Notes under the pieces: model-generated
The model's input: only the letters and a program-made list of their open reading frames with translations
What the model was told of the DNA's origin: nothing
Database searches by the model: none
DNA from: Candidatus Woesearchaeota archaeon
GTDB taxonomy: Archaea > Nanobdellota > Nanobdellia > Woesearchaeales > 0-14-0-80-44-23
DNA: 64,000 nt
Direction: 5' to 3'
Assembly (NCBI GenBank): GCA_038874135.1
Contig: JAVZCZ010000001.1
Coordinates: forward strand, 751,219-815,218
Shown here: one piece after another, positions 1-64,000 of the stretch
How the letters are laid out: each line of letters begins with the position of its first letter
Numbering within the stretch: the first letter of the stretch is position 1
Made by a program: the position numbers and the translations under genes

Positions 1-3000
1 TGCTCATACTCTTCTAACTACTTGGAAGTGCAGTGCTCAGATGAGCAAGCCTATGGCAATGCCTCTACATATTTTTACATATTTGAACTTCCATCCGTGA
101 ATACTTACGAACCGAACGATTCTGCAATAATAAACTCTTCCTCATTCCAATTTGAATATGAAATTCTGCCAGAATCGTCAGCATACTTAGTTAAAAACTG
201 CGCCCTTATATTAGATGGAACTTCCTGTAACTCTACTGATTTACCTCACAATGGAACAAACAGCATAAGCTGCCCGTTCAGTGAAGGATCTCACACTTGG
301 AAGGTGCTCTGCACACTCATAGGCTCAGGCCAGGAAACTATTGAAAGTCAAGAAAGAGGATTCTTTGCAGATTATAGTCCTCCAAATATAAACCTAATTA
401 ATCCAAACCAGCCCGCTTACAATTCAGATGTTCCCATTGAATTTAACATTACAGACTCTGCCTCTTCATCATTCAATTGCACAATATCCGGCATTCCAGC
501 ACCATTCAATCTCAGCTCACTTGTTTCCTACTCTTCTAAGCTTAACCTTCCAGTAGGAAAATATAATCTAACGATTTCCTGCTCAGATGCTGCTGGAAAT
601 TCTGCATATACTTGGCAAGAATTTGAACGAATAAATCTTTCAGTTTCAACTGACAAAAAATATTATATTCCTATGGAAAATGTGTTTATAACGCTGAACG
701 CTCCTCCTTCCCAAACAAATATCTCAGTTTCAAAAGGCAATTTCACACTGTCCAAAACAACAACTCCACCATATCCAATAGTCTACATCTTCACATCCTC
801 AAACGAGCCTGGAGATTACCTGGTGCAGGCATTTACAACATATAACAACATAACATTCACTGCCAACACCTCATTCTCAGTCAATATAACTAGAAACCTT
901 ACACTTTCAATATCAGCTAACACCACAACAGCTGAGCCCGGAGTAAGAATCCTATTCTATTCTAATGTTTCAGGAAACCTCACTCCTGTTACATACTTGT
1001 GGGACTTTAATAATGATAACCTTCCCGAAAGCAGCCTTCCAAATACCGAATACTCTTTCTCACAGCCTGGAAGATACCTCGTAACTTTAAAAGTGAACGA
1101 CTCATATTCCTCCGCCTCAGCTTCAATAAATATAACAGTGCTCTCCAGAGCAAATTTGAGCATTACAGTTCTTAACAGGCTTGGAGAACCTCTCGCTGGA
1201 GCAAACATCACGCTAGGCAACACATCTGCCATAACCAACTCCTCTGGAGCAGCAGTCATGCAGAATCTGCTTCAAGGCACATACCCTATAAATGTAACAG
1301 CCACAAATTACAATTCGTATTTCAACACAGTGGACATTTCCTCTAACAAAAACATAACAATATATCTACAAGAGCTCACAGAAGAGCCGGAAATCCTAAT
1401 AACAGAACCAACAGATGGTGCTACAATAACATCCCTTCCAATTACAATAAGGTTCAAAGCAAATTTATCATATCCTACAAACTGCACACTATACAAAAAT
1501 GAACAACAATCCTGGTGGGAACAGCTTTCTCAGATGGCTGTTACAAACAACACTGAAAATACCTTGTCAGTAGCCAATCTCACGGACGGGCAAGTTCTTC
1601 TAAGAATCGTATGCACAGATGTATTCGGAAACAGTGGCACCCAACAGATTTCCCTTAACATCAGCACACTACCAAAAGAGCCGCAATATCCAGAACTAGA
1701 CCAGGCAGAAGAAGAGCTCTACACAAAACAGGAATACTACAACAGCATAGGACCAGCACAGCTTGAAGCAGCTCAACTATTAGGTATACCTGATATGCTC
1801 TCAGATGCTCAGAACCGATTAACACTCGCCAGGAGGGATCTCTCAGACCTCTCATATTCAAAAAAGAGCCCGGAGGAAAAAGAAGCAAGAAAGAGTGAAA
1901 TAATATCTGACGCCGTTTCACGAATCAATGCAATTCCAGATTCAATACAGGTGCTATCTTCTTATGAACAGATACACTATCCAACTCAGCAAGAGCTGGA
2001 AAAGGTGGCAGCTCCCTTCATCTCAGCTAATTCTCTGAAGATAGACCAGCGGACATTCCTAAGAGCAAACTCTCCACTTATTGAGCTAATAACAATAAAT
2101 ACAAAAGCGTTTTCAATAGTGCTAAATTATAACGGGGAGAGCCGAGAAGTGTCTGTAATAAAGCACTCTGTACAGCTCAGCCAACAGCTTAACGAATCAG
2201 CAATCTCAAACCTGATGTTAATACTCAATATTCCAAAACAGATAGCTGACTCAGCAGCAGGAATCACATTTATGGACAGGTATGGACAAAAAGTAGTCAA
2301 AGATGATCCAATCTTTTCACTTCCTGTTACAAGCGAAATAGTTTACCAAATAAACAAGAGCATTGATGCAAATTCTGCTTCTGAGATATCACTCCTCTTA
2401 GTAAGCAAGAGTGCTTCAGTTTCAATACCAGGCATATCGGGACTGGCAGTTTCACAGACAAGGTATTCCATCTGGCCTTTCAATCTCATTGGAGGAAAAA
2501 TTGGCTCCAGTTTAGCTATTCAAATAGTAATACTTGTAGTGCTTCTTACCATATACTTAGTATACACCCTTCAGCCGGAAATAATAAGCAGATCAGCAGA
2601 TGCACTAGGAAATCATATCAAAAATCTCAGACCTCGCTCGGAAAATAGGATGAAGCAAATAGTCCATGCTGAGAAGTCAATTCCCACAACACTACAGAAC
2701 AATTTAGCTAGCATGCCGCAGCAACAAACATACTCACCCATTCAACAACAAGTAGTTCCCATAGGGCCTGGAATGCAGCATTCTTACATTGCTTACAGAA
2801 TGCAACGGGCTCTTCAGTTGGCAGAGCAGAACAACTATGAGGAAGCTTCAGCCGCATATTATGAATTAAAATTCCTTTATAACACGCTCAGCTCTCACGA
2901 AAAATCCCTACTTTATCCGCAATTATTAAACCTGGGACACAAGCTTAACATTTCCTATATCAGACAGTTAGTTTCAGAAGCAAAGTTAAAGGTTAATTCA

Positions 3001-3222
3001 GACTACCAAGAAGCCCTTGAACTTTATGATAAGATCTCCAAGGCATACTCACTGCTCCCTACAGAGTTCAAGTATGCAGTGTTCTCTGAATGTCTTGAGC
3101 TTCTAAACATTCTTGAAAGGGCAAGAAAAAACCAGAACAACTCTGAAAATCAAGCAGTAACCTTCAAAAAGAAAAAAAAGAGGTGCAGGTCAAAATCACA
3201 CGCCAAGGCGAGAAGGGCATAA
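1..3222 (+). CDS. Giant surface protein, 5'-partial, with tandem Ig-like repeats, a single TM helix near aa 830 and a cytoplasmic tail
   Basis: The ORF is open to the window start with no upstream stop in frame. It has repeated ~95-aa units with an NC[ST]L...W.V.C.D..GN Cys-pair motif, many N-x-S/T sequons, and a hydrophobic helix IQIVILVVLLTIYLVYTL followed by a ~230-aa tail. Confidence 0.6.
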   Translation, partial: CSYSSNYLEVQCSDEQAYGNASTYFYIFELPSVNTYEPNDSAIINSSSFQFEYEILPESSAYLVKNCALILDGTSCNSTDLPHNGTNSISCPFSEGSHTWKVLCTLIGSGQETIESQERGFFADYSPPNINLINPNQPAYNSDVPIEFNITDSASSSFNCTISGIPAPFNLSSLVSYSSKLNLPVGKYNLTISCSDAAGNSAYTWQEFERINLSVSTDKKYYIPMENVFITLNAPPSQTNISVSKGNFTLSKTTTPPYPIVYIFTSSNEPGDYLVQAFTTYNNITFTANTSFSVNITRNLTLSISANTTTAEPGVRILFYSNVSGNLTPVTYLWDFNNDNLPESSLPNTEYSFSQPGRYLVTLKVNDSYSSASASINITVLSRANLSITVLNRLGEPLAGANITLGNTSAITNSSGAAVMQNLLQGTYPINVTATNYNSYFNTVDISSNKNITIYLQELTEEPEILITEPTDGATITSLPITIRFKANLSYPTNCTLYKNEQQSWWEQLSQMAVTNNTENTLSVANLTDGQVLLRIVCTDVFGNSGTQQISLNISTLPKEPQYPELDQAEEELYTKQEYYNSIGPAQLEAAQLLGIPDMLSDAQNRLTLARRDLSDLSYSKKSPEEKEARKSEIISDAVSRINAIPDSIQVLSSYEQIHYPTQQELEKVAAPFISANSLKIDQRTFLRANSPLIELITINTKAFSIVLNYNGESREVSVIKHSVQLSQQLNESAISNLMLILNIPKQIADSAAGITFMDRYGQKVVKDDPIFSLPVTSEIVYQINKSIDANSASEISLLLVSKSASVSIPGISGLAVSQTRYSIWPFNLIGGKIGSSLAIQIVILVVLLTIYLVYTLQPEIISRSADALGNHIKNLRPRSENRMKQIVHAEKSIPTTLQNNLASMPQQQTYSPIQQQVVPIGPGMQHSYIAYRMQRALQLAEQNNYEEASAAYYELKFLYNTLSSHEKSLLYPQLLNLGHKLNISYIRQLVSEAKLKVNSDYQEALELYDKISKAYSLLPTEFKYAVFSECLELLNILERARKNQNNSENQAVTFKKKKKRCRSKSHAKARRA

Positions 3223-5564
3223 TTTGTGCTCTGCTTTTAGGAATTGTAACTATAATCTTAGGTAGTTATGCCTGCGCTTTGGAATTTTCACCATCTTCAA
3301 TTAACGAAGTGCTTTCTATTAACAAGTTTGTTCAGAAAAACATAACTTTGAAGAATGAACTCTCCTATCCGGTAAGGATTGCTCTGGTGCCCTCTTCTAA
3401 CATTAGCGATTTATTAGACATCACTCCAAATTCTATTGAAATCGGGGCAAGAGAGTCAAAGAATGTTCTGGTTACAATATACGGAAATGTTGATCCTATA
3501 AAATTTATTAATCGCTCGTATTACATCTTTAATGGCTTCATAAAGCTTGAAGGAGCTAACGCTCAAATACCTACGGACTTGATGGTCACTAATGGAACAA
3601 TAAACCTGCCCAGCAGCATGGTGCTTTCAGCATCGGCAGGTAAGGATTATTTCACTAAATCAGAAAATCTCTCTTTTATAATTGTTGTAACGAATCTTAT
3701 GACAGGCTCAAAACCAAATGTTACTCTTTTCTATTATTTCCTAATTGATAAAAACTCAGAAATTCCCGTTGGGAACGATTCCTTCATAATTACTACTTCA
3801 AAATCAGTTGTAAAGGAATTCATACCAATGTCTTCAATACCTGATGGCACCTATACTTTCAGGGTTGTAATGTCTTATGCAGATAAGAAGAGTGTTGCTG
3901 ATGTGCCCTTCAGGATATCAACCCCATTTATATTCAGAACATTCTTAGGTATAGCTGTATGGCAGTATATACTCGGAGTGATTGCCTTAATAATAATTGG
4001 CTTGTTAGTATACTGGCGAAGGAAGCGTGTTTTGGCTTCTCGTCGTTATGGTGTGAGTGTGGATTTGCGTAGTTTTCCTTCTTCTGGTAGGCTTGTGCGT
4101 TTGGGTAAGTTGGCGGAGTATGGGCGTGATTTTTGGTTTGATTTGGATGGTTTGACTACGCATTGTATTGTGGCTGGTGCTACTGGTGGTGGTAAGACTG
4201 TTGCTGCTCAGGTTTTGGTGGAGGAGGCTTTGAAGGCTGGTGTGGCTGTGGTTGTTTTTGATCCTACGGCTCAGTGGAGTGGTTTTTTGAGGCCTTGTTC
4301 TGATAAGGGTATGTTGTCTTTGTATTCGGGTTTTGGGTTGCGTCGTTCTGATGCTCGGGGTTTTCCGGGTAATGTGAGGCAGGTGTTGGATGCTCGTGAG
4401 GTTTTTGATGTTAGGCGTTTTATGCGTCCTGGTGAGATTGAGATTTTGAGTTTGAATAGGTTGAGGCCTGAGGAGATTGATGTTTTTGTGGCTAATACTG
4501 TTAGGAGCGTGTTTGATGCGGGTTTGGATGAGTGTCGTGAGTTGAGGTTGTTGTTGGTTTATGATGAGGTGCATAGGTTGTTGCCGCGTTTTGGCGGTTC
4601 TGGTGAGGGTTTTGTGCAGATTGAGAGGGCTTGTCGTGAGTTTAGGAAGTGGGGTGTTGGTGTTGTTTTGATTAGTCAGGTTTTGTCTGATTTTGTTGGT
4701 GAGATTAAGGCTAATATTAATACTGAGGTTCAGATGAGGACTCGTGATGAGGGCGATTTGGAGCGTATTCGTGTTAAGTATGGTGATGCTTATCTTAGGG
4801 GTCTTGTGAGGGCTAGTGTGGGTACTGGTATGTTTGAGAATCCCGGTTATAATGGTGGTCGTCCTTTTTTTGTTAGTTTTAGGCCTTTGTTGCATAGTGT
4901 GGTTCGTTTGTCTGATGCCGAGTTGGGTGAGTATAATAGGTTGAATGGGGTGTTGGATGATTTGGAGTTTTGGATTGGCGAGTTGGAGCGTTTGGGTGTG
5001 GACGTGTTTGATTTGAGGTTGGAGTTGAAGTTGGCTTGGGATAAGTTGAGGGTTGGGGGGTTTGGGATGGTGGATGTTTATGTTGAGGGTTTGAGGCCTC
5101 GCGTGTTGGGCGAGTTTGAGCGTTTGGGGAGGCCTGTTCCTAAGCGTGAGGTTAAACGCCTTTCAGATGAGGAGCTTGCAAAGCAGAGGAAGCTGGCTGA
5201 GCAGAGCCGTGCAGAGTTTATAAAAAAGATGGGCATTAAAGAGCAGCAGTCCAAGCAGGAGGAAAAGAAGGAAGAACACATCGTGCAGCCTTACACTTTT
5301 GATAATGGTGCAATGGTTTCGGAGCTTAAGGAGTTGAAAGACGCTATAGAACCTATGAGTGCTGACATCCTCAGAAGCGCGTTGAGTGGAAACAATAAGC
5401 TTTCTGATTGGATAAAGAATGAGCTTAAGAATGAGCAGCTTGCCTCTGAAATTGAGAAGGCGAAGACGAAAAAGGAGATTCTTGATGCAATAACTGCTGA
5501 ACTTGATAAAGCAGAAAAGAGCAGTGAGAAATCTGGAACTGATAAAGGCCAAAAGTCTAAGTAG
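3183..5564 (+). CDS. Membrane protein with TM, ~240-aa ectodomain, TM and a cytoplasmic FtsK/HerA/T4CP-like P-loop ATPase
   Basis: N-terminal TM helix, Ig-like ectodomain, second TM ending ...LVYWRRKR. Walker A is GATGGGKT, Walker B is LLLVYDEVH, followed by a K/E-rich tail. The ATPase part is identical to that of the 6094 gene. Confidence 0.7.
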   Translation: MQVKITRQGEKGIICALLLGIVTIILGSYACALEFSPSSINEVLSINKFVQKNITLKNELSYPVRIALVPSSNISDLLDITPNSIEIGARESKNVLVTIYGNVDPIKFINRSYYIFNGFIKLEGANAQIPTDLMVTNGTINLPSSMVLSASAGKDYFTKSENLSFIIVVTNLMTGSKPNVTLFYYFLIDKNSEIPVGNDSFIITTSKSVVKEFIPMSSIPDGTYTFRVVMSYADKKSVADVPFRISTPFIFRTFLGIAVWQYILGVIALIIIGLLVYWRRKRVLASRRYGVSVDLRSFPSSGRLVRLGKLAEYGRDFWFDLDGLTTHCIVAGATGGGKTVAAQVLVEEALKAGVAVVVFDPTAQWSGFLRPCSDKGMLSLYSGFGLRRSDARGFPGNVRQVLDAREVFDVRRFMRPGEIEILSLNRLRPEEIDVFVANTVRSVFDAGLDECRELRLLLVYDEVHRLLPRFGGSGEGFVQIERACREFRKWGVGVVLISQVLSDFVGEIKANINTEVQMRTRDEGDLERIRVKYGDAYLRGLVRASVGTGMFENPGYNGGRPFFVSFRPLLHSVVRLSDAELGEYNRLNGVLDDLEFWIGELERLGVDVFDLRLELKLAWDKLRVGGFGMVDVYVEGLRPRVLGEFERLGRPVPKREVKRLSDEELAKQRKLAEQSRAEFIKKMGIKEQQSKQEEKKEEHIVQPYTFDNGAMVSELKELKDAIEPMSADILRSALSGNNKLSDWIKNELKNEQLASEIEKAKTKKEILDAITAELDKAEKSSEKSGTDKGQKSK
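4021..5176. repeat. Copy 1 of an exact 1,156-bp GT-rich cassette encoding the ATPase domain
   Basis: Nucleotide-identical to 8201-9356 at a consistent offset of 4180. Composition is roughly T 40 / G 36 / A 12 / C 12, unlike the flanks. Confidence 0.9.
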
Positions 5565-5612
5565 ATTTCTTATACCTTAACCAACAATGTGGTATTTATA
5601 AACTTAGATTAC

Positions 5613-5708
5613 TTAGTATGCATTTATACACATACACTATTTGTGTCACATTTAAAAATTAGTATATAAAATGAAAATATTTATATATCAATATACATAT
5701 TTAGTATG
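5613..5708 (+). promoter_or_regulatory. Three direct repeats TTAGTAT(G/A) in the AT-rich promoter upstream of the RHH-ATPase-adhesin operon
   Basis: Copies at 5613-5620, 5659-5668 and 5701-5708, spaced 46 and 42 bp apart. The last is 33 bp upstream of the first RHH ATG. Confidence 0.35.
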
Positions 5709-5740
5709 AGTTTGTATTCAAAGACCTTGAAAAGGCTTTT

Positions 5741-5941
5741 TTGGGACCCGAAATGCGCAGTACGCCTGAGAAGCATGGCTCAAAGAGAATAACCATAACC
5801 ATAAGCAAGGACCTTTTAGACTTCTTAGATTTAGCTGTGGAGAACAGGCTGTTCGCAAGCAGAAGTCATGCACTTGAAGTCTTAGTAAGGCGCAGGATGG
5901 AGTTTGAGAATGAAGCAAAGAATTACAATTACATTGGATAG
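5741..5941 (+). CDS. Ribbon-helix-helix (CopG/Arc/MetJ-like) DNA-binding protein
   Basis: 66 aa with a KRITITISKDLLDFLD...NRLFASRSHALEVLV pattern typical of the RHH beta-strand plus two helices. It sits directly upstream of the ATPase operon. Confidence 0.55.
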   Translation: MGPEMRSTPEKHGSKRITITISKDLLDFLDLAVENRLFASRSHALEVLVRRRMEFENEAKNYNYIG

Positions 5942-6101
5942 TGAATGCCTGGCATGGGTTGATGAAAAGGTAAAGAATAGAAGCTTTGCTAATCGGAGCC
6001 ACGGCTTTGAATTTTTAATAGCGCGATTCAAGGAGCGCCAAGAACTTCAGAATCTTCTCAACTCGCGAAATTCAAAGGAGGAAGACTTAAAACATGAATA
6101 A
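5904..6101 (+). CDS. Ribbon-helix-helix DNA-binding protein, paralogue of the 5741 gene
   Basis: 65 aa with QRITITLDSECLAWVD...NRSFANRSHGFEFLIARF. It overlaps both the upstream RHH gene and the downstream ATPase gene start. Confidence 0.55.
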   Translation: MRMKQRITITLDSECLAWVDEKVKNRSFANRSHGFEFLIARFKERQELQNLLNSRNSKEEDLKHE

Positions 6102-9100
6102 AAATCCTACCTTCAGGATACTGGAACGGGACAGGCAGCTGGAAAGGAGAAGACAGCAGCTGTACATCCTATTAGGCATCTTAGGAGTTTTACTAGCAGT
6201 TGGTGTTATACTTCTGATAAGAATGTTCATAGGATACGCAGTTCTGGAAAGCAGGGCTGGCACAATAACACAACTTAATATACAGCTCAGATACTCAACA
6301 CACATATGGGCTGGATTTTACGGATTGGCATTCCGCGTTCCCGGATACACTGAGCAGCAGTCTGCAGTTGCAGTCGGCGGCACAGTCTTCTTGCAGCACT
6401 TAGTATTTGACTGCTTAAAAACTACAGACGGCAACATTCCTGAGGTATATGCCAGTACTTCAAGAAACATTGACTGGAATTCACTCCAGCCAGCAACTCC
6501 AGACTTGATTGACAGCTACCTACAAGTAGATCCTTCAGATATAACCTCTGCTTCAAACACATTTACAGAAACAATGTCAATACTCTTAGGAGACAGAGAA
6601 ATCACAAATATTGCTGCAACGCACACCAAAAAGTTCGGAGTTCCGGACAGCACGGACTTTGATATAGGCTTCTTAAAAGATTCGTTGGGAAATCTCGTAT
6701 TTGTAACCCATGTAACTCCAACTTATACCAAAGGATTTAACAACCAAACTATAAACTACCAAATGCTCCTTCCAGTACAAGCAGGAACAGCTCCAGTATA
6801 CTACTTCTTCTCAGACCCATATGACGAGTGCCAAGCAGGGCTTGAAGCTCTCAAAAATGCTACCATATTCGGAAGAGCCATAGACAATGCAACAGGCCTT
6901 CCACTTGAAAATGTTACAGTTAATCTTCATACTGCTACAGTTCTTACCAACTCTACAGGAGACTATTACATAGCAATATTTAACGGCACCTACACCCTAG
7001 TAGCTTTCAAGCCGGGATATTACACCTTTGTTGCAACAAACATCACTCTCCCAGCTGACAATCTGTCTACACCTCAATCTGAAAATATTGTCGAATTTAA
7101 TATATCCCTCATTCCCAACCCTGGAAACCCAACTGGACTCGGAAACCTAACTGGCACTGTAACTGATAAAGACTTCGGAATACCCCTCTATAATGTAACA
7201 GTGTATGTAAACGGCAGAATCGCTAAGACAAACATTACAGGCCAATACCTACTTGAACTGCCAGCAGGAAATCATTCTCTTATAGCAATGAAGGAAAACT
7301 ACAGAACATACTACACTCCAAATGTAACTATACTGCCTGGAAACACCACTGAATTTAATTTCAGTATGGAATATGCAGAGCCAGAAATAAAAGAAACTCC
7401 TGGATATCCGCTAAATACCTTCGTTTCCAACCTACTCAAACAGGCAGTGCAGAGGCCTCAAATAATACTCACTCATAAGATTGATACAAAAGAGATATTT
7501 GAAACATTAAAAGTTGGCTCATATGTCCAGCGCTCATTCAATATAACGAGTTACAGGCCTGCCGAGTCCAAAGTTGAGTTTGAAGTCATAGGAAGTGCTG
7601 CACAGCTGGTAAAGGTTGACAAGAGCAGCTCAATAATACCTCCAAGGGGTGCAGAAAACTTCACCCTTACAATTCTAGCCAATGTGCCTCCAGGCATATA
7701 TACCGGAACATTCCTAATCAAAGGAGACCTTGAAGACAGAATCCCGATAAAGATAGTTGTTTATGAGAAGGATAGACTTCCAATAGAGGCTCTTCTCCTA
7801 GAAGTAGTGCCAATAAAAAAGATAATCAGCCCAGGAGAACTATTTGAATATAAGGTCAGCATGACAAACCTGCTGAGGGACACCCCATACAACATCACCC
7901 TTTCATACAATATCACCTCGCGCTCTTCAAATCTTACTATTCCCGTTGAAGAAGAGACGAGACTCTTGGAAACTCAGCTTTCCTACCTTAAGTATTACAA
8001 GCTTCCCAAAGACCTGCCAGAAGGAGAATACTTCCTTGAAACTAGAGCGGAATTCTTAGAACTATCAACAAACACAAAATCGCTATTCATAGTTAAGAAG
8101 CCAATTTACATGTATGCATTATTCGGAATACTTCCCCTCTGGCAGCTTTTCATAATAATAGTTTTCACCTCCCTCATGACCTTCGCAGGATTAATGTATC
8201 GGAAGCGTGTTTTGGCTTCTCGTCGTTATGGTGTGAGTGTGGATTTGCGTAGTTTTCCTTCTTCTGGTAGGCTTGTGCGTTTGGGTAAGTTGGCGGAGTA
8301 TGGGCGTGATTTTTGGTTTGATTTGGATGGTTTGACTACGCATTGTATTGTGGCTGGTGCTACTGGTGGTGGTAAGACTGTTGCTGCTCAGGTTTTGGTG
8401 GAGGAGGCTTTGAAGGCTGGTGTGGCTGTGGTTGTTTTTGATCCTACGGCTCAGTGGAGTGGTTTTTTGAGGCCTTGTTCTGATAAGGGTATGTTGTCTT
8501 TGTATTCGGGTTTTGGGTTGCGTCGTTCTGATGCTCGGGGTTTTCCGGGTAATGTGAGGCAGGTGTTGGATGCTCGTGAGGTTTTTGATGTTAGGCGTTT
8601 TATGCGTCCTGGTGAGATTGAGATTTTGAGTTTGAATAGGTTGAGGCCTGAGGAGATTGATGTTTTTGTGGCTAATACTGTTAGGAGCGTGTTTGATGCG
8701 GGTTTGGATGAGTGTCGTGAGTTGAGGTTGTTGTTGGTTTATGATGAGGTGCATAGGTTGTTGCCGCGTTTTGGCGGTTCTGGTGAGGGTTTTGTGCAGA
8801 TTGAGAGGGCTTGTCGTGAGTTTAGGAAGTGGGGTGTTGGTGTTGTTTTGATTAGTCAGGTTTTGTCTGATTTTGTTGGTGAGATTAAGGCTAATATTAA
8901 TACTGAGGTTCAGATGAGGACTCGTGATGAGGGCGATTTGGAGCGTATTCGTGTTAAGTATGGTGATGCTTATCTTAGGGGTCTTGTGAGGGCTAGTGTG
9001 GGTACTGGTATGTTTGAGAATCCCGGTTATAATGGTGGTCGTCCTTTTTTTGTTAGTTTTAGGCCTTTGTTGCATAGTGTGGTTCGTTTGTCTGATGCCG

Positions 9101-9636
9101 AGTTGGGTGAGTATAATAGGTTGAATGGGGTGTTGGATGATTTGGAGTTTTGGATTGGCGAGTTGGAGCGTTTGGGTGTGGACGTGTTTGATTTGAGGTT
9201 GGAGTTGAAGTTGGCTTGGGATAAGTTGAGGGTTGGGGGGTTTGGGATGGTGGATGTTTATGTTGAGGGTTTGAGGCCTCGCGTGTTGGGCGAGTTTGAG
9301 CGTTTGGGGAGGCCTGTTCCTAAGCGTGAGGTTAAACGCCTTTCAGATGAGGAGCTGCAGAAGGAAAAGGAGATTGCTATGCAGGAACATGAGAAAGCAA
9401 AACAGCAGGAAGCAGGACAAACTTCACAAAATTCAGATTCCAAGACAGAAACTTCCCAAATTCAAAACACAAAAGTTGAAGAGCAGCCCAGCCAAAATGA
9501 AAAGGCCGAGAACCAAGAGAATGCAAAATCCTCAAATGAAAATAAAATTAAAAGAGTAAGGGAGGGTAAAAAGCAGAGGATGAGGAAATCAGCAAGTTCG
9601 GAAAAAAATAATAAAAAAAGAGGTGCTAAAAAATGA
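6094..9636 (+). CDS. Membrane protein with TM, ~640-aa ectodomain (CarboxypepD_reg-like / Ig-like domains), TM and a cytoplasmic FtsK/HerA/T4CP-like ATPase
   Basis: N-terminal TM helix LYILLGILGVLLAVGVILLI. Two domains resemble TGLPLENVTV...GDYYIA...KPGYY. Second TM, then an ATPase identical to aa 279-664 of the 3183 gene. Confidence 0.7.
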   Translation: MNKNPTFRILERDRQLERRRQQLYILLGILGVLLAVGVILLIRMFIGYAVLESRAGTITQLNIQLRYSTHIWAGFYGLAFRVPGYTEQQSAVAVGGTVFLQHLVFDCLKTTDGNIPEVYASTSRNIDWNSLQPATPDLIDSYLQVDPSDITSASNTFTETMSILLGDREITNIAATHTKKFGVPDSTDFDIGFLKDSLGNLVFVTHVTPTYTKGFNNQTINYQMLLPVQAGTAPVYYFFSDPYDECQAGLEALKNATIFGRAIDNATGLPLENVTVNLHTATVLTNSTGDYYIAIFNGTYTLVAFKPGYYTFVATNITLPADNLSTPQSENIVEFNISLIPNPGNPTGLGNLTGTVTDKDFGIPLYNVTVYVNGRIAKTNITGQYLLELPAGNHSLIAMKENYRTYYTPNVTILPGNTTEFNFSMEYAEPEIKETPGYPLNTFVSNLLKQAVQRPQIILTHKIDTKEIFETLKVGSYVQRSFNITSYRPAESKVEFEVIGSAAQLVKVDKSSSIIPPRGAENFTLTILANVPPGIYTGTFLIKGDLEDRIPIKIVVYEKDRLPIEALLLEVVPIKKIISPGELFEYKVSMTNLLRDTPYNITLSYNITSRSSNLTIPVEEETRLLETQLSYLKYYKLPKDLPEGEYFLETRAEFLELSTNTKSLFIVKKPIYMYALFGILPLWQLFIIIVFTSLMTFAGLMYRKRVLASRRYGVSVDLRSFPSSGRLVRLGKLAEYGRDFWFDLDGLTTHCIVAGATGGGKTVAAQVLVEEALKAGVAVVVFDPTAQWSGFLRPCSDKGMLSLYSGFGLRRSDARGFPGNVRQVLDAREVFDVRRFMRPGEIEILSLNRLRPEEIDVFVANTVRSVFDAGLDECRELRLLLVYDEVHRLLPRFGGSGEGFVQIERACREFRKWGVGVVLISQVLSDFVGEIKANINTEVQMRTRDEGDLERIRVKYGDAYLRGLVRASVGTGMFENPGYNGGRPFFVSFRPLLHSVVRLSDAELGEYNRLNGVLDDLEFWIGELERLGVDVFDLRLELKLAWDKLRVGGFGMVDVYVEGLRPRVLGEFERLGRPVPKREVKRLSDEELQKEKEIAMQEHEKAKQQEAGQTSQNSDSKTETSQIQNTKVEEQPSQNEKAENQENAKSSNENKIKRVREGKKQRMRKSASSEKNNKKRGAKK
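8201..9356. repeat. Copy 2 of the exact 1,156-bp GT-rich ATPase cassette
   Basis: Identical to 4021-5176. The antisense ORFs 4005-4895 and 8191-9075 are also identical. Confidence 0.9.
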
Positions 9637-10457
9637 AGTCAAAAAAATCAGTTAAGTATAGAGCGAGAGTTCACAATAAGGCTAACTCAAGCAAGAAAGA
9701 TTTGAGAAAAAAGAAGGTTCGCATTGAGAGAAAAAATAGCACTAAAACAATTAGTAAAGAAACATCACCTAAAAAATCCAAAGCTTACTTAAAAAAGCGA
9801 TTTGGCAAGATTGATAACAGAGTTATTAAAAATAAAAATAATAAAGTAAAACCAGGAGCTTTAAAGCACAGAAAAAAAGAGAAGAAGCAGAATGTTCAAA
9901 AAAGAAGAAAAGCAATGCAAAAAAAGCCAGCGCCTGAAAACGCAGCCGCAGCAACCAACCAAGTACAGACAAATACGACTTCAACAGCTCAGCAGGCAAA
10001 TTCTCAAATTGAAACACATTCAGATGTGGAAGCGCTTCAAAAAGAATACTCAGATATCAACAGCTATCTGGTTCAGCGAAGAAAAGCGGGAGTTGACACC
10101 TTCATACAGGAACTGAAACTTTTTTCAATACCGTCAAAAATTCAGCTTTTAAAGGCAGAATACTCAAAAGATTATGCTGACAAGATTAGAGTTCAACTTA
10201 ATGAGATTAGAGAAGAGTTAGAAAAAGCAGAACCTCAACCGACCCCCCTTGACCTTCCTAAAGTTCAGCCGAACCAGCCGAATCCATTCTCAGAGCAACA
10301 GCTCACAAGTCAGAATAATAATCATCCCTTAACGCAGGATGCAGAAAACTATTCAAAAGAACTAGCTGAGAAGCGCCTTTCAAATAAAATAAAAAATTCT
10401 CTGAGAAATGCTTCCAAAAAAGTTATGTCCATATTCAAAAAAGGAGGTGGAAATTAG
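9633..10457 (+). CDS. Lys-rich low-complexity protein
   Basis: 274 aa, K/N/Q-rich, with an ATGA start/stop overlap with the upstream gene. No recognisable domain. Confidence 0.4.
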   Translation: MKSKKSVKYRARVHNKANSSKKDLRKKKVRIERKNSTKTISKETSPKKSKAYLKKRFGKIDNRVIKNKNNKVKPGALKHRKKEKKQNVQKRRKAMQKKPAPENAAAATNQVQTNTTSTAQQANSQIETHSDVEALQKEYSDINSYLVQRRKAGVDTFIQELKLFSIPSKIQLLKAEYSKDYADKIRVQLNEIREELEKAEPQPTPLDLPKVQPNQPNPFSEQQLTSQNNNHPLTQDAENYSKELAEKRLSNKIKNSLRNASKKVMSIFKKGGGN

Positions 10458-11615
10458 ATGTTCAACCTTTTCAAACGGAAAAACTCTGAAGAAGTTCCCA
10501 ATCAACAATCAGCTAACGAAGATCTGACAGCTCCAGCACAAACCCAGCAAACTGCTACTACGCAAGGACAGGAAAACCTCGCTGCAGAATTAATGAAGAT
10601 TAAGGCAGAAGTGGAAGCATTTTCAGATGTAAGAAAAGCCACAAATGAGAAACTTACAAGACTAAGCGAGCAGATTGGAGAGCTAAGAGCAATGATTGCA
10701 GACAGAGACAAGGTGATGAATCAGATAGAGGTTAAAGCTACAAAGGCAGCAGATCTCGTAGCCACAGTTAAGCCTGAAGAGCAGATGGTAGAAATAAAGC
10801 GTCAGGATGCAAAACTTGAAGCGTTTAAAGCATCTCTGGAGAGCAATGAACTTTTGATGAAGAGAGTTTTAGACGAACTTAAAGAGATGAGAACAAAGAT
10901 AGCTTCCTTCCGCGGAATTGAGGAACTAATCAACCTTAACAATGAAGTAAAATCTGAAATAATTGAAATAAAAAAGGTTGAAGCAAACATACAAAAGCAT
11001 GCAGACAAGGTAGAAACGATATTTGCAGAGGTTCAGAAAAGATTCGTTGACTTTACAAAAATTGATGATAGGATAGCATCCAACACGAAGCAAATAGCAG
11101 AGCTATCAAAGAACTTGGACGGAGTGAAGGCAACTGCCTCGGCAGCAGCCACAAAAAAGAGTGTAGATGAACTAACTTCCAAATTCTTAGAAATGAAAGA
11201 CCAACTCTCAGAACTGGTTTCAACAATAAACAAGCGCCTCTCCTTAGTGGAGAAGAACAATTCTGCAGCATTTGAAGCTTTTGAAAAAGCGATAATGCAC
11301 AAGTTTAAACTTTCAAAAGAGGAAGTAGCTGTATTTAAAGAGCAAGTACAGCAGAATCAGCAAGCCCAGCCAACTCAGCAAATATCCCAGCCGCAGGATG
11401 TCTCTCAAAAGAGCAATACTCAAGAGCAAAATCTTCAGACCAGTGAAGCACCCGAAGCTCTACCACAGCCGCAAGCCTCTCAGCAGGTTCAGCAGCCGCA
11501 GAGTGAGCCAAATGAGCAAGACTCAAAAAAGCCTGACAGCAGCATTCAGAAAGAGATAAGAGAAGCAGCCAAGTTTGCTAAAAGGATAAAAAGCAAAAAA
11601 AGAAAGAAGAAATGA
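10458..11615 (+). CDS. Coiled-coil protein with a Q-rich C-terminus
   Basis: 385 aa with a heptad-like E/K/L-rich central region and a Q/P-rich tail. It abuts the upstream stop. Confidence 0.45.
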   Translation: MFNLFKRKNSEEVPNQQSANEDLTAPAQTQQTATTQGQENLAAELMKIKAEVEAFSDVRKATNEKLTRLSEQIGELRAMIADRDKVMNQIEVKATKAADLVATVKPEEQMVEIKRQDAKLEAFKASLESNELLMKRVLDELKEMRTKIASFRGIEELINLNNEVKSEIIEIKKVEANIQKHADKVETIFAEVQKRFVDFTKIDDRIASNTKQIAELSKNLDGVKATASAAATKKSVDELTSKFLEMKDQLSELVSTINKRLSLVEKNNSAAFEAFEKAIMHKFKLSKEEVAVFKEQVQQNQQAQPTQQISQPQDVSQKSNTQEQNLQTSEAPEALPQPQASQQVQQPQSEPNEQDSKKPDSSIQKEIREAAKFAKRIKSKKRKKK

Positions 11616-14600
11616 ATAGCTCCAAATTTTTCAAACTAATAATTTTAGGGTTTATAATAGTGGTAGGTCTCCTAAGCCAGTCAAAAGCAGACAGCATCCA
11701 AGCAGTATATGGCAATACTCAACTCATACTCACAGACAAGCCGCAGTACACTTTGGGAGAAAGTGTAAAGATAAACATACTAATCCCAACACAACTGCTT
11801 TCAGGAATGAATGTTGAAATAGATACCCCTGCTAGCAGATACCAACTTCTTGATTCAAATCTTTCAGAAGTATACTTCACTCCACAGCAAGAGGGAAACT
11901 ATACTATTAAAATATCTTCAGCAGCTGGGAATTTAATATCATCAACTTCTTTTTTAGTACTAAGAAAATCTGAAGTTGAAATTCCCTCATCAGATAGCAC
12001 CAGCCCCAAATTGTCTGCAAAAAACTGGAAGGGAAATTATCAAAAAATACTAAGACAGGAATACCTACCTGCCAACAAGAAGCTTTCAATAGAATTCTCA
12101 GAACTTTCAATACAGAAGATTGATTTTTACAATGTTTCAAATCCGAATGGAGAACTGAAAATAGAAGATGTGCCTCTATCTTATGTTGAAAACTTTTCAG
12201 GAAGAGCAGCGCGCTCATTTGCAATAGACCCAACTTTATTAGAATTTACTTATGCTGAAATTTACTTTACTGCAACTGCCAACGAGCTGTGGAAGTGCCG
12301 CGAATACGACTTCTCAACTAGAAGCTGCGCGGGAAGATATGTAAAAATAATGGACACCATTCCGGGCAGGCAGTATATCTTACACCTCACCAAAGAGGAT
12401 CCTCTCTACACAGAAGTATGGAACAATATAACCTGCACCTGCCAGAATACAGGCCCAAATAACGGCTGGGCATACTGCGAGGTATTCTGTCCGGTCAACA
12501 TTCCAATACCAACAGACGCTTTAGATGGATTCATTCAGATACTAGGCTATAATGTCACCATCACTACATCCTACCCGGCAGGCGGGTACATCACGCCTAA
12601 TTCTGGAATGCACTACGGCTTCTTTGATAGGGACCAGCTGAAAAGCAACGGAAACGAATCCCTAATAGGCTATGTGGCTTATGATGGCCCCGGAACAACC
12701 ACTCAGCTCATATACAACACCAGCATGGCACCGTCTGGAGCATATGCATTTAACAGGGCAAACTGCCCGACTTGGACCTCAGGATACTGCACCTGGTATG
12801 TATTTCTCAACTCAACTGCAAAGAGCAGCAAGGTTAAAAGGCCTGTGACTGTTAATATAACTCTTAATAGCATAAACTGGACTTGGAATTATACAACCCC
12901 TGCGCCTTCAAACATTACAATAAACCTTACAAGTCCAGCAGACAATACTGCCCTCGGATTTAGAAATGTGAATTTTTCCTATATTCCCATTTCAAGTTCT
13001 CCAGTTTCAAACTGCAGCCTTTTTATAAACATTACAGGTAGTTGGAATGCAGTTGCCACAAGCTACTCAATACAAAATAATTCTGTCAACAGTATAAATT
13101 ATACTCTTTCTAACGATGGCGAATACCTCTGGAATATCAGGTGTTATGCTGGAGACATCAGCAGTTTTGCACTATACAACAGAACTCTAATAGTTGATAC
13201 CGCACCCCCTTCAGTCACACTTCTTTCTCCTAACAATAACTCATTTTCTAACACATCTATAATCTCTTTCATTTACAATGTGAGTGACAACTTTAACATT
13301 GCTAACTGCTCATTAATACTGGACAATGTTCTAGTTGCAACTTCATACGCAGTTACTAAATATGTCCCGCAGAATATTACCTACGCGTTATCTAATGGCG
13401 TCCACAACTGGAGCATAACTTGTTTTGACTTTGCAGGCAATTTTAACATTTCCGAAAGTAGGATCATAAATATATCCGCAGTACCTACCATCTGGGACAG
13501 AAGGTGGTATGAAACTTCAACATCAGATTATACCTCTACAGCAAACATTTCTCTCGCAAATTTAAGGGACTCAACAGAAAATTCCATATCCGTTTCAGTT
13601 CCAGTTTCAACATCTTACACCCTTGTAGATGCGATTTCTCCATACATTGGAAGCAACGGGGCATTCGTTCCCAAAGGCACAAATGTATCTTTCAGCGGAG
13701 AATTCTCTACCAGCCCAAATGCAAAGGGAGTTATAAGCTGGTTCTTATACCAGACTGAGGGTTCAACAAAAAACCTTCTCTGTAATTACGGAAATGGCGG
13801 CTCGCTAGGCGCACCCATCTCATCAACAACAACTGCAAGCTGCACTATACAAAATGACACTCTAATGCTCCCAACAAATAGATTACAACTTATTATAATC
13901 TACTATAACAATTTCAAAAATTTAGTGTCTGTAACCCACTATTGGGATGGCACTAGGCTCTCGTTCGTTGAATTTTCAAACTTTACTACCTTAGGAACAT
14001 TAAGCGTTGACCTCTCCTATCCAGACACGGATATAACAGTGGGCCAGAACGAACTGTTCAATATGAGCTGCACAGTTAACTGCTCAGGAGGAAGCTGTCT
14101 TAACACACTCGTCTATGCACAGTATAACACGAGCTCAACGGCATTCACCAACATAGGAAGCTCCGGAAATCTCATTCTTAACACTGGAGAGACAAATCCC
14201 CATTCTCTCGGGAATATCAACCAGAGCTACACTACAACATTCTTAATAAAAGGAAACCTTGCATCAACAAACAACATAAGATGCGTAGCAGTTTCAAACT
14301 ATTCAAACGCTACAGGCCAGATTATAAGAAGGGTAGTTGTGGGGGACACTACGCCTCCAACAGTAAGTCTTGGAAATCCAGCAAACTTTTCTTGGCTGAA
14401 GAGTAAAACAGTAACAATCTATTACACGCCCTCAGACAACAGCGGAATTACTAACTGTTCAATATACTTGAATGATATTTTGAATTATACTCTTAATTCA
14501 GTTCCGAACGGGATTGAGCAGAACTTCACATTCCATAATCTTTCAGACGGACTTTACAATTGGACTGTAGCATGTACTGACAATTCGGCACTAACTACCA

Positions 14601-17600
14601 GGGCAGCTGAAAAATGGTTCTATATAGACACACAGAATCCCTCAGTAGAATTGCACCAGCCGGAAAACTTCATAGTTCTAGGAAGCAGCCTTGTGTTGTT
14701 CAACTTCACTGCATATGACGAAATGGCTTTCAACCTATCATGTAACCTGACAGCTGATAATATAATCAGAATTTCCGGCATAAACTCTCTAAACAGTACA
14801 CCTACAATAGTTAATTACACCCTTTCTATGGGGCAGCACTACTGGAATGTCACCTGTAGAGACCTTGCAGGAAACATTAACACGAGCGAGACTAGAACAT
14901 TTAATATAACAAACACTCCTCCTGAAGTTACCCTCATCTCCCCTCCTAACAACTACTGGGATAGAATAGGCAACATAACATTCATATTTAATGCCACAGA
15001 CACAGGCCTAATTTCAAACTGCTCACTAATAATAAATGGCCAGCTGAACCAGACTAAAAATTCAACTTTCTTAACTAACGGCATAAACAACTTTACTATT
15101 CTAAATATGGAATCGGGAGTTTATCTTTGGGAAGTAAACTGTACTGATGAGGGAAACCTGAGCACAATAGCAGGACCTTTCACGCTAAATGTTGATAAGA
15201 GCGTACCTTCTGTTCAGCTCGTATTCCCATCAAACTACTACAACTCCTCAGCTTCCTCTATTGTTCTGCAATTCATAACTACAGATGCTCATTCAGCAAA
15301 CCTCTCCTGCAACTTAACAATTGATGGCATTCTAAATTCAACAGACATAATAGCCCAAAATAATAGTTTAGTCTCACAGCCCATAACCTTCTATGATGGA
15401 ATTCACAATTGGAGTGTCTCCTGCTCTGATCTTGCTGGAAACCTGAATTCTACAAACACCTGGTATTTCAACATTTCAGAAAAACCTTCAGTATCGCTAA
15501 GCAGTCCTGCACCTAACGCCTGGACTAATGGTAATGTCACTTTCACATTTACAGCGTCTGACAATGACGGGCTTTACAACTGCTCTTTATTAATAAATGG
15601 AGCAGTCTATCAAACAAAGAATTCATCGCAACTTACAAATGGCGGACAGAACAACTTCACTGTAACAAATTTGCTTGAAGGAATAAACCAGCAGTGGACA
15701 GTAATCTGCTTTGATTTGGGAATATACAAGAACTTCTACTCACCATCTACAAGAATATTCCATGTGGATAAAACGCCTCCAGCAATAACTCTTAACTACC
15801 CTGCTGATTCAGCTCAGATAAAACAGAAGAATGTCAGCTTTAATTTCAGCGCCTCAGATAACTTCGCTTCTAACCTCTATTGCAACCTGTCCATAAACGG
15901 CCAGATTAACACTTCTGAAATAGCTGTTCAGTCAGGAAGTTCAGTTATCGTGAATGTTTCAGGATTTCCTAACGGTTTATACTACTGGAATGTCTCCTGT
16001 AGGGATTATGCTTACAATGTGAACTGGAGCGAGACAAATTCTTTTAATGTTTCAGTTCCTCCAGAGGTGTTTTTAGAATACCCCCTTGAAGGGCAGTGGG
16101 ACAATTCTGAGAATGTAACATTTTATTACTTAGTAACATCAAATGCAGAGTTACAGTCATGTTCTCTCATAATTAACGGGCAGTTAAATCAGACTGACAA
16201 TTCTCCAGTTAGTTCAGCATACAACAATTTTACCATTTTCCTAATGCCTGAAGGCTATTACACTTGGATGGTAAACTGCACTGATTCATATTGGCTAACC
16301 GGTTCTTCAAATTTGAGGAACCTCACCATTGACAGACAAGCTCCTTGGATAGTGCTAAATTCTCCTTCTAATTCTTCAATTGTTGACTCTAACTATGTAA
16401 CATTTAACTGGACTGCTTTTGACATGATGGCAGATAATATAAGCTGTGACCTATACGTAGATGATTATTTAAGAGAATCAGAAATATATTCTAAAAATGG
16501 AACACCTACCACTAGAACATACATATACTCTGACGGCACCTACTATTGGAATGTTTCATGTCGCGACCCTGCCTATAACATTAATTGGAGCCAAACTTAT
16601 AATTTCACTGTTGAGGCACCTCCAAATGTCACTCTCATAAGTCCTTCTAACTATAACTGGAGCACCGCTTATAGTATAACTTTTGCTTACTTACCTCAAG
16701 ACCCAATAGGGATAAGACAATGCACACTCTACTTTGATGGAAGCCCTAATCAGACTGATTACGACATAGAAGCTAACCAGCTGAATTATTTCACTATAAA
16801 TCCTATAAGTGAGGGAGTTCATACTTGGAGTGTTAACTGCACTGATTCAGATTGGAATACTTACATGCCGCCAGCCTTTACTCTTTATATTGACCGCACC
16901 CCGCCAACAATTGTTATAGAATCTCCTGTCAACCTGTCTGTTTTTTCAATTCCAGATGTAACCTTCAACTTTACTGCGATTGACATGTTATCAGATAATA
17001 TTTCGTGCAAAATAACTATAAATGGTAATTTGAACAGAACTATAACAGTACAGAATGATACTCCTTACAATTTCACGATTGTAAAAATGTCAGATAATAT
17101 CTATTATTGGAATGTGTCCTGCTCAGATTTAGCCGGAAATGCAAATGCTAGCAACACCATGCAGTTTACTGTAAGCGCTATTCCTTCAATAATTCCCATA
17201 TCGCCTGCCAACTTAAGTTGGAGTGAAGTATCACAGATAACATTTTACTTTAATGCAACCGACAACGATGGGCTTTCTAATTGCACTTTACTAATTAATG
17301 GTGTAGCAAATCAGACAAAATCTTCAGGTTTAATAAATGGTGGCATAAACAATATCACTTCTACTCTTACTGAAGGAGAATATGATTGGAGTATCGCTTG
17401 TACAGATTCGGGCATATTCTATAATCTCAACTTGTCCGCTCCTCAAAAGATTTTTGTTGATCTAAATTCCCCGCTGATTGTTCTTTACGCCCCTCTCAGC
17501 GGTAGCATTACTGAAAATAATTCTCCAGTTCTAAATTTTACTGCTTCAGACACGATGTACCCAATTATGTATTGCAACATTACTCTTGACGGAAAATTGA

Positions 17601-18652
17601 AACAATCTTATATTGAATTATATAACAACACACCTTATGCAGAAGCTACCTATAATTTATCTGCAGGAACTCATTACTGGAATGTTAGCTGCTGGGACTA
17701 TGTAAACCATACGGGCTTTAGCGAAACCTGGAACTTTACAGTTCCACTGCCAGACATCACAGTTTCAGCAATTGAATTCATTTATAATACCACAAACCCA
17801 GAAGAAGGCAAACAGCTGATGATAAATGCAACTGTAGAAAATTTAGGGAAGTCCAATGCAAACAATTTCTTAGTGCAATTCTTTGACGGAAATCCCGAAG
17901 ATGGGGGAATTCAGATTGGAAACAATATAACAATGAGTTTACAGCCGCTATCTGCTTCATACGCAATTATGAATTGGACTGCCTCCTTGGGAACTCACAA
18001 TATATTCGTGCTAGTAGATCCTCCAATAGCAACCAATGGAACGGTACAAGAAGAAAATGAGAGTAACAACATAGCTAATAAAACAATACTCATACAAAGT
18101 TGGCATTTCATCTACGGTAACCTTAGCGGAGAATTAGGACTTAGCAGCCAGCTCTATTCGCTGTTATTCCTCTGGAATGTTAGCGACGCCAACAATAGTA
18201 ATATATTTGCAGTTGACTCTGACAGCAATATTGATTGGGGAAGTCTAAAACCATTAGGATTGGATGTGAATAATCAAGCATCTCCCTACGACTTTTCAGT
18301 TCTAGACCAAAAACTAGGTATGTCAAATTATGAAGATTCAATAAACTCAACTTACACCGAGGGAGAATCTCCCAAAATGACAGAAACATTTACAATATAC
18401 GGAAAGCAGATAGAAAATGTTCCGGTAGCATATTCAATTAACAGCTCCAATTTTAAAACAGGAATACTGTGGGACACTTCCGATGGGAACACATACTTTA
18501 ACGGAACTCAGGATGTAGTTTTTGTAACTAAAACCAATATGAACGCACAGGGCAGTTTTGATCAGACAGACTACGAAATGCGCATCCCATCTAACTTGAA
18601 AAATTATATTGGCTCAAATCCAACAGTAGCATTATACTTAGAGATAAGATGA
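11612..18652 (+). CDS. Giant secreted adhesin-like protein with ~19 tandem Ig-like repeats, a CARDB domain and a conserved C-terminal module
   Basis: 2346 aa with an N-terminal signal peptide. The repeated ~95-aa units carry NCSL...W(N)V.C.D.AGN. A CARDB-like block follows (ITVSAIEF...NESNN). The last ~180 aa are homologous to the C-terminus of the 18649 protein. Confidence 0.75.
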   Translation: MNSSKFFKLIILGFIIVVGLLSQSKADSIQAVYGNTQLILTDKPQYTLGESVKINILIPTQLLSGMNVEIDTPASRYQLLDSNLSEVYFTPQQEGNYTIKISSAAGNLISSTSFLVLRKSEVEIPSSDSTSPKLSAKNWKGNYQKILRQEYLPANKKLSIEFSELSIQKIDFYNVSNPNGELKIEDVPLSYVENFSGRAARSFAIDPTLLEFTYAEIYFTATANELWKCREYDFSTRSCAGRYVKIMDTIPGRQYILHLTKEDPLYTEVWNNITCTCQNTGPNNGWAYCEVFCPVNIPIPTDALDGFIQILGYNVTITTSYPAGGYITPNSGMHYGFFDRDQLKSNGNESLIGYVAYDGPGTTTQLIYNTSMAPSGAYAFNRANCPTWTSGYCTWYVFLNSTAKSSKVKRPVTVNITLNSINWTWNYTTPAPSNITINLTSPADNTALGFRNVNFSYIPISSSPVSNCSLFINITGSWNAVATSYSIQNNSVNSINYTLSNDGEYLWNIRCYAGDISSFALYNRTLIVDTAPPSVTLLSPNNNSFSNTSIISFIYNVSDNFNIANCSLILDNVLVATSYAVTKYVPQNITYALSNGVHNWSITCFDFAGNFNISESRIINISAVPTIWDRRWYETSTSDYTSTANISLANLRDSTENSISVSVPVSTSYTLVDAISPYIGSNGAFVPKGTNVSFSGEFSTSPNAKGVISWFLYQTEGSTKNLLCNYGNGGSLGAPISSTTTASCTIQNDTLMLPTNRLQLIIIYYNNFKNLVSVTHYWDGTRLSFVEFSNFTTLGTLSVDLSYPDTDITVGQNELFNMSCTVNCSGGSCLNTLVYAQYNTSSTAFTNIGSSGNLILNTGETNPHSLGNINQSYTTTFLIKGNLASTNNIRCVAVSNYSNATGQIIRRVVVGDTTPPTVSLGNPANFSWLKSKTVTIYYTPSDNSGITNCSIYLNDILNYTLNSVPNGIEQNFTFHNLSDGLYNWTVACTDNSALTTRAAEKWFYIDTQNPSVELHQPENFIVLGSSLVLFNFTAYDEMAFNLSCNLTADNIIRISGINSLNSTPTIVNYTLSMGQHYWNVTCRDLAGNINTSETRTFNITNTPPEVTLISPPNNYWDRIGNITFIFNATDTGLISNCSLIINGQLNQTKNSTFLTNGINNFTILNMESGVYLWEVNCTDEGNLSTIAGPFTLNVDKSVPSVQLVFPSNYYNSSASSIVLQFITTDAHSANLSCNLTIDGILNSTDIIAQNNSLVSQPITFYDGIHNWSVSCSDLAGNLNSTNTWYFNISEKPSVSLSSPAPNAWTNGNVTFTFTASDNDGLYNCSLLINGAVYQTKNSSQLTNGGQNNFTVTNLLEGINQQWTVICFDLGIYKNFYSPSTRIFHVDKTPPAITLNYPADSAQIKQKNVSFNFSASDNFASNLYCNLSINGQINTSEIAVQSGSSVIVNVSGFPNGLYYWNVSCRDYAYNVNWSETNSFNVSVPPEVFLEYPLEGQWDNSENVTFYYLVTSNAELQSCSLIINGQLNQTDNSPVSSAYNNFTIFLMPEGYYTWMVNCTDSYWLTGSSNLRNLTIDRQAPWIVLNSPSNSSIVDSNYVTFNWTAFDMMADNISCDLYVDDYLRESEIYSKNGTPTTRTYIYSDGTYYWNVSCRDPAYNINWSQTYNFTVEAPPNVTLISPSNYNWSTAYSITFAYLPQDPIGIRQCTLYFDGSPNQTDYDIEANQLNYFTINPISEGVHTWSVNCTDSDWNTYMPPAFTLYIDRTPPTIVIESPVNLSVFSIPDVTFNFTAIDMLSDNISCKITINGNLNRTITVQNDTPYNFTIVKMSDNIYYWNVSCSDLAGNANASNTMQFTVSAIPSIIPISPANLSWSEVSQITFYFNATDNDGLSNCTLLINGVANQTKSSGLINGGINNITSTLTEGEYDWSIACTDSGIFYNLNLSAPQKIFVDLNSPLIVLYAPLSGSITENNSPVLNFTASDTMYPIMYCNITLDGKLKQSYIELYNNTPYAEATYNLSAGTHYWNVSCWDYVNHTGFSETWNFTVPLPDITVSAIEFIYNTTNPEEGKQLMINATVENLGKSNANNFLVQFFDGNPEDGGIQIGNNITMSLQPLSASYAIMNWTASLGTHNIFVLVDPPIATNGTVQEENESNNIANKTILIQSWHFIYGNLSGELGLSSQLYSLLFLWNVSDANNSNIFAVDSDSNIDWGSLKPLGLDVNNQASPYDFSVLDQKLGMSNYEDSINSTYTEGESPKMTETFTIYGKQIENVPVAYSINSSNFKTGILWDTSDGNTYFNGTQDVVFVTKTNMNAQGSFDQTDYEMRIPSNLKNYIGSNPTVALYLEIR

Positions 18653-21600
18653 AACGCAGCATAACTTTTGGAATAATTTTTCTACTTTTAATAGCATTAT
18701 CTCTAAAAATTTCCAGTGCGAGCTGTCCGGAAATAATACTTTCATCCAACACCACTATAAAAGATGTAGATATAAAAATAAAAGTTTCAGGGCAGACACA
18801 AGAGTCAGAATTAGTGATAAGAACGCCTTCAGGTCCGTATCGTCTTTTAGGAGATATTCCTTCCCTTACAAGCTTTACTCCAAAAGATGTAGGTAACTAC
18901 TCTGTTGAAGTTTGGCAGGACAAAGTGCTGTGTGACATAAAAAATTTTACCGCACTACCTCACAATAACTCGACACTATTCCTTCCGCCAATACTTTCCA
19001 CAGATAAAAAAGAATACCACTTAGGTGAAGCTGTTAGAATTTCACTCTCACCAGAATATTACGGTTACTCAATTGAAGGTTTAAATTTAAAACTGTTGAC
19101 AGGACAGCAATCCTACTCTCTCTTAGGGGAAATATCTGAGGATATAGAATTCCGACCTGTTTTTGAGGGTAACTATACAATTCTCTTATTAGACTCCATT
19201 GGAAATACTCTTGCTTCTGAAAGCTTTTCCGTCTACGCTTTGAATAGTTACTTTGTTAATAACTTATCTATTAAAAAACGATTTTCGGACAAATTTGAAT
19301 ACAACATCAGCACTAATTCAGAAGACATGATTGTTGAATTCTCAAACTCCTTCATTAAAAGACTAAACCTAAAGAAACTATCTTCAAGTAATCTGGCGAT
19401 AGTTAGGATTTCAGAGTTACTGCCGGAAGAGAGGAGCCGTCTGAATATTCCTACAATTGGAGGTGAAATTAAAGAATCTTTTGAATTAGATCCTTCCGCC
19501 CTAAACTTTTCAGAAGGTGAACTAACAATTGTCCCTTCAGGAAATGAGCTGTGGAAGTGCACTGATTGGAATTATGATGCTCAGTATTGTGTCGGAAGTT
19601 GGATCAAGCAGCAGAATCTTGTTCCCGGTGTTGAAAATGTAATTAAGTTTAACCTTTCCGATCCAGGATATGCTATTGTTGCAACTGCTAACATAACTTC
19701 AATAGCAGCAGCAACCCTCTCTGAAAACTCTTTTGTAGTAGCATATTGCGATGATACAAATGATAGAACTGCTTTCAAGGTTTTCTGGGCTAATGGGAGT
19801 GTAAGAACTAATGAGGTGATAGTTGATTCAACTACTGGAAATTGTGGTTACACCTCAGTTTCTGTTTCAGCACTTACCAACAACTCTTTTGTTATCGGAT
19901 GGATTGATACTGCCAGCAGTTATGCCAGCTTCGCTGTTTATGATGCCTCTGGAAATGTTATTACTCCAAGGGTGGATGTGGATACTACTGCTGGTACTTC
20001 CCGTTCTGTGAGTGTGTCTGCTTTTAATAGTTCTGCTTTTGTTTTTGGTTGGTATGATCAGGCTTCTGCTTATGCTTCTTTTAGGACTTTTAGTTCTTCT
20101 GGTGTGGCTATTTCTTCTGTTGTTAATGTGGATACTACTGCTGGTACTTGTAATGCTGTTTCTGTTTCTGCGGTTAATTCTTCTGCTTTTGTTTTTGGCT
20201 GGTATGATCAGGCTTCTTCTGATATGACTTTTCGTACTTATACTTCTTCTGGCGTTGCGATTTCTGCCGTGACTGATGTGAATACTAAGGTGGGTACTGG
20301 TTCTTTTTCTGTTTCTGTTGCTGCTTATAATTCTAGTGCTTTTGTTATTGTTTGGTATGATCAGAGGCTGGGTTATGTTAGTTTTCGTCAGTATTCTGTT
20401 GCTGGTGTTCAGATTGGGAGTCAGGTTAATCCGGATACTGCTGTTGGGACTACTGCTTCTGGTGTTTTTGTTTCTTCTGTTGGTGTGAATTCTAGTGTTT
20501 TTGCTGTGGGTTGGAATGATTTGACTACTGATGTTGTTAGTTCTGTGAGGACTTATAGTGGTGCTGGTGCTGCTGTTTCTTCTGAGGTGGTTGTGCAGGC
20601 TAATGCTTTGAAGTATAATGCTCTTGCCGGCTACTACCCTGCTACAGGCATAGGTTTCTGCAATGGAAACTTTGTAGCAATAATTGTTAATACTTCTTCG
20701 CAGGCATTTTTTAAAGCATACATGCCTAATGGAAGCGAATGGGACGGAAACTGTCCTGATGTTATACCGCCTCAAGTTGTTCTGAATAGTCCTCAGCAAG
20801 CCGCTGTCTTCTATAGTGATACTGTGGATTTTAATTTTACAGTAACCGACAATGTAGATTTAGTAATTCCAAACTGTACCCTTTGGATAAACACTTCATC
20901 AACATTCTCTCCAAACATAACAATTTACAATATAACCTCTAATAAGATGAACAACATAACTCTATCTCAAATTCCAGACAACAAATACATTTGGAATGTC
21001 AGGTGTTATGACAATGCAGGCAACTCAGCATTTGCTTCTTCAAATTTTTCATTATTTATCAACAAGAATCCACCTCAAATCTTGAACCCCCTCCTGAATG
21101 AAAGTACAGTAAATCAGAGCCATTCAGTAAAGTTTAATGTCTCAATAACCGATTCATATGGTATAGACTCTGCATATATAACTATGATGTACCCAAACGG
21201 TTCATCAAATAATTATTATCTTAATAGAAGTGGGAATGAATTTTACTTCATAATTAATAATACAATCCAGATAGGAACATATTCTGTGATATATGTGTGG
21301 GCTAATGATACCCTCGGACAAAACTCTTCTCTAACCCTTTCAGATCTCCAGTTTAATGTCACGCCTTCACCACCTGCTCAATTCAACCTTTTAAGTCCCC
21401 CGAATGCAACAGAGTCAACAAACCTGCGACCAAACTTGACTTGGGAGACATCTTACGATGAGACATTCCTTAATTATACTATTCAGATTTCTCAGGATGA
21501 AAACTTCGCAACAGTACTCTTTACATATTATAATCCGGGTGTTTATAATACTTCAAGAGTGCTGGATTATGCCCTAGAAGCGAATAAGAAATATTACTGG

Positions 21601-24600
21601 CAAGTTATTGCATACGACACCTTTGGCAATTATAAATATTCAACAAATTACTTCTCATACATAACTGACACTTTGGCACCTTCCATCGTGCTAAATATGC
21701 CGGGAAATCTTTCATTCATAAATTCTACACAAGTCAACTTTACATTTACACCTTCAGATGCTAACACGATATCAAGATGTACTCTCTACCTAAATGTCAC
21801 AGGAGCATTCCTCCCTAACACAAGTATAACTCAAGTTGTTAAAGACACTCCAAATTTAATACAAGCTGAAATTAAAGATGAGGGCGCCCACTTGTGGAAT
21901 ATCCTGTGTAATGATAGCGCAGGAAATTCTGCGTTTGCTCCTCAGAACTTCACCTTTATTTCAGATCTTAACCCGCCCTCAATACAACTATTAAGTCCTC
22001 CCAACGGCAGTACATACAACATTTCCAATTTTGTAAATTTCACTATAAATGCATCTGATAGGATATCCGCAGTATACCGCTGCACACTCATAATAAATGG
22101 ACAGCCCGTTCTTACTTCTTATTCTGTGCAGGACGGAGTGCCATACACATTTCAGTATTTCTTGCTGAATGGAAATTACTCCTGGCAGGCAGAATGTTAC
22201 GACTTAAACGGTCATTCAAACCTTTCTTATTCCTACAACATTTCAGTTTTAGTTATTGATTCAGTACCTCCAATCGTAACCTTAACTAGCCCCGCACAGG
22301 ACCAATACCTTTCCAGTAAAACAGTACTATTCAATTATACTCCGCAAGACGCTACTGGAATAAAGAACTGCACCCTATTTATTGATGGCAATGAAAACGA
22401 AACTGACTTTTCTGTTAGGAACTTGGAACCAAACTACTTCTTATTAGAATACTTAGAGGACGGGGTTCATAACTGGACTGTGCTCTGCTTTGACAATAGC
22501 AGCCAGCAGAACAGCTACGCACCCACCCCTGTAAGGTTCTCAATAGATACAACTCCGCCATCAGTAATTCTTATCTCTCCAGAAGATGGAGTTCTTACTA
22601 ATAATTCTCTAGTCACCTTTGTATACGCACCATCAGATGCAAATCTTGAAAATTGCTCCCTCTACACTAATTCTTCTAGCGAGTGGATGATGGAATCAAC
22701 AGACTTCTACCCAATTAATAATCAGCAGAATGTTTTTCAAAAATCAGTTGCGGATGGAGTTCTCGTTTGGAATGTTGTTTGTTATGATAAGGGCGGGCTC
22801 TCCAGCTTTGCTGACTTTAACCGAACATTGAATGTTGATACAACTCCGCCGCGATACGCCAATATAACTCTGATCCCGACAAGCCCAACTGAATATTCAC
22901 CTTATGGGGAGTATTACTTTAATATAACATGGATTGATGATTTTAATTTGTCATCTGTATATTTTGAGAGCAACTTTTCAGGAACCTTTGAGAATGAGAG
23001 TCCCAACCACTTTGAAAACATTTACTATGTTCACAAGACAGGTCTTAACTCAGGAACATACCAGATTAGGTGGTACGCTACTGATTCGGCAAAAAATCAG
23101 AACGAAACCCCGGCAATTCAGTATGATATAACTAAAGCAGAGCCTAACCTTACTTTAAAAATAAACAATTATTCTTATAATTTGACTGTTGAGGAAGATA
23201 GCATAGTTAATATCTCAGCAGAGCTCTTAGAGCCACCCGGAGCATACCTCTCTATTTATATTAACAATAATCTCATTACTAACGGAACTTCTCCTATTTA
23301 TACTACTTACAACTTTACAGAGCCTGGATCTTATAATGTTACTGCGAGCTTTGAAGGAAGCCAAAACTACCTTTCAGCATTCAGAACAATAATTGTAAAT
23401 GTCTCAGACACTACACCCCCAATTATAGTTCCCATCTTCCCGCAGAATAACTCATTCATAGGGGAAAATCACATTGTATTTTCTTACAATGTAACTGACA
23501 GCAGCCAAATTGCCAACTGTTCTTTATTCATAAATAGAACATTAAACCAGAGCAATACCAGCATACAGAATGGAATAAACTACTTTGAAGTTGACTTTCA
23601 AGATGGCAACTACTCCTGGCACCTCTCCTGTTATGACGAGTTTTCAAACTATGCTGAAAGCCCGGAGATATACTTCACTTCAATAAGGTCAGATAAAATA
23701 ATTGCTTCAGCACATCCTCAACAGCCGCAGTACCAAAAGGGTGAAACGGCAATACTTATAGGAAATACTACGAGCATCTTCGGAACACCATTAGATACAA
23801 ATATTTATGCTAATGTAATAAGAGGCAATACTACGATAGAATGGTGGAACACTTCATTCAAATACAGAAGGCCTATATTTATAAATAACTCAATGAACGC
23901 TTCAACATACTTGCAGGCGCTAATCAACATTTCAAACCTTAGCGCTTCAATTTCTAACTGTTCTGAACTCAGAATTGTAATGAACAACTCTTTTGAGCAC
24001 ACCCTAATCCCCTCAGAAGTACTCTTAGAAGAGGGAAATGCTTCGTGCCTGCTAAGATTTAATGCGAATGCTTCTGCACTCGCCACGAATGAGAACAACT
24101 ACTATGTATATTACGGAAACTCAGGAGCAGGAGCCCAGCAGCAGCTTCCAGAACTTGCAGGCATATCAGTACAGCGTAAGTCTGTTGTGGGAACTACAAC
24201 TTCAATCACTGATACGATGAGTGAGGTGAATACTTCAAGAGCGTTCCTGCTTTTCAGCGCCAATGTCGCCAGCTCAACTCCTGCAGTTTGGGAAATAACG
24301 GGAAGAATATTATCCTCAACGCAGGTAGTGTTTGAAAGATACTCGGGAACCACATCTGCAAATATATCCTGGCAGGTTATAGAAGGCTCAGAGATTAATG
24401 TGCAGAGGGGAACCGCATCATTTGGAGCTACACAATCAAATACTACAATACTTATAGATAGTGTTAATCTAAACGAGTCTTTCATAATAATAACCGGAAG
24501 GACCAGCAGCACCACAGCAGGGAATGCAAACATGGGCTTCTTTAGGGCAATGTTCCTTAACTCTACTGCAATTTATATTGAAAGGGCTACAACTGGAAGC

Positions 24601-26487
24601 ACTGCTGTTGCAGAATGGCAGGTAGTTTCGTGGAGTGGTGCGAGAGTGCAGAGTGGAAACATCTCTTTCATAACAGCTTCGCAGAGCGTCCCCATAGAAG
24701 AGGTTAATCTTTCCAGGAGCATGCTGATATTCAGCACTGCTGTAACTGGCAACACCAGGATAGGAGCTAACATGATTTTTGGCAACTTTACCAATTCCAC
24801 AACAGCATACTTCTCAAGAACGAATGCTGCAGGAACAGCATATGTTTCCTGGTTTGCAGTTGAGCTTCCCCAATACTACTCAGTACAAGCCGGAACAGTT
24901 TCAATCACAGCAGATACCAATGTTCAAATATACCCCGTGCGCACTGAGAAGACATTTCATCTGCACTCAGCTTCAGCAGTAGGAGCAACCAGCACTACCT
25001 ACTCTGATGCCCTAATAAGAGCCGAGCTAACAAATAGCTCAAATCTTATGCTGGATAAGGTGTCTGGCACAAATACCAACTATGTTGCCTGGTTTGTAGT
25101 AGAAGAAAAATATCTTTCAGCTAATTCGGGAATGGAAGAAGCTTTAATGGCATACAACTACAACTCCACATTGACAGGGCTTTACACTCTAAGTTGGGTT
25201 TCCGGAAAGAGCCCGGTGGGCAACTACACCTTTGTATACTCTGCAACAAAAACTAATTACTCATCTGCAAGGGCATACTCCACATTTGAGATAATTCCAG
25301 ACACAACTCCGCCCAATGTTACGCTTGTAAGCCCACTTCAACTTGAAAAGAGGGGCGTCGGAAATATAATCTTTTCCTACATACCTTATGACTTGAACCT
25401 TCTAAACTGCACACTCTACCTTGGAAAGGACGGAACTTTTTCTCCGAACATTACGAGCACGAGTCCAATAAATAATGCAGTAAACAATCTTTCAGTATAC
25501 TTAGACATCGGATTATACACTTGGAATGTGCTTTGTAGGGACAGTGAAGGAAACTCTGCATTTGCTCTGCAGAACAGGACACTTAACATAACAGGCCCAG
25601 ACCTATACCCTGTTGCTGTTTGGTTTAGCAACACGCCCAGGATTGAGACCGTTAACACAACCATCTTTGTTAACATTTCTAATAAGGGGCTTTCTGATTG
25701 TACTAAAAACTTCACTGTTGAGTTCAGGAGAAGTGGGCTGCTCATAGGCAATCTGAGTGTGCAGGGGCTGCTGATTGGCGAAGTTAAAAGCTTGAACTCT
25801 TCATTCCTGTTAGGTCCCGGCATTAATAATTTAAGTATTAGCATAGATCCTGATAACAGGATTAACGAGTCGGACGAGTCAAACAACAATGCTTATGAGG
25901 TTATTGCTGTTGAGTTTTATCAGTACTATTACGGAAATCTTAGCTTTTTACAGGTTTTGAGCAAGTCCTCAAACGAGTCTGTATTCACTTGGGAAAATTC
26001 AAATCCTGAAGATGGGGTTATTTTAGTTGCTGATATTGATTCAAAATTTGAGATTGGAAACTTAAGAGCCCTGACTCGGAATGCAAATGGGGATCCAGTT
26101 ATAAATGATCTTTCAGAATTGGATGAGGCTTTTAATTCTTCAAATCTTAACGATTCTATTAAGAATGTGTGGGGAAACGGCACTGACATTCCAATAATGA
26201 CTGCCAACTTTACGATAGGACAGTTTAATATTTCTAACGTTCCGGTAGCATATTCCAGAAATTCCACTTCTTCAATTACGGGAATACTCTGGGACTCTGC
26301 AGATGATTTAAGCCACAACCTTCAGTATGACAGCTCTGATAGGGAAGATATAGTTCTAATCACAAAGATTCACCCGTTAGCAGACTGTTCTTTTGGTAGC
26401 TGCAATTATGAGATAAGAATTCCAGCAGCTCTACGCTCTTACAAGCCTAACACCGACCTCGTAGTTTTTTACACCATGCTAAACTGA
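18649..26487 (+). CDS. Giant secreted adhesin-like protein with beta-propeller-like blades, Ig-like repeats, a CARDB domain and a conserved C-terminal module
   Basis: 2612 aa with a signal peptide. The ATGA overlap with the upstream gene suggests translational coupling. Blade repeats resemble SVSVSAFNSSAFVFGWYDQAS. Many NC[ST]L...C.D..GN domains are followed by CARDB and the shared C-terminal module. Confidence 0.75.
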   Translation: MKRSITFGIIFLLLIALSLKISSASCPEIILSSNTTIKDVDIKIKVSGQTQESELVIRTPSGPYRLLGDIPSLTSFTPKDVGNYSVEVWQDKVLCDIKNFTALPHNNSTLFLPPILSTDKKEYHLGEAVRISLSPEYYGYSIEGLNLKLLTGQQSYSLLGEISEDIEFRPVFEGNYTILLLDSIGNTLASESFSVYALNSYFVNNLSIKKRFSDKFEYNISTNSEDMIVEFSNSFIKRLNLKKLSSSNLAIVRISELLPEERSRLNIPTIGGEIKESFELDPSALNFSEGELTIVPSGNELWKCTDWNYDAQYCVGSWIKQQNLVPGVENVIKFNLSDPGYAIVATANITSIAAATLSENSFVVAYCDDTNDRTAFKVFWANGSVRTNEVIVDSTTGNCGYTSVSVSALTNNSFVIGWIDTASSYASFAVYDASGNVITPRVDVDTTAGTSRSVSVSAFNSSAFVFGWYDQASAYASFRTFSSSGVAISSVVNVDTTAGTCNAVSVSAVNSSAFVFGWYDQASSDMTFRTYTSSGVAISAVTDVNTKVGTGSFSVSVAAYNSSAFVIVWYDQRLGYVSFRQYSVAGVQIGSQVNPDTAVGTTASGVFVSSVGVNSSVFAVGWNDLTTDVVSSVRTYSGAGAAVSSEVVVQANALKYNALAGYYPATGIGFCNGNFVAIIVNTSSQAFFKAYMPNGSEWDGNCPDVIPPQVVLNSPQQAAVFYSDTVDFNFTVTDNVDLVIPNCTLWINTSSTFSPNITIYNITSNKMNNITLSQIPDNKYIWNVRCYDNAGNSAFASSNFSLFINKNPPQILNPLLNESTVNQSHSVKFNVSITDSYGIDSAYITMMYPNGSSNNYYLNRSGNEFYFIINNTIQIGTYSVIYVWANDTLGQNSSLTLSDLQFNVTPSPPAQFNLLSPPNATESTNLRPNLTWETSYDETFLNYTIQISQDENFATVLFTYYNPGVYNTSRVLDYALEANKKYYWQVIAYDTFGNYKYSTNYFSYITDTLAPSIVLNMPGNLSFINSTQVNFTFTPSDANTISRCTLYLNVTGAFLPNTSITQVVKDTPNLIQAEIKDEGAHLWNILCNDSAGNSAFAPQNFTFISDLNPPSIQLLSPPNGSTYNISNFVNFTINASDRISAVYRCTLIINGQPVLTSYSVQDGVPYTFQYFLLNGNYSWQAECYDLNGHSNLSYSYNISVLVIDSVPPIVTLTSPAQDQYLSSKTVLFNYTPQDATGIKNCTLFIDGNENETDFSVRNLEPNYFLLEYLEDGVHNWTVLCFDNSSQQNSYAPTPVRFSIDTTPPSVILISPEDGVLTNNSLVTFVYAPSDANLENCSLYTNSSSEWMMESTDFYPINNQQNVFQKSVADGVLVWNVVCYDKGGLSSFADFNRTLNVDTTPPRYANITLIPTSPTEYSPYGEYYFNITWIDDFNLSSVYFESNFSGTFENESPNHFENIYYVHKTGLNSGTYQIRWYATDSAKNQNETPAIQYDITKAEPNLTLKINNYSYNLTVEEDSIVNISAELLEPPGAYLSIYINNNLITNGTSPIYTTYNFTEPGSYNVTASFEGSQNYLSAFRTIIVNVSDTTPPIIVPIFPQNNSFIGENHIVFSYNVTDSSQIANCSLFINRTLNQSNTSIQNGINYFEVDFQDGNYSWHLSCYDEFSNYAESPEIYFTSIRSDKIIASAHPQQPQYQKGETAILIGNTTSIFGTPLDTNIYANVIRGNTTIEWWNTSFKYRRPIFINNSMNASTYLQALINISNLSASISNCSELRIVMNNSFEHTLIPSEVLLEEGNASCLLRFNANASALATNENNYYVYYGNSGAGAQQQLPELAGISVQRKSVVGTTTSITDTMSEVNTSRAFLLFSANVASSTPAVWEITGRILSSTQVVFERYSGTTSANISWQVIEGSEINVQRGTASFGATQSNTTILIDSVNLNESFIIITGRTSSTTAGNANMGFFRAMFLNSTAIYIERATTGSTAVAEWQVVSWSGARVQSGNISFITASQSVPIEEVNLSRSMLIFSTAVTGNTRIGANMIFGNFTNSTTAYFSRTNAAGTAYVSWFAVELPQYYSVQAGTVSITADTNVQIYPVRTEKTFHLHSASAVGATSTTYSDALIRAELTNSSNLMLDKVSGTNTNYVAWFVVEEKYLSANSGMEEALMAYNYNSTLTGLYTLSWVSGKSPVGNYTFVYSATKTNYSSARAYSTFEIIPDTTPPNVTLVSPLQLEKRGVGNIIFSYIPYDLNLLNCTLYLGKDGTFSPNITSTSPINNAVNNLSVYLDIGLYTWNVLCRDSEGNSAFALQNRTLNITGPDLYPVAVWFSNTPRIETVNTTIFVNISNKGLSDCTKNFTVEFRRSGLLIGNLSVQGLLIGEVKSLNSSFLLGPGINNLSISIDPDNRINESDESNNNAYEVIAVEFYQYYYGNLSFLQVLSKSSNESVFTWENSNPEDGVILVADIDSKFEIGNLRALTRNANGDPVINDLSELDEAFNSSNLNDSIKNVWGNGTDIPIMTANFTIGQFNISNVPVAYSRNSTSSITGILWDSADDLSHNLQYDSSDREDIVLITKIHPLADCSFGSCNYEIRIPAALRSYKPNTDLVVFYTMLN
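19969..20624. repeat. Copy 1 of an exact 656-bp GT-rich cassette encoding propeller-blade repeats
   Basis: Nucleotide-identical to 30550-31205. The composition is anomalous. Flanking sequence is homologous but diverged. Confidence 0.9.
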
Positions 26488-26655
26488 GTTCAAATGTTTC
26501 TTTACATTTAGTTATCTAGTTTATCTATTAATATATTTAATATAATAAATTAATTATTTTAATTTATTAAGTTAAATATTTTTTTAATTAATTTATTATT
26601 TTAATAACTTAATCAGCAAGTTTTAAAACCCCTATTAACTTATTAAAAATCTAAG

Positions 26656-27150
26656 ATGCCAATTTTAAAGAAAGAGCAACCAACTGCATTTCAGGAGCCA
26701 CCTAAAGAAGTGCCGCCCTTGGCGCGGGAGATAATTGAAAGGAGCAAGATAGCTGGGCATACCGAACTTCCTCAGGAACTTCCACGAATTGCCGAATTGG
26801 TTGAAAGCCCAAAACAGGAATATCCAATACCACAAGAGTCAGCTCACGCTTCCGACGACATAAAAGAAGTGAAAGAACGCCTTGAACGAATAGAATCCTT
26901 GCTCAGAACTGCTGTTCCGGGAAAATATCTCATACTGAGAGATGGGAAAGTACTTAAGAACATTGCCGATTTGAGAAGCGCTTTAGCCACGATGAGTTCG
27001 GAAACATTCAATTTGCATGTCAACTTTGAGAGGAATGACTTTGCAAATTGGGTTAGGAATGTCTTCTTGGAAAAAGAGCTTGCTGATAAGTTGGATGGAG
27101 CCACGAGCAGGGCTCAGATGATTAGAATTTTAAACGAATATTTTGACTGA
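26656..27150 (+). CDS. Hypothetical soluble protein with a C-terminal HVNFERND domain
   Basis: 164 aa. The last ~70 aa are similar to the cytoplasmic C-terminus of the 35335-37869 protein (F.HVNFERND.A.W...LA..L...M..IL). Confidence 0.5.
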   Translation: MPILKKEQPTAFQEPPKEVPPLAREIIERSKIAGHTELPQELPRIAELVESPKQEYPIPQESAHASDDIKEVKERLERIESLLRTAVPGKYLILRDGKVLKNIADLRSALATMSSETFNLHVNFERNDFANWVRNVFLEKELADKLDGATSRAQMIRILNEYFD

Positions 27151-27378
27151 GAAATTCTTAAGTTTTCTTCTCGTGAAGACAAAGTTTATTTTTAAACGAA
27201 ATCCCATTTGAACATTTTTAAGTTATATAATTCTTTATTTTTAATAAAAAAGAATTTTAATCCGTTATAATTAAAAAATAAGCATTTTAATGGTTTTTTT
27301 TATAGATTTTTTATGATTTTTTTTAGAAATATTTATATATTAGTATACCTTTTTGTAGTTTAAATTAATAAAAAAGTT

Positions 27379-27413
27379 ATTGGTATACTGCAATGATTAA
27401 AAAGTATACCAAT
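27379..27413. promoter_or_regulatory. Palindromic operator-like site, ATTGGTATACT-N13-AGTATACCAAT
   Basis: Perfect 11-bp inverted repeat 41-75 bp upstream of the 27454 ATG. An additional TAGTATACC half-site lies at 27341-27349. Confidence 0.4.
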
Positions 27414-27453
27414 AGCTTATTTACAAGCTTAAAGCAAGCAAGAGGGTGTCAAC

Positions 27454-28224
27454 ATGAAAAGGCGAATCAAAAACTTAGGAGCAATAGCCTCCTTCCTGGC
27501 TTTGTTGCTAGCAGCAGCAGTTCTGGCAGAACCTCAACAGGAGCCAATAGGTCCTGACAGCATAAACCAGTTAGGCTCCAGCAGGCATACCCCCGCAGCT
27601 ATTCCATCACGCCCAGCATATGCAGGAAACGTAACTGAACTTTCAGTCTATACTCAGACCACAACACTCGGCTGGCAAGGTTACTATGGAAATGTAACGG
27701 GTACAATAGTTCTTGATGATGCTAATAATCACACAATGTATGACTGGGCAATTGCACATCCAGAAGGAGAAATCTATGCAGTAATCCAACCAGTAGCTGA
27801 TTGGGACCAGGTTTCATGTGCAACTCCAGCTCAGATAAGTACGATAGAAAACAACACTTACAAGTTTAACACTTATCCGAACGGAACACTAAAGCCCTCA
27901 TTAGATGCAGACAGCATTACAAACACATTTGCAGCAAACTTTGATGGAGACTTTTATGTCGGCTCAACACGAATAAATGCTACATCCGGGTGTAAGGCAG
28001 CATACCTCTATGTCAATGATGCTCCAGACCCGTCAAAGAAGTTTACTGAGACATTGCTATACGACCAGGTGAATGCTAATCTCATCTTCACAGCAATCCT
28101 GGTAGAGAATACGGCAACAGGATTTGACGGGCTGCCTCACGACTTTCAGATGATAGTAGCAGAGAACGGTCACAATGGAGATGAAACCACAACAACATAC
28201 TACTTTTATGTAGAACTGCAATAA
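27454..28224 (+). CDS. Secreted protein, paralogue of the 28495 gene
   Basis: Signal peptide. Shared motifs with the 28495 product are YxGNVTG, ...YDW... and FDFQMIV...YY.YVEL. Confidence 0.55.
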   Translation: MKRRIKNLGAIASFLALLLAAAVLAEPQQEPIGPDSINQLGSSRHTPAAIPSRPAYAGNVTELSVYTQTTTLGWQGYYGNVTGTIVLDDANNHTMYDWAIAHPEGEIYAVIQPVADWDQVSCATPAQISTIENNTYKFNTYPNGTLKPSLDADSITNTFAANFDGDFYVGSTRINATSGCKAAYLYVNDAPDPSKKFTETLLYDQVNANLIFTAILVENTATGFDGLPHDFQMIVAENGHNGDETTTTYYFYVELQ

Positions 28225-28294
28225 GGGAAAGCCATACTTGCTTTCTCTTATTAATTTTCACCTCCAGGCGAGGCGAGCAAGCGAGTGATGAAAA

Positions 28295-28498
28295 ATGGAA
28301 CGCATCCCAGCACTAAATCCCAGATACACAAAAGTGGTCTGGCAGGAAACCCCTCAATCTGTAAGGGTTATACAGGGTATCTATTCTGAAGATGGAGACT
28401 TCATAAGAGTTAAAGGCGACTATAAAGAGGTTCTAATCAGAAAGGATAAGGTGATCTCCATAGAGCACAAGCAGGCTGCGCGGGGTGATATAAAATGA
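28295..28498 (+). CDS. Small hypothetical protein
   Basis: 67-aa ORF between the two paralogues, with an ATGA overlap with the downstream gene. Confidence 0.35.
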   Translation: MERIPALNPRYTKVVWQETPQSVRVIQGIYSEDGDFIRVKGDYKEVLIRKDKVISIEHKQAARGDIK

Positions 28499-29187
28499 AA
28501 AAAGTATTCATACTAATCTTGCTGGCAGCATTTCTCGCATTCTCAGTCCGCGCAGTTCCGACTGGCCCTGTTATAATGAGCAACAGTACAGACTACGGTC
28601 CATCTAATGCTGGCACACTGGTCAGCACTGCTGGAGGAACGATTACAACATATCTATTAAATGCTACTCAGCAGAACCTTAGATGGAAGGCATATGTCGG
28701 AAATGTGACTGGAAGGTATGTGCTTCAGGACTCTGCCAACTACTCCATCTACGACTGGAGCTTCACAATAAACTCGGGAGAGGTATATGCCACGAGAGCG
28801 TCCTCAGTCAACTGGGCAAATGTGAACTGCGCAAGCCCCGCACAGATAAGTTCAGAAGAATCAGCACTGAATCAGAACTCAGCCAATCCCGATACCATCT
28901 CAAAGACATTCAACACAAAATTTCACAACGCCTTTTCAGTAGGAACTGTCCCAATAAGTGCCAACTCTTGCAACTCCACAGCAACTAATGTTAACGGAGC
29001 CCCTCAAAGCACCTACTTTCAAGAAGTGCTCTTACATGATCAAGCGAGCGCTTTCATATACGCAACTCTTTTGAGCATTGGACAGACTGGTTATAATAAT
29101 CAGCATTTTGATTTTCAAATGATAGTGCCTGAAGACGAGATTACTCCGGGAAACACTCAGTACTACCTGTATGTAGAGCTCATATGA
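28495..29187 (+). CDS. Secreted protein, paralogue of the 27454 gene
   Basis: Signal peptide MKKVFILILLAAFLAFSVRA. Conserved C-terminal HFDFQMIVPE...YYLYVELI. Confidence 0.55.
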   Translation: MKKVFILILLAAFLAFSVRAVPTGPVIMSNSTDYGPSNAGTLVSTAGGTITTYLLNATQQNLRWKAYVGNVTGRYVLQDSANYSIYDWSFTINSGEVYATRASSVNWANVNCASPAQISSEESALNQNSANPDTISKTFNTKFHNAFSVGTVPISANSCNSTATNVNGAPQSTYFQEVLLHDQASAFIYATLLSIGQTGYNNQHFDFQMIVPEDEITPGNTQYYLYVELI

Positions 29188-29194
29188 GCCAGAG

Positions 29195-30112
29195 GTGATT
29201 AAATTGAAAATCAAGCAAGCCATTCAAGCATTGGCAGTGGGACTTCCTCTGGCATTCCTGCTCTACTTTTGGACTGCCTCACTAATATTATTTGCAGGCA
29301 AGGCTGAAGCAGTTTCATCCTGGAATGTTAATGCTACAGTCAATGTAACAAACGCTCCGCCAACAGTTGTGAGCGTGCTTTTAGACGACAATGTAACATC
29401 GCCTGCTGACACAATTGACCTAGTAGCAGGGGGCACTCAGCTAGTTTACTGCAACGCTACCGTGAATGATACTAACGGGTACTTAGACATAACTAGCGCT
29501 AGGGCTGTGCTCTACCACTCTTCCTCAACCCCCAATGCAGCTGATAACAACGAGACGCACTACACTAACAACTCATGCACACTACTCGCCGGCTCAGGCA
29601 TATCCAGACCTGTTTCCTGCGCATTCAATATGCTTTACTACGCAACTAACGGCACTTGGACTTGTAATGTAACTGCTTTTGACTCAGATAATGCCAACGG
29701 CACCGGCATAGATACTGCAAATGTGAGCATACTTGTAGCACTTAACATCTCTACACAGGTTCTAAACTATGGAAACCTTGCTCCACTGCAGGAATCCAGC
29801 CCGGTTACAGAAACAATAACAAACCACGGCAATGTGCAGATTGACCTCGTGCTGAATGGAACAGACATGCCCTGCACTTCAGTAGGAATAATAACTCCAA
29901 ACGCACAGCATTATAATGTTACAGGAACAGGAACGACTTATGCCACAATGACTCCCCTGCAGTACAATCCCGTGACCGAAACCTCATTTAACCTTGCGAA
30001 GAGGACTGACGCTGCTGAGAGCACAAGGGCAACCTACTGGAAAATCATACCTCCAGTAGGAACCAAGGGGATATGCACAGGAAATGTAACAATAGCAGCA
30101 GTAGTGGGATAA
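29195..30112 (+). CDS. Secreted or membrane-anchored protein with a ~260-aa domain shared with the C-terminus of the 30160 protein
   Basis: N-terminal hydrophobic segment. Domain motifs are LLDD...CN.T..D..G......AVLY, NGTWTCNVT and IDL.LNGT.M.C.. Confidence 0.55.
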   Translation: MIKLKIKQAIQALAVGLPLAFLLYFWTASLILFAGKAEAVSSWNVNATVNVTNAPPTVVSVLLDDNVTSPADTIDLVAGGTQLVYCNATVNDTNGYLDITSARAVLYHSSSTPNAADNNETHYTNNSCTLLAGSGISRPVSCAFNMLYYATNGTWTCNVTAFDSDNANGTGIDTANVSILVALNISTQVLNYGNLAPLQESSPVTETITNHGNVQIDLVLNGTDMPCTSVGIITPNAQHYNVTGTGTTYATMTPLQYNPVTETSFNLAKRTDAAESTRATYWKIIPPVGTKGICTGNVTIAAVVG

Positions 30113-30159
30113 ACTTTTTTTATAAAACTTTTTAAATATATTCTCATTTTAAATGGCTA

Positions 30160-32418
30160 ATGTTGAAATATAATCAGAGGTTTATTTTATATGCATCATT
30201 TCTAATTTTAATAGCAGCACTTTCCAGTATGGCAGCTGCTGCTCCAATAACATTTTCTACACACTTCTTAGCTCCTATAGCAGTCGCTTCTCTGTCTAGA
30301 GACTCATTCGTAATCGCGTATTGTGACAATACCTCCGCCAAGGTCGCCTTTCAAATTTATAGAACTAATGGCACCCAGCTCCTTGCAGAGCGGGATGTGG
30401 ACACAACACTTGGAACAAACCCTTGCGGTTACACTTCAGTTGCAGTTTCAGCTTTTAATTCAACACACTTTGTTATCGGCTGGATAGACAGCGGAAGCTC
30501 TTATGCAAGCTTTCAAGTGTTTGATATAAATGGGAATCCATATTCCAGCAGGGTGGATGTGGATACTACTGCTGGTACTTCCCGTTCTGTGAGTGTGTCT
30601 GCTTTTAATAGTTCTGCTTTTGTTTTTGGTTGGTATGATCAGGCTTCTGCTTATGCTTCTTTTAGGACTTTTAGTTCTTCTGGTGTGGCTATTTCTTCTG
30701 TTGTTAATGTGGATACTACTGCTGGTACTTGTAATGCTGTTTCTGTTTCTGCGGTTAATTCTTCTGCTTTTGTTTTTGGCTGGTATGATCAGGCTTCTTC
30801 TGATATGACTTTTCGTACTTATACTTCTTCTGGCGTTGCGATTTCTGCCGTGACTGATGTGAATACTAAGGTGGGTACTGGTTCTTTTTCTGTTTCTGTT
30901 GCTGCTTATAATTCTAGTGCTTTTGTTATTGTTTGGTATGATCAGAGGCTGGGTTATGTTAGTTTTCGTCAGTATTCTGTTGCTGGTGTTCAGATTGGGA
31001 GTCAGGTTAATCCGGATACTGCTGTTGGGACTACTGCTTCTGGTGTTTTTGTTTCTTCTGTTGGTGTGAATTCTAGTGTTTTTGCTGTGGGTTGGAATGA
31101 TTTGACTACTGATGTTGTTAGTTCTGTGAGGACTTATAGTGGTGCTGGTGCTGCTGTTTCTTCTGAGGTGGTTGTGCAGGCTAATGCTTTGAAGTATAAT
31201 GCTCTGGCTGGCTACTACCCTGCCACGGGCATACGCATGTGTGACAACGCATTCGTAATAGCAATTTCTAATACAAGCACGCAAGCATTCTTCACAGGAT
31301 ATTATGCCAATGGAACCAACTGGAATGGAATATGCACGCCTCCGAATATGAACTCATCTAAAATAACCTCTTCAGAAGATAACTTTTACTACAATGCAAC
31401 CCTGATTGGATGGTGCAATGCAACCCATCCTGACAGCCAAAACATCTCATACTACTACAACTGGTACCTAAACGGGCTATTAAACAAAAGTGGACAAACA
31501 CAGTATAGCACTCCAGGAGTCGCAGTGAATGTGGATAACATAACCTCATCATACCTCTCAATAGGCCAAAACTGGACTTTGGAATGCATTGCCTATGACG
31601 GATTATCCAACTCAACACCTCTCAACTCGACAGCAGTGACAATAGTGGATATAAATAGGCCTCCCCTGATAACCTCAATTCTTTTGGACGATGACATCCT
31701 TGCTCCTTCTTTTCAGATAGATTTATCTGCGGGCTCAACTAAAAGGGTTAATTGTAATGGCACAATTCAGGATCCAGATGGAATCTCAGACATTGTGAGC
31801 ATATCAGCAGTACTTTACGCTTCTGGCAACGGCACTCTTCCTACATTTCCCGAAGACAATAACACATTATACCGAAACTACAGCTGCTCACTATCCCAAA
31901 TAAACCTGACCTCTGGCTCTTTTAACTGCTCATTCGCATTGTGGTATTATGCCCAAAACGGCACCTGGACATGCAATGTTACTATTAATGACACAAAGTC
32001 CCACTACGCTTCAGCAATAATAAATTCAACTGTTAACGAGCTGGTGGCATTTGAAGTTTTCCCACTAACAGTTGACTATGGCAATATGGCTCCTGGAAGC
32101 ACCAGCGCGTCTTCAACAAATCTGCTAATAACCAATATGGGCAATACAAAAATTGACTTAATACTTAATGGCACCAACATGAGCTGCACCTTAGGATTTG
32201 TAGGAGCTTCAAACCAGCATTATAATTTGACAGGGTTTGACCAGGAATATTCTAATATGAGAGCACTTACCGAGCTTCCGTTTACCGCTTCAGATTTTGA
32301 CCTTCAAAAGCGTGTAACCTCGGAAGCTAACAGGACTGCCTATTGGCGCGTTCAAATCCCTACAGGCGTTAAGGGAAGATGTCTAGGTATAATTCAGCTG
32401 ACAGCTCAGAAGGGTTAA
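30160..32418 (+). CDS. Secreted protein with beta-propeller-like blades plus a C-terminal domain homologous to the 29195 protein
   Basis: Signal peptide. The blades include a 219-aa stretch 100% identical to the 18649 protein. The C-terminal ~260 aa are homologous to the 29195 protein. Confidence 0.65.
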   Translation: MLKYNQRFILYASFLILIAALSSMAAAAPITFSTHFLAPIAVASLSRDSFVIAYCDNTSAKVAFQIYRTNGTQLLAERDVDTTLGTNPCGYTSVAVSAFNSTHFVIGWIDSGSSYASFQVFDINGNPYSSRVDVDTTAGTSRSVSVSAFNSSAFVFGWYDQASAYASFRTFSSSGVAISSVVNVDTTAGTCNAVSVSAVNSSAFVFGWYDQASSDMTFRTYTSSGVAISAVTDVNTKVGTGSFSVSVAAYNSSAFVIVWYDQRLGYVSFRQYSVAGVQIGSQVNPDTAVGTTASGVFVSSVGVNSSVFAVGWNDLTTDVVSSVRTYSGAGAAVSSEVVVQANALKYNALAGYYPATGIRMCDNAFVIAISNTSTQAFFTGYYANGTNWNGICTPPNMNSSKITSSEDNFYYNATLIGWCNATHPDSQNISYYYNWYLNGLLNKSGQTQYSTPGVAVNVDNITSSYLSIGQNWTLECIAYDGLSNSTPLNSTAVTIVDINRPPLITSILLDDDILAPSFQIDLSAGSTKRVNCNGTIQDPDGISDIVSISAVLYASGNGTLPTFPEDNNTLYRNYSCSLSQINLTSGSFNCSFALWYYAQNGTWTCNVTINDTKSHYASAIINSTVNELVAFEVFPLTVDYGNMAPGSTSASSTNLLITNMGNTKIDLILNGTNMSCTLGFVGASNQHYNLTGFDQEYSNMRALTELPFTASDFDLQKRVTSEANRTAYWRVQIPTGVKGRCLGIIQLTAQKG
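30550..31205. repeat. Copy 2 of the exact 656-bp GT-rich propeller cassette
   Basis: Identical to 19969-20624. The antisense ORFs at 20012-20227 and 30593-30808 are also identical. Confidence 0.9.
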
Positions 32419-32445
32419 GATTTAAATAATCGTGGTGATGAAGAT

Positions 32446-33636
32446 ATGAGTATGAAGATATTAACAAGAGTTTTTGTAATCTCCCTGTTCCTTATTTCAG
32501 CTTCCATTCCCTGCCTTGCAAGTTTAGGAGTAAGCCCAGGAGCTCTGATTTTTCCAAACATGCTGAGAGGCGGTTTTGCACAGCGTCAGATACTCATAAG
32601 CACCCTCTCAGAGCCAATAAATGTTCAGCTAAATGCAGGAGGCGAAATTGACTCTTGGATTGAATTCTCCCGTCAAAACCTCACAGTACTTCCAAACATT
32701 TCAACCGCAGTATCAATAGTTGTAAGGCCACCTGCAGACATTCCTAACGGCAACTATTCCGGGTTTGTCACGGTGTTTAGAACTCCTATGGATAACTCTC
32801 AGAACATAACTGGGATAGGAAATGTTGTAGTTATGAGCGTGAGAGTTCCGATAACTGTTGAGGTTACTGACAGAGAATCTAAGAAGTGTAGGGCGTACTC
32901 ATTTTCAATAGATAGTGTGGAGCAGGGCAGCCAGGCAAAGCTCAGAATGGTTGTGATAAATGATGGCAATGTTAAAATGTCTTCTCCGGTAAGAGTGGAC
33001 ATCTGGGATCAGCAGAGGACATCTATAGTTAAGTTTCAACAGTTTTCAACACCTAATGTTCTGCCAACTTTGGAACAGGCTATAGATTTTTCTCTCTCTG
33101 TTGAGCAGCTTCCAACAGGTCAATACTGGGCAGAGATATCTGTGCCGGAGTGCGACGCTTATTCCATAGTGACTTTTGACATCCTTGAAAAGGGGGCGCT
33201 CTTATCCAAAGGTTCGCTGCTGCAGATAATTAATGAGCCCTGGATCTCAGTAGGACAGACTGCAAAGATAGAAGCCATTTTCAAAAATGAAGGAGCCAGA
33301 AGCGTTCTGGCAAGGTTTAAGGGCACAGTGTCTTATCAAGGGCAGCTCGTGTCAGTTCTAGAATCTGACGAAGTTGAAGTTCCTGCTGGGGCAACAGAAT
33401 CCTTAATTACCTATTTTAAACCTGCACTTCCCGGCTCTTACACTATTGAAGGAAGAGTATATTATGGAAAAAAGGTTACCTTTCCAGCATCTTCAATAAT
33501 AAATGTGAAGGAGAGCCAGAGAATTCACTTAGATCTTATTACTCTGATTTATATAATGATACTGATTGCCAGCCTTGTTCTGCTGTTCCTCATATTTAGA
33601 AGGCATAGGAAGAGGATGCGAAAGAGACTTTTCTGA
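32446..33636 (+). CDS. Secreted protein with a C-terminal TM anchor and basic tail
   Basis: Signal peptide, CARDB/Ig-like segments, and a C-terminal LITLIYIMILIASLVLLFLIFRRHRKRMRKRLF. Confidence 0.55.
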   Translation: MSMKILTRVFVISLFLISASIPCLASLGVSPGALIFPNMLRGGFAQRQILISTLSEPINVQLNAGGEIDSWIEFSRQNLTVLPNISTAVSIVVRPPADIPNGNYSGFVTVFRTPMDNSQNITGIGNVVVMSVRVPITVEVTDRESKKCRAYSFSIDSVEQGSQAKLRMVVINDGNVKMSSPVRVDIWDQQRTSIVKFQQFSTPNVLPTLEQAIDFSLSVEQLPTGQYWAEISVPECDAYSIVTFDILEKGALLSKGSLLQIINEPWISVGQTAKIEAIFKNEGARSVLARFKGTVSYQGQLVSVLESDEVEVPAGATESLITYFKPALPGSYTIEGRVYYGKKVTFPASSIINVKESQRIHLDLITLIYIMILIASLVLLFLIFRRHRKRMRKRLF

Positions 33637-33679
33637 TATCTCTAAAAATTTTTTTATATGGGATAACTTTTAACAATTT

Positions 33680-35338
33680 TTAATATCTCCTTACAAAGTC
33701 TACAAATGTTTCTAAAATCTTTAGCTGGTAAGATGCAAATCCCTGCTTGAACAGCAGTCTGTTCTTTCTGCGCAGGTTGTAAATTATGGCAATTTCCTTC
33801 CTGGGGCTTAGCTCCTTAACTTTGAGTACAATCTCCTCATTTTCAATTGAATTCTCAACCTCAGCAGCAGGCTCCTTTTCAATTTTTATTTCTCCTTCTA
33901 TGCTCCCTCCCAGAGCTCCTGGCTCATGCACCTCAATGTTGTAAACTGGAGCGCTTCCCACATTTCTGATAATTAATTCTACCTTATAAAGTCCGATTTT
34001 TTCTAAAGAAACATTTCTCTTTATCAACAGAGGCTCCTTCCTCCTGGATATGTACTTCATTGTTTCCTTGCCTAAAAGGAAGAGAATTGATATGCTTAGT
34101 AGTATAAGGAATAAAATTTTTAGAGTGGTGCTCTGTAATAACTTGATAATTCTTGATGGTGCCTGCTTCTTAGGCTTCTTAACCGCATCTAAAGTGATGC
34201 TGTAATTTCCATCAGTTCTGTTATTATATTTTATAAGAATATCAGGTGCACCGTTAGAGTTGATGTCTGCGGGAGCAGTGGAATATTTGTTGAATAAGAA
34301 TCCAGGACCGCCGAAGAATCCTATATAAATCATGTCCCCTTTTATTGGAGTTAAGGTTAGGAAGTAGTTTGTGCCTTCATAAGTAAAGAACCAAATTGGT
34401 CCTTTATACATTGTCACATTAAACTCGTCCTGTTCAGCAAAGTTTCCTATATAGATTATTTCTGCTTTTGTGAACAGCCTTCTCTCTTCAGGCGTCAGCT
34501 CTCTTACAGGCGTCTGATTTGTAATGTTTTTCTTCTCTTCCGGCGGCGGTGGTGGCATTCCTCCTCCCCCACCGCTTTTTTCCTCTCCAGGCTTTTCAGG
34601 ACCCTCATTCGTTATATTCGGCATAGTAAAATTTCTTGGTATCACATTTAGCACGAAAATATCGTGAGTTGCGTTGCAGCCGTCAAACGCCACTATGGTT
34701 ATTAAGAAGGTGCCCACGCTTTTAAGCCGAGTAGATATCTCTCCCGTGGTTGAATTTATTTCAAACAGCTCGGTGTTGTCTGAAAATGTTATATTATCTC
34801 CGTCGGGATCTGTTGCCTTTACTATTGTTCTGAAAAAGTCATACTGAAACATTGTGATTGAGCCCAAAGGTTCCAGTACTGGCGGTTGGTTTCCTACACA
34901 ATACCTAAACCTGAACCACTGGCTCCAATCACCATAGCTCTCATTATCAAATCCCCGTACTCTCCAAAAGTAGTCGCCTTTTGAGTAGGTAATGCTCAGG
35001 TTTGAATAGTTCGTCTGCTTATCGCCCTCTGGTATGTCTTCTGTTTCAAATGCTAAGAAAGAGAAGTTGTTATCAAGTCCAACATGTAACTGGTATGTTA
35101 TTTTGTCCAAGTTGTAGTCTATGGAATTGTTCCAAAGGTAGTAAGAGATTTCTGAATCTTCAAATATCAGAGAGTTATTCTCAGGATATACTAAGCGCGG
35201 GGGTGTCGGAGGTGCATTTTCTACATTTACTTCTGAAACAGCCATGCCTGTTTTTTCCAACCTGCTTCTTAGAAAAAGCACTAACCCAACTATTAATATT
35301 GCAATTCCCACAGCGCTTTTTATCCTGTTCAAGTTCAT
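33680..35338 (-). CDS. Membrane-anchored surface protein with an FN3/cadherin-like region and a Gly/Pro linker
   Basis: N-terminal TM helix, a DPDGD motif, a GGGGGMPPPPP linker, and a second hydrophobic helix. Confidence 0.5.
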   Translation of the reverse strand: MNLNRIKSAVGIAILIVGLVLFLRSRLEKTGMAVSEVNVENAPPTPPRLVYPENNSLIFEDSEISYYLWNNSIDYNLDKITYQLHVGLDNNFSFLAFETEDIPEGDKQTNYSNLSITYSKGDYFWRVRGFDNESYGDWSQWFRFRYCVGNQPPVLEPLGSITMFQYDFFRTIVKATDPDGDNITFSDNTELFEINSTTGEISTRLKSVGTFLITIVAFDGCNATHDIFVLNVIPRNFTMPNITNEGPEKPGEEKSGGGGGMPPPPPEEKKNITNQTPVRELTPEERRLFTKAEIIYIGNFAEQDEFNVTMYKGPIWFFTYEGTNYFLTLTPIKGDMIYIGFFGGPGFLFNKYSTAPADINSNGAPDILIKYNNRTDGNYSITLDAVKKPKKQAPSRIIKLLQSTTLKILFLILLSISILFLLGKETMKYISRRKEPLLIKRNVSLEKIGLYKVELIIRNVGSAPVYNIEVHEPGALGGSIEGEIKIEKEPAAEVENSIENEEIVLKVKELSPRKEIAIIYNLRRKNRLLFKQGFASYQLKILETFVDFVRRY

Positions 35339-37869
35339 TTTATTCCGTTCAATATTTTCAGCATTTCTTCCTTATTTCTTGCTTTTCTTAATCTTGCCGC
35401 TAAATTCCTATCCCTAATCTCGTCCCTTATCCAATCTGCAAGATCGTTCCTTTCAAAATTGACATGGTAGTTGAAAGTGTCAGAGTCGGCATATTTAATC
35501 TCCCTTTTGAGTTCTTCTATACTTCTAACAACTCTCCCATTGTAAAGATGCAGGGGATTTATTTTAAGTCCGCATTCACTTTTGGGCTGATTTGAGCTTT
35601 TCAATTCTTTTTCTTCTCCACTCTTAACTTGGCTTCTTATTTCTTCTAACCTTTTTATTCTACTTCTCAACTCTTCAGCTTCCTCTGGAGAAAGATCTCT
35701 TGGATCTATGCTTTTTAACTCTTCAAGCACAGAATCAACATTCTGTACATCTTCTTTTTCTTCCAGCAAGCCTTCTTCTCCGCTGAATTCATCTTCATAA
35801 AAAGTTTCCTTTCCCATTCTGAAATAATAAAATGCAAGAGCCGTCACAATAAAAACACCCATCACTATTCCAACATATTTTGAACTGCTTCTTAAAGTTT
35901 CAAAAACAGAATATCCGCTTATATTGTTTTTTTCATAAGTCGGCTTTTTAAGTAGGACTGATTTTATACTTCCCAAATCGCTTTCTGATACTTTAGAGTT
36001 TACTACGAACTTGATAACATTTTCTTTTCCATTTGTGGGGAAGCCTATTATAGGGTCACTTTGGATTATTGTGTAGCCCTTGCTTATGAAGCGAAGTTTA
36101 GATACATCTTCTGCAATGTTTTTCGGAATCAGCATTACAATTGAGGAGTTGTTTTCTTCCTTATCTAAAATGAGTTTATCTTCAATAAATGTGATATGCT
36201 CAGTGGAGCCCTCATATATTATGCTTACAAGCCTTCCGGAAATCAACTGCTTAACTCCTTCCTGTTCAGAGCTGACCTTCTTTATATAGTCTAAGTCTCC
36301 AGAATTTTGCGGGTAAGTCTTTGAAATGGCAGACACCACATCTTCGTTGTTTGCCCTTACTTCAACTTCTGAGTAGTTCGTTAATTCTAAACTTAGAGGA
36401 ACAGCACTTAGCAGCGATCTTAATGCTATCTTCTGCCTTGAAACCTCAGAAAGTATGTCTTCATCTTTTGAAGTGCTCGTTCTTAACCCTTTCAATTCTG
36501 AGATTACTCCTTCAAGTCTCATCAATGAGTTTTGCGCCTCTTCTAATAAGCCGGTTGCATCCAGAATTTCTGAAGGGATTTCTTGCATTTTTTGGATTCT
36601 CTTCTGAATTTCCACCTTAGCAGCTTCTGCAGAGCTTATCGCTTCGCCTATACTCCTTATTGTTTGCGGGGAAAGTTCAGAATCAACATCACTTTTAACA
36701 GCTATCGCACTTACCTCATTAGAAAGCCCGCCTTCATTTCCAGCCAGGTCAACTGCTGATACTGCGTAGTAATATGTTTTTCCTTCCGCTACATTTCTAT
36801 CAACATAATATGTTTCACTAGTCTTATCGTAGTAATCCAGATAGCTTACTCCAGTTGAAGAGCTTCTATATATTCTAAATTCTGATATGTTATCCCCTTC
36901 AAATCTTATACTTAAATTTATCTTACCATCTTTTTGAGATGAAGCGCTTAGGATTGGCGCTTCAGGTGCTACTGTATCTATTATGAAAAGTTTTCCAGAA
37001 GTTATTAGGTCCCCACTTGTGCCATAGTAATCAGTACCCCTGAATGAAAAAGAGCCTATCTTGTTTCCCATACCCTTATCAATTATGAGATACCCGCGCC
37101 AAACCCTTCCAGAACCGACTAGGTCTATACTTTTTATGTTATCATCCACCTTATATGTTAATATTGGCGTTGGTACTAATTCAGTTGAAGCTGTTAGAGT
37201 AACCTCATACAGCCCATCCTTCAATGGTGGATTTTTTGAGAGCGAAATCTGAGCATAGACTGGACTTCTCACATAAAAGTTTATAACTTGTTCAACCTTG
37301 TTTCCAACAGAATCAAAACATCTTATCAGGTATGACTTTGGGCCTTGAGATAGTCCTGAGAGGATAGTTTGATGGCTGAAACCATCTGCACTTTCCAGTT
37401 GCCTTTTTACTCCTGAAGATTCGTAGGAACAGTTAGCCCTTTCATTAGTCGCAACGAACATCATAACATAATCTGTGCTTATTGAGCCAGAAGGCCCGCT
37501 TCCCACTATTAAGGGGGGTGTAGTGTCTACTGTAAAATTAATTAGAATCGGAGTGCTGCTCTCATTGTTTAAGTTGGTGCAGACGGCATAGAATTCATAG
37601 TAATCGTCTTCCAAGCTTAGGTTCAGCCAGTGTTCTGTGTCGTTACCCTGCATAAGATTTTCCATCTGTGAATATGTAACATTGTTTTCTGATATTCTGC
37701 AGAGAGCACTCTCGTTTGTTATTGTGAGAAGATTAACATTTTTATTATTGGTGTCTGCTGTTGGTGCATATGCAACTATCTTTGGAGCGGCAAGAGTGGA
37801 TGTTGCACACGCTATTGTGATAATCAGGATTATTATGTTCTCCTTCCACGAGATGTGATAATTTTTCAT
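35335..37869 (-). CDS. Surface protein with Ig-like and fibronectin-III domains, a coiled coil, a TM helix and a cytoplasmic HVNFERND domain
   Basis: Signal peptide. FN3 signature FRIYRSS...TYYYAVSAVDLAGNEG. TM helix YVGIVMGVFIVTALAFYYF. The C-terminal 70 aa are similar to the 26656 product. Confidence 0.6.
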   Translation of the reverse strand: MKNYHISWKENIIILIITIACATSTLAAPKIVAYAPTADTNNKNVNLLTITNESALCRISENNVTYSQMENLMQGNDTEHWLNLSLEDDYYEFYAVCTNLNNESSTPILINFTVDTTPPLIVGSGPSGSISTDYVMMFVATNERANCSYESSGVKRQLESADGFSHQTILSGLSQGPKSYLIRCFDSVGNKVEQVINFYVRSPVYAQISLSKNPPLKDGLYEVTLTASTELVPTPILTYKVDDNIKSIDLVGSGRVWRGYLIIDKGMGNKIGSFSFRGTDYYGTSGDLITSGKLFIIDTVAPEAPILSASSQKDGKINLSIRFEGDNISEFRIYRSSSTGVSYLDYYDKTSETYYVDRNVAEGKTYYYAVSAVDLAGNEGGLSNEVSAIAVKSDVDSELSPQTIRSIGEAISSAEAAKVEIQKRIQKMQEIPSEILDATGLLEEAQNSLMRLEGVISELKGLRTSTSKDEDILSEVSRQKIALRSLLSAVPLSLELTNYSEVEVRANNEDVVSAISKTYPQNSGDLDYIKKVSSEQEGVKQLISGRLVSIIYEGSTEHITFIEDKLILDKEENNSSIVMLIPKNIAEDVSKLRFISKGYTIIQSDPIIGFPTNGKENVIKFVVNSKVSESDLGSIKSVLLKKPTYEKNNISGYSVFETLRSSSKYVGIVMGVFIVTALAFYYFRMGKETFYEDEFSGEEGLLEEKEDVQNVDSVLEELKSIDPRDLSPEEAEELRSRIKRLEEIRSQVKSGEEKELKSSNQPKSECGLKINPLHLYNGRVVRSIEELKREIKYADSDTFNYHVNFERNDLADWIRDEIRDRNLAARLRKARNKEEMLKILNGIK

Positions 37870-37870
37870 G

Positions 37871-38026
37871 TTAAAGCTTTATCTTTGAGACAAGGTTGTT
37901 GTCTCTTTTTACTGCCTCTTCAATTGCCTTTTGCAGGTATTCTTTTAGGGTTGTGTTCTTGAGAAAGGCGATGACCTTAGCTTTTGTGTGCAGGTCCTCG
38001 CTTAGGTCTAGATTTATCTTTTTCAT
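37871..38026 (-). CDS. Small ribbon-helix-helix protein, not in the supplied ORF track because it is under 60 aa
   Basis: Hand translation gives MKKINLDLSEDLHTKAKVIAFLKNTTLKEYLQKAIEEAVKRDNNLVSKIKL. Its stop lies 1 nt upstream of the ATG of the 35335-37869 gene. Confidence 0.4.
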   Translation of the reverse strand: MKKINLDLSEDLHTKAKVIAFLKNTTLKEYLQKAIEEAVKRDNNLVSKIKL

Positions 38027-38191
38027 TTTCAGCCGCTCCTCGGAAATTCCCGAATTACTTTAATTACTTCAATTGTTAAAAGAATTTAAATAGTTTTCTA
38101 TATTAAAATTATAAAAGTTATAAAAATTATTTAACTAATCTTAACAACTTAAACTATAAAAATAATATATATAAGAATTGAAAATGGTTTT

Positions 38192-39928
38192 TTAGTAAGC
38201 GTATTCTTCTTTCTTCTTCCTTCTCTTAAAGAAGGCTATCACTATCAACACTATCAGTACCGCTATTGCAATGGGAAGCCCATAGGTTGTAGCATAATAC
38301 ACATAATCAAATCCTGCTTCTTTCATTGGGAACTTGGCTGTCTTAAACTTCACTAGAGCATCTTGCCGCTCTCCGTAGTAAGCATTAACTGTTATCTGAG
38401 AATTTTCATTTATGTCACCTTCAGTAAGCTTCTCAGGTGCGTAAACCTCTATCTTTCTCTTTTCTCCAGGCAGCAGTGCAAAGGCGCCTTTTGAGGAGAT
38501 CGTAGTGGGTATTCCATTAATTATTACATCCGGAAGCTCTACACTCACATAAGCCTTAACCCTTCCAATGTTCTCTATCTCAACCAGGAATGCACCCGTT
38601 CGCGCATTATACTCTAAGTTGGTTATGTTGATATCTGAGTTGTCCATAACTTCAATTACTGATATTACAACTGTTGCCTGAAGCACTTTTTCCAATGACT
38701 TTTTAGACTCGCCATACAGCGTGTAAAGGCTAGCACTTATATTTCCCTGCAATCTTTCAGAAACTGGATATGTCACTGTCTTCTTTGAATTCCCATCTAT
38801 AAAGACAGCTTCAGAATCTCCAACACTAACCCTATTGCCATTTTCGTCACTTAGGATGATAGTTCCCTTAAAGTAAGCTGCTTGGGGTTTTGGATTTGAG
38901 TATGTGACCTCTAACCTCTGAGTTGCTCTATTGTAAGTTATCTGAAATAGTTCAAGCTGCAGCTCATATTTGGGAAGATAAAAGAGATCCAGCCCTTCTA
39001 CCTGTGCTATTGCGCCCTGAGGATTTCTAGCTCCTTGAGCAAACTTTACAAACACGCTCAGCCCAAGGTTTCTTCTAAGCGTAGTTGCAGTTCCAACCAG
39101 CTCATTTCCTATGAGGACTGCAAACTTTATACCGCTCTTCTTTACAAACTCGCTTACAACATCTGGAACATTGTTTGAACCTATGAATATTACCGGCTCA
39201 ACCCCGCTCATTATCTCTTTTTCTATGAACTCTCCATTTGTGAATATGACCTGCTTTTTGTCAGATATTGCAAGATATCTCTTTTGTATTTCTATGTTGT
39301 TCTCAAAGCGGTCGCCTTCCTTGTTTATCACTTCAGGATTGTATTTCTGGAAGGTGGAAAGCACGCTCCTATCCACATTTCCATAAATTATTATCTTATC
39401 AACTCTTCGCGAGGATAGAAGAGCATCTACTCTGCCCACATTTCTGCTGTTCACAAATAAGACATACCAGCCGTCCAAAACAGCATATGGTGCCACAGAT
39501 ATGGCATTATAGCCATACGAATCATCTATTATTATAAACTTGGTAATCTGCGGGAGGTTGTTTTTTAGCAAATCTAAGTTTACATCCGAATATGAAAGCT
39601 CTTCTGCATTGAAACCACGCGCCTCAACAATAGCCCTATACCCAACAACATATGGAACTTTTGAGGAGCTGATTATCTGAATGTTCTTCTTATTTGGATC
39701 TATCGTATTCAAAAGAAGAGGGCCCGCCTTGCTGCTTACTAAAAAGCCGTTATCAGCTTTTATCAGGTTGGCGTATAAAAGCGTTGAATAAACATCTCGC
39801 CAGTCCTGCGAATTGGCTATTACATAATCCGGAGTAAGCGCTTGAACCCCCCTTGCTATGAGTATTCCAGCAATAATGAGAATTATTCCAAAAGCCAACC
39901 TGCTCCTCTTCATAAGTTTCCACCCCAA
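38192..39928 (-). CDS. Secreted protein with a C-terminal TM anchor
   Basis: Signal peptide. C-terminal LPIAIAVLIVLIVIAFFKRRKKKEEYAY. Confidence 0.55.
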   Translation of the reverse strand: MGWKLMKRSRLAFGIILIIAGILIARGVQALTPDYVIANSQDWRDVYSTLLYANLIKADNGFLVSSKAGPLLLNTIDPNKKNIQIISSSKVPYVVGYRAIVEARGFNAEELSYSDVNLDLLKNNLPQITKFIIIDDSYGYNAISVAPYAVLDGWYVLFVNSRNVGRVDALLSSRRVDKIIIYGNVDRSVLSTFQKYNPEVINKEGDRFENNIEIQKRYLAISDKKQVIFTNGEFIEKEIMSGVEPVIFIGSNNVPDVVSEFVKKSGIKFAVLIGNELVGTATTLRRNLGLSVFVKFAQGARNPQGAIAQVEGLDLFYLPKYELQLELFQITYNRATQRLEVTYSNPKPQAAYFKGTIILSDENGNRVSVGDSEAVFIDGNSKKTVTYPVSERLQGNISASLYTLYGESKKSLEKVLQATVVISVIEVMDNSDINITNLEYNARTGAFLVEIENIGRVKAYVSVELPDVIINGIPTTISSKGAFALLPGEKRKIEVYAPEKLTEGDINENSQITVNAYYGERQDALVKFKTAKFPMKEAGFDYVYYATTYGLPIAIAVLIVLIVIAFFKRRKKKEEYAY

Positions 39929-39963
39929 AATGAATACTTTTAAGTATTAATGCGGAGCTTTTT

Positions 39964-41112
39964 TTAAATCTTTTGCCCTATTACCCTCTTGTTTTCAGGC
40001 AAGTCCTCTGAGCAGTAGTAGTCAGCCAGCTGGAATAATGCCTTAAAAATAAATAGGACAGCTAATATGTTGAAAAGCACAATTAATGCTAATGGAATCT
40101 GCATGCTGGCAAGGTCAGCGTTTGAGATGTAGATTGAAATTGCTAGTGCTGCAATGCCTAAATTCTTTACTAAAACACCATCTGAAAGCAGCAATAGTGC
40201 TGATAATAACAGGGGAAACAGCACTCCACCAAGGCGAACTAGCAGGTAAGCAGAGCTGCTGTTGCATGTAACTTTTGTAAAGAAGTGCTCATTTGCGTCT
40301 GAACTAAATATTACTGACTCACAAGAGCAGTTAAGAGCTAAGCCGACCAATCCGTGTCCCAGCTCATGAACTGCTATCGTGCTTGCAAAAAGAAATGTTA
40401 ACATTGAAATCATAAAAAAGAGGTAGTGTACGAATCTAAGAGAATTTTTACTAAGTCCCTCTTCAAATTTTTTTCCTTCACTTCTTTCAGCATCCTTAAA
40501 CTCAACTAATCCTCCAGAATTTCTAATTAGAACCATGAGTGCAGCGCATAGAAAAATCAAGGGAGCAAACCAGAATTTTCCTACTAAAATTCTTAGTGAA
40601 GAAAACAAAGATATTACGCTGCCCAGCAGCCCGTACAAAGCAATTAAAAGCCAAGCCTCTGAAATCGCCTTATGCGAGCTAGTGTATTTTGGATTATGAG
40701 CAATTCTGAGCATCACTCCCAAGAGCATGAGCAGGAGAAAAGATAGCAGGTTTAGTATGAATAAGAATGATCCGGGAATTATAGCCATTCCAACAGCGGC
40801 CATGCTGAAAATCGTCATAAACAAAATTATCCGCTTGTCTCCAGCAAGCAGGTAAGCTATATAGGATAAGAGTGCTGCTAGGGGAGTGATAAAAGCAGAG
40901 CCTGCTAGGATGAGTTCCAGCTCAGAAGGTTTGACATGGCTGAAAGCCCAGAAAATGTTTAGAACGCCGGAAGCAAGGTAGAATCCTGAGAGAAAGATAA
41001 AACTCCAAACGAGCCTTCTCCCCTCTTCTTTGTTTATCCTTGCAGTGAGAATCCAGCAGAGCAGGGTAGCTAAAAAAAAGAACACCGCATTTACAATAAG
41101 TATTTCTTCCAT
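39964..41112 (-). CDS. Polytopic membrane zinc metalloprotease (HExxH)
   Basis: Multiple TM helices and an HELGH motif. The start is moved to MEEILIV because a TATA-like TTTTATAAA sits ~27 bp upstream, implying a leaderless mRNA. The ORF track's longer start at 41187 lies upstream of that TATA. Confidence 0.5.
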   Translation of the reverse strand: MEEILIVNAVFFFLATLLCWILTARINKEEGRRLVWSFIFLSGFYLASGVLNIFWAFSHVKPSELELILAGSAFITPLAALLSYIAYLLAGDKRIILFMTIFSMAAVGMAIIPGSFLFILNLLSFLLLMLLGVMLRIAHNPKYTSSHKAISEAWLLIALYGLLGSVISLFSSLRILVGKFWFAPLIFLCAALMVLIRNSGGLVEFKDAERSEGKKFEEGLSKNSLRFVHYLFFMISMLTFLFASTIAVHELGHGLVGLALNCSCESVIFSSDANEHFFTKVTCNSSSAYLLVRLGGVLFPLLLSALLLLSDGVLVKNLGIAALAISIYISNADLASMQIPLALIVLFNILAVLFIFKALFQLADYYCSEDLPENKRVIGQKI

Positions 41113-41134
41113 AAAATGTATTTGGCACTTGCAC

Positions 41135-41143
41135 TTTATAAAA
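41135..41143 (-). promoter_or_regulatory. TATA-box-like element for the metalloprotease gene
   Basis: TTTTATAAA on the minus strand, centred about -27 from the ATG at 41112. Confidence 0.35.
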
Positions 41144-41204
41144 TTGCGCCTCTCAATTTGTTTTAACCTAAAAATATAAAAGAGCACAACTATTTACTTA
41201 GTTT

Positions 41205-42263
41205 ATGAAGAGCAGAGAAGGAGCCTGCTTTATGCGAGCCGAAGTTAGTATAGAAGATCCGGAATTCTACATAAAGCAGGCGTTTTTAAACGCTCGCAAA
41301 GCCCTCTCTCAGAAGGAAAAGAAAAGGAAAAAGTCTAAATCAGGATTCTTCTCAGCTAAGCGGAGATATGCAGATAGGATAACTTTGTTTCAGCAGTTTT
41401 TCAAAGAGCGCTTCTCAGAGATTATAGGAGCATTTCCGGAGTTGTGGCGGCTTTCTCCATTTTATAGAGAGCTTACTAATATAACATTTGGGGTTGACGA
41501 GTTCAAAAACGCGCTCGGCTCGCTCTCCTGGACAATCTCTAAGATTAACGGGCTTTCAAGTCAGTATAGGATTAAGATTTTATCTGCGGACAACTTAGAA
41601 GAAGCTCGCAATTTGATGAGGGAGTATGAAGGGAGAATCTCCTCGCTGCTGAGGGAGTTAAGCCCAGCTCTGAACTTCTTGAGAACTGCTAAGGAAGAAA
41701 TAAGGAATTATCCAATAGTTAGGCAGGACACCTTCACTGTTGCAATAGCTGGCTTTCCAAATGTTGGCAAGTCCACACTTCTCTCAAAACTAACAAAATC
41801 GCGCCCGGACATAGCGCCATACCCATTCACTACTAAATCTCTTCTATTAGGGTATGCCAGCGCCTTTGACTTTGCAAGCTCAGACATTCAGATAATAGAC
41901 ACGCCGGGAACTTTGGACAGGCCTGAGAAGATGAACAGCATAGAAAAGCAGGCATATTCTGCAATGAGAAACCTTGCTAATCTGATAGTTTATGTTTTTG
42001 ACCCAACGCTCCAATACCCTTTACAACTTCAAGAACAGCTCCTTTCAGAGATAACCACCTTCGGAAAGCCGGTGATAATTTACATAAGTAAGACTGACAT
42101 TCAAAGTGAGGAAGTAGTGAGAACTGTTGAAGAAATAAAAAACAAGCACAATTCTTTTACAAATTCAGAAGAGCTGGCTTCAGAACTTAGAAGGATTGCT
42201 AGAGAGTATTACGCTAAGCTTAAGGCTCAAAAGTTTGGAAACAAAAATAAAGGCTCAAACTAA
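41205..42263 (+). CDS. Nog1-family GTP-binding protein
   Basis: G1 GFPNVGKST, G3 DTPG, and an N-terminal helical NOG1-like region. 352 aa. Confidence 0.7.
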   Translation: MKSREGACFMRAEVSIEDPEFYIKQAFLNARKALSQKEKKRKKSKSGFFSAKRRYADRITLFQQFFKERFSEIIGAFPELWRLSPFYRELTNITFGVDEFKNALGSLSWTISKINGLSSQYRIKILSADNLEEARNLMREYEGRISSLLRELSPALNFLRTAKEEIRNYPIVRQDTFTVAIAGFPNVGKSTLLSKLTKSRPDIAPYPFTTKSLLLGYASAFDFASSDIQIIDTPGTLDRPEKMNSIEKQAYSAMRNLANLIVYVFDPTLQYPLQLQEQLLSEITTFGKPVIIYISKTDIQSEEVVRTVEEIKNKHNSFTNSEELASELRRIAREYYAKLKAQKFGNKNKGSN

Positions 42264-42279
42264 TATCTTTTTATAAGGT

Positions 42280-42585
42280 TTACTCATATGCGGTTAACTT
42301 CTTGTTCTTCGCCCTTCTAAGCTTTTCTCTTATTAGGTCAATCTTCTGGCTGCAAGTTGGGCATAGCATTATTATGTTTGAGAACTCATCTTTTCCCCCG
42401 CTGGCAATAGGAATTAGATGAAAGAAGTGGCACTCCTTCAGCCTTACGGGAGTTTTGCAGTTCGCGCATCTTAAGGTTATTTTCTGCTCGTGTCCACACT
42501 CAGAACATCTTATAATACTATTCTCCAGAAACTCTAAGATTACTGAGCGCTTCACCTGCTTGCTCATACTTAGATATACTTGCAC
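42280..42585 (-). CDS. HNH endonuclease-domain protein
   Basis: CxxC...CxxC zinc pairs with an HF.H.IP...GG......N...LC..C motif. Confidence 0.55.
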   Translation of the reverse strand: MQVYLSMSKQVKRSVILEFLENSIIRCSECGHEQKITLRCANCKTPVRLKECHFFHLIPIASGGKDEFSNIIMLCPTCSQKIDLIREKLRRAKNKKLTAYE

Positions 42586-42591
42586 GCCTGT

Positions 42592-44766
42592 TTAAATCTT
42601 TTTCTCCCCAATAAGCTTTGAACTCTCTTTAGTCCCATTATCTTTTTCATAATATTCCTGCTTAGAAGGGCATTCGGGATTCAGGCAGAACTTCCAAGGC
42701 CTCTTCCCCTTGTTAATTATTAGAACAATTGGCCAGGAGCACTTTTCACACTTCTCTTCGGATGGCTTAACCATTCCCTTCTGCGGAATGCTGAAAGTTG
42801 TCTTGCACTCAGGATAGCGGTCGCAGGCGATAAACCTCTTCCCCGACTTCTTTGAGAATAGTATTTTGAGGTTTCCCTCATTACAGGATGGACACTTTCC
42901 AACAGTGTTCTGACTGTGAATAGTTTTTTCATTCGCATCTTTAAGCTCAGCTCCCATCTCCTTCTCCTGTTTCTTGAACTTCAAAAGCACCTTAGTCAGG
43001 AGCTCTCGCGCTTCTTGAAGGACTTCTTCCCTCTTCTTTTTTCCTTCCATGACAAGGTCTGCTTCGTCTTCAAAATGCCTCGTAAGCTCTACATCCACTA
43101 TCTCCGGACAGTATCTTTCAAGAGTTTTTTCAGTGGTTATGCCAAGCTGAGTTGCCCTTATTGCCTGCCCTTCAATGTAGCCCCTCTTATAAAGCGTTTC
43201 AACAACAGTTGCCCTAGTTGCTTTAGTCCCCAGGTTCTTTGCAGAGAGCTCGCTAACCAGGGAAGCTGGGGAATACCTCTTAGGCGGCTGGGTCTCCTTC
43301 TCCTCAATCCTAATTGAAAGAACCTTAACCTGCTGACCCATCTCCATTTTTGGAAGCTGCGCCTCCTTGATATTAGCGTAAGGAGCATACAATTCCATCC
43401 AGCCCCTCTCACGAATTGAGAGGCCCTCGCATACAAAAGTTTCAGGACCAGATACAATTTCAGCTTTTACCCTCTCTAAAACTGCAGGATTTCCAAATGT
43501 TGCCAGAAATCTCTTAACAATCAGGTCATAAATCTTTTCAGATTCGGAGTCCAGCTTCTTAGGTGCATTTCCCGTGGGATAAATTGCAGGGTGCGCTGGA
43601 TCGGTCTTCTTTCCATTGTTGGGAGTCAGCTTTGCACTTCTTAAATCTTGGAATCCGCGCATTCCAGTAAGCTTCTCAATCAGCACAGCATAATCTCTCT
43701 GCTTTTGCAGGGATGACATTATTTCGTTGAATCCAATACTGAGAGGAAGCTGCTGAGAAGAAGTTCTTGGGTAAGATATAAGCCCCTCAGTGTATAGCGC
43801 CTGTGCAATGTCCAGACACCTTTTAGGATTAATGCCGAAGCACCTATAAGCTTCTACCTGCAGTGTAGTCAGGTCAAATGGGAAAGGTGGGCTCTTAAAA
43901 ACTTCGGAACTTTCAACCCTTGCTACAGAGCACTTGCTCCCAGAAGCGTTCTTTAGAGCAAGCTCAGCCTCTTCCTTATTCCAGAACCTATCATGCTTGT
44001 GCACAGCTTCAAAATTTTCACTTCCGACCCTGCCGTTGAGTATAACCTGCCAATATTTTTTTGGAACGAAACTACTTATCTGCTCCTCCCTGTCTACAAC
44101 TATCTTAAGCGCTGGGCCCTGCACCCTTCCTGAGCTCATCACTTTAAATGTGCCAACACTCTTTATTGCAGATGTGAGAGCTCTTGAAATGTTTATGCCG
44201 TAATAGTAATCCAACTCGTGTCTCAACAGTCCCGCTTCTGCCTGGCCCCAGTCAATTGTTGGGCTCTTGTTCTCATAGGCACGCACCAGATCCTTCTGAG
44301 TAAGTGCAGAGAACTTCATCCTGCAGCCGTCCTTCTGCTTGCAGATGAACCTTAGAACATTTAATCCAATTACTTCACCCTCTATATCGTAATCAGTGGC
44401 AACAGTGAAAAAGCTTGACTTCGCGCTTGCAGCTTCCAAAGCTTTTATGTATTTCTTAGTGTGAGCGCTTTCCTTCTTAATCTTATAAGCAGGAGCCCAC
44501 TCCACTTCAAAAACAGGATACTTCCACTTGTTACCTCCTTTTTCCATAAGCCCAAAGAGGTGGCCCACAGCGCATCCGACTAATATTTTCCTGCCGCCCC
44601 TCTCAATCTCATAATATGGAACGCCTCCCTCAGAAATCCTCTTTACAGTGCCTTCTGCCAGCGCATTAGCTATCCTGGCAGCAACTTTCGGCTTCTCAGT
44701 TATTATCAACTCGTAACCTTCGCCTAAAGCTTTTTCTCCTTCCGATTTTGAAGCCCTTCTAGCCAT
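42592..44766 (-). CDS. topA: DNA topoisomerase I (type IA)
   Basis: TOPRIM ELIITEKP, an active-site Tyr in the GLISYPRTSS motif, and C-terminal Cys4 zinc ribbons. Confidence 0.88.
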   Translation of the reverse strand: MARRASKSEGEKALGEGYELIITEKPKVAARIANALAEGTVKRISEGGVPYYEIERGGRKILVGCAVGHLFGLMEKGGNKWKYPVFEVEWAPAYKIKKESAHTKKYIKALEAASAKSSFFTVATDYDIEGEVIGLNVLRFICKQKDGCRMKFSALTQKDLVRAYENKSPTIDWGQAEAGLLRHELDYYYGINISRALTSAIKSVGTFKVMSSGRVQGPALKIVVDREEQISSFVPKKYWQVILNGRVGSENFEAVHKHDRFWNKEEAELALKNASGSKCSVARVESSEVFKSPPFPFDLTTLQVEAYRCFGINPKRCLDIAQALYTEGLISYPRTSSQQLPLSIGFNEIMSSLQKQRDYAVLIEKLTGMRGFQDLRSAKLTPNNGKKTDPAHPAIYPTGNAPKKLDSESEKIYDLIVKRFLATFGNPAVLERVKAEIVSGPETFVCEGLSIRERGWMELYAPYANIKEAQLPKMEMGQQVKVLSIRIEEKETQPPKRYSPASLVSELSAKNLGTKATRATVVETLYKRGYIEGQAIRATQLGITTEKTLERYCPEIVDVELTRHFEDEADLVMEGKKKREEVLQEARELLTKVLLKFKKQEKEMGAELKDANEKTIHSQNTVGKCPSCNEGNLKILFSKKSGKRFIACDRYPECKTTFSIPQKGMVKPSEEKCEKCSWPIVLIINKGKRPWKFCLNPECPSKQEYYEKDNGTKESSKLIGEKKI

Positions 44767-44905
44767 ACTAAAACAAACCCTTACAAATTTAAACCACAGC
44801 AGGAAGCATATAAAAAGCTTGCGAAAGAAAATTTACGCCGAATCATAATAACATGACAACATCCTTTGCGAAAGCTTTAAAAATGAATGGGGGCTTCCCA
44901 CCTGT

Positions 44906-45430
44906 ATGGCGAAGCTAAGAAAGGGAAGGGCTTACAGGAAGCTGAAGAGGCCTTACACCAGAATTTCCAAGTTCAGGAACAAGTCGTTCGTAAGAATGGA
45001 CCCTCACATCAAAGTGATAAGGTTTGTTATGGGGGATCCTAACAAGAAGTTTGAATACACCTTAAACTTGATTGCTAAGTCCTCTCTTCAGATAAGACAG
45101 GAGGCAATTGAAGCTGCAAGGCAGATTGCTAACAGGATTCTTGAAGGAAAACTTGGCAAGACCGGCTTCTTTTTCAGGATAAGAGCTTATCCTCATCAGG
45201 TGTTAAGGGAGAAGCCGATGGCAACCGGGGCAGGTGCAGATAGAACCAGTACGGGAATGGCAGCCCCATTTGGAAAGCCTATAGGTGTTGCAGCGCGCGT
45301 CTTAAAGGGCTCTACGGTCTTTGAAGTCCAAGTGAATGAATCTGATTTGGACATAGCCAAGCACGCTCTCAAAGAGGCTTCTTACAAGTTGCCATTGTCA
45401 TATCAGATAACTGTTCAGAAAAATAATTAA
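44906..45430 (+). CDS. rpl10e: 50S ribosomal protein L10e (uL16)
   Basis: N-terminus MAKLRKGRAYRK...RISKF and the conserved MATGAGADR motif. Confidence 0.88.
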   Translation: MAKLRKGRAYRKLKRPYTRISKFRNKSFVRMDPHIKVIRFVMGDPNKKFEYTLNLIAKSSLQIRQEAIEAARQIANRILEGKLGKTGFFFRIRAYPHQVLREKPMATGAGADRTSTGMAAPFGKPIGVAARVLKGSTVFEVQVNESDLDIAKHALKEASYKLPLSYQITVQKNN

Positions 45431-45474
45431 AGTTATTCTTTTTTTACACTTCAACATTTTTTAGATGAGGCTTT

Positions 45475-47328
45475 ATGAAGAGAACAAGGATTTTTTCAAT
45501 ATTCTCACTGGCAATTTTTGTATTTGCTATGCTCTCAGTTACAACTTACGCTTCAAAAACAAATCTTCTGGCAGTTTCTGAAACTGAGCACGGCCATGTT
45601 GGAAGCGTTGTGCCTCTTAACCTGGAAGTGCTTCCGGGAAGTGGGCGAATACTGATAAATACAGCCCCTCTCACAAGGCCGGATACTCAGATTTCTTTTA
45701 GAATAGCCACGCAGATAGCCTGCGAGGAGGCAAATGTGGATTGTTCAACTCTAGACTTCATATACACTCTTGATTCCTCCTCGCCACTTGTTAGCGGGCC
45801 CAGTGCAGGTGCTGCAATTTCAGCCCTGGCATATTCTGAACTTAAGGGCTATCATATTAATGAGAATTATGCAATGACTGGCACCATAAATGCTGGCGGC
45901 ATAATTGGGCCTGTGGATGGAATTCGTGAGAAGGTGAGTGCGGCTTCCAGGGCAAATATAAGCCTTGTTCTAGTTCCTCAGATAGAGTTCAGTTCTAGCT
46001 TAAACTTGAATAAGAGTCTAACTGAGAATTTAAGCAGTGAAAATTCGGATAATGAAAATATTGAAGAGTTTGGCGCTTCTATAGGTGTTAGGGTTGTTAG
46101 GGTTTCTACACTATATGAGGCGCTTAGCTATCTAACCTCAGAATTTAAGTATGAGACGCCAGAAATCCTGAGGAATGCTGCATATTCTGCAATAATGAAG
46201 AATATTTCTGAAGAGCTATGCGCTGAAACTTTGCAGCTTCTGAACACTTCAAGAGTTTATAATCTGTCTCAAGATTACCTCTTAGCTCTTAACCTTTCTC
46301 AGAAGGCAATGCTTGACTATTCAAAAGGCAGTTATTATTCTAGTGCGAGCAGGTGCTTCGGGGCTAATTTGAAGCTGAGAGGGCTTATCGCTTCTTCAGA
46401 GGCACCATATAGTGCTGAAGAAGTCTTGATAAGGTTTGATTCTGTTCTGTCAGCAATTCGGTCTGAGAGGCAGTCTCTTCCTAAGAGTTATGAAAGTTTG
46501 GAAGAACTTCAAGCATTTATGGTTACCTCTTCCCGACTGGAAGAAGCCTCTAAGTATTTAGACGATGCGAGGATTAACATAGTGGAGAAAAATTATACTG
46601 GTGCAATGCTTTCAATAACCTCTGCAGAGGAACGCCTTAAAAGCGCCATCTTATGGAAGAAGCTTTTTAACCTGCCCGGAAAAAAATTGAGCTTGTCAGA
46701 GCAGAAGCTTAAAAATGCGTGTATTGCCAAGATTGTGGAGGCTCAAGAGAGCTACCAATACGCCAACTTCATCCTTCCTGACTATCTGAATTCTACTCGT
46801 GAAAAGATAATTTCTGCTCTTTCAAGCTTGAACAGCTCATACTATGCTGATTGCTTCTATCAGGCAGCTCTCGGTAAGTCTGAAGCCGATTCGGTTATTT
46901 TGCTTTCCAGTATGGAAGGTGAGAACCTGACCCCCTTCCTGGCTGCTCGGCTCAATGCATCAGAAAGGGAGATTTCTATTCAACAGAAGGAGGGAATATT
47001 TCCGCTCATCAGTTTTAGTTATTATGATTATTCTTTATCTCTGAAGGAAGACTCCCCATCTGCGTCTATGTTATATGCAGGATATGCCTTGGAGCTCTCC
47101 AAGCTTTCTCAATATTTCTTGTCTGATAAGAAAGTTCCTAGACAAATAATCCATTCTCTCTTATTAGTTATTTTGATATTTATCGCAGGCGTTTCCTCGG
47201 GACTTCTGCTCTTTCTGGCATTTTCATCATTTAGAAGACGCAGGTTTAGAAAAGCACTGCAATTTAGCAAGGGTGAAGCTTTTAAAAAAACACCTAAGCA
47301 TAAGGGTAAATTTCTTAGAATTAGGTGA
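45475..47328 (+). CDS. Secreted or membrane S16 (Lon-type) serine peptidase lacking an ATPase domain
   Basis: Signal peptide, a GPSAGAA catalytic Ser motif with a downstream Lys region, and a C-terminal TM helix. Confidence 0.65.
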   Translation: MKRTRIFSIFSLAIFVFAMLSVTTYASKTNLLAVSETEHGHVGSVVPLNLEVLPGSGRILINTAPLTRPDTQISFRIATQIACEEANVDCSTLDFIYTLDSSSPLVSGPSAGAAISALAYSELKGYHINENYAMTGTINAGGIIGPVDGIREKVSAASRANISLVLVPQIEFSSSLNLNKSLTENLSSENSDNENIEEFGASIGVRVVRVSTLYEALSYLTSEFKYETPEILRNAAYSAIMKNISEELCAETLQLLNTSRVYNLSQDYLLALNLSQKAMLDYSKGSYYSSASRCFGANLKLRGLIASSEAPYSAEEVLIRFDSVLSAIRSERQSLPKSYESLEELQAFMVTSSRLEEASKYLDDARINIVEKNYTGAMLSITSAEERLKSAILWKKLFNLPGKKLSLSEQKLKNACIAKIVEAQESYQYANFILPDYLNSTREKIISALSSLNSSYYADCFYQAALGKSEADSVILLSSMEGENLTPFLAARLNASEREISIQQKEGIFPLISFSYYDYSLSLKEDSPSASMLYAGYALELSKLSQYFLSDKKVPRQIIHSLLLVILIFIAGVSSGLLLFLAFSSFRRRRFRKALQFSKGEAFKKTPKHKGKFLRIR

Positions 47329-47370
47329 TTTTGATAAGAAAATATTTTTTCTTATATGTTGAAAACCCAT

Positions 47371-47394
47371 GCAAGCAACCCGAAGGTTGCTTGC
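47371..47394 (+). other. Perfect 10-bp stem hairpin with a CGAA tetraloop
   Basis: GCAAGCAACC-cgaa-GGTTGCTTGC, 43 nt downstream of the 45475 gene stop. No T-tract follows. Confidence 0.3.
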
Positions 47395-47553
47395 CTGGGA
47401 AAAAGAGGTGATAGATCGTGATTTTTTCTACTATGTAGTGAAACTATCTAATATTTAAAACTTTCTGTTTTTTTCTATATTTTAGTAGTAACAAAATGGG
47501 GACGAATCTTTAAATAATTGTTAATTAAAGGTTTTTGAAGGAACAATAAAAAA

Positions 47554-48210
47554 ATGAGAATCGCTATTTGTGAAAGCTGCAGAGAGCATCCTGCACAAGT
47601 CTCATTTAAATATTCACGAAGCTTGTGCTATAGCTGCTTCTCAGCACTGTTGGAAAGGAGATGCAGAATTGACTTAAGAAGGCACGAGTGTCTTGAACCC
47701 CTATTGAGGGCTGAGAGAGTTTTACTAATTGAGCAAACTGCTCTGGAAGGAATGGCAGCAGAGCAGTTTCTCCACAAGCTTAACCCCAAATTAACAGTGT
47801 TTAGAACGCCCACTAAAAATTTTTCTCCTAATCAAATACTAAGCATTGCTAATGAAAAAAAAGCAAAGTTAATCGCGCTAGCGTGGAGCATTGAACGCGA
47901 ATGTTCTCTTTTTTTAAAAGAATATTTAACAACACGAACTCAAAAGACAATATCTCAGCCATGCTTAAAATCTTCAGGAAGGCTGATTTTTAAGGTTTTT
48001 AGAAATGCAAGGATTGAAGAACTTAAGGCATACTTAAAATGTGAAAAAGTAAAAATCCCAGAATTTGAAGTGCCATCTTCTGATAAGCCAATCTACAGAA
48101 TGCTTTCACGAATGGAAAGGCAATATCCAGAAATAAAGTTTTCCCTACTCTCCTCAGCTGATAAACTTGTTAAGATCCGGAAAACTTTCGGAAAAGGAAA
48201 GAACATCTAA
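47554..48210 (+). CDS. Hypothetical protein with an N-terminal Cys-rich (zinc-ribbon-like) motif
   Basis: CESC...CYSC pairs in the first 30 aa. No confident family assignment. Confidence 0.4.
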   Translation: MRIAICESCREHPAQVSFKYSRSLCYSCFSALLERRCRIDLRRHECLEPLLRAERVLLIEQTALEGMAAEQFLHKLNPKLTVFRTPTKNFSPNQILSIANEKKAKLIALAWSIERECSLFLKEYLTTRTQKTISQPCLKSSGRLIFKVFRNARIEELKAYLKCEKVKIPEFEVPSSDKPIYRMLSRMERQYPEIKFSLLSSADKLVKIRKTFGKGKNI

Positions 48211-48239
48211 ATTAATCCAATTTTTTCTATGAACAAGGT

Positions 48240-49223
48240 ATGCGCAGGATTCCGACAATTATCCTCTTATGCATCACTATACTAACTGTAAATTTTTTTA
48301 AAAAATTCTCATATGCAAACTTTTTTGAAATAGTTGGCAGTGCAGTCCGGGATGAGGGAAGCATTAGTGTTTATTTCTGCCCAAGACAAGACTGTCTGGA
48401 GATATTTTTAAATATACTCTCAAGTGCTCAATCGGTAGAGTGTGCCCTCTACACCGTGTCACCTGAAGTTATAACAGCTATCCAACAAGTTCCACAACAC
48501 ACAATCTTGATTGACTACAAAACCTATCAGAGGCTTTCAGAAAAAGTGACAGACATAATTCCAGTTTATTCCGAAGGAATAATGCACAACAAGTTCTGCA
48601 TTATTAATAAAAGTATTTTAATTACAGGATCCTGGAATCCGACTCTAGCGGACTCTTTCAAAAACAATAATAACATGCTAATCATTCATTCACAAAAAAT
48701 CTCTAACAATTATGAAGAGAAGTTTAAGCAGCTTCTATTGAGGAACACACAGAGATATTCCCCTAAGATTAAACATAAAATTATTCTCAGCAACGCCCTT
48801 GTTGAGAATTACTTCTGCCCAGAAGACAATTGTAGCAGAATTCTTATTGAAAAAATAAACTCTGCAACATCAACAATCTACTTTATGACATTCAGCTTCA
48901 CTGAGGATTCTGTAGGAGACGCTTTGTTAAAAAAGAATTCGGCAGGAATTATAATCTCAGGAATATTTGATAGGCAGCAACTTTCCAATTTTTCAGAATA
49001 TGAAAGACTACTAAATGCGGGAATAGATGTTTCAGCAGACTCTAACAAATACCTTATGCATCACAAGGTTTTCATAATAGATAACTCAACAGTGATTACC
49101 GGAAGCTTTAATCCTACACAGAATGGAAATACAAAAAATGATGAGAACATCTTAATAATTCACAGTCGAGAGATAGCATCTCGCTATGTTGAAGAATTTT
49201 TAAATTTGAAAGCTGATAATTAA
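48240..49223 (+). CDS. Phospholipase D-like (HKD) family protein, nuclease or phosphatidyltransferase-like
   Basis: Two HxK(x)4D motifs: MHNKFCIINKSILITGSWNPT and MHHKVFIIDNSTVITGSFNPT. Signal peptide. Confidence 0.7.
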   Translation: MRRIPTIILLCITILTVNFFKKFSYANFFEIVGSAVRDEGSISVYFCPRQDCLEIFLNILSSAQSVECALYTVSPEVITAIQQVPQHTILIDYKTYQRLSEKVTDIIPVYSEGIMHNKFCIINKSILITGSWNPTLADSFKNNNNMLIIHSQKISNNYEEKFKQLLLRNTQRYSPKIKHKIILSNALVENYFCPEDNCSRILIEKINSATSTIYFMTFSFTEDSVGDALLKKNSAGIIISGIFDRQQLSNFSEYERLLNAGIDVSADSNKYLMHHKVFIIDNSTVITGSFNPTQNGNTKNDENILIIHSREIASRYVEEFLNLKADN

Positions 49224-49233
49224 AAATATTAAA

Positions 49234-50730
49234 CTATTTTATCACAACCATGTCGCTTCCAATGTTCTTAAGAAACTCAACTGCAGACTCCAACCTTTCC
49301 CTGTTTGAAGAATATAGTGTCAGGATTGGTTCTCCGACATTTACTTGACTGTCCACATGCTTATAGAGGTATATCCCTGCCAGCTTATCTTTGGGAGTTC
49401 CAGCTGCTCGGCACACCTGTGCAATGAGCTGGCTGTCAATGTGTGCTATCCTCCCGCTGTTATAGGCAGTCATCGTGTAGGAGAACCTTCCAGGGGAGAG
49501 CTCCTTCTCGTCAGGAACTCTTCCCCCCTGAGCTTCAATTATCTCCGTGAATTTTCTGAGAGCCCTTCCAGATTCAAGTATCTCCTTGGCAAGCTTATAC
49601 CCCTGCCCTTTCTTTGCCTTTCCACCCATTTCTAACAGCTTGGCTGCCATCTTAAGAGATTTCTCTTTAAGGTCCAAAGGCATTCCCGGCTTGTTCTGAA
49701 GTATTCTTAATATATCTCTCATCTCCAACAGGGCACCTATGCCATTGCCTATTGGTTGAGAACCGTCACTCAGCATAACCTCAAATTTTATATCCAGCGC
49801 CTTTCCAATCTCTACAAACATCCTTGCAAGCTTTTTCGCTTCAAATACACTTTCAACCTTAGCACCCTTCCCTACAGGTATGTCTATCAGCACATGAGTT
49901 GCAGAGACGGACTTCTTCTTAGCTATTATACTTGCCAACATCTGCGATGGAGAATCTATCCCCAGAGGATATTCCAGCCTAATTATCGTGTCATCTGCAG
50001 GTGCCAGAGAAACTGCACCTCCCCAGACGATACATCCTCCAGTTTTCTGAACTATGCTCTTTATCTCATCTACTCCAAAGGAAACATTTGCTATGACTTC
50101 AATAGTGTCAGCAGTGCCGGCTGGACTGGTAATTGCTCTAGAGCTTGTTTTCGGGATTAAAAGCCCCGCCTCAGCCACTATTGGAACAACAATGGGCGTT
50201 GTCCTATTGCCAGCAACACCGCCTATGCAGTGCAAGTCAAATACGGGAGGCTCAAATTTTATCGTTTCCCCACTTTCAACCATCGCTTTAGTAAGTGCAA
50301 TGGTCTCCCTAAGCGTAGTTGGCCTCATGTAGCATGCAGCTATAAAATATGATATCTCGCTTTCTGAAAGGCGATTTTCAACGATATCTCTGACTATCTG
50401 GCTCATCTCTTGAGGTGTGAGCTCCTTGCCTTCCATCTTCTTTCTTATCAACGACACTGACAGCGGCTTTCCTTCAGGCTGAACCTCAACAATTTCGCCG
50501 CCCTTACATTTAAGTTTGGAAGCAACCTCTTCAAAAACAGCTATCCTGCCCTTAGGCACAAGCTTTTTGTTCTTAGCTATATCAATTATTGCTACAACAT
50601 CAATCCCCTGCTTCTTTATCAGAACTCTGTCGCCGTAGTGAAGGTCCAGTTTAACCGCATCACTCTCATTCAGCACTACTATCGGTGCATCTCCAGTTCC
50701 TATGCCTAAAAGCATTGTTCTCAATTTCAT
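49234..50730 (-). CDS. deoA: AMP phosphorylase (archaeal thymidine-phosphorylase family)
   Basis: 498 aa. The extra N-terminal domain is typical of archaeal AMPpase. Phosphate-binding motif HCIGGVAGNRTT...SSRAITSPAGTADTIE. Confidence 0.75.
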   Translation of the reverse strand: MKLRTMLLGIGTGDAPIVVLNESDAVKLDLHYGDRVLIKKQGIDVVAIIDIAKNKKLVPKGRIAVFEEVASKLKCKGGEIVEVQPEGKPLSVSLIRKKMEGKELTPQEMSQIVRDIVENRLSESEISYFIAACYMRPTTLRETIALTKAMVESGETIKFEPPVFDLHCIGGVAGNRTTPIVVPIVAEAGLLIPKTSSRAITSPAGTADTIEVIANVSFGVDEIKSIVQKTGGCIVWGGAVSLAPADDTIIRLEYPLGIDSPSQMLASIIAKKKSVSATHVLIDIPVGKGAKVESVFEAKKLARMFVEIGKALDIKFEVMLSDGSQPIGNGIGALLEMRDILRILQNKPGMPLDLKEKSLKMAAKLLEMGGKAKKGQGYKLAKEILESGRALRKFTEIIEAQGGRVPDEKELSPGRFSYTMTAYNSGRIAHIDSQLIAQVCRAAGTPKDKLAGIYLYKHVDSQVNVGEPILTLYSSNRERLESAVEFLKNIGSDMVVIK

Positions 50731-50736
50731 CTTAAT

Positions 50737-51819
50737 TCACTCCGCTTCTCCTCGCCAGTATTCATCCTTGTATATCTTTAAAAATGTTGAGAAAAGGGCA
50801 AGTACTACAGGCCCTATAAACACGCCCACAACCCCAAAAAACATTATGCCCCCAACTGTTCCAAACATAACTATCAGTGGATGAGTTTTTATCTTGCTGC
50901 CAACTATCTTAGGCCTGAGAAGATTGTCAATCGTACTAACTATTATGGCTCCATAAGCAAATATGAATATCCCATTTTTGAGCATCGCAATATTGTCCAT
51001 GCTTATTCCCTTTATGACATGGTAAGCAGATATTGGAAGCCAAATTGCTACTGCTCCCATGAATGGAATCAGAGCTGCTATTACTGTAAAGAATCCCCAG
51101 ATGAGGGCTGCCTTGACACCAAACAGGTAGAATCCGAAAGCAGCTAACGCTCCTTGTACAACTGCTATAACTATGTTTCCATATATTACTCCATTCAGAG
51201 TCGTAATCACCCTCTTAGCAGCTTCTTTTTTATGACTCTCTTTTATCATCAAAGTGTCCCAAATGGATTTGTATATCTCTTCCGCATCTCTTAAAAAGAA
51301 GAACATGGTAAAGAATATTATGAAAAGGTGAAATGCAACTCCAGGTATTATTTTTATGAGAGAAGCAATGTTCTGAGTAATGAACGAAGTGAAGTTGGAG
51401 ATCATCTCAAGTGAGATCTTATTGAATGGCTGCGTATACATAACCTTGCTGATAAGAGAGTAGATGGTGCAGGCTATCTTTCCATCATCTTTACACCCAA
51501 CACCGGTATAGCTCTGCTCTATGAACTGTTGGACCACAGCATAAGAACCTGAAAGTTCACTGAGCAGACGATTTATAAGCAGAACTGATGGGACTGCAAT
51601 CAAAAGAAATGCAAGCACACTCACAACTCCAGCAGATAAGTTCTTATTGTTAATCCTTCTAAGGATAAACCTGTAAAGTGGGCTGAAGGTGTAAGAGAAT
51701 AAGAAAGCCATAAAAATGTCTACAAAAAAAGGTCTTACTATCAAAAAAGAGAGCACTGCCAGACTGCACAGAATGAATATTAAAAAATACTTAGAAGTGG
51801 CTCCATCCCTCTTTTTCAT
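50737..51819 (-). CDS. AI-2E family transporter (PerM-like permease)
   Basis: 360 aa with about 8 TM helices. Architecture resembles the AI-2E/UPF0118 family. Confidence 0.55.
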   Translation of the reverse strand: MKKRDGATSKYFLIFILCSLAVLSFLIVRPFFVDIFMAFLFSYTFSPLYRFILRRINNKNLSAGVVSVLAFLLIAVPSVLLINRLLSELSGSYAVVQQFIEQSYTGVGCKDDGKIACTIYSLISKVMYTQPFNKISLEMISNFTSFITQNIASLIKIIPGVAFHLFIIFFTMFFFLRDAEEIYKSIWDTLMIKESHKKEAAKRVITTLNGVIYGNIVIAVVQGALAAFGFYLFGVKAALIWGFFTVIAALIPFMGAVAIWLPISAYHVIKGISMDNIAMLKNGIFIFAYGAIIVSTIDNLLRPKIVGSKIKTHPLIVMFGTVGGIMFFGVVGVFIGPVVLALFSTFLKIYKDEYWRGEAE

Positions 51820-51847
51820 CCTCGCATTCCCTTTCCTAGTTGAAAAA

Positions 51848-51920
51848 TGGGCCCGCCCGGATTCGAACCGGGGACCTTCTGCACGTCAAGCAGACGTCAT
51901 AGCCTCTAGACTACGAGCCC
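51848..51920 (-). tRNA. tRNA-Val(GAC)
   Basis: Reverse complement folds as GGGCTCG acceptor, anticodon loop TTGACGT and T-arm CCCGG-TTCGAAT-CCGGG, 73 nt. Confidence 0.8.
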
Positions 51921-52007
51921 TCTTTCTAAAACAAACATTCCATCCTTATTTAAATATTTCGCCAAATATCAAAATGTTTAAAAATAACTGAATATGCTCT
52001 CCATCCT

Positions 52008-52093
52008 GCGGGGGTATCAAAGGCTGGTCAAATGAGCGGGACTTAAGATCCCGTCCCCTAGCGGGTTCGGGGGTTCAAATCCCTCCCCCCGCA
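52008..52093 (+). tRNA. tRNA-Leu(TAA)
   Basis: Acceptor GCGGGGG/CCCCCGC, anticodon stem CGGGA/TCCCG with loop CTTAAGA, long variable arm, 86 nt. Confidence 0.8.
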
Positions 52094-52138
52094 TTTAACC
52101 GATTGTTTTAAAAACAAAGCCAGATTCCAGGAGTTTGC

Positions 52139-52245
52139 GCCTCTGTAGCTCAGTGGTAGAGCGCCACCTTGGTATATTCCGCAGTCAACCCAGGCTTGGA
52201 ATTGCAGAAAGGTGGAGGTCGCGAGTTCAATCCTCGCCAGAGGCT
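52139..52245 (+). tRNA. tRNA-Thr(GGT) with a ~35-nt intron at the canonical 37/38 position
   Basis: Acceptor GCCTCTG/CAGAGGC, D-arm GCTC-AGTGGTA-GAGC, anticodon stem CCACC/GGTGG separated by 42 nt (loop TTGGTA + intron + A), T-arm GCGAG-TTCAATC-CTCGC. Confidence 0.7.
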
Positions 52246-52760
52246 TACTTTACAAATCGGTACATGTTCAGAAAGCTCTTGATTGTTGCTTCTATGTCTG
52301 CAGTGTCGGAGCTTACTATGTTCTCAAAGTGTTGAGTGTAGTTTTTATAGAAAAACTTGTCGTAAACCGTTCTCATAAAGAAATAGAAAGGCGTCTGCTC
52401 CCACCTGCCTTCATAATCAGTTTCAAGATAGGAATCAACTTTTACTTCCATTTCACCCTGATTGAGTAAAGCCTTATGCCCGTCTATCTCAACTTCTACA
52501 TCCTTAAGGTCTCGTATAATGATTTGAAGCCTTATTACAGATTTGGCATAATCACTCATCTTCTTGAAAGGCATCATGTCTATATCTATAAACTTGCCAG
52601 ACTGTTTAACATGCTCTTCATTCTTTATCTCCCGCCTGTCATACCCTTTCTCTTTTAGCCATTCGTTTATTATCCTGTAAAGCTCGTTAAAGCTGAAGAG
52701 TCCAGAATACTTTATCACACGCCCCTGCACTACAGGCATCTGCTCTGACATTCTTATCAC
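52245..52760 (-). CDS. Hypothetical protein, tandem paralogue A
   Basis: 171 aa, clearly homologous to the adjacent 52761-53276 product (YKG.F..N.LY......WL.E.G.D; DVEV..DG.K). Confidence 0.5.
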   Translation of the reverse strand: MIRMSEQMPVVQGRVIKYSGLFSFNELYRIINEWLKEKGYDRREIKNEEHVKQSGKFIDIDMMPFKKMSDYAKSVIRLQIIIRDLKDVEVEIDGHKALLNQGEMEVKVDSYLETDYEGRWEQTPFYFFMRTVYDKFFYKNYTQHFENIVSSDTADIEATIKSFLNMYRFVK

Positions 52761-53276
52761 CTACACCATGCTTCCAGTTCCTTCCATTCCGAGGTATGCC
52801 TTAACATCTTCATAAAATCTTAACACATAATAATAAAGAGGGTCTACATGCTTAAAATCCAAATCCTGTCTCAAAACATACTTGTCAAAGAACTCCTGCA
52901 TTTTAATTAAGAATTTGCTTTCATCCCACAAAGTTTTTCCATACTCATCAGGATAATCAGTCTGAACCTTTCCTGAAAAAGTTATTATCACGCGGGCATC
53001 CTGCATCTTCTTCTTTTCCCCATCTTTTATAACCTCAACATCCCTTACGCCGTAAAAGTGAAATTCCACGCTTATAACATACTTGACATATCCTGTGATT
53101 TTTTTTTCAGCCTCCCAGCTCAGCTCAATCTCAGGAGGCTTGTGCTTATACTTCCTTTCATAAAAATCAAAACCCTCATTTATAAGCCAGTTAGACATGA
53201 ACTTGTAAAGCCCATTTATGTCAAAGATGCCCTTATATTTCAGAACAGTGTTGGGAAGCTTTATCTCTCTCATCAA
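52761..53276 (-). CDS. Hypothetical protein, tandem paralogue B
   Basis: 171 aa, abuts paralogue A with no gap. Confidence 0.5.
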   Translation of the reverse strand: MMREIKLPNTVLKYKGIFDINGLYKFMSNWLINEGFDFYERKYKHKPPEIELSWEAEKKITGYVKYVISVEFHFYGVRDVEVIKDGEKKKMQDARVIITFSGKVQTDYPDEYGKTLWDESKFLIKMQEFFDKYVLRQDLDFKHVDPLYYYVLRFYEDVKAYLGMEGTGSMV

Positions 53277-53341
53277 AACCCTTTAAAGAAAAGTTTGTTT
53301 ATAAAAGTTTCCCTATTATTCCAGCAGTGCGCTTCGCATTT

Positions 53342-53884
53342 TTAGAGTTTACTTCTGCACTCAACGCAAACCAGCATGTCTTTTACTCTGTATAACTTCT
53401 TGGCAGGATTTCCGCAGAGCTCGCAAACTGAATTGCTAATTGTCCTTACAGGCTTATGTTCCTCTTCCCTTATCTCAAACTTTTCTACTATTAGATCAAA
53501 AAGCTCCGGCTGTATCTTTAAGATGTCCTTAATTGTCAGCAGCCCGATTATGTTCTGTCCGTCCACTATTGGAAGGTGCCTTATGTTGTTGTCCCTCATC
53601 TTTATCAGAGCATTGTATATGTCGGCTTCAGGCCCTATTGTTATTAGCTTCTTGACCATCAGCTTCTTCACAGGAACTTTTGAGCAGTCAATGTTTTGAG
53701 CAACTGCCTTTCTGACAATGTCCTGCTCGGTTATTATGCCTCTAAGCTTCTTGCCCTCAGTTATTAGTAATCCCCCAACATGCTTCTGCTTCATTATCCT
53801 AGCACAATCGCAGATGCTGGTTTCAGGACTAACCGTTATGGGCTCCCTAGTCATTGCGTCGCATACCTTATACCCAGTTTTCAT
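53342..53884 (-). CDS. CBS-domain pair protein with a C-terminal zinc ribbon
   Basis: Two CBS motifs (...HVGGLLIT..GKLRGIITEQDI...) and a C-terminal CELCGN...CVECR. Confidence 0.7.
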   Translation of the reverse strand: MKTGYKVCDAMTREPITVSPETSICDCARIMKQKHVGGLLITEGKKLRGIITEQDIVRKAVAQNIDCSKVPVKKLMVKKLITIGPEADIYNALIKMRDNNIRHLPIVDGQNIIGLLTIKDILKIQPELFDLIVEKFEIREEEHKPVRTISNSVCELCGNPAKKLYRVKDMLVCVECRSKL

Positions 53885-53951
53885 TCTGAGATGAAGTAAC
53901 CCTCAGATGCTTATAAAGATTATTATAAAATAAAACAACAATAAAAAAGGT

Positions 53952-55820
53952 CTATGCGTTTATTAGAATTTCCATTTTTGGACCGAATATTTTTTTTAGA
54001 GACTCAAAGCTTTTCTCCTTTATGAACACCACAGGCGCTTTTTCCAGCTTTGCAAGTTCAGAGTCCATCTCTTCAAAGCTGCTTTCTCTCAACTCAGATA
54101 TCTCGCCATCCTCATTCACATTTGCCATTTGAACCTTCTTCCCCTCCTGCTCTGTCTTTATTATGAAGGCGGCCTTTTCCAGCATTATTACTTCTGCATA
54201 TTTATTTTCATCATACTTTATCTTGATCTTTACTCGTTCAATCTGCTGTACATGGTACCTCTGCAGATATTCTATAACATACTTTATAAATTCGGAGAAG
54301 GAATTCTTGAGCCTTTGAAGCTCCGCCTTGTCCAGTTTTCGTTCTTCGTAATCTTTTTTTCCCTTGATTATCTCTCTAAGTAGCCTGCTGAACTTTTCAG
54401 GCATCTTTCCAGTGTTAACAAGATGCTTTTCAAACAGTTCGGCAATTTCTTCTTCTGAAGCTTGAGTTATGCCTTCTGTTTTTAGAATGTCTCTTACAGC
54501 GGTTATAGTGCTTTCATATATGCTCCTCATGCTTTCCTCTTCTTTCATCTTGTTTATCTGGCTAAATAGGCGTTGTATCCTCTTTAGATATGCCTTTGCG
54601 TCTGTGAGAAGCTGGTCTATCTCTTTTCCAGTCAGCTCCTTCTTTTCCCCATGCTCAATGTCTTTTCTTACTTTTATATTTCTCTCTAATATGTCAACAT
54701 ATTTTTCTTCTAGAAGTCCTTCTTTCTTTACAAAGATTTCTCGCATCATCTCAGCAGTTTCTCTAGGAGCTGGCGGTGGCACGCCGTACAGCATTAGAGC
54801 TGCCTGTGATGGGGTAAGAATTGCATAGTATATGTCTTCCATTCCTATATCTTTCAGTTTCGTCTCAACATGGTTGAGCATCTGTTCTCCCGTGCTCATA
54901 AACATGTCTATTGCTTCCTGAGAGGGCTTTATCCTACCCATCTTTAAAAGCTGCTTCCAAGGCATAAATATTCCTCTATCGTATAATGGCACTCCGTCCC
55001 TCAACAGGGTGAATATTATTGGATTCGCTTCTCTGAGAGAGTCCCAGAAGTCAGTAAGTATGTACACTTGTATGTTTAGCTTATTTTTTATTCCTGTAAT
55101 CTCTCCGGCTTCTATTCCCATGCTTATTATTATTGCCCTCAGCTTGTCTTTGAGCTCAGCTCTAGTCATTCTCTTAACATCAGTGTCGTCAATAACAACC
55201 CACACGTCAATATCTGAATTCTTAGTTGCCTTCCCCTTAACAAGAGATCCTGCTAATACGTAACTCACTATGTACTTCTCAAATTTCTTAATTACCATTG
55301 ACTTGTGAATTTCTCCAATCTTTATTGCAGAGAGCATTCCATTGTCATAAACTGGCGCCGCCATTGCTATTGTTTGTAAAAGCTCATATTTACCGTCGTA
55401 GCAGGACTGCCACAGCTCTGAAAGTAGCACAGTTTTGGGCACCAGCTTTTCATCTACTTCTCTTGCCATCTGCTCAACTATTGATGCCAGCTTTAGAGAA
55501 AGCTCGTCTTTGCTCATCTTCTTTGAATCAGAATCATCAACTAGGATTAGTAAAGGAAGCTGCTGTTTTCCATCTTTTTTCTCATCTTCCTTATTTTCAG
55601 GCGGGAGCAGTGCTATCCCAACCACATAGTTTGAGAACTTTTCTAAAAGTCTCTTCTTAAACTCGTCAATCTTTCCCTTTAATTCCAGAATGTTCTTCTT
55701 AGTCTCTTCCGGAAGCTGCGTAATGAGTTTGTCAGTATCATTACTTTCAGCCTGCTGATTAATTCCCATTTTTTGAGAATTATCATTTTTTTCTTCTGCC
55801 TTTTTCCTTGCCATAAACAT
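53952..55820 (-). CDS. Hypothetical protein with two nucleotidyltransferase-like motifs and a possible HEPN-like Rx4H motif
   Basis: GS...DIDVWVVIDD (Pol-beta NTase signature), a second degenerate LLILVDDSD, and RKDIEH. Confidence 0.45.
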   Translation of the reverse strand: MFMARKKAEEKNDNSQKMGINQQAESNDTDKLITQLPEETKKNILELKGKIDEFKKRLLEKFSNYVVGIALLPPENKEDEKKDGKQQLPLLILVDDSDSKKMSKDELSLKLASIVEQMAREVDEKLVPKTVLLSELWQSCYDGKYELLQTIAMAAPVYDNGMLSAIKIGEIHKSMVIKKFEKYIVSYVLAGSLVKGKATKNSDIDVWVVIDDTDVKRMTRAELKDKLRAIIISMGIEAGEITGIKNKLNIQVYILTDFWDSLREANPIIFTLLRDGVPLYDRGIFMPWKQLLKMGRIKPSQEAIDMFMSTGEQMLNHVETKLKDIGMEDIYYAILTPSQAALMLYGVPPPAPRETAEMMREIFVKKEGLLEEKYVDILERNIKVRKDIEHGEKKELTGKEIDQLLTDAKAYLKRIQRLFSQINKMKEEESMRSIYESTITAVRDILKTEGITQASEEEIAELFEKHLVNTGKMPEKFSRLLREIIKGKKDYEERKLDKAELQRLKNSFSEFIKYVIEYLQRYHVQQIERVKIKIKYDENKYAEVIMLEKAAFIIKTEQEGKKVQMANVNEDGEISELRESSFEEMDSELAKLEKAPVVFIKEKSFESLKKIFGPKMEILINA

Positions 55821-55927
55821 CTCCTCTATTTTTTCTTACTTTACCACTTACTTTACCGGCATATATAAAGGTTTCCAAACAAAGTTTTAAATAATCATCT
55901 GTCTTCTAACCCTACAGGTGGTTTAAT

Positions 55928-56542
55928 ATGGGAGTTGACTATGCTAAGATTGAGCAGAGGATACTTGACGAGGCACTTCCGGGAGCCGAAACCTTGGAGT
56001 CCTTGATATATGGAGCTTACTATAAAATTCTGGATTCTGATGAGCTGCACTATAAAGAGCACGCATTTGAAGATGTTCATAAGGATAAACTTGTAAATGA
56101 GATTATCAGTAGATTGAAGCAGTTCTTTTTGGCGAAAAACGAGGACTACAAGCAAATGGACAAGGAGCTGTTTGATAAGAATTTTAACGATTATATAATG
56201 AAAAGCGTTTTCGGTATAACTCCTTCTGAGCTAAGAGAACAGTTCATGGATTTAAAAAGGATAACTCATCAACACATAAGCCAAATCGCATCCTCAATCT
56301 CTAGAAACTATTATTCTTATACAGTGCATTCTGCCTTTTCCGACATTAAAAGTTTAAGTGACATCAAGGGCGCTTTTGACTACCTCAAAAACAGCTACAA
56401 GTCTTTAGGTATTAATCCTCCAGATTTTGAAAAGAAGATTGCCGAGTCACCTAATAAACTGCCCATGGATATTGTAAAGCAGCACTACTTAGAGGTTGCA
56501 AGCCAGAAGTATGAAAATAAGCTGAAACAGAAGTATTCTTAA
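55928..56542 (+). CDS. Hypothetical protein
   Basis: 204-aa ORF with coding-like composition. No recognised family. Confidence 0.4.
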   Translation: MGVDYAKIEQRILDEALPGAETLESLIYGAYYKILDSDELHYKEHAFEDVHKDKLVNEIISRLKQFFLAKNEDYKQMDKELFDKNFNDYIMKSVFGITPSELREQFMDLKRITHQHISQIASSISRNYYSYTVHSAFSDIKSLSDIKGAFDYLKNSYKSLGINPPDFEKKIAESPNKLPMDIVKQHYLEVASQKYENKLKQKYS

Positions 56543-56569
56543 CTTTTAACTTTTGCAGCTAAAATTTTT

Positions 56570-57238
56570 TTATCTTAACTTTTTTGAAAGCCCGCTGGCT
56601 ATAAAGCCGAATGGAGCCATGAGCCAGCTTCCTCCTGCAAGTGTTTTCTTTAAACGGATTGCTTTTTCCAATGAAAGGGATTCTGAAAATGTAGTGTAGC
56701 CCGATCCAACTTCAAAAGGGAAGTGCGCATCAGAGCCACCTGTTCTTGCAATTTTGTACTTCTGAGCTGCAACTTCTGCATTCCTGTTTGCTCCAGGCAC
56801 TATGTTTCTCGCGTTAAATGTTTCAATTGCATCCACAACTTTAGCTGCCCTTTTGAGATCTCCGCTGAAATTCTTCCTGAACCGCGTAAAGGGGTGCGCT
56901 ATTGAGCAGAGAGCCCCCTGCCGTCTTATCTCATCTATAACATCTTCAAACCTGCCCGGGCGTATCCTCTCATTAAGATAATACGCAAGTATCTCCCCCT
57001 TATCAGTAAGGATTTCCTCTCCAATCACAACTTCAAAAGTTTTGTTAGAAAATAGCTTCTTTGCAAGCTTCTTGGCTTCTAAAGCACCTCTAATCTCGTT
57101 GTGGTCTGTTATTGCAATACCATCTAGCCCTCTAATCTTCGCGAACCTCAAAGTGTCTTTAATGCTCTGAAAACTGCATTTGGAGTAAATCGTGTGGCAG
57201 TGAAGATCATACCTAAGCTTTTTCTCATCCGAGTCCAT
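56570..57238 (-). CDS. PHP-domain metal-dependent phosphoesterase
   Basis: DLHCHT...GLDGIAITDHN...SDAH motifs. Confidence 0.7.
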   Translation of the reverse strand: MDSDEKKLRYDLHCHTIYSKCSFQSIKDTLRFAKIRGLDGIAITDHNEIRGALEAKKLAKKLFSNKTFEVVIGEEILTDKGEILAYYLNERIRPGRFEDVIDEIRRQGALCSIAHPFTRFRKNFSGDLKRAAKVVDAIETFNARNIVPGANRNAEVAAQKYKIARTGGSDAHFPFEVGSGYTTFSESLSLEKAIRLKKTLAGGSWLMAPFGFIASGLSKKLR

Positions 57239-57286
57239 GCTCGCAGTTTTTCTCAGGTTAAATATAAAACTTGTGCTTCCGCAAAA

Positions 57287-57294
57287 TTTTTATA
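57287..57294 (+). promoter_or_regulatory. TATA-box-like element upstream of tRNA-Gly
   Basis: TTTTATAA about 30 bp upstream of the tRNA 5' end. Confidence 0.3.
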
Positions 57295-57322
57295 ACCTTA
57301 TCAGATAATCAAAAACCTGTGT

Positions 57323-57394
57323 GCGGCCGTGGTCTAGCGGCTATGATTCGAGCTTCCCAAGCTTGCGACCCGGGTTCGAATCCCGGCGGCCGCA
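57323..57394 (+). tRNA. tRNA-Gly(CCC)
   Basis: Acceptor GCGGCCG/CGGCCGC, anticodon stem CGAGC/GCTTG with loop TTCCCAA, T-arm CCGGG-TTCGAAT-CCCGG, discriminator A, 72 nt. Confidence 0.8.
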
Positions 57395-57465
57395 TTTTTC
57401 ACTTCTTAATAGAGAAAAAATTTAAATATTGCACTGTCTAAAGAGTTTTTGTAGGGGGTGTTTTT

Positions 57466-58713
57466 ATGAAAGCTTGGAAGAAGTTTTTAGTCGGCGCTGT
57501 TGTTGGTGGGGCTCTGCTCGTATCAGCTTTAGTGCCAAGCTGTCAGAAGCAGCATTCAAACTTTTACATCCTTGATGAGTGGGCGGTTATGGAAGGATGC
57601 ACTTCAAGTTCAAATTTTTCAGCAAAGGGCGTTCCTAAGCTGGAGATGATTGTTAAGCAGCCGGTTGTCTACATAAGGTCTGAATCTGAGATGGATGATT
57701 TGGATTTAAGGTTTGAGCTTCCCACTATTTCAAGTAGGAATTCCGTATTAGTATACCCTCAAGCTTCAGTTTCTGAAAGCGCTGTTGAGTGGAACAATGT
57801 TAAAGTGTTCAGCTCTATTAACAAGGTTGTAAATCCTGCGAAATCAGGAAACTCAGACCTGGACGCTCTGCTAGATGTACTTGGAGAGACCGATTCAAAC
57901 ATATTAAGTGTCGGTTCAACAAGGTCAAAATTCTTATTTTATGAGGCGGAGCTTAAATTTTCAAATCCGGTCAGAATCTCTTATGATAATGAAGAGGTGC
58001 GAATAAGAAACATTGCAGATTACACATTAGAAAATTTGGTTTTTTCTGCAGAGTTTCCGACAGGGGAAAGTCCAATCTTCGGCAGGAACTACTTTGCAAC
58101 TGCAGCCAAGCTTAATCCTGGAGAGGAGCTTGTGCTTAAACTTTCAGAGAATGCTCCTGAATATTCAATATTTAAGGATGACCTAATTAGATTGGGCTTT
58201 TCTGAGCGGGAGGCTGATGCATTCGTAAATACTTGGGCTTCAAAGCTTTTAAACCCAGGAATTCAAGGGCGATCTGCACAGCTGACCTTTAGGATTCCTG
58301 AAAAAGAATATGACAAAATAATCCCGTTAAAGGCAAATCCCGTTCCGAAAGATACAAACAGAGCAATGTATGTTCTGTTAGATGCTGGCTCATGCCTTAA
58401 ACCAAGTTCAGAATTATATGAGAAATATGCACAAATACTTCCGGCAGAAGCTCTGGCGCTTCTTAGAAATCCAGATTCCAAGTGGCAGCTGACTGCAGAT
58501 CCTGATTATAAGAAGTCAGAGGTAACATGCGAGGCGTGCGGCTGGATATGCTACTCAACACCAGTCCCATTTGAGTATGTTATCTCAGGAGATAGAGGAG
58601 ATCAGCTTGAGATTAGAATTAGAAATGTGCAGTGCTTCGGCAGGGTGCCAATCTTCTATTATAATAGCAAGGAATTTAGGCCTTCCCTCTCTCTTGAAGA
58701 TGTGGACAAGTAA
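57466..58713 (+). CDS. Hypothetical secreted or lipoprotein-like protein
   Basis: N-terminal hydrophobic signal ending in Cys (LVSALVPSC). 415 aa. Confidence 0.4.
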   Translation: MKAWKKFLVGAVVGGALLVSALVPSCQKQHSNFYILDEWAVMEGCTSSSNFSAKGVPKLEMIVKQPVVYIRSESEMDDLDLRFELPTISSRNSVLVYPQASVSESAVEWNNVKVFSSINKVVNPAKSGNSDLDALLDVLGETDSNILSVGSTRSKFLFYEAELKFSNPVRISYDNEEVRIRNIADYTLENLVFSAEFPTGESPIFGRNYFATAAKLNPGEELVLKLSENAPEYSIFKDDLIRLGFSEREADAFVNTWASKLLNPGIQGRSAQLTFRIPEKEYDKIIPLKANPVPKDTNRAMYVLLDAGSCLKPSSELYEKYAQILPAEALALLRNPDSKWQLTADPDYKKSEVTCEACGWICYSTPVPFEYVISGDRGDQLEIRIRNVQCFGRVPIFYYNSKEFRPSLSLEDVDK

Positions 58714-59499
58714 TCATATTGAGAATGAGTATGTGAAGCTTTTTCCAAGGTTTCCTTTTTCCTCTTTCAAATTTTTGTATGCTTCGTATATTTCTCTTCT
58801 CCTTTCCAGCACGAGTTTCATGACTCCCTCTTTGTGTCCAGCGCCTAGAACTGCGATGACTTTTTTTCCAGGATTTGACCTCATTATTTCAACTATCCTG
58901 CTAGCCATTATCCGATTCCTGTCCTCAACGAGCACTTCATACAAGCTAGGGTACCTCTTCTTAATCTCTTCAACAGCCCTTTTTACAACTTCATCTTCAG
59001 GCACTTTTTCAAGGTCAAGCTGAACATCCTGAGCAATCATTCCGCGCTTAAACAAAATTCCACTAATTAAGTCCCAAGCCATTCTGGAAGCCTCTCTAAG
59101 CGTGAATCTTCTGGAAAACTCTTTGAGTGTAATTTCAAGGTTTCTATCTATTAAGAAGATTGGAATTTCACGCCTTTTTGCTTCCATTATTGCAGCCTTC
59201 ATATCCACGCCAGGAGTAGAGCCTATGCTTTCGCCCAAACGCTTTTGAATTATTCCTCCAATCTTAGCAAAGAGGTATCCCTTGAAGCCCAACTTTTTTG
59301 TATCTGAAAGAGATGGCCCTCTCTTTTCTTCCAGTACGCTCATTAACGCCTGCATCCTGTTTGAGTCCAGTTCTAATGCGCAGATTTCCGGAGAAAATTC
59401 TGAAAACTTGTCCCTTATTAGTTTAGAGGTTGAGGTTGCAATGTGAGAGGTTCCAACTATGAGCAACCTTTTTTTAACATATTCTTCTGCCTCGTCCAT
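58714..59499 (-). CDS. TraB/PrgY/GumN-family protein
   Basis: An N-terminal LLIVGTSHIATSTS...ICALELD pattern characteristic of the TraB family. Confidence 0.55.
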   Translation of the reverse strand: MDEAEEYVKKRLLIVGTSHIATSTSKLIRDKFSEFSPEICALELDSNRMQALMSVLEEKRGPSLSDTKKLGFKGYLFAKIGGIIQKRLGESIGSTPGVDMKAAIMEAKRREIPIFLIDRNLEITLKEFSRRFTLREASRMAWDLISGILFKRGMIAQDVQLDLEKVPEDEVVKRAVEEIKKRYPSLYEVLVEDRNRIMASRIVEIMRSNPGKKVIAVLGAGHKEGVMKLVLERRREIYEAYKNLKEEKGNLGKSFTYSFSI

Positions 59500-59600
59500 T
59501 AAAATGGCTTTTTATAGTGCTCATTATAAAGTTTATGCGCAAGATTTAAATAGTAGCAATTAAATAGTCAGCCCATCCAAAAATATGGAGGGATAAGGCT

Positions 59601-59894
59601 ATGCTCAAGATGAAGAGGATAAGTGAGATGTATGGTATGAAGGTTTTTACTGATGCTGGCGACTATTTTGGAGATGTAGAAGAGGCTGTGCTTACCTCTT
59701 CCAAGATTTATGGGTGGAGAATAAGGGCAGGCAGGGAGTCATTCCTGGGAAAGATTTTGGGAGGAGGAGCTAAGGGTGTAATTGTGCCTCACCACTTTGT
59801 TGAGAGTATAGGGGATGTTATGATTATAAGGAAGCTCGCAATACCCAGCTCTGCAACAGAAACAGCAGAGGAATCCCCGCGTGAAGAGGAGTAA
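59601..59894 (+). CDS. PRC-barrel domain protein
   Basis: 97 aa with a G.KV....G...G.V.....D pattern typical of small archaeal PRC-barrel proteins. Confidence 0.55.
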   Translation: MLKMKRISEMYGMKVFTDAGDYFGDVEEAVLTSSKIYGWRIRAGRESFLGKILGGGAKGVIVPHHFVESIGDVMIIRKLAIPSSATETAEESPREEE

Positions 59895-59930
59895 TTTCTT
59901 CTTTTTACCCTGTTCTTCTGTTATCCGCTT

Positions 59931-60410
59931 ATGTCTAAGACGCTCAAATTTTTGAACACTAGAGATGCAAAGGAAGTATTAAATATTGTGAAGGAGCAGT
60001 GGGGTGCTGATTTAATATCTGAAGGATTTCTTGATAAGTTTGCTCTCATGCAGGACTCAAATAACAACATATTCATAATTTCTAAAGGAGTCTCAGCGCT
60101 CAACAGTGTCAAGCATTTGAGAATTGACTCGGCAGGATTATACTTTGGAGAATTGAAAAATGGTAATCTCAGATTGAGTATTGAAGGTTCTCAAATTGTT
60201 GGCAGGCATGCTTCAAAGAACATAGTTAAACTTTCAAGAGAGGAATGTTCTGAATGGATGAAGGGCAACTCAATTAGAAAAGACATCCCATCACACCAAG
60301 GGTACCTCATTGTTAAATACGAAAACTATTTTCTAGGCTGCGGCAGAATTAAGGACGGAATGCTCCTAAACTTTATCCCGAAGGTCAGGCGGGTTTCTGA
60401 GCCCTGGTAA
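59931..60410 (+). CDS. Nip7-like ribosome biogenesis factor (PUA domain)
   Basis: 159 aa. GLYFGELKNGNLRLSIEG and KDIPSHQGYLIVKYENYFLGCG align with the Nip7 motifs ...GICLGKF..GKFRL.I... and DDIPEHAGVIVF..NDVPLGFG. Confidence 0.55.
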   Translation: MSKTLKFLNTRDAKEVLNIVKEQWGADLISEGFLDKFALMQDSNNNIFIISKGVSALNSVKHLRIDSAGLYFGELKNGNLRLSIEGSQIVGRHASKNIVKLSREECSEWMKGNSIRKDIPSHQGYLIVKYENYFLGCGRIKDGMLLNFIPKVRRVSEPW

Positions 60411-61233
60411 GCTTATCTGCTTCTTCTAAAATTCTTAAAAGGTTCTCATACTTCAGGTTTTGTATCTTCTTATTGAGTATTCCCCTTCCAAGAGGGATTC
60501 TGCTAACTAGTATTCCAGCTTCCCTCTTTGTTATTTTAAGCATTTTTATGAAGATTTCACGAAGAGCATTCTTAACTAGCTTATCCCGCTGCAGGTAAAG
60601 CTCTCTAAGAAGGTATCTCTGAAACATAAGCTCAGAGGAGAGTGCTTCTTCAATACTTATTGGCTCGCGCTTCCTCACACTTACAAGTACGGTTCTGGCC
60701 TTTGGTGCCGGGCTGAATGATTCTGGAAGTATCTCCCTCACGAAGTTCATTCTTAAAAATGCGTCTGCAAAAAGCCCAAGCTTCGTATTCTTGGCAGCTA
60801 TCCTATCTGAGAACCTCTTGGGAAGGAGCAATATGGCTTTTTCATATTCTCTTAGGAAGAGTTGGTGCATAAGCGGCTCACAAATTAGGAATGGCGTGCT
60901 GGATATTATTTTGTTGAAATTAATTTTGGATATCACCTTAATTGCATCGCCTAATATCGGCTCTACATAGTCTAAGTGTTGAACTTCCTTTTTCAGGATT
61001 TCAAATGTTTTAGGTTCAATTTCAACTGCATAGACCTTTTTGCATTTTGGGATGTTCTTAGTAATTGTGCCTATGCCAGCTCCGACTTCAAAGATAATGT
61101 CTTCAGGCATGACTTCCAAGAGCGTTATTATTTCCATTATGTTGTCCCTATTGTTAAGAAAATGCTGATCCATTGACGGATCTGGACTGAAATGATACCT
61201 CTTAAAAATTATGTCCAGCTCATCTTCTTCCAT
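60385..61233 (-). CDS. ksgA: 16S/18S rRNA adenine dimethyltransferase (KsgA/Dim1)
   Basis: QHFL.N, a SAM motif VFEVGAGIGTIT, and a KIISSTPFLICEPL substrate loop (like NLPYNISTPL). Confidence 0.65.
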   Translation of the reverse strand: MEEDELDIIFKRYHFSPDPSMDQHFLNNRDNIMEIITLLEVMPEDIIFEVGAGIGTITKNIPKCKKVYAVEIEPKTFEILKKEVQHLDYVEPILGDAIKVISKINFNKIISSTPFLICEPLMHQLFLREYEKAILLLPKRFSDRIAAKNTKLGLFADAFLRMNFVREILPESFSPAPKARTVLVSVRKREPISIEEALSSELMFQRYLLRELYLQRDKLVKNALREIFIKMLKITKREAGILVSRIPLGRGILNKKIQNLKYENLLRILEEADKLTRAQKPA

Positions 61234-61281
61234 GCACTCTCACTTTTGTTAGAGAATTTATAACTTTTTCTTTTTAGTAAT

Positions 61282-61686
61282 TCACGCTTCTCTTATTGTG
61301 ACTAAAATCCTGGATTTCGGGCTTTTAAGATACTTCACAAGATCTCTTGACATTTGAGAAGCCGCCTTATCAGCCAATACGCCCAGCGTCCTTTCTGATT
61401 CATAGTCACTTTTTCTTATTACAATCTCCCGGTCAGAGCTAAAACTTTTATTCAGCACTGCTCTAATAGTTTCTCTGATGCCGTTTCCGCATATTTCAAT
61501 TTCAATCATATGCGATTTTACCATTTTAATGAACTCTTGGATGGCTTCTGGAGAAAAATCAGCGCTGACACCAAGAATGCAGTCTCCATTCTTAGTTAAT
61601 TCAGAGTCCTTAGTAAATTCTATTGTTTTTTTATGAGTGGCAAGTATGTTTTTATGTCCAAAGGCGTTAAAACTGACCTGCGCCAT
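61282..61686 (-). CDS. Hypothetical small protein
   Basis: The start is trimmed to the internal Met (MAQVSF...) to remove a 74-bp overlap with the 61697-61948 ORF. Confidence 0.4.
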   Translation of the reverse strand: MAQVSFNAFGHKNILATHKKTIEFTKDSELTKNGDCILGVSADFSPEAIQEFIKMVKSHMIEIEICGNGIRETIRAVLNKSFSSDREIVIRKSDYESERTLGVLADKAASQMSRDLVKYLKSPKSRILVTIREA

Positions 61687-61696
61687 TTCAAAATTC

Positions 61697-61948
61697 CTAC
61701 TGCAAAACTTCGTCAATGGGCTTCTTCTTCTCTTCTTTCTTCTGTTCAGACTGCTTCTGCCCAAGCTCAACTCCCAAATCTTTCAAAGACTTAAGATGCA
61801 TCTGCATAAGCTGTTCAACTATTGAGAGGGTCTTCAAAAATTCTTCCCTTTCCTTGGCAAGAGTAGCCAAAGCCCCCTTATGGAATCCAATTTGTTCTTC
61901 TCTGCTCATTTCGCCCTTCTTCTCAGCCATTTTTCTCACACTCCCCAT
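61697..61948 (-). CDS. Small coiled-coil protein
   Basis: 83 aa, helical and K/E-rich. It overlaps the aIF5B stop by 13 nt. Confidence 0.35.
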   Translation of the reverse strand: MGSVRKMAEKKGEMSREEQIGFHKGALATLAKEREEFLKTLSIVEQLMQMHLKSLKDLGVELGQKQSEQKKEEKKKPIDEVLQ

Positions 61949-63732
61949 AATTTATTCTCTTTTCTCATCTCCAGAGCAATTTCTCTCAGAGCCTCAACCT
62001 CATCTTCCCTTAAGTATTCCTTATAATTTTTTATCTTTACAAAATCGCTTTCAGGCATAAATGAATATAAAACATCTCCAGGATTGAGCTGTCTTCCTAT
62101 AGTAACACCTTCCAGGCTAACTGCTACTTGTTTGCCCTTAACCGCAGCAGGTATGCTCTGATTTTCCTCCTGTATTGTTTTTACTACTGTAACCTTTTTG
62201 CCATCCTTCATCAGAGGGGTTTCGGGCTTCAGAGTGCCTAACAGCACTTCAACTCCAACAATTGCCGGATTGCTCTTCCTAAATATGAAGTTTGGAAGTA
62301 TCTGAATCTTGCACGGAGAGGTTATTGAACTCAGAGCAGCTCTTTCCAACTCTTCCTTTCTGGCATCTCTCCACCTTTCAAACTCGTCAAGTAGATTATA
62401 TATTATGTTAGAAGTGATTATCTTAACCTTTGAAGAGTTCAAATACTCTTTAGCCTCCTTGTTAGGTGAGGATTCAAATGCAACTATCACTGCATTAAGC
62501 GGTTCCCTCTCCAAAGATGCCTCTGCATCTATAACATCGCTTTTAGTAATTGCTCCGAGCCCAACCTTTCTTATCTTTATCCCGCTGTTCTTAAAGAGGG
62601 TTACAACAGCTTCTAATGCTCCCAAATTTGCAGCCTTAACTATTATCCCTTCCTCCTCTGTTTCTATGAATATCTTTTTTATATCCCCCTGAACTTCATC
62701 TGATACTATACTTATCTCATTTTCCTTCCTGCATCCTAAAAAGGGCATTCCTGCAAGCATGCCTTCTGTTTCAGAACATTTGAGGCAAACTGAGGTAGCA
62801 GCAACAGCTTCCTCAACCTGCACAAGTTCATACCTTTTATCCTTTCTCGTAGGAGCCTTCTTTTCAAATATAGCTCTCACCTTAGCAGAAATGGGTCTCT
62901 CAACTCCCCCTACAACTATGAAATCTCCTTTTCTTAGAGTTCCATCATAAATTACTGCTTCAACAGTGCTTCCAAGGCCGGGTTCTTCCTTAACTTCTAA
63001 GATTGAGCCTTTAGCGTTTCCCTCAGCAGTGCAGTGAAGTCCTGAGCTTAGATATCTCTGCACAAGCCCCACTATCAAGCTTAGCAGTTCGGGAATTCCC
63101 TCGCCCGTTTTAGCAGAAACTGGAACTATTGCAATCTGTCTTGTAAAGTCCTCAACCCTGTCAAAACGTTCAGAAGCAAAGCCCATTGCGTACAATCTTT
63201 CCACTATGGTGTATATTCTCTGGTCTAGCAGCGCCTGCGTTTCACTACCCTGTTTTGAAATATTTTGTATGAGAAGCTCTTTAGGCATCGGTTCCCATCC
63301 AGGCACCATGTCAATCTTGTTTGCGGCAACTATGAACGGCGTCTTATTTGCTTTGAGAATGCCTATTACTTCCTCTGTTTGCGGCATGAACCCTTCATTT
63401 ACATCCACAACTACAACTGCAAAGTCAGCTATTGAGCCGCCCCTCTTTCTCAGGCTAACAAAGGCAGAGTGTCCCGGAGTGTCTATAAATAGTATCCCGG
63501 GAAGGTTGAAATTAATCTTTGACTTGCAAAGTATTGGCTCGCAGATGCTCTTTATGTTCTCTATAGGGATTAAATACGCATTTATGCTCTGTGTAATCTG
63601 GCCTGCTTCGGTCTTAGTTATTGAGCTGCCCATAATTCTGTCTAGCAGGGAAGACTTTCCATGGTCTACATGCCCTTCAAATACGCATATTGGGCTTCTG
63701 AGCCTCTTGTTGCTTGGGCACTGCTCTTCCAT
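61936..63732 (-). CDS. infB: Translation initiation factor aIF5B (IF2 homologue)
   Basis: G1 GHVDHGKSSLLD, G3 DTPGH, NKID and a C-terminal beta-barrel. 598 aa is typical of archaeal aIF5B. Confidence 0.85.
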   Translation of the reverse strand: MEEQCPSNKRLRSPICVFEGHVDHGKSSLLDRIMGSSITKTEAGQITQSINAYLIPIENIKSICEPILCKSKINFNLPGILFIDTPGHSAFVSLRKRGGSIADFAVVVVDVNEGFMPQTEEVIGILKANKTPFIVAANKIDMVPGWEPMPKELLIQNISKQGSETQALLDQRIYTIVERLYAMGFASERFDRVEDFTRQIAIVPVSAKTGEGIPELLSLIVGLVQRYLSSGLHCTAEGNAKGSILEVKEEPGLGSTVEAVIYDGTLRKGDFIVVGGVERPISAKVRAIFEKKAPTRKDKRYELVQVEEAVAATSVCLKCSETEGMLAGMPFLGCRKENEISIVSDEVQGDIKKIFIETEEEGIIVKAANLGALEAVVTLFKNSGIKIRKVGLGAITKSDVIDAEASLEREPLNAVIVAFESSPNKEAKEYLNSSKVKIITSNIIYNLLDEFERWRDARKEELERAALSSITSPCKIQILPNFIFRKSNPAIVGVEVLLGTLKPETPLMKDGKKVTVVKTIQEENQSIPAAVKGKQVAVSLEGVTIGRQLNPGDVLYSFMPESDFVKIKNYKEYLREDEVEALREIALEMRKENKLWGV

Positions 63733-63765
63733 GCATAAGAGAAATTTTGAGGTGCTTTTAAATCT

Positions 63766-64000
63766 TTACAAAATTTCAGAGCAGAGCCATCTGTAATATT
63801 CTTTATTTGCCTCAGCTTCCATTTTGAGAATGCAGGGAACATCGTATGGGTGAACCTTTTCAATTTCTCTTTTGACACTATTAAAATTGCTGGCTCTTGT
63901 TTTTAATATCAGTGCATATTCCCTTGCGCGCTCAACTCTTCCATTCCACTTATAGATACTGTCTATTCTGAACATATTTGCGCAGGCGACCAGCTTCTTA
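63766..64000 (-). CDS. cutA: Divalent-cation tolerance protein CutA, 5'-partial at the window edge
   Basis: KLVACANMFRIDSIYKWNG...HPYDVPCIL matches the CutA core (KLAAC...SLYYWEG...HPYE.P). The ORF stays open to position 64000. Confidence 0.65.
   Translation of the reverse strand, partial: KKLVACANMFRIDSIYKWNGRVERAREYALILKTRASNFNSVKREIEKVHPYDVPCILKMEAEANKEYYRWLCSEIL

Follow-up and report, generated by a model that had tools for sequence, protein, structure and literature searches.

ORF1 and ORF2 of the window, i.e., the whole 64,000-nt stretch of DNA analysed here, are two paralogues of a large, DPANN-specific family of membrane-anchored HerA/VirB4-like ATPases, and their ATPase domains are encoded by a perfect 1,156-bp direct repeat in which almost every codon ends in G or T (NNK coding). 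Because the copies of this cassette match within genomes and diverge between genomes, DNA comparison, on which the inference rests, establishes that the cassette is homogenised by intragenomic gene conversion and undergoes concerted evolution. The sequence-only reading of the region had recognised two ATPase-bearing proteins; both ORFs are real, but the exact repeat had gone unreported, and the two ATPase domains are a single cassette in two copies.

Both fusion ORFs were confirmed in the ORF list and its translations (Table 1). ORF1 consists, in order, of a signal/anchor helix, two beta-sandwiches, a TM helix, the HerA/VirB4-like ATPase, a helical domain, a coil and a small C-terminal domain, and ORF2 of a signal-anchor helix, a globular beta domain, two CarboxypepD_reg domains, two beta-sandwiches, a TM helix, the same ATPase as ORF1 and a low-complexity basic tail. 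The DUF5752-like C-terminal domain of ORF1 is also present in the window proteins p164 and m843 (ORF1 residues 650–767 vs m843 residues 719–837, blastp E = 4e-9; weak Pfam DUF5752 match in m843), and the N-terminal globular domain of ORF2 is homologous to the secreted proteins p230 and p256. The real start of ORF0 lies upstream of the window, and its full-length version in the related locus L090 has 1172 aa. Of 81 related loci, 56 have an ORF0 homologue upstream in the same orientation and 51 an ORF4 homologue directly 3' of the ATPase gene; a PDB search with ORF4 gave no informative match. ORF3 is fast-evolving, and its place downstream of the ATPase genes is conserved. The locus is flanked by chromosomal housekeeping genes (topoisomerase I, L10e, NOG1 and aIF5B).

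Table 1. Features of the locus, with nucleotide positions in the window and residue numbers (aa) in the encoded protein.
Feature	Position	Strand	Description	Basis
ORF0	22–3222	+	PKD / CarboxypepD_reg surface protein; C-terminal TM helix aa 829–847, then cytoplasmic tail	Pfam PKD E = 6e-12, hydropathy
ORF1, short ATPase fusion	3183–5564	+	793 aa; NCBI MEM0230902.1	
ORF1 ectodomain	3279–3920	+	two beta-sandwich (Ig-like / MSP-like) domains, aa 33–136 and 146–246	
ORF1 membrane-spanning helix	3951–4037	+	aa 257–285, then basic stretch RRKR	hydropathy, AF2
Cassette copy 1	4021–5176	+	exact 1,156-bp repeat; encodes entire ATPase and helical domain	
ORF1 C-terminal small helical domain	5292–5534	+	aa 704–784, DUF5752-like	AF2 model
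ORF2, long ATPase fusion	6094–9636	+	1180 aa; NCBI MEM0230899.1	
ORF2 ectodomain	6271–8094	+	globular aa 60–245; CarboxypepD_reg aa 255–425; membrane-proximal beta-sandwiches aa 461–667	
ORF2 second membrane helix	8110–8220	+	aa 673–709	hydropathy, AF2
Cassette copy 2	8201–9356	+	identical to 4021–5176; NNK coding as in copy 1	
ORF3	9633–10457	+	basic low-complexity cytoplasmic protein, 274 aa	
ORF4	10458–11615	+	cytoplasmic coiled-coil protein, 385 aa	
ORF5	11612–18652	+	giant secreted Ig-like / CARDB surface protein, 2346 aa, 132 sequons	
ORF6	18649–26487	+	giant secreted Ig-like / CARDB surface protein, 2612 aa; carries NNK tract 3	
Second cassette pair, copy 1	19969–20624	+	656-bp exact repeat within ORF6, NNK-coded	
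Second cassette pair, copy 2	30550–31205	+	within ORF 30160–32418 (752-aa secreted protein); NNK-coded	

Hydropathy analysis detected two hydrophobic helices per protein, at residues 13–31 and 257–275 of ORF1 and 24–42 and 673–691 of ORF2. The side following the second helix is strongly basic (RRKR in ORF1 and YRKR in ORF2), and the ATPase is therefore placed in the cytoplasm by the positive-inside rule. All seven N-x-S/T sequons of ORF1 and all 21 of ORF2 lie between the two helices, and none is present in the 500-aa C-terminal part of either protein, where sequons are partly suppressed by the composition of the cassette. These results agree with the arrangement originally read from the sequence, in which two helices bracket an ectodomain and the ATPase lies inside. 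One reservation concerns ORF1, whose first helix has the appearance of a cleavable signal peptide, as does that of the orthologue P0001, so that the mature protein may be single-pass. The AF2 model of ORF1 (mean pLDDT 83.8) contains beta-sandwiches at residues 33–136 and 146–246, a TM helix at 259–285 and a RecA-like core at 304–566, and that of ORF2 (mean pLDDT 80.3) a long N-terminal helix, a beta domain at 60–245, two CarboxypepD_reg domains, beta-sandwiches at 461–667, a TM helix at 682–709 and the ATPase. The Ig-like ectodomain ascribed to ORF1 thus corresponds to the two modelled beta-sandwiches, and the two carboxypeptidase-regulatory-like domains and further beta-rich modules ascribed to ORF2 were recovered by Pfam (CarboxypepD_reg, E = 4e-22, two stretches) and in the model. 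The ORF1 ectodomain and the membrane-proximal beta-sandwiches of ORF2 share only 23% amino acid identity. In each protein, an N-out, adhesin-like ectodomain is joined to the motor by one membrane-crossing helix, and the P-loop motor begins approximately 20 residues past this helix.

The motor had been attributed to the FtsK/HerA superfamily, which was borne out by Pfam matches above cut-off to DUF87 (37.8 bits, cut-off 23.2) and HerA_C (37.4 bits, cut-off 22), both confined to the Walker A region. The Walker A motif AGATGGGKT occupies residues 331–339 (4173–4199 in cassette copy 1) and the Walker B motif LLLVYDE residues 456–462 (4548–4568), and all of 50 short and 56 long homologues retain G335, G337, K338, D461 and E462. 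The invariant arginines R482, R485, R488 and R519 are arginine-finger candidates, without assignment. The RecA-like core is superimposable on solved members of the FtsK-HerA superfamily, and the closest structural matches include several HerA structures determined with partner proteins (SIR2-HerA, HerA-DUF and HerA-NurA). HerA and VirB4 are nearer to the motor than coupling proteins are. The type-IV-coupling-protein-like topology noted initially is borne out by the membrane anchor and cytoplasmic nucleotide-binding domain, but the coupling-protein models of Pfam remained below cut-off (T4SS-DNA_transf, 16.3 vs 20.1; TrwB_AAD_bind, 18.7 vs 20.5), and so did its FtsK models. The NCBIfam scores were 30 and 18.7 bits for TraD models (cut-offs 366 and 648), 34.6 and 25.3 bits for HerA (NF040937 and NF040819; cut-offs 800 and 970), 27 bits for TraC/VirB4 (cut-off 567) and 32 bits for CedD over the Walker A region (NF053655; cut-off 600). 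No relaxase or mating-pair-formation genes were found among the 38 window proteins scanned against Pfam or the genes called in loci L001–L003 and L090.

Family members, named Woese-, Pace- or Nanoarchaeota, accounted for 897 matches among 8,000 candidates and form at least 361 clusters at 50% identity (E < 1e-30), with at least 550 confirmed loci in species-representative genomes. Approximately one-third of the best 150 clusters are 2,000–6,253 aa long with the ATPase at the extreme C-terminus, and ectodomain length across the family ranges from about 250 to about 5,600 aa. The fusion of ectodomain and motor, considered unusual in the sequence-only reading, is so relative to characterised systems but is the rule within this very large family. 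In the conserved operon, the ATPase gene(s) are accompanied by genes for giant glycosylated surface proteins, cytoplasmic coiled-coil proteins and a PKD membrane protein. Most DPANN archaea depend on a host, and their cells are tiny. Among Woese-, Pace- and Nanoarchaeota, the family is very common, is always associated with surface proteins and joins adhesin-like fibres, which reach about 5,600 aa, covalently to a HerA/VirB4-type motor; it is thus a concrete and testable candidate for the base of a DPANN host-contact or uptake machine. In the literature on HerA, DUF87 and FtsK proteins and conserved gene clusters of DPANN archaea and Woesearchaeota, no description of the family was found. The predicted archaeal secretion system of Makarova et al. 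2015 (PMC5898192), composed of a MoxR ATPase and arCOG01314, is a different system.

A membrane-anchored ring motor of a DPANN cell-surface apparatus, with gene-converted cassettes under sense-strand loss of A and C, is favoured here with moderate confidence, although no experiment or multimer model is available for the hexamer, the translocation or the substrate. By analogy with its structural relatives, the motor may form a hexameric ring pressed on the membrane, and the motor helices and membrane-proximal beta-sandwiches may form a collar. The ring could act as the ATP-driven base of a cell-surface, probably host-contact, apparatus and either move a polymer (DNA or protein) through the membrane or remodel the attached surface fibres, and the short and long subunits would probably share one ring or common cytoplasmic partners. 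Two points count against this motor: the giant neighbour proteins carry N-terminal signal-like hydrophobic segments and, as Sec substrates, would not need ORF1 or ORF2 for export, and no relaxase, nuclease or recognisable channel protein is encoded in the operon. The ATPase may also not be a translocase at all. As a cytoplasmic oligomerisation and remodelling hub, it could hold six surface fibres together in an anchored stalk; ATP would then serve to assemble, tension or shed these fibres or to signal through them, with no substrate moved across the membrane. An anchor role of this kind would suit the giant adhesin-like proteins, up to 6,253 aa long, that carry the cassette at their C-terminus. 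HerA serves as a scaffold and activator in defence complexes, the close structural matches include HerA in such partner complexes, and the operon has no recognised channel or substrate gene. This possibility is nevertheless judged unlikely, given that hundreds of homologues show no variation in Walker A, Walker B and other motifs, which indicates conserved catalysis, and that the ring would lie right at the membrane, as it does in the translocases TrwB, FtsK and EccC.

Concerted evolution of the cassette is supported by several related genomes, in each of which the copies are identical or near-identical while differing from those of other genomes. The cassette pair of L001 has a 1,066-bp exact core, the copies of L003 are 99.84% identical across 1,246 bp, those of L084 and L085 are 97.5% identical, and the two copies of L090 are identical and both show the same two T/G differences from the window. 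The second identical pair of the window encodes an approximately 50-aa beta-repeat module (SVSVSAFNSSAFVFGWYDQ...), and the flanks of its copy 2 are homologous to ORF6, yet diverged and normally coded. The borders of identity and of the NNK tract agree within approximately 25 nt. The 100% figure may be a slight overestimate, because short-read assemblers collapse near-identical repeats and three other assemblies of the ORF1/ORF2 proteins are interrupted within the cassette.

The fraction of codons with G or T at the third position (K3) is 0.976–1.0 in the tracts vs 0.50 ± 0.06 in 33 other ORFs. The use of G or T throughout the synonymous sites is a feature of the converted tracts alone. In the 1,156-bp cassette, K3 is 0.976, Leu is encoded by 43 TTG vs 3 CTT codons, and the GC and AT skews are +0.58 and −0.44, respectively; across the tracts, 40–47 Leu codons are TTG and at most three are CTN or TTA. 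Amino acid usage is shifted from K to R and from I to V, with N, T, Q and H reduced, and approximately one-quarter of the residues of the conserved enzyme are changed in the direction expected from base loss. Orthologous cassettes are NNK-coded in at least three related lineages and differ at third positions almost only by G/T exchanges, whereas within the same gene the ectodomain has an ordinary spectrum rich in transitions. After correction for the bias of each genome, the G/T excess is approximately 0.5 in three genomes of the clade and approximately 0 in seven other tandem pairs. A graded relationship between paralogue identity and G/T enrichment fails once this correction is made, and the link between identity and NNK coding rests phylogenetically on one clade; approximately 75 other lineages keep the gene pair without NNK coding. 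In L035, a 245-bp exact conversion tract has no G/T enrichment beyond the genome-wide bias (K3 is high throughout this genome), and thus gene conversion alone is not the source of the NNK state. Every tract observed belongs to a + strand gene, so that sense-strand and replication-strand effects are inseparable.

NNK coding also generates long spurious ORFs, and the cassettes break short-read assemblies, which is of practical concern for annotation and assembly. The antisense ORFs 4005–4895, 8191–9075, 19867–20799 and 30460–31284 were rejected as genes and attributed to the NNK tracts, the last three by inference from their coincidence with tracts. In ORF 4005–4895, the first codon base falls on the sense third position (4895 − 3185 = 1710 = 3 × 570); because the sense third base is G or T, the antisense codons begin with A or C and stops are absent. 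Of the other short NNK runs, those of L040, L050 and L068 result from reading low-complexity tails in the wrong frame, and that of L082 probably arose by chance. A diversity-generating retroelement was excluded, as the copies are identical and not A-variable, the tracts are 0.65–1.2 kb long, and no reverse transcriptase is present among the window proteins scanned against Pfam; the same scan gave no deaminase. Biased gene conversion through G/T-mismatch repair was excluded on logical grounds, since its effect would be a symmetric rise in G:C, which leaves no way to enrich the sense strand in T. To our knowledge, G/T-only coding of a cassette has no counterpart, and none was found in the searches that were run.

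The NNK state is inferred to reflect a lasting loss of the amino bases A and C that is specific to the sense strand, is caused by an as yet unidentified enzyme or process through deamination-type changes (C to T and A to G), and is coupled to the recombination that homogenises the tracts. In its wider form, that in one Woesearchaeota clade an undescribed repeat-linked process both keeps cassette copies identical and drives free sense-strand sites from A and C to G and T, the proposal is tentative and falls somewhat short of even confidence. The modules concerned would be the ATPase motor, the beta-repeat module and probably a Cys-rich module. Such a process could be a repeat-targeted or recombination-coupled deamination/repair pathway, or it could be a selected "recombination cassette" code for swapping ectodomains onto a common motor; either, if true, would add a new type of genome dynamics to those known from archaea. 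A purely selective origin, with "designed" recombination modules or an mRNA that avoids all-A/C trinucleotides (e.g., a nuclease site) and with ectodomain shuffling onto one motor as the benefit, has a rather low probability. The changes in approximately one-quarter of the enzyme residues, including K to R and I to V, would typically be expected from mutation bias or drive more than from selection at wobble positions, approximately 75 other lineages hold the gene pair without the code, and recombinant isoforms lack direct evidence. Selection would nonetheless be compatible with the fusion of one motor to extremely diverse ectodomains across the family and with the retention of the NNK state while synonymous sites of the ectodomain turned over. 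On this view, a G/T-rich strand would be preferred by RecA-family recombinases and its A/C-rich complement would lack secondary structure; the predicted folding of the antisense strand is −5 to −8 kcal per 100 nt in the tracts vs −20 to −25 elsewhere, and RecA preferentially binds TGG repeats (PMC3763553).

The third alternative, that the identical repeats are an assembly artefact or that the cassette was recently acquired from a foreign donor whose DNA has an extreme strand skew, is very improbable. Repeats longer than a read do collapse in assembly graphs, and, besides the three assemblies that end within the cassette, L090 has an N-gap at another NNK tract. However, a codon-periodic G/T pattern cannot arise from assembly, the in-frame pattern recurs in independent NCBI, ENA and JGI assemblies at 75–94% amino acid identity, and L001 and L003 resolve both copies with differing flanks. 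A one-off import is opposed by the divergence of the cassette, which tracks that of the ectodomain, and by the persistence of the NNK state per lineage; no NNK-coded cassette match was found in viral contigs. In these cassettes, concerted evolution coincides exactly with an extreme, strand-specific base bias, which makes them useful for the study of archaeal recombination, deamination repair and, possibly, the programmed shuffling of surface proteins.

That the pair belongs to a HerA-based anti-virus defence system or is the coupling protein of a conjugative or integrated mobile element is likewise very improbable, since its support is limited to weak, partial PADLOC matches (mad8, 56 bits; HerA models, at most 43 bits; none for ORF3 or ORF4) and NCBIfam matches to TraD, TraC and CedD at 27–32 bits, far under cut-offs, while the window proteins scanned include no nuclease, SIR2, relaxase, VirB-type partner or integrase, the flanks are housekeeping genes, and the conserved synteny with surface proteins in at least 550 loci is not patchy as is typical of defence or mobile genes.

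Compared with known systems, HerA in the DNA-end-resection translocase HerA-NurA (PDB 4D2I) has an N-terminal HAS-barrel, in place of which the ORF1 model has the TM helix at residues 259–285 and a short hairpin before the core. HerA sensu stricto is soluble and has the genes for NurA and for Mre11/Rad50 as neighbours, whereas ORF1 and ORF2 are membrane-anchored with an ectodomain and neighbour PKD, coiled-coil and giant Ig-like proteins. HerA-based anti-phage systems (SIR2-HerA, DUF4297-HerA and MADS) have an adjacent effector gene, which is absent here. In contrast to VirB4/TrwK and the C-domain of DndH (DptH), a single ATPase domain is fused to a large ectodomain without further type IV secretion genes. 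The type IV coupling proteins (TrwB, VirD4, TraD and TcpA), FtsK/SpoIIIE and EccC/EssC are more distant from the ORF1/ORF2 motor than HerA and VirB4. The coupling proteins VirD4, TraD and TrwB resemble ORF1 and ORF2 in their membrane anchor and cytoplasmic nucleotide-binding domain; however, coupling proteins, FtsK and EccC have a short extracellular loop, and the DPANN fusions carry 250 to more than 5,000 aa of Ig-like domains. EccC and EssC contain three tandem FtsK-like ATPase domains (with FHA in EssC), and ORF1 and ORF2 contain one each and lack T7SS partners. The Ced ATPases of Crenarchaeota (CedB/CedD) are membrane-associated, HerA/VirB4-like archaeal proteins proposed to move DNA between cells. 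ORF1 and ORF2 are likewise archaeal, membrane-associated and HerA/VirB4-like and have the weak CedD match, but they occur in DPANN archaea in another operon, with a large ectodomain and no CedA-like gene recognised.

With respect to base composition, strand-asymmetric deamination, as in the heavy strand of vertebrate mitochondria and the transcription-associated G+T excess of coding strands, removes C and A from the strand that spends time single-stranded, which gains T and G. The change in the cassette has the same direction. These signatures, however, span whole genomes or transcription units, and the NNK signal is saturated and limited to duplicated tracts of 0.65–1.2 kb. Long-lasting concerted evolution of prokaryotic paralogues, in which gene conversion keeps similarity within a genome above that between orthologues over long periods, has been described (PMC6053082; mtrA, PMC4632066), without mention of skew or GC content in PMC6053082. 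The window resembles these cases in that paralogues are kept alike within a genome and differs from them in that conversion is limited to one domain-coding cassette with sharp borders that coincide with G/T-only coding.

ORF1 and ORF2, the two ATPase fusion proteins of the locus (table), each contain two membrane-type helices according to hydropathy (residues 13-31 and 257-275 in ORF1, 24-42 and 673-691 in ORF2). In both proteins, the middle part is predicted to be located outside the cell and the C-terminal 500 residues in the cytoplasm, because clusters of basic residues follow the second helix and all N-x-S/T sequons lie between the helices (7 of 7 in ORF1 and 21 of 21 in ORF2). This orientation, an extracellular domain followed by a cytoplasmic ATPase, is the one proposed in the sequence-only reading. 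The proposed bracketing by two transmembrane (TM) helices holds for the number of hydrophobic helices, but the first helix of ORF1 and of its orthologue P0001 resembles a cleavable signal peptide, and mature ORF1 may thus be single-pass. AF2 models of ORF1 (mean pLDDT 83.8, 50 homologues in the input) and ORF2 (mean pLDDT 80.3, 56 homologues) were rated confident. The two carboxypeptidase-regulatory-like domains and further beta-rich modules anticipated in ORF2 were recovered, the former as CarboxypepD_reg (Pfam E = 4e-22) and the latter in the model. Two small secreted homologues of the N-terminal globular ectodomain of ORF2 (residues 49-239; E = 1e-6 to 1e-8) are encoded elsewhere in the window. 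A DUF5752-like small helical domain with the motif ...NG..V.S..EL......F..HVN...NDFA.W... is present at three places in the window, in two copies in some long family members, and as a free copy adjoining the operon in locus L002; it may serve as a docking module in the cytoplasm.

Coordinates and properties of features (window positions unless another locus is named)
Feature	Position	Strand	Length	Description
ORF1	3183-5564	+	793 aa	AF2: two beta-sandwiches; TM helix 259-285; RecA-like core 304-566; helical domain 578-647; coil; small C-terminal domain 704-784
ORF2	6094-9636	+	1180 aa	AF2, ahead of the same two membrane-proximal sandwiches: long N-terminal helix; globular beta domain 60-245; two CarboxypepD_reg domains
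ATPase cassette copies	4021-5176; 8201-9356		1,156 bp	Exact identity
Second repeat	19969-20624; 30550-31205		656 bp	Exact identity; in giant ORF6 and in the 752-aa protein
Antisense ORFs	4005-4895; 8191-9075; 19867-20799; 30460-31284	-	274-310 aa	Exactly over NNK tracts
Secreted protein	30160-32418	+	752 aa	Bears one copy of the 656-bp repeat
Paralogue of the 752-aa protein	29195-30112	+	305 aa	40% identity to its C-terminal 280 aa
Homologue of ORF2 ectodomain	27454-28224	+	256 aa	Small, secreted
Homologue of ORF2 ectodomain	28495-29187	+	230 aa	Small, secreted
DUF5752-like domain	5292-5534	+		C-terminus of ORF1
DUF5752-like domain	35335-37869	-		C-terminus of 843-aa TM-anchored surface protein
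DUF5752-like domain	26656-27150	+		Free 164-aa cytoplasmic protein
Beta-repeat module, NNK-coded	L085 13611-14285			L003-like lineage
Third NNK tract	L091 251-1051; L090 21-782 and 884-1048		~267 codons	Cys-rich secreted protein
Spurious gene call	L091 236-469	-		
Tiny upstream genes	L001 1418-1796; L090 6147-6525			Outside the window
Truncated proteins P0264, P0266, P0267 (also the end of L091)			743, 321, 317 aa	Independent assemblies, same organism
Giant members P0174, P0207, P0140, P0126, P0139			2,700-6,253 aa	Sequon-rich surface proteins; ATPase cassette = last ~400-600 residues

The ATPase passed the Pfam cut-offs for DUF87 (37.8 bits against 23.2) and HerA_C (37.4 against 22), both matches spanning the Walker A region only, but the Pfam FtsK, T4CP, AAA_10 and Zot models remained sub-threshold. 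The top PDB sequence match was Sulfolobus HerA (E = 1.7e-7), with an alignment that takes in Walker B as well as Walker A. The figures listed for known ATPases were 23.3 for DndH-C, 22.0 for VirB4, 18-21 for defence-type HerAs, 17.7 for TrwB, 16.0 for EccC, 15.9 for FtsK and TcpA, and 15.4 for the STIV2 packaging ATPase. None of the equivalog-level NCBIfam models for HerA, CedD, TraD, TraC and TraB was passed, and PADLOC and PHROGs searches gave only weak generic matches. The motifs AGATGGGKT (Walker A), LLLVYDE (Walker B), FDPTAQW, FGGSGEGF, IERACREFRKWG and LISQ are fully or almost fully conserved among family members. The ATPase is a bona fide yet distinct branch of the FtsK-HerA superfamily; the superfamily assignment made at first sight stands, and coupling proteins are more distant relatives than HerA and VirB4.

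The DNA encoding the ATPase, from where the TM helix enters the cytoplasm to past the helical domain, is repeated exactly in ORF1 and ORF2 (the cassette), a feature that the sequence-only reading had not recorded, and the homologous ectodomains beside it share only 23% amino acid identity. The paired cassettes share an exact core of 1,066 bp in locus L001, with differences confined to the flanks, are 99.84% identical over 1,246 bp in L003, and are 97.5% identical, flanks counted, on a single JGI contig (L084/L085). In L090, a second metagenome-assembled genome (MAG) with 99.8% identity to the window over 15.6 kb, the two cassettes match each other exactly and share two T/G differences from the window. 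Between genomes, cassette identity falls to 94, 87 and 75% at the amino acid level. The cassettes, being near-identical within genomes but divergent between them, are under concerted evolution; tandem paralogues in more distant genomes are only 64-82% identical. Near-identical repeats can be merged by assemblers, and in three other assemblies these proteins are cut off within the cassette; therefore, an identity of at least 99% is safe and 100% only probable. That independent assemblies break there is a practical sign of a real repeat, which breaks up short-read MAGs.

The cassette also differs in coding. With a GC content of 0.47, it has a GC skew of +0.58 and an AT skew of -0.44, versus skews within +/-0.15 in both ectodomain-coding parts. 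Read in frame, it has G or T at the third position of 368 of its 377 codons (NNK coding) and A at that of none, and Leu is encoded by 43 TTG and 3 CTT codons. The G/T fraction at third positions (K3) is 1.00 in the cassettes of L003, L005, L083, L085 and L087 and 0.997 in L001, against a background of 0.50 +/- 0.06 in the 33 other window ORFs, in which no 100-codon stretch exceeds 0.69. First-position synonymous sites are shifted too, with 40-47 Leu residues as TTG (8% of Leu in the background) and at most three as CTN or TTA. Amino acid usage follows, as Lys falls from 7-12% to ~3% and Ile from 5-9% to ~2%, Asn, Thr, Gln and His are approximately halved, and Arg, Gly, Val and Phe increase. 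Third-position differences between orthologous cassettes are nearly all G/T (44 of 53 synonymous differences between the window and L083), while the ectodomain of the same gene turns over normally (114 synonymous differences over 270 codons, transitions being in their usual excess); the NNK state is therefore long-standing and actively maintained. It was absent from the cassettes of ~75 further loci sampled from Woese-, Pace- and Nanoarchaeota. A metagenome scan with an NNK-coded version of one invariant peptide found seven further stretches, six of them fully NNK and from the same clade, and no such stretch in viral contigs.

Long antisense ORFs lie exactly over the NNK tracts. In the one over the ORF1 cassette, whose codons are in register with those of the sense strand, A or C opens every antisense codon and a stop cannot arise; the same cause is inferred for the other three. 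These ORFs are by-products of NNK coding liable to be mis-called as genes, as in L091.

Only one further long repeat occurs in the window; it is likewise NNK-coded, between homologous but diverged flanks with normal coding, and its beta-repeat module also shows NNK coding in the L003-like lineage. About 6 kb upstream of the window, there is a third NNK tract; in L090 it is broken by an N-run with a duplicated 127 bp on its flanks, which suggests, without proving, another genomic repeat. Wherever comparable, NNK and identity borders agree within ~25 nt. In the Woesearchaeota genome of L035 (CAYOTW010000017.1), a general G/T third-position bias was observed (K3 ~0.77, GC3 skew ~0.8) in cassette and ectodomain alike; therefore, a milder genome-wide form of the strand bias exists in the group.

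Deamination of single-stranded nucleic acid converts C to U and A to hypoxanthine, and the vertebrate mitochondrial heavy strand and transcription-associated asymmetry show the same direction of base change. In the tracts, amino bases (A, C) have given way to keto bases (G, T) at every free site of one strand, which is the outcome of such deamination. Since NNK coding is confined to homogenised tracts, the change may be coupled to recombination, or to R-loops, keeping the copies identical. A simple account, however, is opposed by the 245-bp exact tract common to the two ATPase genes of L035, a conversion tract without enrichment beyond that genome's own bias, by the association of identity with NNK coding amounting phylogenetically to one clade, by the location of all observed tracts on the + strand, and by the lack of a candidate enzyme within the window. 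Selection for G/T-rich cassettes as preferred recombinase substrates cannot be excluded: the A/C-rich complement is predicted to be nearly structure-free (-5 to -8 kcal per 100 nt versus -20 to -25 in the flanks), the sense strand folding normally via G-U pairs, and RecA prefers TGG repeats (PMC3763553).

The gene order (PKD membrane protein, ATPase gene or genes, small basic protein, coiled-coil protein, giant Ig-like/CARDB secreted proteins) recurs in L001, L002, L003 and L090. Of 81 related loci examined by tblastn, 56 have the PKD protein upstream on the same strand, 51 have the coiled-coil protein immediately downstream, and 55-58 have giant proteins in the vicinity. Two tiny genes just upstream of the PKD gene, conserved in two genomes and encoding a 58-aa ribbon-helix-helix protein and a 73-77-aa protein, are candidate regulators. 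A surface-protein island spans window positions 1 to ~41,000 and gives way to the housekeeping genes NOG1, topoisomerase I, L10e and aIF5B, which places the locus on the chromosome.

An initial homology search yielded 897 significant proteins among 8,000 candidates, and all named homologues were labelled Woese-, Pace- or Nanoarchaeota. Two size classes (~780-850 and ~1,250-1,380 aa) often occur on one contig. Species-representative genomes contained at least 550 confirmed loci, and 361 clusters (50% identity, E < 1e-30) were recovered when the ATPase part was used as query in an exhaustive profile-free search. About one third of the best 150 clusters are proteins of 2,000-6,253 aa, in which a signal peptide and thousands of sequon-rich adhesin-like residues precede the same membrane-proximal region, the TM helix and the ATPase at the extreme C-terminus; these are surface proteins joined covalently to a cytoplasmic motor. 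Thus, the fusion of a large ectodomain to a motor is real, but what had seemed an unusual arrangement is a family trait, one conserved motor with highly variable ectodomains.

The topology, the fold, the integrity of the catalytic motifs, the conservation of the operon and the restriction to DPANN archaea are established; the function is inferred, most likely that of a motor base for an apparatus of the cell surface or of host contact. HerA, TrwB and FtsK form hexameric rings, and the motor would likewise be a ring, to judge from every solved relative. Because the core starts ~20 residues past the TM helix, the ring would be seated on the membrane by analogy with TrwB, FtsK and EccC, beneath a collar made up of six TM helices and twelve membrane-proximal sandwiches, with the variable ectodomains projecting from it. 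Such a motor would move a polymer, DNA or protein being undecided, across the membrane or remodel fibres, and short and long subunits, having identical motors, could belong to one ring or use common partners such as ORF3 (the basic protein), ORF4 (the coiled-coil protein) and proteins with the DUF5752-like domain. A purely anchoring or remodelling role without transport is the main rival to a motor base.

Concerted evolution in prokaryotes has reportedly been described for mtrA (PMC4632066), and to our knowledge identical G/T-coded cassettes have no counterpart. A paper on prokaryotic concerted evolution (PMC6053082) makes no mention of skew or GC content. Public records already carry these proteins as "DUF87 / HerA-like domain-containing protein", and a literature search found no description of the family, operon or coding state. 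In contrast to HerA, the ATPase of ORF1 and ORF2 has no HAS-barrel, and the system is a variant of the membrane-anchored FtsK-HerA motors not previously described as such.

Follow-up and report, generated by a model that had tools for sequence, protein, structure and literature searches.

The window analysed here, a stretch of 64,000 nucleotides from a Candidatus Woesearchaeota archaeon, contains two pairs of identical in-frame repeats, in which the synonymous sites of the coding strand are nearly devoid of A and C. The identity of the copies is best explained by long-lived concerted evolution through gene conversion, and the G/T code is apparently tied to the constant copying between the gene pairs.

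Repeat pairs and host genes

A self-comparison of the window revealed that positions 4021-5176 and 8201-9356 (cassette A, copies A1 and A2, both on the plus strand and of the same composition) are identical at 1,156 of 1,156 positions. The match cannot be extended by a single base at either end, and the 300-nt flanks of the copies are only 28% and 34% identical, i.e., unrelated. Both copies lie in frame within two different membrane-protein ORFs, which were characterized from their translations and Pfam matches. ORF1 (3183-5564, plus strand, 793 aa; DUF87/HerA_C) consists of a short N-glycosylation-rich ectodomain and a transmembrane (TM) helix (aa 1-279), followed by A1 and a Lys/Glu-rich tail with the motif TFDNG..V.EL. 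In ORF2 (6094-9636, plus strand, 1,180 aa), aa 1-702 form a long ectodomain, which carries CarboxypepD_reg/PEGA domains, and a TM helix; they are followed by A2 and a Lys/Gln/Glu-rich tail, which is unrelated to that of ORF1. In both hosts, the cassette starts directly past the hydrophobic helix (..YWR followed by RKRVLASRRYGV in ORF1, ..LMY followed by RKRV.. in ORF2) and ends with ..KRLSDEEL; the Walker A motif GATGGGKT and the Walker B motif LLLVYDEVH are located at 4176-4199 and 4548-4574 of copy 1. The exact identity, the boundaries and the differing N- and C-terminal parts had been described in an earlier note on this DNA and are all borne out. The G/T-wobble core of A1 extends from 4021 to about 5150, and the last ~26 nt of the cassette (AAA CGC CTT TCA GAT GAG GAG CTT) are identical in the copies and normally coded. 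The exact ORF1 protein was found in three NCBI metagenome-assembled genome (MAG) contigs, and the exact ORF2 protein on NCBI contigs of 909,956 and 495,644 bp.

The direct repeats are separated by positions 5177-8200 (plus strand), which contain the tail of ORF1, a spacer of 530 nt and the ectodomain of ORF2. If A1 recombined with A2, exactly this segment would be excised, and an intact gene composed of the ORF1 N-terminus, the ATPase domain and the ORF2 tail would be left. Exactly such deletion-type junctions are present on contigs of two relatives, L008 and L014, which may be real variants or path switches of the assembler. Both ORFs belong to a conserved cluster, the first gene of which encodes a PKD/CarboxypepD_reg surface protein according to Pfam (22-3222, plus strand, 1,066 aa). 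It is followed by the two ATPase genes, genes for a 274-aa protein and a 385-aa coiled-coil protein, and genes for giant Ig-like proteins; this synteny is kept in L001, L009, L013, L016 and L012.

A second exact pair, which had been missed in the earlier note, is found in the same window: positions 19969-20624 and 30550-31205 (cassette B, plus strand, 656 bp, repeat family D1) are identical and use the same G/T-wobble code. The cassette comprises about 4.4 units of an extracellular repeat of 50 aa (150 nt; ..VDTTAGT..SVSAFNSSAFVFGWYDQ..), again in frame. Copy 1 resides in a giant surface protein with Big_7/Big_13/CARDB domains (18649-26487, plus strand, 2,612 aa) and copy 2 in a 752-aa surface protein (30160-32418, plus strand), which has no Pfam match and which, on both sides of the cassette, is paralogous to the 2,612-aa protein but divergent. 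The two host genes are 10.6 kb apart, and their shared segment evolves in concert independently of that in the ATPase genes.

The ATPase domain of cassette A

Pfam searches with cassette A yielded 37.8 bits for DUF87 (cut-off 23.2) and 37.4 bits for HerA_C (cut-off 22). These matches support that it encodes a complete P-loop ATPase domain of the HerA/DUF87 type within the HerA/FtsK superfamily, and the nearest relative of solved structure is HerA. The domain had been described as FtsK/HerA/T4CP-like; the HerA/FtsK part of this assignment stands, whereas membership among the conjugative coupling proteins is not supported, as TrwB_AAD_bind and T4SS-DNA_transf scored under their Pfam cut-offs. 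The NCBIfam equivalogs HerA, CedD, TraD and TraC were all far under their cut-offs. The domain shares the P-loop with Walker A and Walker B motifs with membrane-anchored ATPases of the superfamily such as archaeal HerA (4d2i), the Ced DNA-import ATPase and conjugative coupling proteins; unlike these, it is fused behind an N-terminal ectodomain and a TM helix. The best database protein is only 61% identical. All 50 invariant ATPase columns are kept, as are 107 of the 112 columns conserved at ≥90%, and since all invariant residues are retained, the protein is under purifying selection. At conserved columns, Lys, Ile, Asn, Thr and Gln persist (0.76), and at loose columns they give way to other residues (0.52); in total, 82 of 126 consensus positions with these residues are replaced.

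The G/T-wobble code

The earlier note had pointed to a sharp compositional switch at the cassette boundaries, which is real and far stronger than described. Cassette A has a GC skew of +0.5 to +0.67 and an AT skew of -0.4 to -0.57, and its third codon positions consist of 0.5% A, 2.6% C, 41% G and 56% T. The fraction of third positions occupied by G or T (K3) is 0.976 over 376 codons in cassette A and 0.982 in cassette B, compared to 0.49 ± 0.08 (maximum 0.70) in 11,286 windows of 100 codons elsewhere in the window. Only four segments of the 64 kb are G/T-rich, and these are exactly the four repeat copies; the flanks of the same genes are normally coded. The bias also acts at synonymous first positions, since 45 of 50 Leu codons are TTG, and it reaches the amino-acid composition: Gly (+6.8 sd), Arg (+6.1) and Val (+4.2) are enriched in cassette A, while Lys (-4.7) and Ile (-4.6) are depleted, and Lys is replaced by Arg 12 times and Ile by Val eight times relative to the homolog consensus. 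The ratio of residues with GT codons to those with AC codons is 3.37 in cassette A and 0.96 ± 0.12 in 120 homologs. Nine C-ending codons are fixed in the core of the window lineage, in which the compositional drive is thus leaky. Strain variants are G/T exchanges in 4 of 4 cases in the cores and in 6 of 64 cases outside (Fisher p = 2.6e-4). Both cassette strands are predicted to be nearly structure-free as single-stranded DNA (ssDNA), with -3 to -6 kcal/mol per 150 nt versus -10 to -13 kcal/mol. The reading of the compositional switch as a signature of foreign DNA was rejected; instead, A and C are almost totally excluded from the synonymous sites of the coding strand.

Selection at the level of RNA or translation, which would require an mRNA without A or C at wobble positions, is an improbable cause of this pattern. 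The NNK code removes all-A/C trinucleotides (ACA, CCA, AAA) in all frames and could allow escape from a sequence-specific endoribonuclease, or decoding could be restricted to tRNAs with G34 and C34. The third-position bias is indeed absolute in several lineages, has been kept over long divergence and has rare exceptions in the core. However, the same G34 tRNA decodes both NNC and NNU in archaea, so translational selection cannot explain the total loss of NNC, and the bias in Leu first positions and amino-acid choice argues for a compositional rather than a motif- or codon-specific pressure. Moreover, the flanks on the same mRNA are coded normally, and a cytoplasmic ATPase domain and an extracellular repeat have only their duplication in common.

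Concerted evolution within a clade

Using a degenerate G/T-wobble DNA pattern, 10 cassette loci on eight contigs (two GTDB MAGs and six JGI metagenome contigs) were retrieved. The relatives are Woesearchaeota from hot springs (Tengchong/Tibet and Yellowstone; one isolate is named Kamch4342): HHBFW is a hot spring sampled in a Tibet/Tengchong survey (PMC11304991), and the metagenome Ga0078972 comes from Yellowstone (PMC8986864). Cassette K3 is 0.98-1.00 across the eight related lineages (0.97 in the window) at a protein identity of 74-94%, and in a low-GC subclade, each amino acid of the cassette is encoded by a single codon. At synonymous sites, lineages differ almost exclusively by G versus T, and first-position differences are enriched for exchanges between A and C, mostly Arg AGG and CGT. 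The coding oddity has been kept for a long evolutionary time across the whole clade.

In every lineage with both copies visible, the G/T-rich core is identical between the paralogs. In each of four lineages that are only 78-91% identical to one another in DNA, the two copies match exactly; the Kamch4342 copies, for example, are identical over about 1,240 nt and about 80% identical to the window, and Ga0272448 and Ga0210017/18 likewise carry identical copies. The ends of the homogenised tract differ by lineage, and G/T-richness tracks identity. At the 3' edge, 14-37 nt are identical in both copies yet normally coded, so membership in the last conversion tract is not sufficient for G/T-richness. 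In a distant Woesearchaeote in which the gene order is the same, the two ATPase domains are normally coded and only 48.6% identical, which shows that the paralogy of the ATPase genes is ancient. As the copies are identical inside each of four diverged lineages, their identity is the current state of a long-running homogenisation. The earlier note had favoured a very recent gene conversion or cassette insertion over ancient paralogy. This is a false opposition, and cassette insertion is not supported, as no copy was found in viral, phage or plasmid collections and the coding is inherited vertically. A third donor copy, for which that note had suggested a search, was sought in a scan of the whole collection, which gave exactly two matches, both on a 492-kb Kamch4342 contig.

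It is very improbable that the cassettes came from a virus or plasmid, such as an ssDNA replicon, one strand of which is extremely G/T-skewed, and recombined into both genes. Such an origin would fit the sharp contrast to the flanks and the distance to the closest database protein, but searches of viral (IMG/VR; exact, degenerate and protein patterns), phage and plasmid collections found no cassette copy, and the persisting identity of the copies within lineages would not be explained. Flanking domains have diverged to 30-65% identity in the clade, and the similarity of the cassettes between lineages (94/86/74%) broadly follows that of the ORF2 ectodomain (82/65/47%), which indicates vertical inheritance.

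De Bruijn-graph assemblers thread one collapsed repeat edge twice, and exact identity is inseparable from roughly ≥99% identity without reads; the exact identity may therefore partly be due to repeat collapse, and concerted SNPs could be produced in the same way. In several MAGs of the same species, contigs and proteins break 41-43 aa into cassette A; other assemblies traverse it, and since independent assemblies show the cassette, the repeat itself is real. That the entire pattern is a chimeric join, a collapsed repeat or a synthetic sequence is hardly credible, even though the one-codon-per-amino-acid code looks designed: the same architecture and code recur in at least seven NCBI MAG assemblies of the species as well as in the two other MAGs and the six JGI contigs, which come from different projects; two of these sources were traced to hot-spring sampling. 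The sequences are 9-22% diverged with coherent protein evolution, and the junctions are in frame at 8 of 8 ends.

Long-lived concerted evolution has prokaryotic precedents (surveyed in PMC6053082). As in bacterial tufA/tufB and rRNA operons, paralogs within a genome are more alike than orthologs between genomes, the tract stops where homology ends and the pattern outlasts speciation. In contrast to these cases, homogenisation here affects just one internal domain of two proteins that are otherwise unrelated, and the synonymous sites of the tract exclude A and C almost absolutely and in a strand-specific manner.

Possible mechanisms

Gene conversion between the repeats coupled to a strand-specific amino-to-keto drive is given an even chance of being the whole explanation, and the link between conversion and drive is correlative. 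In an ancestral event, the long paralog would have received the ATPase domain of the short paralog in place of its own, as the cassette resembles the short-type domain more closely; homologous conversion would have become possible only thereafter. Recurrent intrachromosomal conversion between the direct repeats, bounded by where homology stops, would then keep the copies identical, and strand-exchange intermediates would repeatedly expose the same (coding) strand as ssDNA in a thermophile whose repair set is reduced. On this strand, amino bases would become keto bases (hypoxanthine from A, read as G; uracil from C, read as T) and the changes would reach both copies via conversion, whereas changes within a class (G/T, A/C) would be neutral and keto-to-amino changes would not persist. 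A G/T-rich, structure-free strand would also be a preferred substrate for RecA-family recombinases, and the process could reinforce itself; according to PMC5587095, and to references listed in PMC5948810, RecA and Rad51 prefer GT-rich DNA with 3-nt periodicity.

Further points stand against the drive. Hydrolytic deamination is far slower for A than for C, although A shows the strongest depletion at wobble positions; this requires an enzyme or efficient duplex repair of the opposite process. In addition, the four copies all share one strand and one cluster, so the coding strand, the replication direction and the invading strand are indistinguishable; we know of no mechanism by which gene conversion would expose just one strand as ssDNA. 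The known forms of biased gene conversion favour GC and treat both strands alike, whereas the cassettes are keto-biased on one strand. A parallel in the type of change is vertebrate mitochondrial DNA, in which deamination (C>T and A>G) affects the strand that is single-stranded during replication, mainly at synonymous sites and leaking into amino-acid usage. In mitochondria, the bias spans the whole genome, is graded by exposure time and, at roughly 80-85% at wobble positions, lies far below 100%; the cassettes are four segments of 0.66-1.16 kb with 98-100%.

GT-rich "islands of preferred DNA pairing" were reportedly described by Tracy & Kowalczykowski 1996, Tracy et al. 1997 and Biet et al. 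1999. Like these, the cassette coding strands are G/T-rich, 3-nt-periodic, associated with recombination and poor in ssDNA structure. The GT-richness in E. coli is explained by ordinary genome-wide codon usage, whereas the cassettes are not such a by-product, as the flanks of the same genes use normal codons. The G/T wobble could be an adaptation that makes the coding strand an optimal, structure-free and 3-nt-periodic substrate for the archaeal RecA homolog RadA, or a selfish drive via pairing efficiency; we consider this unlikely though worth weighing. The benefit would be two identical ATPase domains, e.g., for mixed hexamers, or homology arms with which fast-evolving ectodomain segments are swapped, deleted or duplicated. 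The coincidence of homogenised and G/T-rich tracts in every lineage, the nearly structure-free ssDNA of both strands and the alignment of RecA to the 3-nt-periodic TGG pattern (PMC5587095) argue for such selection, as do variation restricted to keto/keto and amino/amino exchanges, which resembles a class filter rather than a mutation spectrum, the position of the repeats beside the most divergent parts of the cluster, and the deletion-type junctions. However, selection on recombinability is second-order and would need to act on single synonymous sites, it leaves the drag on the amino-acid sequence unexplained by itself, and ssDNA structure probably matters little at hot-spring temperatures.

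Overwriting from a master copy is quite improbable. Similar to retrohoming in diversity-generating retroelements (DGRs), an RNA or ssDNA copy of the cassette would undergo A-to-I and C-to-U editing, or be copied by a polymerase or reverse transcriptase with biased errors, and would then be written back into both genes. This would account for the sense-strand specificity, the identity of both targets and the polarity of the 3' margin, and DGRs are known in DPANN archaea. Conversely, no reverse transcriptase or deaminase domain was detected in any window ORF of 100 aa or more, the copies are identical instead of differing at adenines, exactly two matches of the cassette pattern were found for the Kamch4342 genome, and with an mRNA as template, the flanks within the source gene would be re-coded as well, yet they are normal.

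Borrelia vlsE/vls and Neisseria pilE/pilS are gene-conversion cassette systems for surface variation with skewed composition. They share segmental in-frame conversion between nearby copies, surface-associated loci and a strong G-over-C skew of the coding strand with the cassettes described here. In those systems, an expressed copy is diversified from many silent, differing donors, whereas here two expressed copies are kept identical and conserved, one of the cassettes being a cytoplasmic ATPase domain.

A G/T-only code in duplicated gene segments

The main finding of this analysis is a clade-wide, long-maintained synonymous code of G/T-ending codons, which is confined to concertedly evolving gene segments. 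The segment termed cassette A is present at 4021-5176 and 8201-9356, and the two copies are identical at 1,156 of 1,156 bases, although assemblers may thread a collapsed repeat twice, so that the exactness of this identity is possibly given by construction. The match cannot be extended by even one base, and the flanking sequences are unrelated (28% and 34% identity). Both copies are in frame, one in ORF1 (3183-5564, 793 aa) and the other in ORF2 (6094-9636, 1,180 aa); the cassette starts directly past a hydrophobic helix (RKRVLASRRYGV...) and ends with ...KRLSDEEL. The exact in-frame duplication described in an earlier note is thereby confirmed.

Copy 1 contains the Walker A motif GATGGGKT at 4176-4199 and the Walker B motif LLLVYDEVH at 4548-4574. 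Both motifs are intact, and all 50 columns that are invariant among 32 homologs are kept. Cassette A passes the Pfam thresholds of DUF87 (37.8 bits, cut-off 23.2) and HerA_C (37.4 bits, cut-off 22), and the nearest solved structure in the PDB is HerA 4d2i (E = 1.6e-7). Judged by its sequence, it is a P-loop ATPase domain of the HerA/FtsK superfamily. An assignment to the type IV coupling proteins (VirD4/TraD/TrwB) was rejected, as TrwB_AAD_bind (18.7 versus 20.5) and T4SS-DNA_transf (16.3 versus 20.1) remain below threshold and the NCBIfam models of TraD and TraC reach 18-30 bits against cut-offs of 366-647; all NCBIfam equivalogs scored far under threshold.

The third codon positions of cassette A consist of 0.5% A, 2.6% C, 40.9% G and 56.0% T. 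The fraction of codons with G or T at this position (K3) is 0.976, compared to a mean of 0.50 ± 0.06 for the remaining 33 ORFs of the window and to 0.49 ± 0.08 (maximum 0.70) in 11,286 control windows of 100 codons. Two-fold codons of the pyrimidine type always end with T and those of the purine type always with G. GC-biased gene conversion was rejected as an explanation, since the bias is specific to one strand and excludes C no less than A. Selection on translation is likewise disfavoured, because NNC and NNU share one tRNA. The lack of A and C at wobble positions also gives rise to long antisense ORFs (4005-4895, 8191-9075, 19867-20799 and 30460-31284), because NNK coding results in MNN antisense codons, which are never stops; their translations are of low complexity (T/N/Q/K/P/R), and these ORFs were rejected as genes.

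A scan of the 64 kb revealed exactly four G/T-rich stretches: the two ATPase copies, 19919-20669 and 30509-31248. The latter two contain another exact repeat, cassette B, of 656 bp (19969-20624 and 30550-31205). Its host genes encode an Ig-like/CARDB surface protein of 2,612 aa and a protein of 752 aa, and it is read in frame in both, with a K3 of 0.982; its product is an extracellular repeat of 50 aa in approximately 4.4 units. On either side of cassette B, the host genes are divergent, normally coded paralogs with 38-43% identity. Given this second G/T-coded pair, the property is one of segments that are duplicated and homogenised, and it does not belong to the ATPase itself. In both cassettes together, 45 of 50 Leu codons are TTG, and the bias thus reaches the synonymous first position as well; Arg codons are divided between CGT and AGG.

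The amino acid usage of cassette A is shifted in the same direction as the coding bias. The residues G (+6.8 sd), R (+6.1), V (+4.2) and W (+3.2) are more frequent than in 32 homologs, and K (-4.7), I (-4.6) and Q (-3.2) are less frequent, with K>R (12) and I>V (8) as the main replacements relative to the homolog consensus. Residues with G/T-rich codons outnumber those with A/C-rich codons by a factor of 3.37, versus 0.96 ± 0.12 (maximum 1.31) in 120 homologs. Of the 112 columns with at least 90% conservation, 107 are kept; K, I, N, T and Q persist where columns are conserved and are replaced where columns are loose. The cassette A protein thus still looks functional, and the pattern is that left by a directional pressure which has acted on the coding strand for a long time and has been filtered by purifying selection; it is not the pattern of a back-translated or foreign gene. 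A back-translated or synthetic origin was rejected, since the amino acids are shifted too, the lineages differ by ordinary protein evolution and the cassettes come from independent environmental samples.

Distribution in related lineages

The 1,180-aa protein is recorded at NCBI in MAGs of a single Candidatus Woesearchaeota species, with seven locus-tag prefixes among the cluster members and contigs of up to 909,956 bp; the MAGs of this species include GCA_038731275.1, GCA_038873055.1 and GCA_038872315.1. Between GCA_038731275.1 and the window, 44 of 19,636 positions are different, and this assembly hence represents another strain. Several assemblies end 41-43 aa inside the cassettes, as expected for a genuine repeat in the assembly graph. 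Strain differences in the cores are present in both copies at offsets 518 and 677 of cassette A and offset 321 of cassette B, a doubling which may be artefactual, as a collapsed repeat can be threaded twice; a fourth core variant changes L to R (CTG>CGG). All four core variants are G<->T changes, a type which outside the cores accounts for 6 of 64 SNPs (Fisher p = 2.6e-4), and polarisation with the closest relative, contig L010, as outgroup gave one T>G and one G>T.

An exact 51-mer of the cassette had no match in GTDB representatives, JGI metagenomes or IMG/VR, and a search with the cassette protein retrieved only normally composed homologs with at most 64% identity (61% for the top-scoring one) and no close G/T-coded relatives. 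Only a degenerate DNA pattern, in which ISQVLSDFVGEIKANI was encoded by G/T-ending codons exclusively, recovered orthologous cassettes from the GTDB and JGI collections: two matches on a single 492-kb contig of the Woesearchaeota MAG of isolate Kamch4342, and further matches in a MAG from the HeHuaBianFuWa (HHBFW) hot spring and on six JGI contigs, of which one derives from a Yellowstone metagenome. HHBFW was sampled in a survey of Tibet and Tengchong hot springs (PMC11304991), and Ga0078972 is a Yellowstone metagenome (PMC8986864). G/T-coded cassettes with 74-94% identity are thus present in these collections, although the large protein search did not exceed 64%; protein searches based on word indices can thus miss this clade, and a DNA pattern was required.

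The orthologous cassettes are 74-94% identical to that of the window at the protein level and 78-91% at the DNA level. K3 is 0.98-1.00 in eight related lineages, three of which have no A or C at 378 wobble positions; the homologous loci on the related contigs L001-L003 show no G/T bias. Synonymous wobble differences between lineages are almost all G<->T (32 of 41 between the window and L010, 24 of 24 between L010 and L008), and between deeper clades the G<->T differences at common four-fold sites approach the saturation expectation. At first positions, A<->C differences are enriched, chiefly AGG<->CGT in Arg codons. Keto-keto (G/T) and amino-amino (A/C) changes are therefore tolerated, and cross-class changes are not. 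The wobble G:T ratio is 31:69 at a genomic GC content of 30-35% and approximately 40:59 at 40-46%, which is the expectation if G<->T changes are neutral.

A low-GC subclade uses a single codon per amino acid (GTT 52/52, GGT 43/44, TTG 45/45), apart from Arg and Ser, which have two codons each, and from Ala, Gly and Thr, each of which has one stray codon. Transcription-linked mutagenesis by R-loops or of the non-template strand is disfavoured: the sense strand of this subclade is U-rich, which argues against R-loops, and the flanks of the same ORFs, which are presumably co-transcribed, are normally coded, which argues against such damage as the sole cause. Nine C-ending core codons, four of them GGC, are found in the window lineage only, at 4506-5109 and the equivalent offsets of copy 2, that is, in the 3' 60% of the core; L010 has none, which suggests that the G/T rule has been relaxed in the window species. 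Elsewhere, departures from the rule are almost confined to the cassette edges.

All cassette carriers are Woesearchaeota with a common synteny, and cassette identity broadly tracks flank identity. The viral (IMG/VR), phage and plasmid collections contained no cassette match. Horizontal acquisition, for example on a mobile cassette, is disfavoured by this vertical pattern and by the lack of a mobile carrier in these collections. Of the two origins considered in the earlier note, gene conversion is retained, and a recent insertion is not.

Concerted evolution of the paralogs

Wherever a lineage shows both copies, its two paralogs share an identical G/T-rich core. The Kamch4342 copies are 100% identical over approximately 1,240 nt with two mismatches, located at the extreme 5' edge only, and those of the metagenome Ga0272448 are 100% identical over approximately 770 nt of visible G/T-rich core, with all 16 mismatches lying past the G/T-rich end. 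Copies in Ga0210017 and Ga0210018 are identical in the visible core ends. In several lineages, the copies within one genome are more alike than orthologs of different lineages (78-91% at the DNA level). The homogenised tracts of both pairs are situated in otherwise diverged or non-homologous genes and stop where homology stops. Between lineages, the ectodomain of ORF2 shows identities of 82, 65 and 47%, versus 94, 86 and 74% for the cassette, and that of ORF1 only 49 and 30%.

The boundaries of the tracts vary by lineage, and the Kamch4342 tract begins 13 codons earlier, within the TM helix; despite these shifts, G/T-richness tracks identity in each lineage. At the 3' edge, identity extends 14-37 nt into normal, A-rich code, and in one lineage G/T coding begins approximately 18 nt ahead of identity. 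These comparisons demonstrate a long-lived homogenisation of in-frame segments and, restricted to these segments, a constraint on composition that is specific for strand and base class.

The gene order PKD - ATPase1 - ATPase2 - 274 aa - 385 aa is conserved. The distant Woesearchaeote GCA_016180195.1 has an equal gene order; its pair of ATPase domains is normally coded, with an identity of 48.6% and no similarity at the DNA level. The cassette is nearer to the short-type (56.5%) than to the long-type domain (47.2%), which suggests that the domain of the long paralog was replaced in an ancestor, making homologous conversion possible thereafter.

Overwriting of the cassettes by a retroelement or from a master copy could also keep copies identical. 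This explanation is disfavoured, as no reverse transcriptase or deaminase domain was found in window ORFs of at least 100 aa and the Kamch4342 genome yields just two matches to the cassette pattern. A diversity-generating retroelement with template and variable repeats was rejected, because the copies are identical, no reverse transcriptase was found in these ORFs and the lineages differ by G<->T and not by A-to-N changes. Antigenic variation systems such as vls and pilS use several silent, differing donors and one expression site, whereas cassettes A and B have two copies each, which are identical and both lie within full-length ORFs.

The cassette A copies are direct, in-frame repeats 4,180 bp apart, and recombination between them would remove 5177-8200 and leave an intact hybrid gene. 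Exactly such a junction, in which the ORF1 ectodomain is followed by the cassette, an ORF2-type tail and the downstream genes, is present on two related contigs: L008 (2313-5530, reverse complement) of the HHBFW-2 MAG and L014 (3274-5244, reverse complement) of a Yellowstone metagenome, both of which lack the equivalent of window 5177-8200. These junctions may be the product expected from direct-repeat recombination or may result from a path switch of the assembler. The in-frame repeats may also serve as programmed recombination arms for fusing, splitting or exchanging the surface-exposed ectodomains of the cluster.

Possible mechanisms of G/T enrichment

It is proposed that conversion intermediates would repeatedly expose the coding strand, that deamination would turn the amino bases exposed on it into keto bases (A>G and C>T), and that these changes would spread to both cassette copies. 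The amino-to-keto change is exactly that of deamination chemistry, which favours the proposal. In addition, the G/T code is found exclusively with homogenised tracts, and the traceable carriers are derived from hot springs. In mitochondrial DNA, the strand that becomes single-stranded is shaped by the same two changes. However, the 3' margins are identical yet normally coded, adenine deamination is chemically slow, and we know of no reason why only one strand should be exposed.

The main rival holds that the code is selected or self-driving, as G/T-rich, structure-free single-stranded DNA is the preferred substrate of RecA-family recombinases. In agreement with this, both cassette strands are predicted to be nearly structure-free, with folding energies of -3 to -6 versus -10 to -13 kcal/mol per 150 nt. 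RecA is phased on 3-nt-periodic TGG, and RecA and Rad51 favour GT-rich DNA (PMC5587095); the GT-rich preference also appears by way of the references listed in PMC5948810.

A more far-reaching reading is a previously undescribed, locus-specific process in thermophilic DPANN archaea, in which writing or filtering by base class keeps every free site of one strand keto-only in selected gene segments during paralog copying; we put this forward tentatively and rate it somewhat below an even chance. The process could be a recombination-coupled deamination/repair pathway or a recombinase-driven 'keto-biased gene conversion', and natural genes would end up with a reduced code of approximately 22 codons. 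The G/T-only cassettes are regarded as a form of concerted evolution with a molecular drive that is possibly new. No account of a G/T-only code, of a 'keto skew' phenomenon or of the DPANN ATPase cluster was found in the searchable literature, and the accessions led to no relevant paper.

If the coupling is true, the cassettes are a natural experiment that ties homologous recombination to base composition with unprecedented strength, resulting in coding DNA with 98-100% G/T at the wobble position and in one subclade with a single codon per amino acid. The G/T coding has persisted over a divergence in which identity fell to 30-50% for other proteins of the cluster. Three questions would thereby become amenable to direct tests: to what extent strand-exchange intermediates are mutagenic or biased in thermophiles that have minimal repair, whether the sequence preference of a recombinase can shape genes, and to what limit synonymous sites can be pushed while function is retained. 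In practice, G/T cassettes break short-read assemblies of DPANN genomes, and their odd composition and presumably doubled coverage could mislead binning and detectors of horizontal transfer.

The gene cluster and its neighbourhood

A conserved DPANN cluster spans 22-26487 of the window and is also found on the related contigs L001, L004, L009, L012, L013 and L016. It comprises a small RHH protein, a PKD/CarboxypepD_reg surface protein and two membrane-anchored DUF87 ATPases, followed by a 274-aa protein, a 385-aa coiled-coil protein and giant Ig-like/CARDB proteins of 2,300-2,600 aa, which contain many N-glycosylation sequons. It may plausibly act as an apparatus of the cell surface or of host contact.

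The C-terminal tail of ORF1 (5270-5400, ..QPYTFDNGAMVSELKELKDAIEPMSADIL..) carries the motif TFDNG.MVSS..EL...LP.....F..HV, which many DPANN homologs, among them the proteins P0009, P0012 and P0018, also have in their tails. Some homologs are annotated with DUF5752 (PF19027), and a 164-aa ORF at 26656-27150 has a weak DUF5752 match. A stand-alone HNH endonuclease of 101 aa (42280-42585, minus strand) adjoins the topoisomerase I gene (42592-44766), and no link between this endonuclease and the cassettes was established.

A 2,346-aa protein contains a divergent repeat at 13404-17170, with 60-72% identity over a 68-nt core and, after a gap of 1,434 nt, four successive spacings of 561-576 nt (14838-17170). 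It probably represents tandem Ig-like domains (W-N-V-S-C..D..GN motif) and, unlike the cassettes, is normally coded and not homogenised. The sole strongly G/T-poor stretch of the window (9729-10069; G+T below 32%, AT skew of approximately +0.5) is located in the 5' part of the 274-aa ORF (9633-10457), just past the Lys/Gln/Glu-rich tail of ORF2.

What the first reader, a model, noticed from the sequence alone, without database searches (positions are those of the whole stretch)
4021..31205. Both duplicated cassettes share an alien GT-rich, A/C-depleted composition with T/G-ending codons, pointing to a common foreign donor or process
The rest of the window is AT-rich with A-rich coding strands (codons such as AAA, GAA, TCA, ACA). 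The two cassettes are instead about 40% T and 36% G, with codons GGT, GCT, GTT/GTG, TCT/AGT, AAG, GAG, TTG, CGT. Their amino-acid composition is also unlike the host, being Arg/Val/Gly/Ala/Leu-rich and Lys/Asn/Ile-poor. This makes the antisense strand stop-free, which is why the long identical Thr/Pro/Lys-rich antisense ORFs at 4005-4895, 8191-9075, 19867-20799 and 30460-31284 appear. Two unrelated protein modules carrying the same signature, each in exactly two copies, suggests a single compositionally distinct donor. The alternatives I can see are: (a) a virus or plasmid with strong strand asymmetry; (b) a high-GC donor whose coding strand suffered strand-specific C-to-T change (NNC to NNT, CTG to TTG); or (c) a dedicated cassette-exchange mechanism that diversifies surface proteins. 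I cannot distinguish these from the sequence alone.
Basis: partly seen in the sequence, partly recalled or inferred. Interest (0 to 1): 0.85.

Follow-up and report, generated by a model that had tools for sequence, protein, structure and literature searches.

The report
G/T-only codon islands in archaeal paralogs
In a hot-spring DPANN archaeon, the gene segments that are kept identical between duplicate genes are written almost entirely in codons ending in G or T; related genomes have kept this pattern over long evolutionary time, and no described process accounts for it.

Summary
The only GT-rich stretches in the window are four segments lying inside two exact repeats: 4021-5176 = 8201-9356 and 19969-20624 = 30550-31205. 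Their third codon positions are 96-98% G/T, against 43% in host genes, and ENC is about 26 against 46-54.

The segments are not foreign. The source is a chromosomal scaffold of a hot-spring Woesearchaeota MAG. Cassette 1 is the cytoplasmic HerA/DUF87 ATPase domain of two membrane proteins. Cassette 2 is about 4.4 blades of a beta-propeller in two giant surface proteins. A third cassette lies just upstream of the window.

Nine orthologous ATPase cassettes, 74-100% identical in protein, all keep G/T-only third positions, while 78 other DPANN homologues have ordinary codons. N-terminal domains group by gene, but cassettes group by genome. This is concerted evolution. The boundary of the G/T-ending coding coincides with the conversion-tract boundary in each lineage.

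My best explanation is a conversion-coupled, strand-polarised drive that overwrites A/C with G/T under purifying selection. It may work through EndoMS/NucS-like asymmetric heteroduplex rejection, which predicts the observed order T>G>>C>A. The mechanism is inferred and not shown. I found no description of this pattern in the literature.

The parts
4021..5176 (+). Cassette 1, copy A. It is written in G/T-ending (NNK) codons and encodes the cytoplasmic HerA/DUF87 P-loop ATPase domain of ORF A. It begins directly after the TM helix. The last ~47 nt are identical between copies but use normal codons.
   Evidence: Exact repeat. GT-rich segment 4027-5129. Third positions 96-97% G/T. Pfam DUF87/HerA_C. 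PDB HerA matches.
8201..9356 (+). Cassette 1, copy B. It is 100% identical to copy A and forms the ATPase domain of ORF B.
19969..20624 (+). Cassette 2, copy in ORF C. It covers about 4.4 of the 50-aa (150-nt) blades of a beta-propeller-like domain. G/T-ending coding starts and stops at the identity boundaries to the codon.
   Evidence: Fold.
30550..31205 (+). Cassette 2, copy in ORF D, 100% identical to the ORF C copy.
3183..5564 (+). ORF A (793 aa): signal/extracellular domain, TM helix, cassette 1, then a K/E-rich tail. This is the 'A-type' gene conserved across lineages.
6094..9636 (+). ORF B (1180 aa): extracellular CarboxypepD_reg/PEGA-like domains, TM helix, cassette 1, then a K/E/Q-rich tail. 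This is the 'B-type' gene.
18649..26487 (+). ORF C (2612 aa), a giant surface protein (Big_7, CARDB, Big_13) that carries cassette 2 in its N-terminal propeller.
30160..32418 (+). ORF D (752 aa), a secreted protein with the paralogous propeller that carries cassette 2.
19819..19968 (+). 5' paralogous flank of cassette 2 (partner 30400-30549). It has normal codons, is 50-60% identical, and shows synonymous differences.
20625..20770 (+). 3' paralogous flank of cassette 2 (partner 31206-31351). It has normal codons, and conserved residues show synonymous differences.
4005..4895 (-). Antisense ORF in the codon-aligned frame. Others lie at 8191-9075, 19867-20799 and 30460-31284. It is a by-product of the near-absence of A-ending sense codons.
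   Evidence: plus frame arithmetic on the coordinates. The composition is T/N/Q/K/P/I/L/R/S/H only, which mirrors G/T-ending sense codons (one search shows the L004 equivalent).

Best explanation
The four segments are two pairs of gene-conversion tracts in paralogous chromosomal genes of a hot-spring Woesearchaeota (DPANN) archaeon.

Shown:
- The tracts evolve in concert. They are identical within a genome and diverged between genomes, while the flanking domains follow the gene tree.
- Throughout each tract, and only there, A and C are removed from the sense strand wherever the protein tolerates it. Third positions are G or T, K is replaced by R, I by V, and Y by F.
- This state is an old, actively maintained equilibrium shared by every cassette type of a genome. 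It is not a recent import.

Inferred:
- The recoding is caused by the conversion process itself. The cause would be a strand-polarised bias in which sense-strand A/C can be overwritten by G/T from the other copy, but G/T cannot be overwritten by A/C. Purifying selection on the protein limits where this can act.
- One concrete candidate is asymmetric heteroduplex rejection by an EndoMS/NucS-type endonuclease. This enzyme cuts G/T, G/G and T/T mismatches strongly, T/C moderately, and A/C, A/A, C/C and A/G poorly.
- If the heteroduplex always pairs the recipient's sense strand with the donor's antisense strand, this filter acts as a one-way ratchet. Its predicted equilibrium is T>G>>C>A.
- GT-rich DNA is also the preferred substrate of RecA-family recombinases, which could reinforce conversion.
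For: Tract and composition coincide.
- The only GT-rich segments in the window lie inside the only near-identical repeats.
- For cassette 2 the G/T-ending coding starts and stops at the identity boundary to the codon, while the paralogous flanks use normal codons.
- In other lineages the boundary shifts by 10-20 codons and still coincides with where A/B identity decays.

Concerted evolution.
- The pre-cassette 75 aa group by gene type: A-type genes are 27-84% identical to each other, B-type 43-78%, and A versus B 15-38%.
- Cassette cores group by genome: W_A/W_B 100%, L086/L089 100%, L085/L087 100%, and 77-94% between lineages.

Association across genomes. Normal-coded relatives with two ATPase paralogues are not homogenised: L046 is 61% aa / 66% nt identical, and L015/L054 are 76% aa / 78% nt.

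Long-term maintenance.
- Nine cassettes, 74-100% identical in protein, all have at least 97% G/T at third positions.
- W versus L083 are 94% identical in protein but differ at 56 of 361 synonymous codons. Most of these differences stay within the G/T-ending set: GTG/GTT 19, GGG/GGT 8, AGG/CGT 8.
- L003 versus L004: 37 of 65 four-fold sites differ in the N-terminal domain, and 0 of 146 in the cassette.

One regime per genome. GTT:GTG is 24:21, 25:14 and 28:11 in the three cassettes of this species. It is 52:0 and 35:0 in the two cassettes of the L085 genome.

Polymorphism between two MAGs of the species. There are 23 transitions and 3 transversions outside the cassettes, and 0 transitions and 4 transversions inside, three of them G/T at third positions. 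My Fisher test gives p of about 0.001.

Direction of the shift. It includes A>T and C>G changes and depletes A at least as strongly as C. This fits a mismatch-class filter better than deamination.

The filter itself. Published EndoMS specificity (PMC4838380; PMC6159521) and NucS suppression of homeologous recombination (PMC8228993) are consistent with it. In a toy Markov model the filter gives T .75, G .23, C .007, A .004. Observed four-fold sites are T .80, G .17, C .03, A .002.
Against: - No step of the mechanism is demonstrated.
- I could not check whether these genomes encode NucS/EndoMS. None is present in the window.
- The fixed strand polarity is an assumption. All cassettes seen lie in one co-oriented gene cluster, so sense-strand effects and DNA-strand effects cannot be separated.
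- The toy model has free weights. Only the rank order is parameter-free.
- Cassette 1 of this genome carries 12 derived non-G/T-ending codons, mostly NNC, in its 3' 58%. They are present in both copies, which a strict ratchet would not allow.
- All assemblies are short-read MAGs or metagenomes. The source scaffold contains N gaps, so the '100%' identity of the copies may be partly repeat collapse. Edge differences between copies on single contigs show the copies are distinct loci.
- Cause and effect could run the other way, with GT-richness promoting conversion.
Confidence: 0.5

Rival explanations
1. Selection on the nucleic acid itself. In this reading the G/T-ending coding is maintained because GT-rich/AC-poor DNA or GU-rich mRNA is useful. 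Possible benefits are a preferred RadA pairing substrate that keeps the copies recombining, a palindrome-free and structure-free strand, resistance to an A/C-directed nuclease, or attenuation through oligo-T terminators. Conversion would then be a consequence or merely a companion.
For: - RecA-family recombinases prefer GT/TGG-rich ssDNA (PMC3763553).
- Transitions to A/C are missing among polymorphisms, as expected under purifying selection.
- The near one-codon-per-amino-acid state (ENC 21.9) looks like strong constraint.
- Oligo-T runs are 4-6 times enriched in the cassettes.
Against: - Selection per synonymous site for a bulk property should be extremely weak, yet about 380 sites are fixed.
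- Selection does not explain why the coding stops at the conversion-tract edge in the middle of a domain (cassette 2).
- It does not explain why the boundary moves together with the tract between lineages.
- It would have to trade against protein sequence (K>R, I>V, Y>F).
- No benefit specific to these three unrelated domains is apparent.
Confidence: 0.2
2. Damage to a recurrently single-stranded sense strand. Resection, D-loop or R-loop intermediates at the repeats would expose the sense strand at high temperature. Cytosine deamination (C>T), adenine deamination (A>G) and guanine oxidation (G>T) would then accumulate, as in strand-coordinated mutation clusters and the mitochondrial heavy strand.
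For: - The habitat is hot springs (record titles).
- T is the final sink and G the second, as expected from the chemistry.
- The change is confined to the recombining tract.
- The sense strand is strongly G over C (skew +0.6), which favours R-loops.
Against: - Adenine deaminates far more slowly than cytosine (established chemistry), yet A is depleted at least as completely as C. Four-fold sites have C 13 versus A 1, and two-fold sites about 2% C versus 1% A.
- A>T and C>G replacements are part of the shift.
- The boundaries are sharp to the codon rather than graded.
- A transcription-linked version would affect the whole gene, which it does not.
Confidence: 0.15
3. Repeated import from a compositionally distinct donor. 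A virus, plasmid or another archaeon with an extreme keto-rich strand would carry master copies that overwrite the chromosomal segments.
For: - All cassettes of a genome share one codon 'dialect'.
- The boundaries are sharp and block-like.
- At least one DPANN genome (L061) has an extreme whole-locus strand asymmetry, in which minus-strand genes have about 90% G/T at third positions. Such donors could therefore exist.
Against: - There are no hits in viral contigs, phage or plasmid collections.
- All seven metagenome hits are in the chromosomal A/B gene context.
- Copies A and B have unrelated upstream sequence but the same 5' endpoint. That fits A-B conversion, not homologous import.
- Cassettes co-diverge with their hosts.
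- The nearest normal-coded relatives are Woesearchaeota.
Confidence: 0.07
4. Assembly or chimera artefact.
For: - The source 'contig' is a scaffold with 100-N gaps.
- Contigs often break inside cassettes.
- Assemblers can collapse repeats to identical sequence.
Against: - The same in-frame architecture was assembled independently in at least six NCBI MAGs and five JGI metagenomes, with diverged sequences.
- Junctions are in frame, and protein homology continues across them.
- A/C is retained at first and second codon positions, which shows evolution under protein constraint.
Confidence: 0.03

Closest known systems
Concerted evolution of paralogues by intragenomic gene conversion (for example tuf, rRNA operons, equalisation of genome copies in polyploid archaea)
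   Same: The tracts are identical within a genome and diverged between genomes. The flanks follow the gene tree. The tract edges are sharp where homology ends.
   Different: As far as I know, known cases do not recode the tract. Here the tract has a strand-specific composition and a codon usage (ENC 22-26) unlike the rest of the same gene.
GC-biased gene conversion (gBGC)
   Same: Both are non-adaptive drives tied to conversion. They shift base composition at synonymous and tolerant non-synonymous sites and mimic selection.
   Different: gBGC favours G and C symmetrically on both strands. Here G and T are favoured and C is purged on one strand only. GC rises only from 0.40 to 0.46.
Replication- or transcription-associated strand asymmetry (Borrelia or Lawsonia leading-strand G/T-ending codons, PMC2671203; vertebrate mitochondrial ND6; review PMC10030826)
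   Same: Keto (G+T) enrichment of one strand is visible mainly at third codon positions.
   Different: Those asymmetries span replichores or whole transcription units and are much milder in cellular chromosomes. This one is sub-genic (0.66-1.16 kb), sharp to the codon, near-absolute, and opposite in sign to the local background skew.
EndoMS/NucS non-canonical mismatch repair and heteroduplex rejection (PMC4838380, PMC6159521, PMC8228993)
   Same: Its mismatch preference is keto-keto cut and amino-amino spared. That is exactly the asymmetry needed to give the order T>G>>C>A. NucS is known to restrain homeologous recombination.
   Different: It has never been reported to produce compositional islands. 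Its presence in these genomes is untested, and the required strand polarity is hypothetical.
Recombinational cassette systems with skewed composition (Borrelia vls, Neisseria pilE/pilS G4, Ig switch regions; from my own knowledge)
   Same: A G-rich non-template strand is associated with a locus that undergoes frequent gene conversion in surface-protein genes.
   Different: Those systems diversify an expression site from silent cassettes. Here both copies are in full-length genes, are identical, and are under strong purifying selection. One cassette is a cytoplasmic ATPase domain.
Diversity-generating retroelements
   Same: They are common in DPANN archaea and act on sub-genic segments of surface proteins. 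They also show a base-specific asymmetry (adenines).
   Different: There is no reverse transcriptase nearby and no template/variable pair differing at A. The copies are identical and the tracts are 0.66-1.16 kb long.

Membership tests
Concerted evolution by gene conversion | Paralogous tracts are more similar within a genome than orthologous tracts between genomes, while the flanks follow orthology. | tested here: met
   matrix. Cassette cores are 100% identical within three genomes and 77-94% between lineages. The pre-cassette region groups by gene type A or B.
Concerted evolution by gene conversion | There are discrete tract boundaries beyond which the copies diverge. | tested here: met
   Differences between copies occur only at the extreme edges.
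GC-biased gene conversion | The tract is enriched in both G and C, symmetrically on the two strands. | tested here: not met
   C falls to .09 and T rises to .39-.46 on the sense strand.
Horizontally acquired (foreign) island | Best homologues lie in another lineage, the island is absent from the orthologous locus of relatives, and mobility genes are present. | tested here: not met
   Best hits are DPANN/Woesearchaeota. The same cassettes occupy syntenic genes in relatives. No integrase or transposase was found.
Horizontally acquired (foreign) island | The atypical composition decays toward the host composition with time. | tested here: not met
   Third positions stay at least 97% G/T across lineages whose synonymous sites are near saturation.
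Replication/transcription strand asymmetry | The skew extends over the whole replichore or transcription unit. | tested here: not met
   Other parts of the same ORFs have normal composition. The boundaries are sharp to the codon.
Diversity-generating retroelement | A reverse transcriptase gene lies near the repeats. | tested here: not met
   Pfam scans of all ORFs of at least 150 aa in the window found no RT. Only 64 kb was examined.
Diversity-generating retroelement | A template/variable repeat pair differs at adenine positions. | tested here: not met
   The copies are 100% identical.
Deaminase or RIP-like hypermutation of repeats | Transition-only changes, stop codons or decay, and divergence of the copies. 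| tested here: not met
   The ORFs are intact and catalytic motifs are kept. The copies are identical. A>T and C>G changes are included.
HerA/FtsK-type P-loop ATPase (Pfam DUF87 PF01935, HerA_C PF05872), cassette 1 protein | A profile match above the curated threshold, with Walker A and B motifs. | tested here: met
   DUF87 37.8 bits (cut-off 23.2) and HerA_C 37.4 bits (cut-off 22). GATGGGKT and LLVYDEVH motifs are conserved. PDB HerA hits.
Beta-propeller, cassette 2 protein | Repeated four-stranded blades arranged in a ring. | tested here: met
   AF2 model with pLDDT 80.7 and pTM 0.84, all-beta with about 50-aa periodicity. Foldseek hits to prolyl-oligopeptidase propellers, sialidase and fucose lectins at E 1e-9 to 1e-7. 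No Pfam family matches.
EndoMS/NucS-filtered conversion (proposed) | The genome encodes NucS/EndoMS. | not testable with these tools
   None is present in the window.
EndoMS/NucS-filtered conversion (proposed) | The equilibrium base order predicted from the mismatch classes is T>G>>C>A on one strand. | tested here: met
   Four-fold sites in the three cassettes: T 342, G 72, C 13, A 1. Toy model.

The most novel reading that the evidence does not exclude
These archaea may have a previously unknown form of biased gene conversion that is strand-polarised and keto-biased (G/T over A/C). Asymmetric mismatch recognition in recombination heteroduplexes is a plausible cause. It would be strong enough to rewrite every tolerant site of a conversion tract, driving kilobase-long gene segments to about one codon per amino acid and reshaping their protein composition. 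The same process acting genome-wide could explain the extreme whole-locus strand asymmetry seen in another DPANN genome (L061).
Probability: 0.35. Interest if true: 0.9.

Novelty: new variant of a known kind. Interest (0 to 1): 0.85.

Why it matters
- If the recoding is a by-product of conversion, it is a new non-adaptive force on sequence evolution. It would be the first strand-specific analogue of gBGC, and it would be strong enough to override both genome-wide mutation bias and amino-acid preference.
- It would give a natural read-out of mismatch-repair specificity and recombination polarity in uncultivated archaea.
- It would warn that extreme codon bias and 'alien' composition need not mean horizontal transfer or translational selection.
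- In practice, these islands break short-read assemblies of DPANN genomes and generate long spurious antisense ORFs.
- If selection maintains the pattern instead, it would reveal an unknown nucleic-acid-level requirement in the surface and secretion gene cluster that probably mediates DPANN-host contact.

Tried and rejected
I could therefore search only for a G/T-coded version of a conserved ATPase motif and could not survey for other island types.
- Viral contigs gave no hit for the cassette-1 DNA motif or the cassette-2 protein. Phage and plasmid blastn gave no match.
- Literature searches on GT-rich/DPANN, gene conversion with GT skew, and Woesearchaeota codon/concerted evolution found nothing relevant. 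A text search of a 2026 Nanobdellota complete-genome preprint also found nothing.
- Rfam found only four tRNAs, all far from the cassettes.
- Pfam on all ORFs of at least 150 aa found no reverse transcriptase, deaminase, integrase or NucS.
- Rejected: translational selection. Housekeeping genes have ENC of about 46 and the boundary is sub-genic.
- Rejected: a bisulfite-like or sequencing artefact. A and C are kept at first and second codon positions.
- Rejected: an antisense overlapping gene. The antisense frame is fully determined by the sense codons and has a restricted residue composition, with only T/N/Q/K/P/I/L/R/S/H.
- Rejected: GT-rich segments in L083 (1795-2223) and L086 (4555-4702). 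These are antisense shadows of Lys-rich tails and not cassettes.
Full report
OBSERVATION

A segmentation of the whole window for G+T excess on either strand returns exactly four segments. They are 4027-5129, 8207-9309, 20003-20595 and 30584-31176, all on the + strand. They lie inside two exact repeats: 4021-5176 = 8201-9356 (1156 bp) and 19969-20624 = 30550-31205 (656 bp).

In frame, third codon positions are A .01, C .03, G .41, T .56 in cassette 1 and A .00, C .02, G .19, T .79 in cassette 2. The rest of the same ORFs has about A .30, C .23, G .14, T .33. Below I write NNK for a codon ending in G or T, and NNM for one ending in A or C.

Codon choice minimises A and C. TTG supplies 43 of 47 Leu, GGT 32 of 43 Gly, and Arg is split between CGT (22) and AGG (20). 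GAA, ATA, ATC and every other A-ending codon except one AAA and one TCA are absent.

ENC is 26 for the cassettes and 46-54 for host genes. Runs of 162 and 119 consecutive G/T-ending codons have chance probabilities of about 1e-59 and 1e-44.

The four antisense ORFs all lie in the codon-aligned antisense frame. Stops in that frame require the sense codons TTA, CTA or TCA, so the ORFs are a by-product.

WHAT THE SEGMENTS ENCODE AND WHERE THEY SIT

The window is a chromosomal piece of scaffold JAVYQW010000001.1 (495 kb, GCA_038731275.1), a Woesearchaeota MAG. The same locus occurs in several sister MAGs. The right half of the window carries housekeeping genes: topoisomerase I, aIF5B, L10e, a NOG1-type GTPase and tRNAs.

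Cassette 1 is the cytoplasmic HerA/DUF87 P-loop ATPase domain of two membrane proteins with unrelated extracellular parts. It starts right after the TM helix and stops before a K/E-rich tail.

Cassette 2 is about 4.4 of the 50-aa blades of a beta-propeller near the N-terminus of a 2612-aa surface protein and of a 752-aa secreted paralogue.

A third cassette with the same coding lies just upstream of the window. It is a Cys-rich secreted domain that begins right after the signal peptide. In sister MAGs it is internally duplicated and interrupted by an assembly gap.

About 91 kb of this species was examined: the window, 17 kb to the left and 10 kb to the right. Nothing else carries the signature.

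RELATIVES

The ATPase domain has hundreds of DPANN homologues at 47-62% identity. A genome-collection scan returned 80 loci. Of these, 78 have ordinary third-position composition that tracks their own genomes. The two closest (L003 and L004, 74% aa identity, hot-spring and Kamchatka Woesearchaeota) have GT .78 and 0.00 A and C at third positions.

A metagenome scan with a G/T-coded version of a conserved motif gave seven more stretches. All are in the same gene context, and several contigs end inside a cassette.

Cassette 2 has only four detectable homologues. The close one (L090, another Woesearchaeota MAG) is G/T-coded and its contig starts inside the cassette. A distant one is normal. L085 shows cassette 1 and cassette 2 G/T-coded in one further genome.

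CONCERTED EVOLUTION

The two ATPase genes are old paralogues. Their pre-cassette regions group by gene type across lineages: A-type genes are 27-84% identical to each other, B-type 43-78%, and A versus B 15-38%. The cassette cores group by genome: 100% within three genomes and 77-94% between lineages.

Where both copies lie on one contig, differences occur only in the outermost ~20 nt.

G/T-ending coding begins and ends where A/B identity begins and ends. This holds to the codon for cassette 2, whose flanks are paralogous, normal-coded and differ synonymously. In other lineages both boundaries are displaced together by 10-20 codons.

Two normal-coded genomes that also have two ATPase paralogues show no homogenisation: 61% and 76% aa identity. 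In every case available, near-identity and G/T-ending coding occur together or not at all.

AN OLD, MAINTAINED STATE

Nine cassette-1 sequences, 74-100% identical in protein, all have at least 97% G/T at third positions.

W and L083 are 94% identical in protein but differ at 56 of 361 synonymous codons. Most of these differences stay within the G/T-ending set: GTG/GTT 19, GGG/GGT 8, AGG/CGT 8. Val sites are close to saturation.

Between L003 and L004, 37 of 65 four-fold sites differ in the N-terminal domain but 0 of 146 in the cassette. Five of the six synonymous differences are AGG/CGT swaps between two codons with equal A/C cost.

The codon 'dialect' is genome-specific and shared by unrelated cassettes. 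GTT:GTG is 24:21, 25:14 and 28:11 in this species. In the L085 genome it is 52:0 and 35:0, with ENC 21.9.

Between two MAGs of this species, SNPs outside the cassettes are 23 transitions and 3 transversions. Inside there are 0 transitions and 4 transversions, three of them G/T at third positions. My Fisher test gives p of about 0.001.

The pressure also reaches the protein. R is 2.2 times, V 2.0 times, G 1.55 times and F 1.5 times the frequency in normal homologues. K is 0.28 times, I 0.32 times and M 0.38 times. The directional replacements are K>R (11), I>V (4), Y>F (3) and N>G (2).

WHAT THIS EXCLUDES

- A one-off foreign donor. The composition would have decayed, the context is syntenic, and no viral, phage or plasmid source was found.
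- Replication or transcription skew. The effect is sub-genic and opposite to the background skew.
- DGR or RIP-like processes. The copies are identical, the ORFs are intact and no RT is present.
- Translational selection. The boundary is sub-genic and housekeeping genes are unbiased.
- Assembly artefact. There are many independent assemblies with in-frame junctions, although '100%' identity may be inflated by repeat collapse, because the source scaffold has N gaps.

MECHANISM (INFERRED)

The perfect association with conversion tracts argues that conversion itself carries the bias. Thermal damage to an exposed sense strand predicts C to be the most depleted base and only transitions plus G>T. 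In fact A is depleted at least as much as C (four-fold sites: T 342, G 72, C 13, A 1), and A>T and C>G replacements are common.

A mismatch-class filter fits better. EndoMS/NucS cuts G/T, G/G and T/T best, T/C moderately, and A/G, A/A, A/C and C/C poorly (PMC4838380; PMC6159521). It also restrains homeologous recombination (PMC8228993).

Suppose the heteroduplex always pairs recipient sense strand with donor antisense strand. Then A/C-to-G/T transfers survive, G/T-to-A/C transfers are destroyed, G-to-T is favoured over T-to-G, and C-to-A is only partly allowed. The parameter-free rank order is T>G>>C>A. A toy Markov chain gives T .75, G .23, C .007, A .004, against the observed T .80, G .17, C .03, A .002. 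Harsher discrimination approaches the all-T dialect of the L003 clade.

RecA-family preference for GT/TGG-rich ssDNA (PMC3763553) could add positive feedback.

None of this is demonstrated. The presence of nucS, the strand polarity and the direction of causality all remain open.

COMPARISON AND NOVELTY

The closest known kinds are concerted evolution by gene conversion (membership met) and biased gene conversion (works alike, but the bias is keto and single-stranded, so it is not gBGC). I found no description of sub-genic G/T-coded islands.

I rate it a new variant of a known kind, with high interest. The phenomenon is extreme, reproducible across independent data sets and immediately testable in closed DPANN genomes.

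Noticed in passing
L061 1-9155 (JAIORZ010000006.1, MAG archaeon SMBSF31); also L048: This locus has an extreme whole-locus DNA-strand asymmetry. The + strand is A .40, C .27, G .12, T .21. Genes on the + strand have about 80% A/C at third positions. The two long minus-strand ORFs (2-781 and 6946-8628) have G .39, T .50, A .07-.10 and C .02-.03 at third positions. The asymmetry follows the DNA strand and not gene orientation. It may be a genome-wide version of the same chemistry.
   Followed up: partly
Upstream of window: L002 253-1037; L001 23-746 and 884-1034; L092 10096-11066: This is a third G/T-coded cassette. It encodes a Cys-rich secreted domain that starts right after the signal peptide. 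In sister MAGs an identical ~70-aa block occurs twice in the gene and the assembly has a 100-N gap there.
   Followed up: partly
L002 end, L086 end, L088 both ends, L089 end, L085 end, L090 start, L092 contig end: Short-read contigs of these organisms repeatedly terminate inside the cassettes. Many database homologues are 'partial' proteins on 1.5-5 kb contigs. The cassettes are a systematic cause of assembly breaks in this clade.
   Followed up: partly
window 4507-5176 (codons 163-382 of cassette 1): All 12 non-G/T-ending codons of cassette 1 lie in its 3' 58% and become denser toward the 3' end. Ten are C-ending. Those that can be compared with sister lineages, which have T at the same sites, are derived. 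The last ~47 nt of the identical tract (5130-5176) use normal codons. In L083 the same stretch is G/T-coded.
   Followed up: partly
window 4021-5176, 19969-20624: Oligo-T runs of 5 or more occur at 5.2 and 7.6 per kb in the cassettes, against 1.2 per kb in the other + strand genes. G3+ runs occur at 21.6 per kb in cassette 1, against 5.6. Oligo-T tracts are archaeal termination signals, so premature termination inside these genes is conceivable.
   Followed up: no
window 9401-10000 and 5201-5560: The tails directly after cassette 1 are very A-rich (A .48-.54) and encode K/E/Q/S-rich sequence. They are unrelated between ORF A and ORF B.
   Followed up: no
window 13404-17170: Six diverged copies (60-72% identity) of a 68-nt block recur at 561-576 nt spacing. 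They mark repeated Ig-like (Big_7/Big_13) domains in the 2346-aa ORF at 11612-18652. They have normal codons and are not homogenised.
   Followed up: no
window 22-33636: About 15 co-oriented + strand genes have overlapping stop and start codons at several junctions (3183/3222, 9633/9636, 11612/11615, 18649/18652). This looks like one long operon-like surface/secretion cluster. The + strand has a persistent negative GC skew outside the cassettes.
   Followed up: no
window 51848-52245 and 57323-57394: There are four tRNA genes. Two span 86 and 107 nt, longer than the 71-nt model, which suggests introns.
   Followed up: no
L094 4762-5352 and 9240-9668 (just right of the window): The neighbouring DNA encodes an Endo_dU (PF01949) deoxyuridine endonuclease and a Pyr_excise glycosylase. 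The organism therefore has some repair of deaminated or damaged bases.
   Followed up: no
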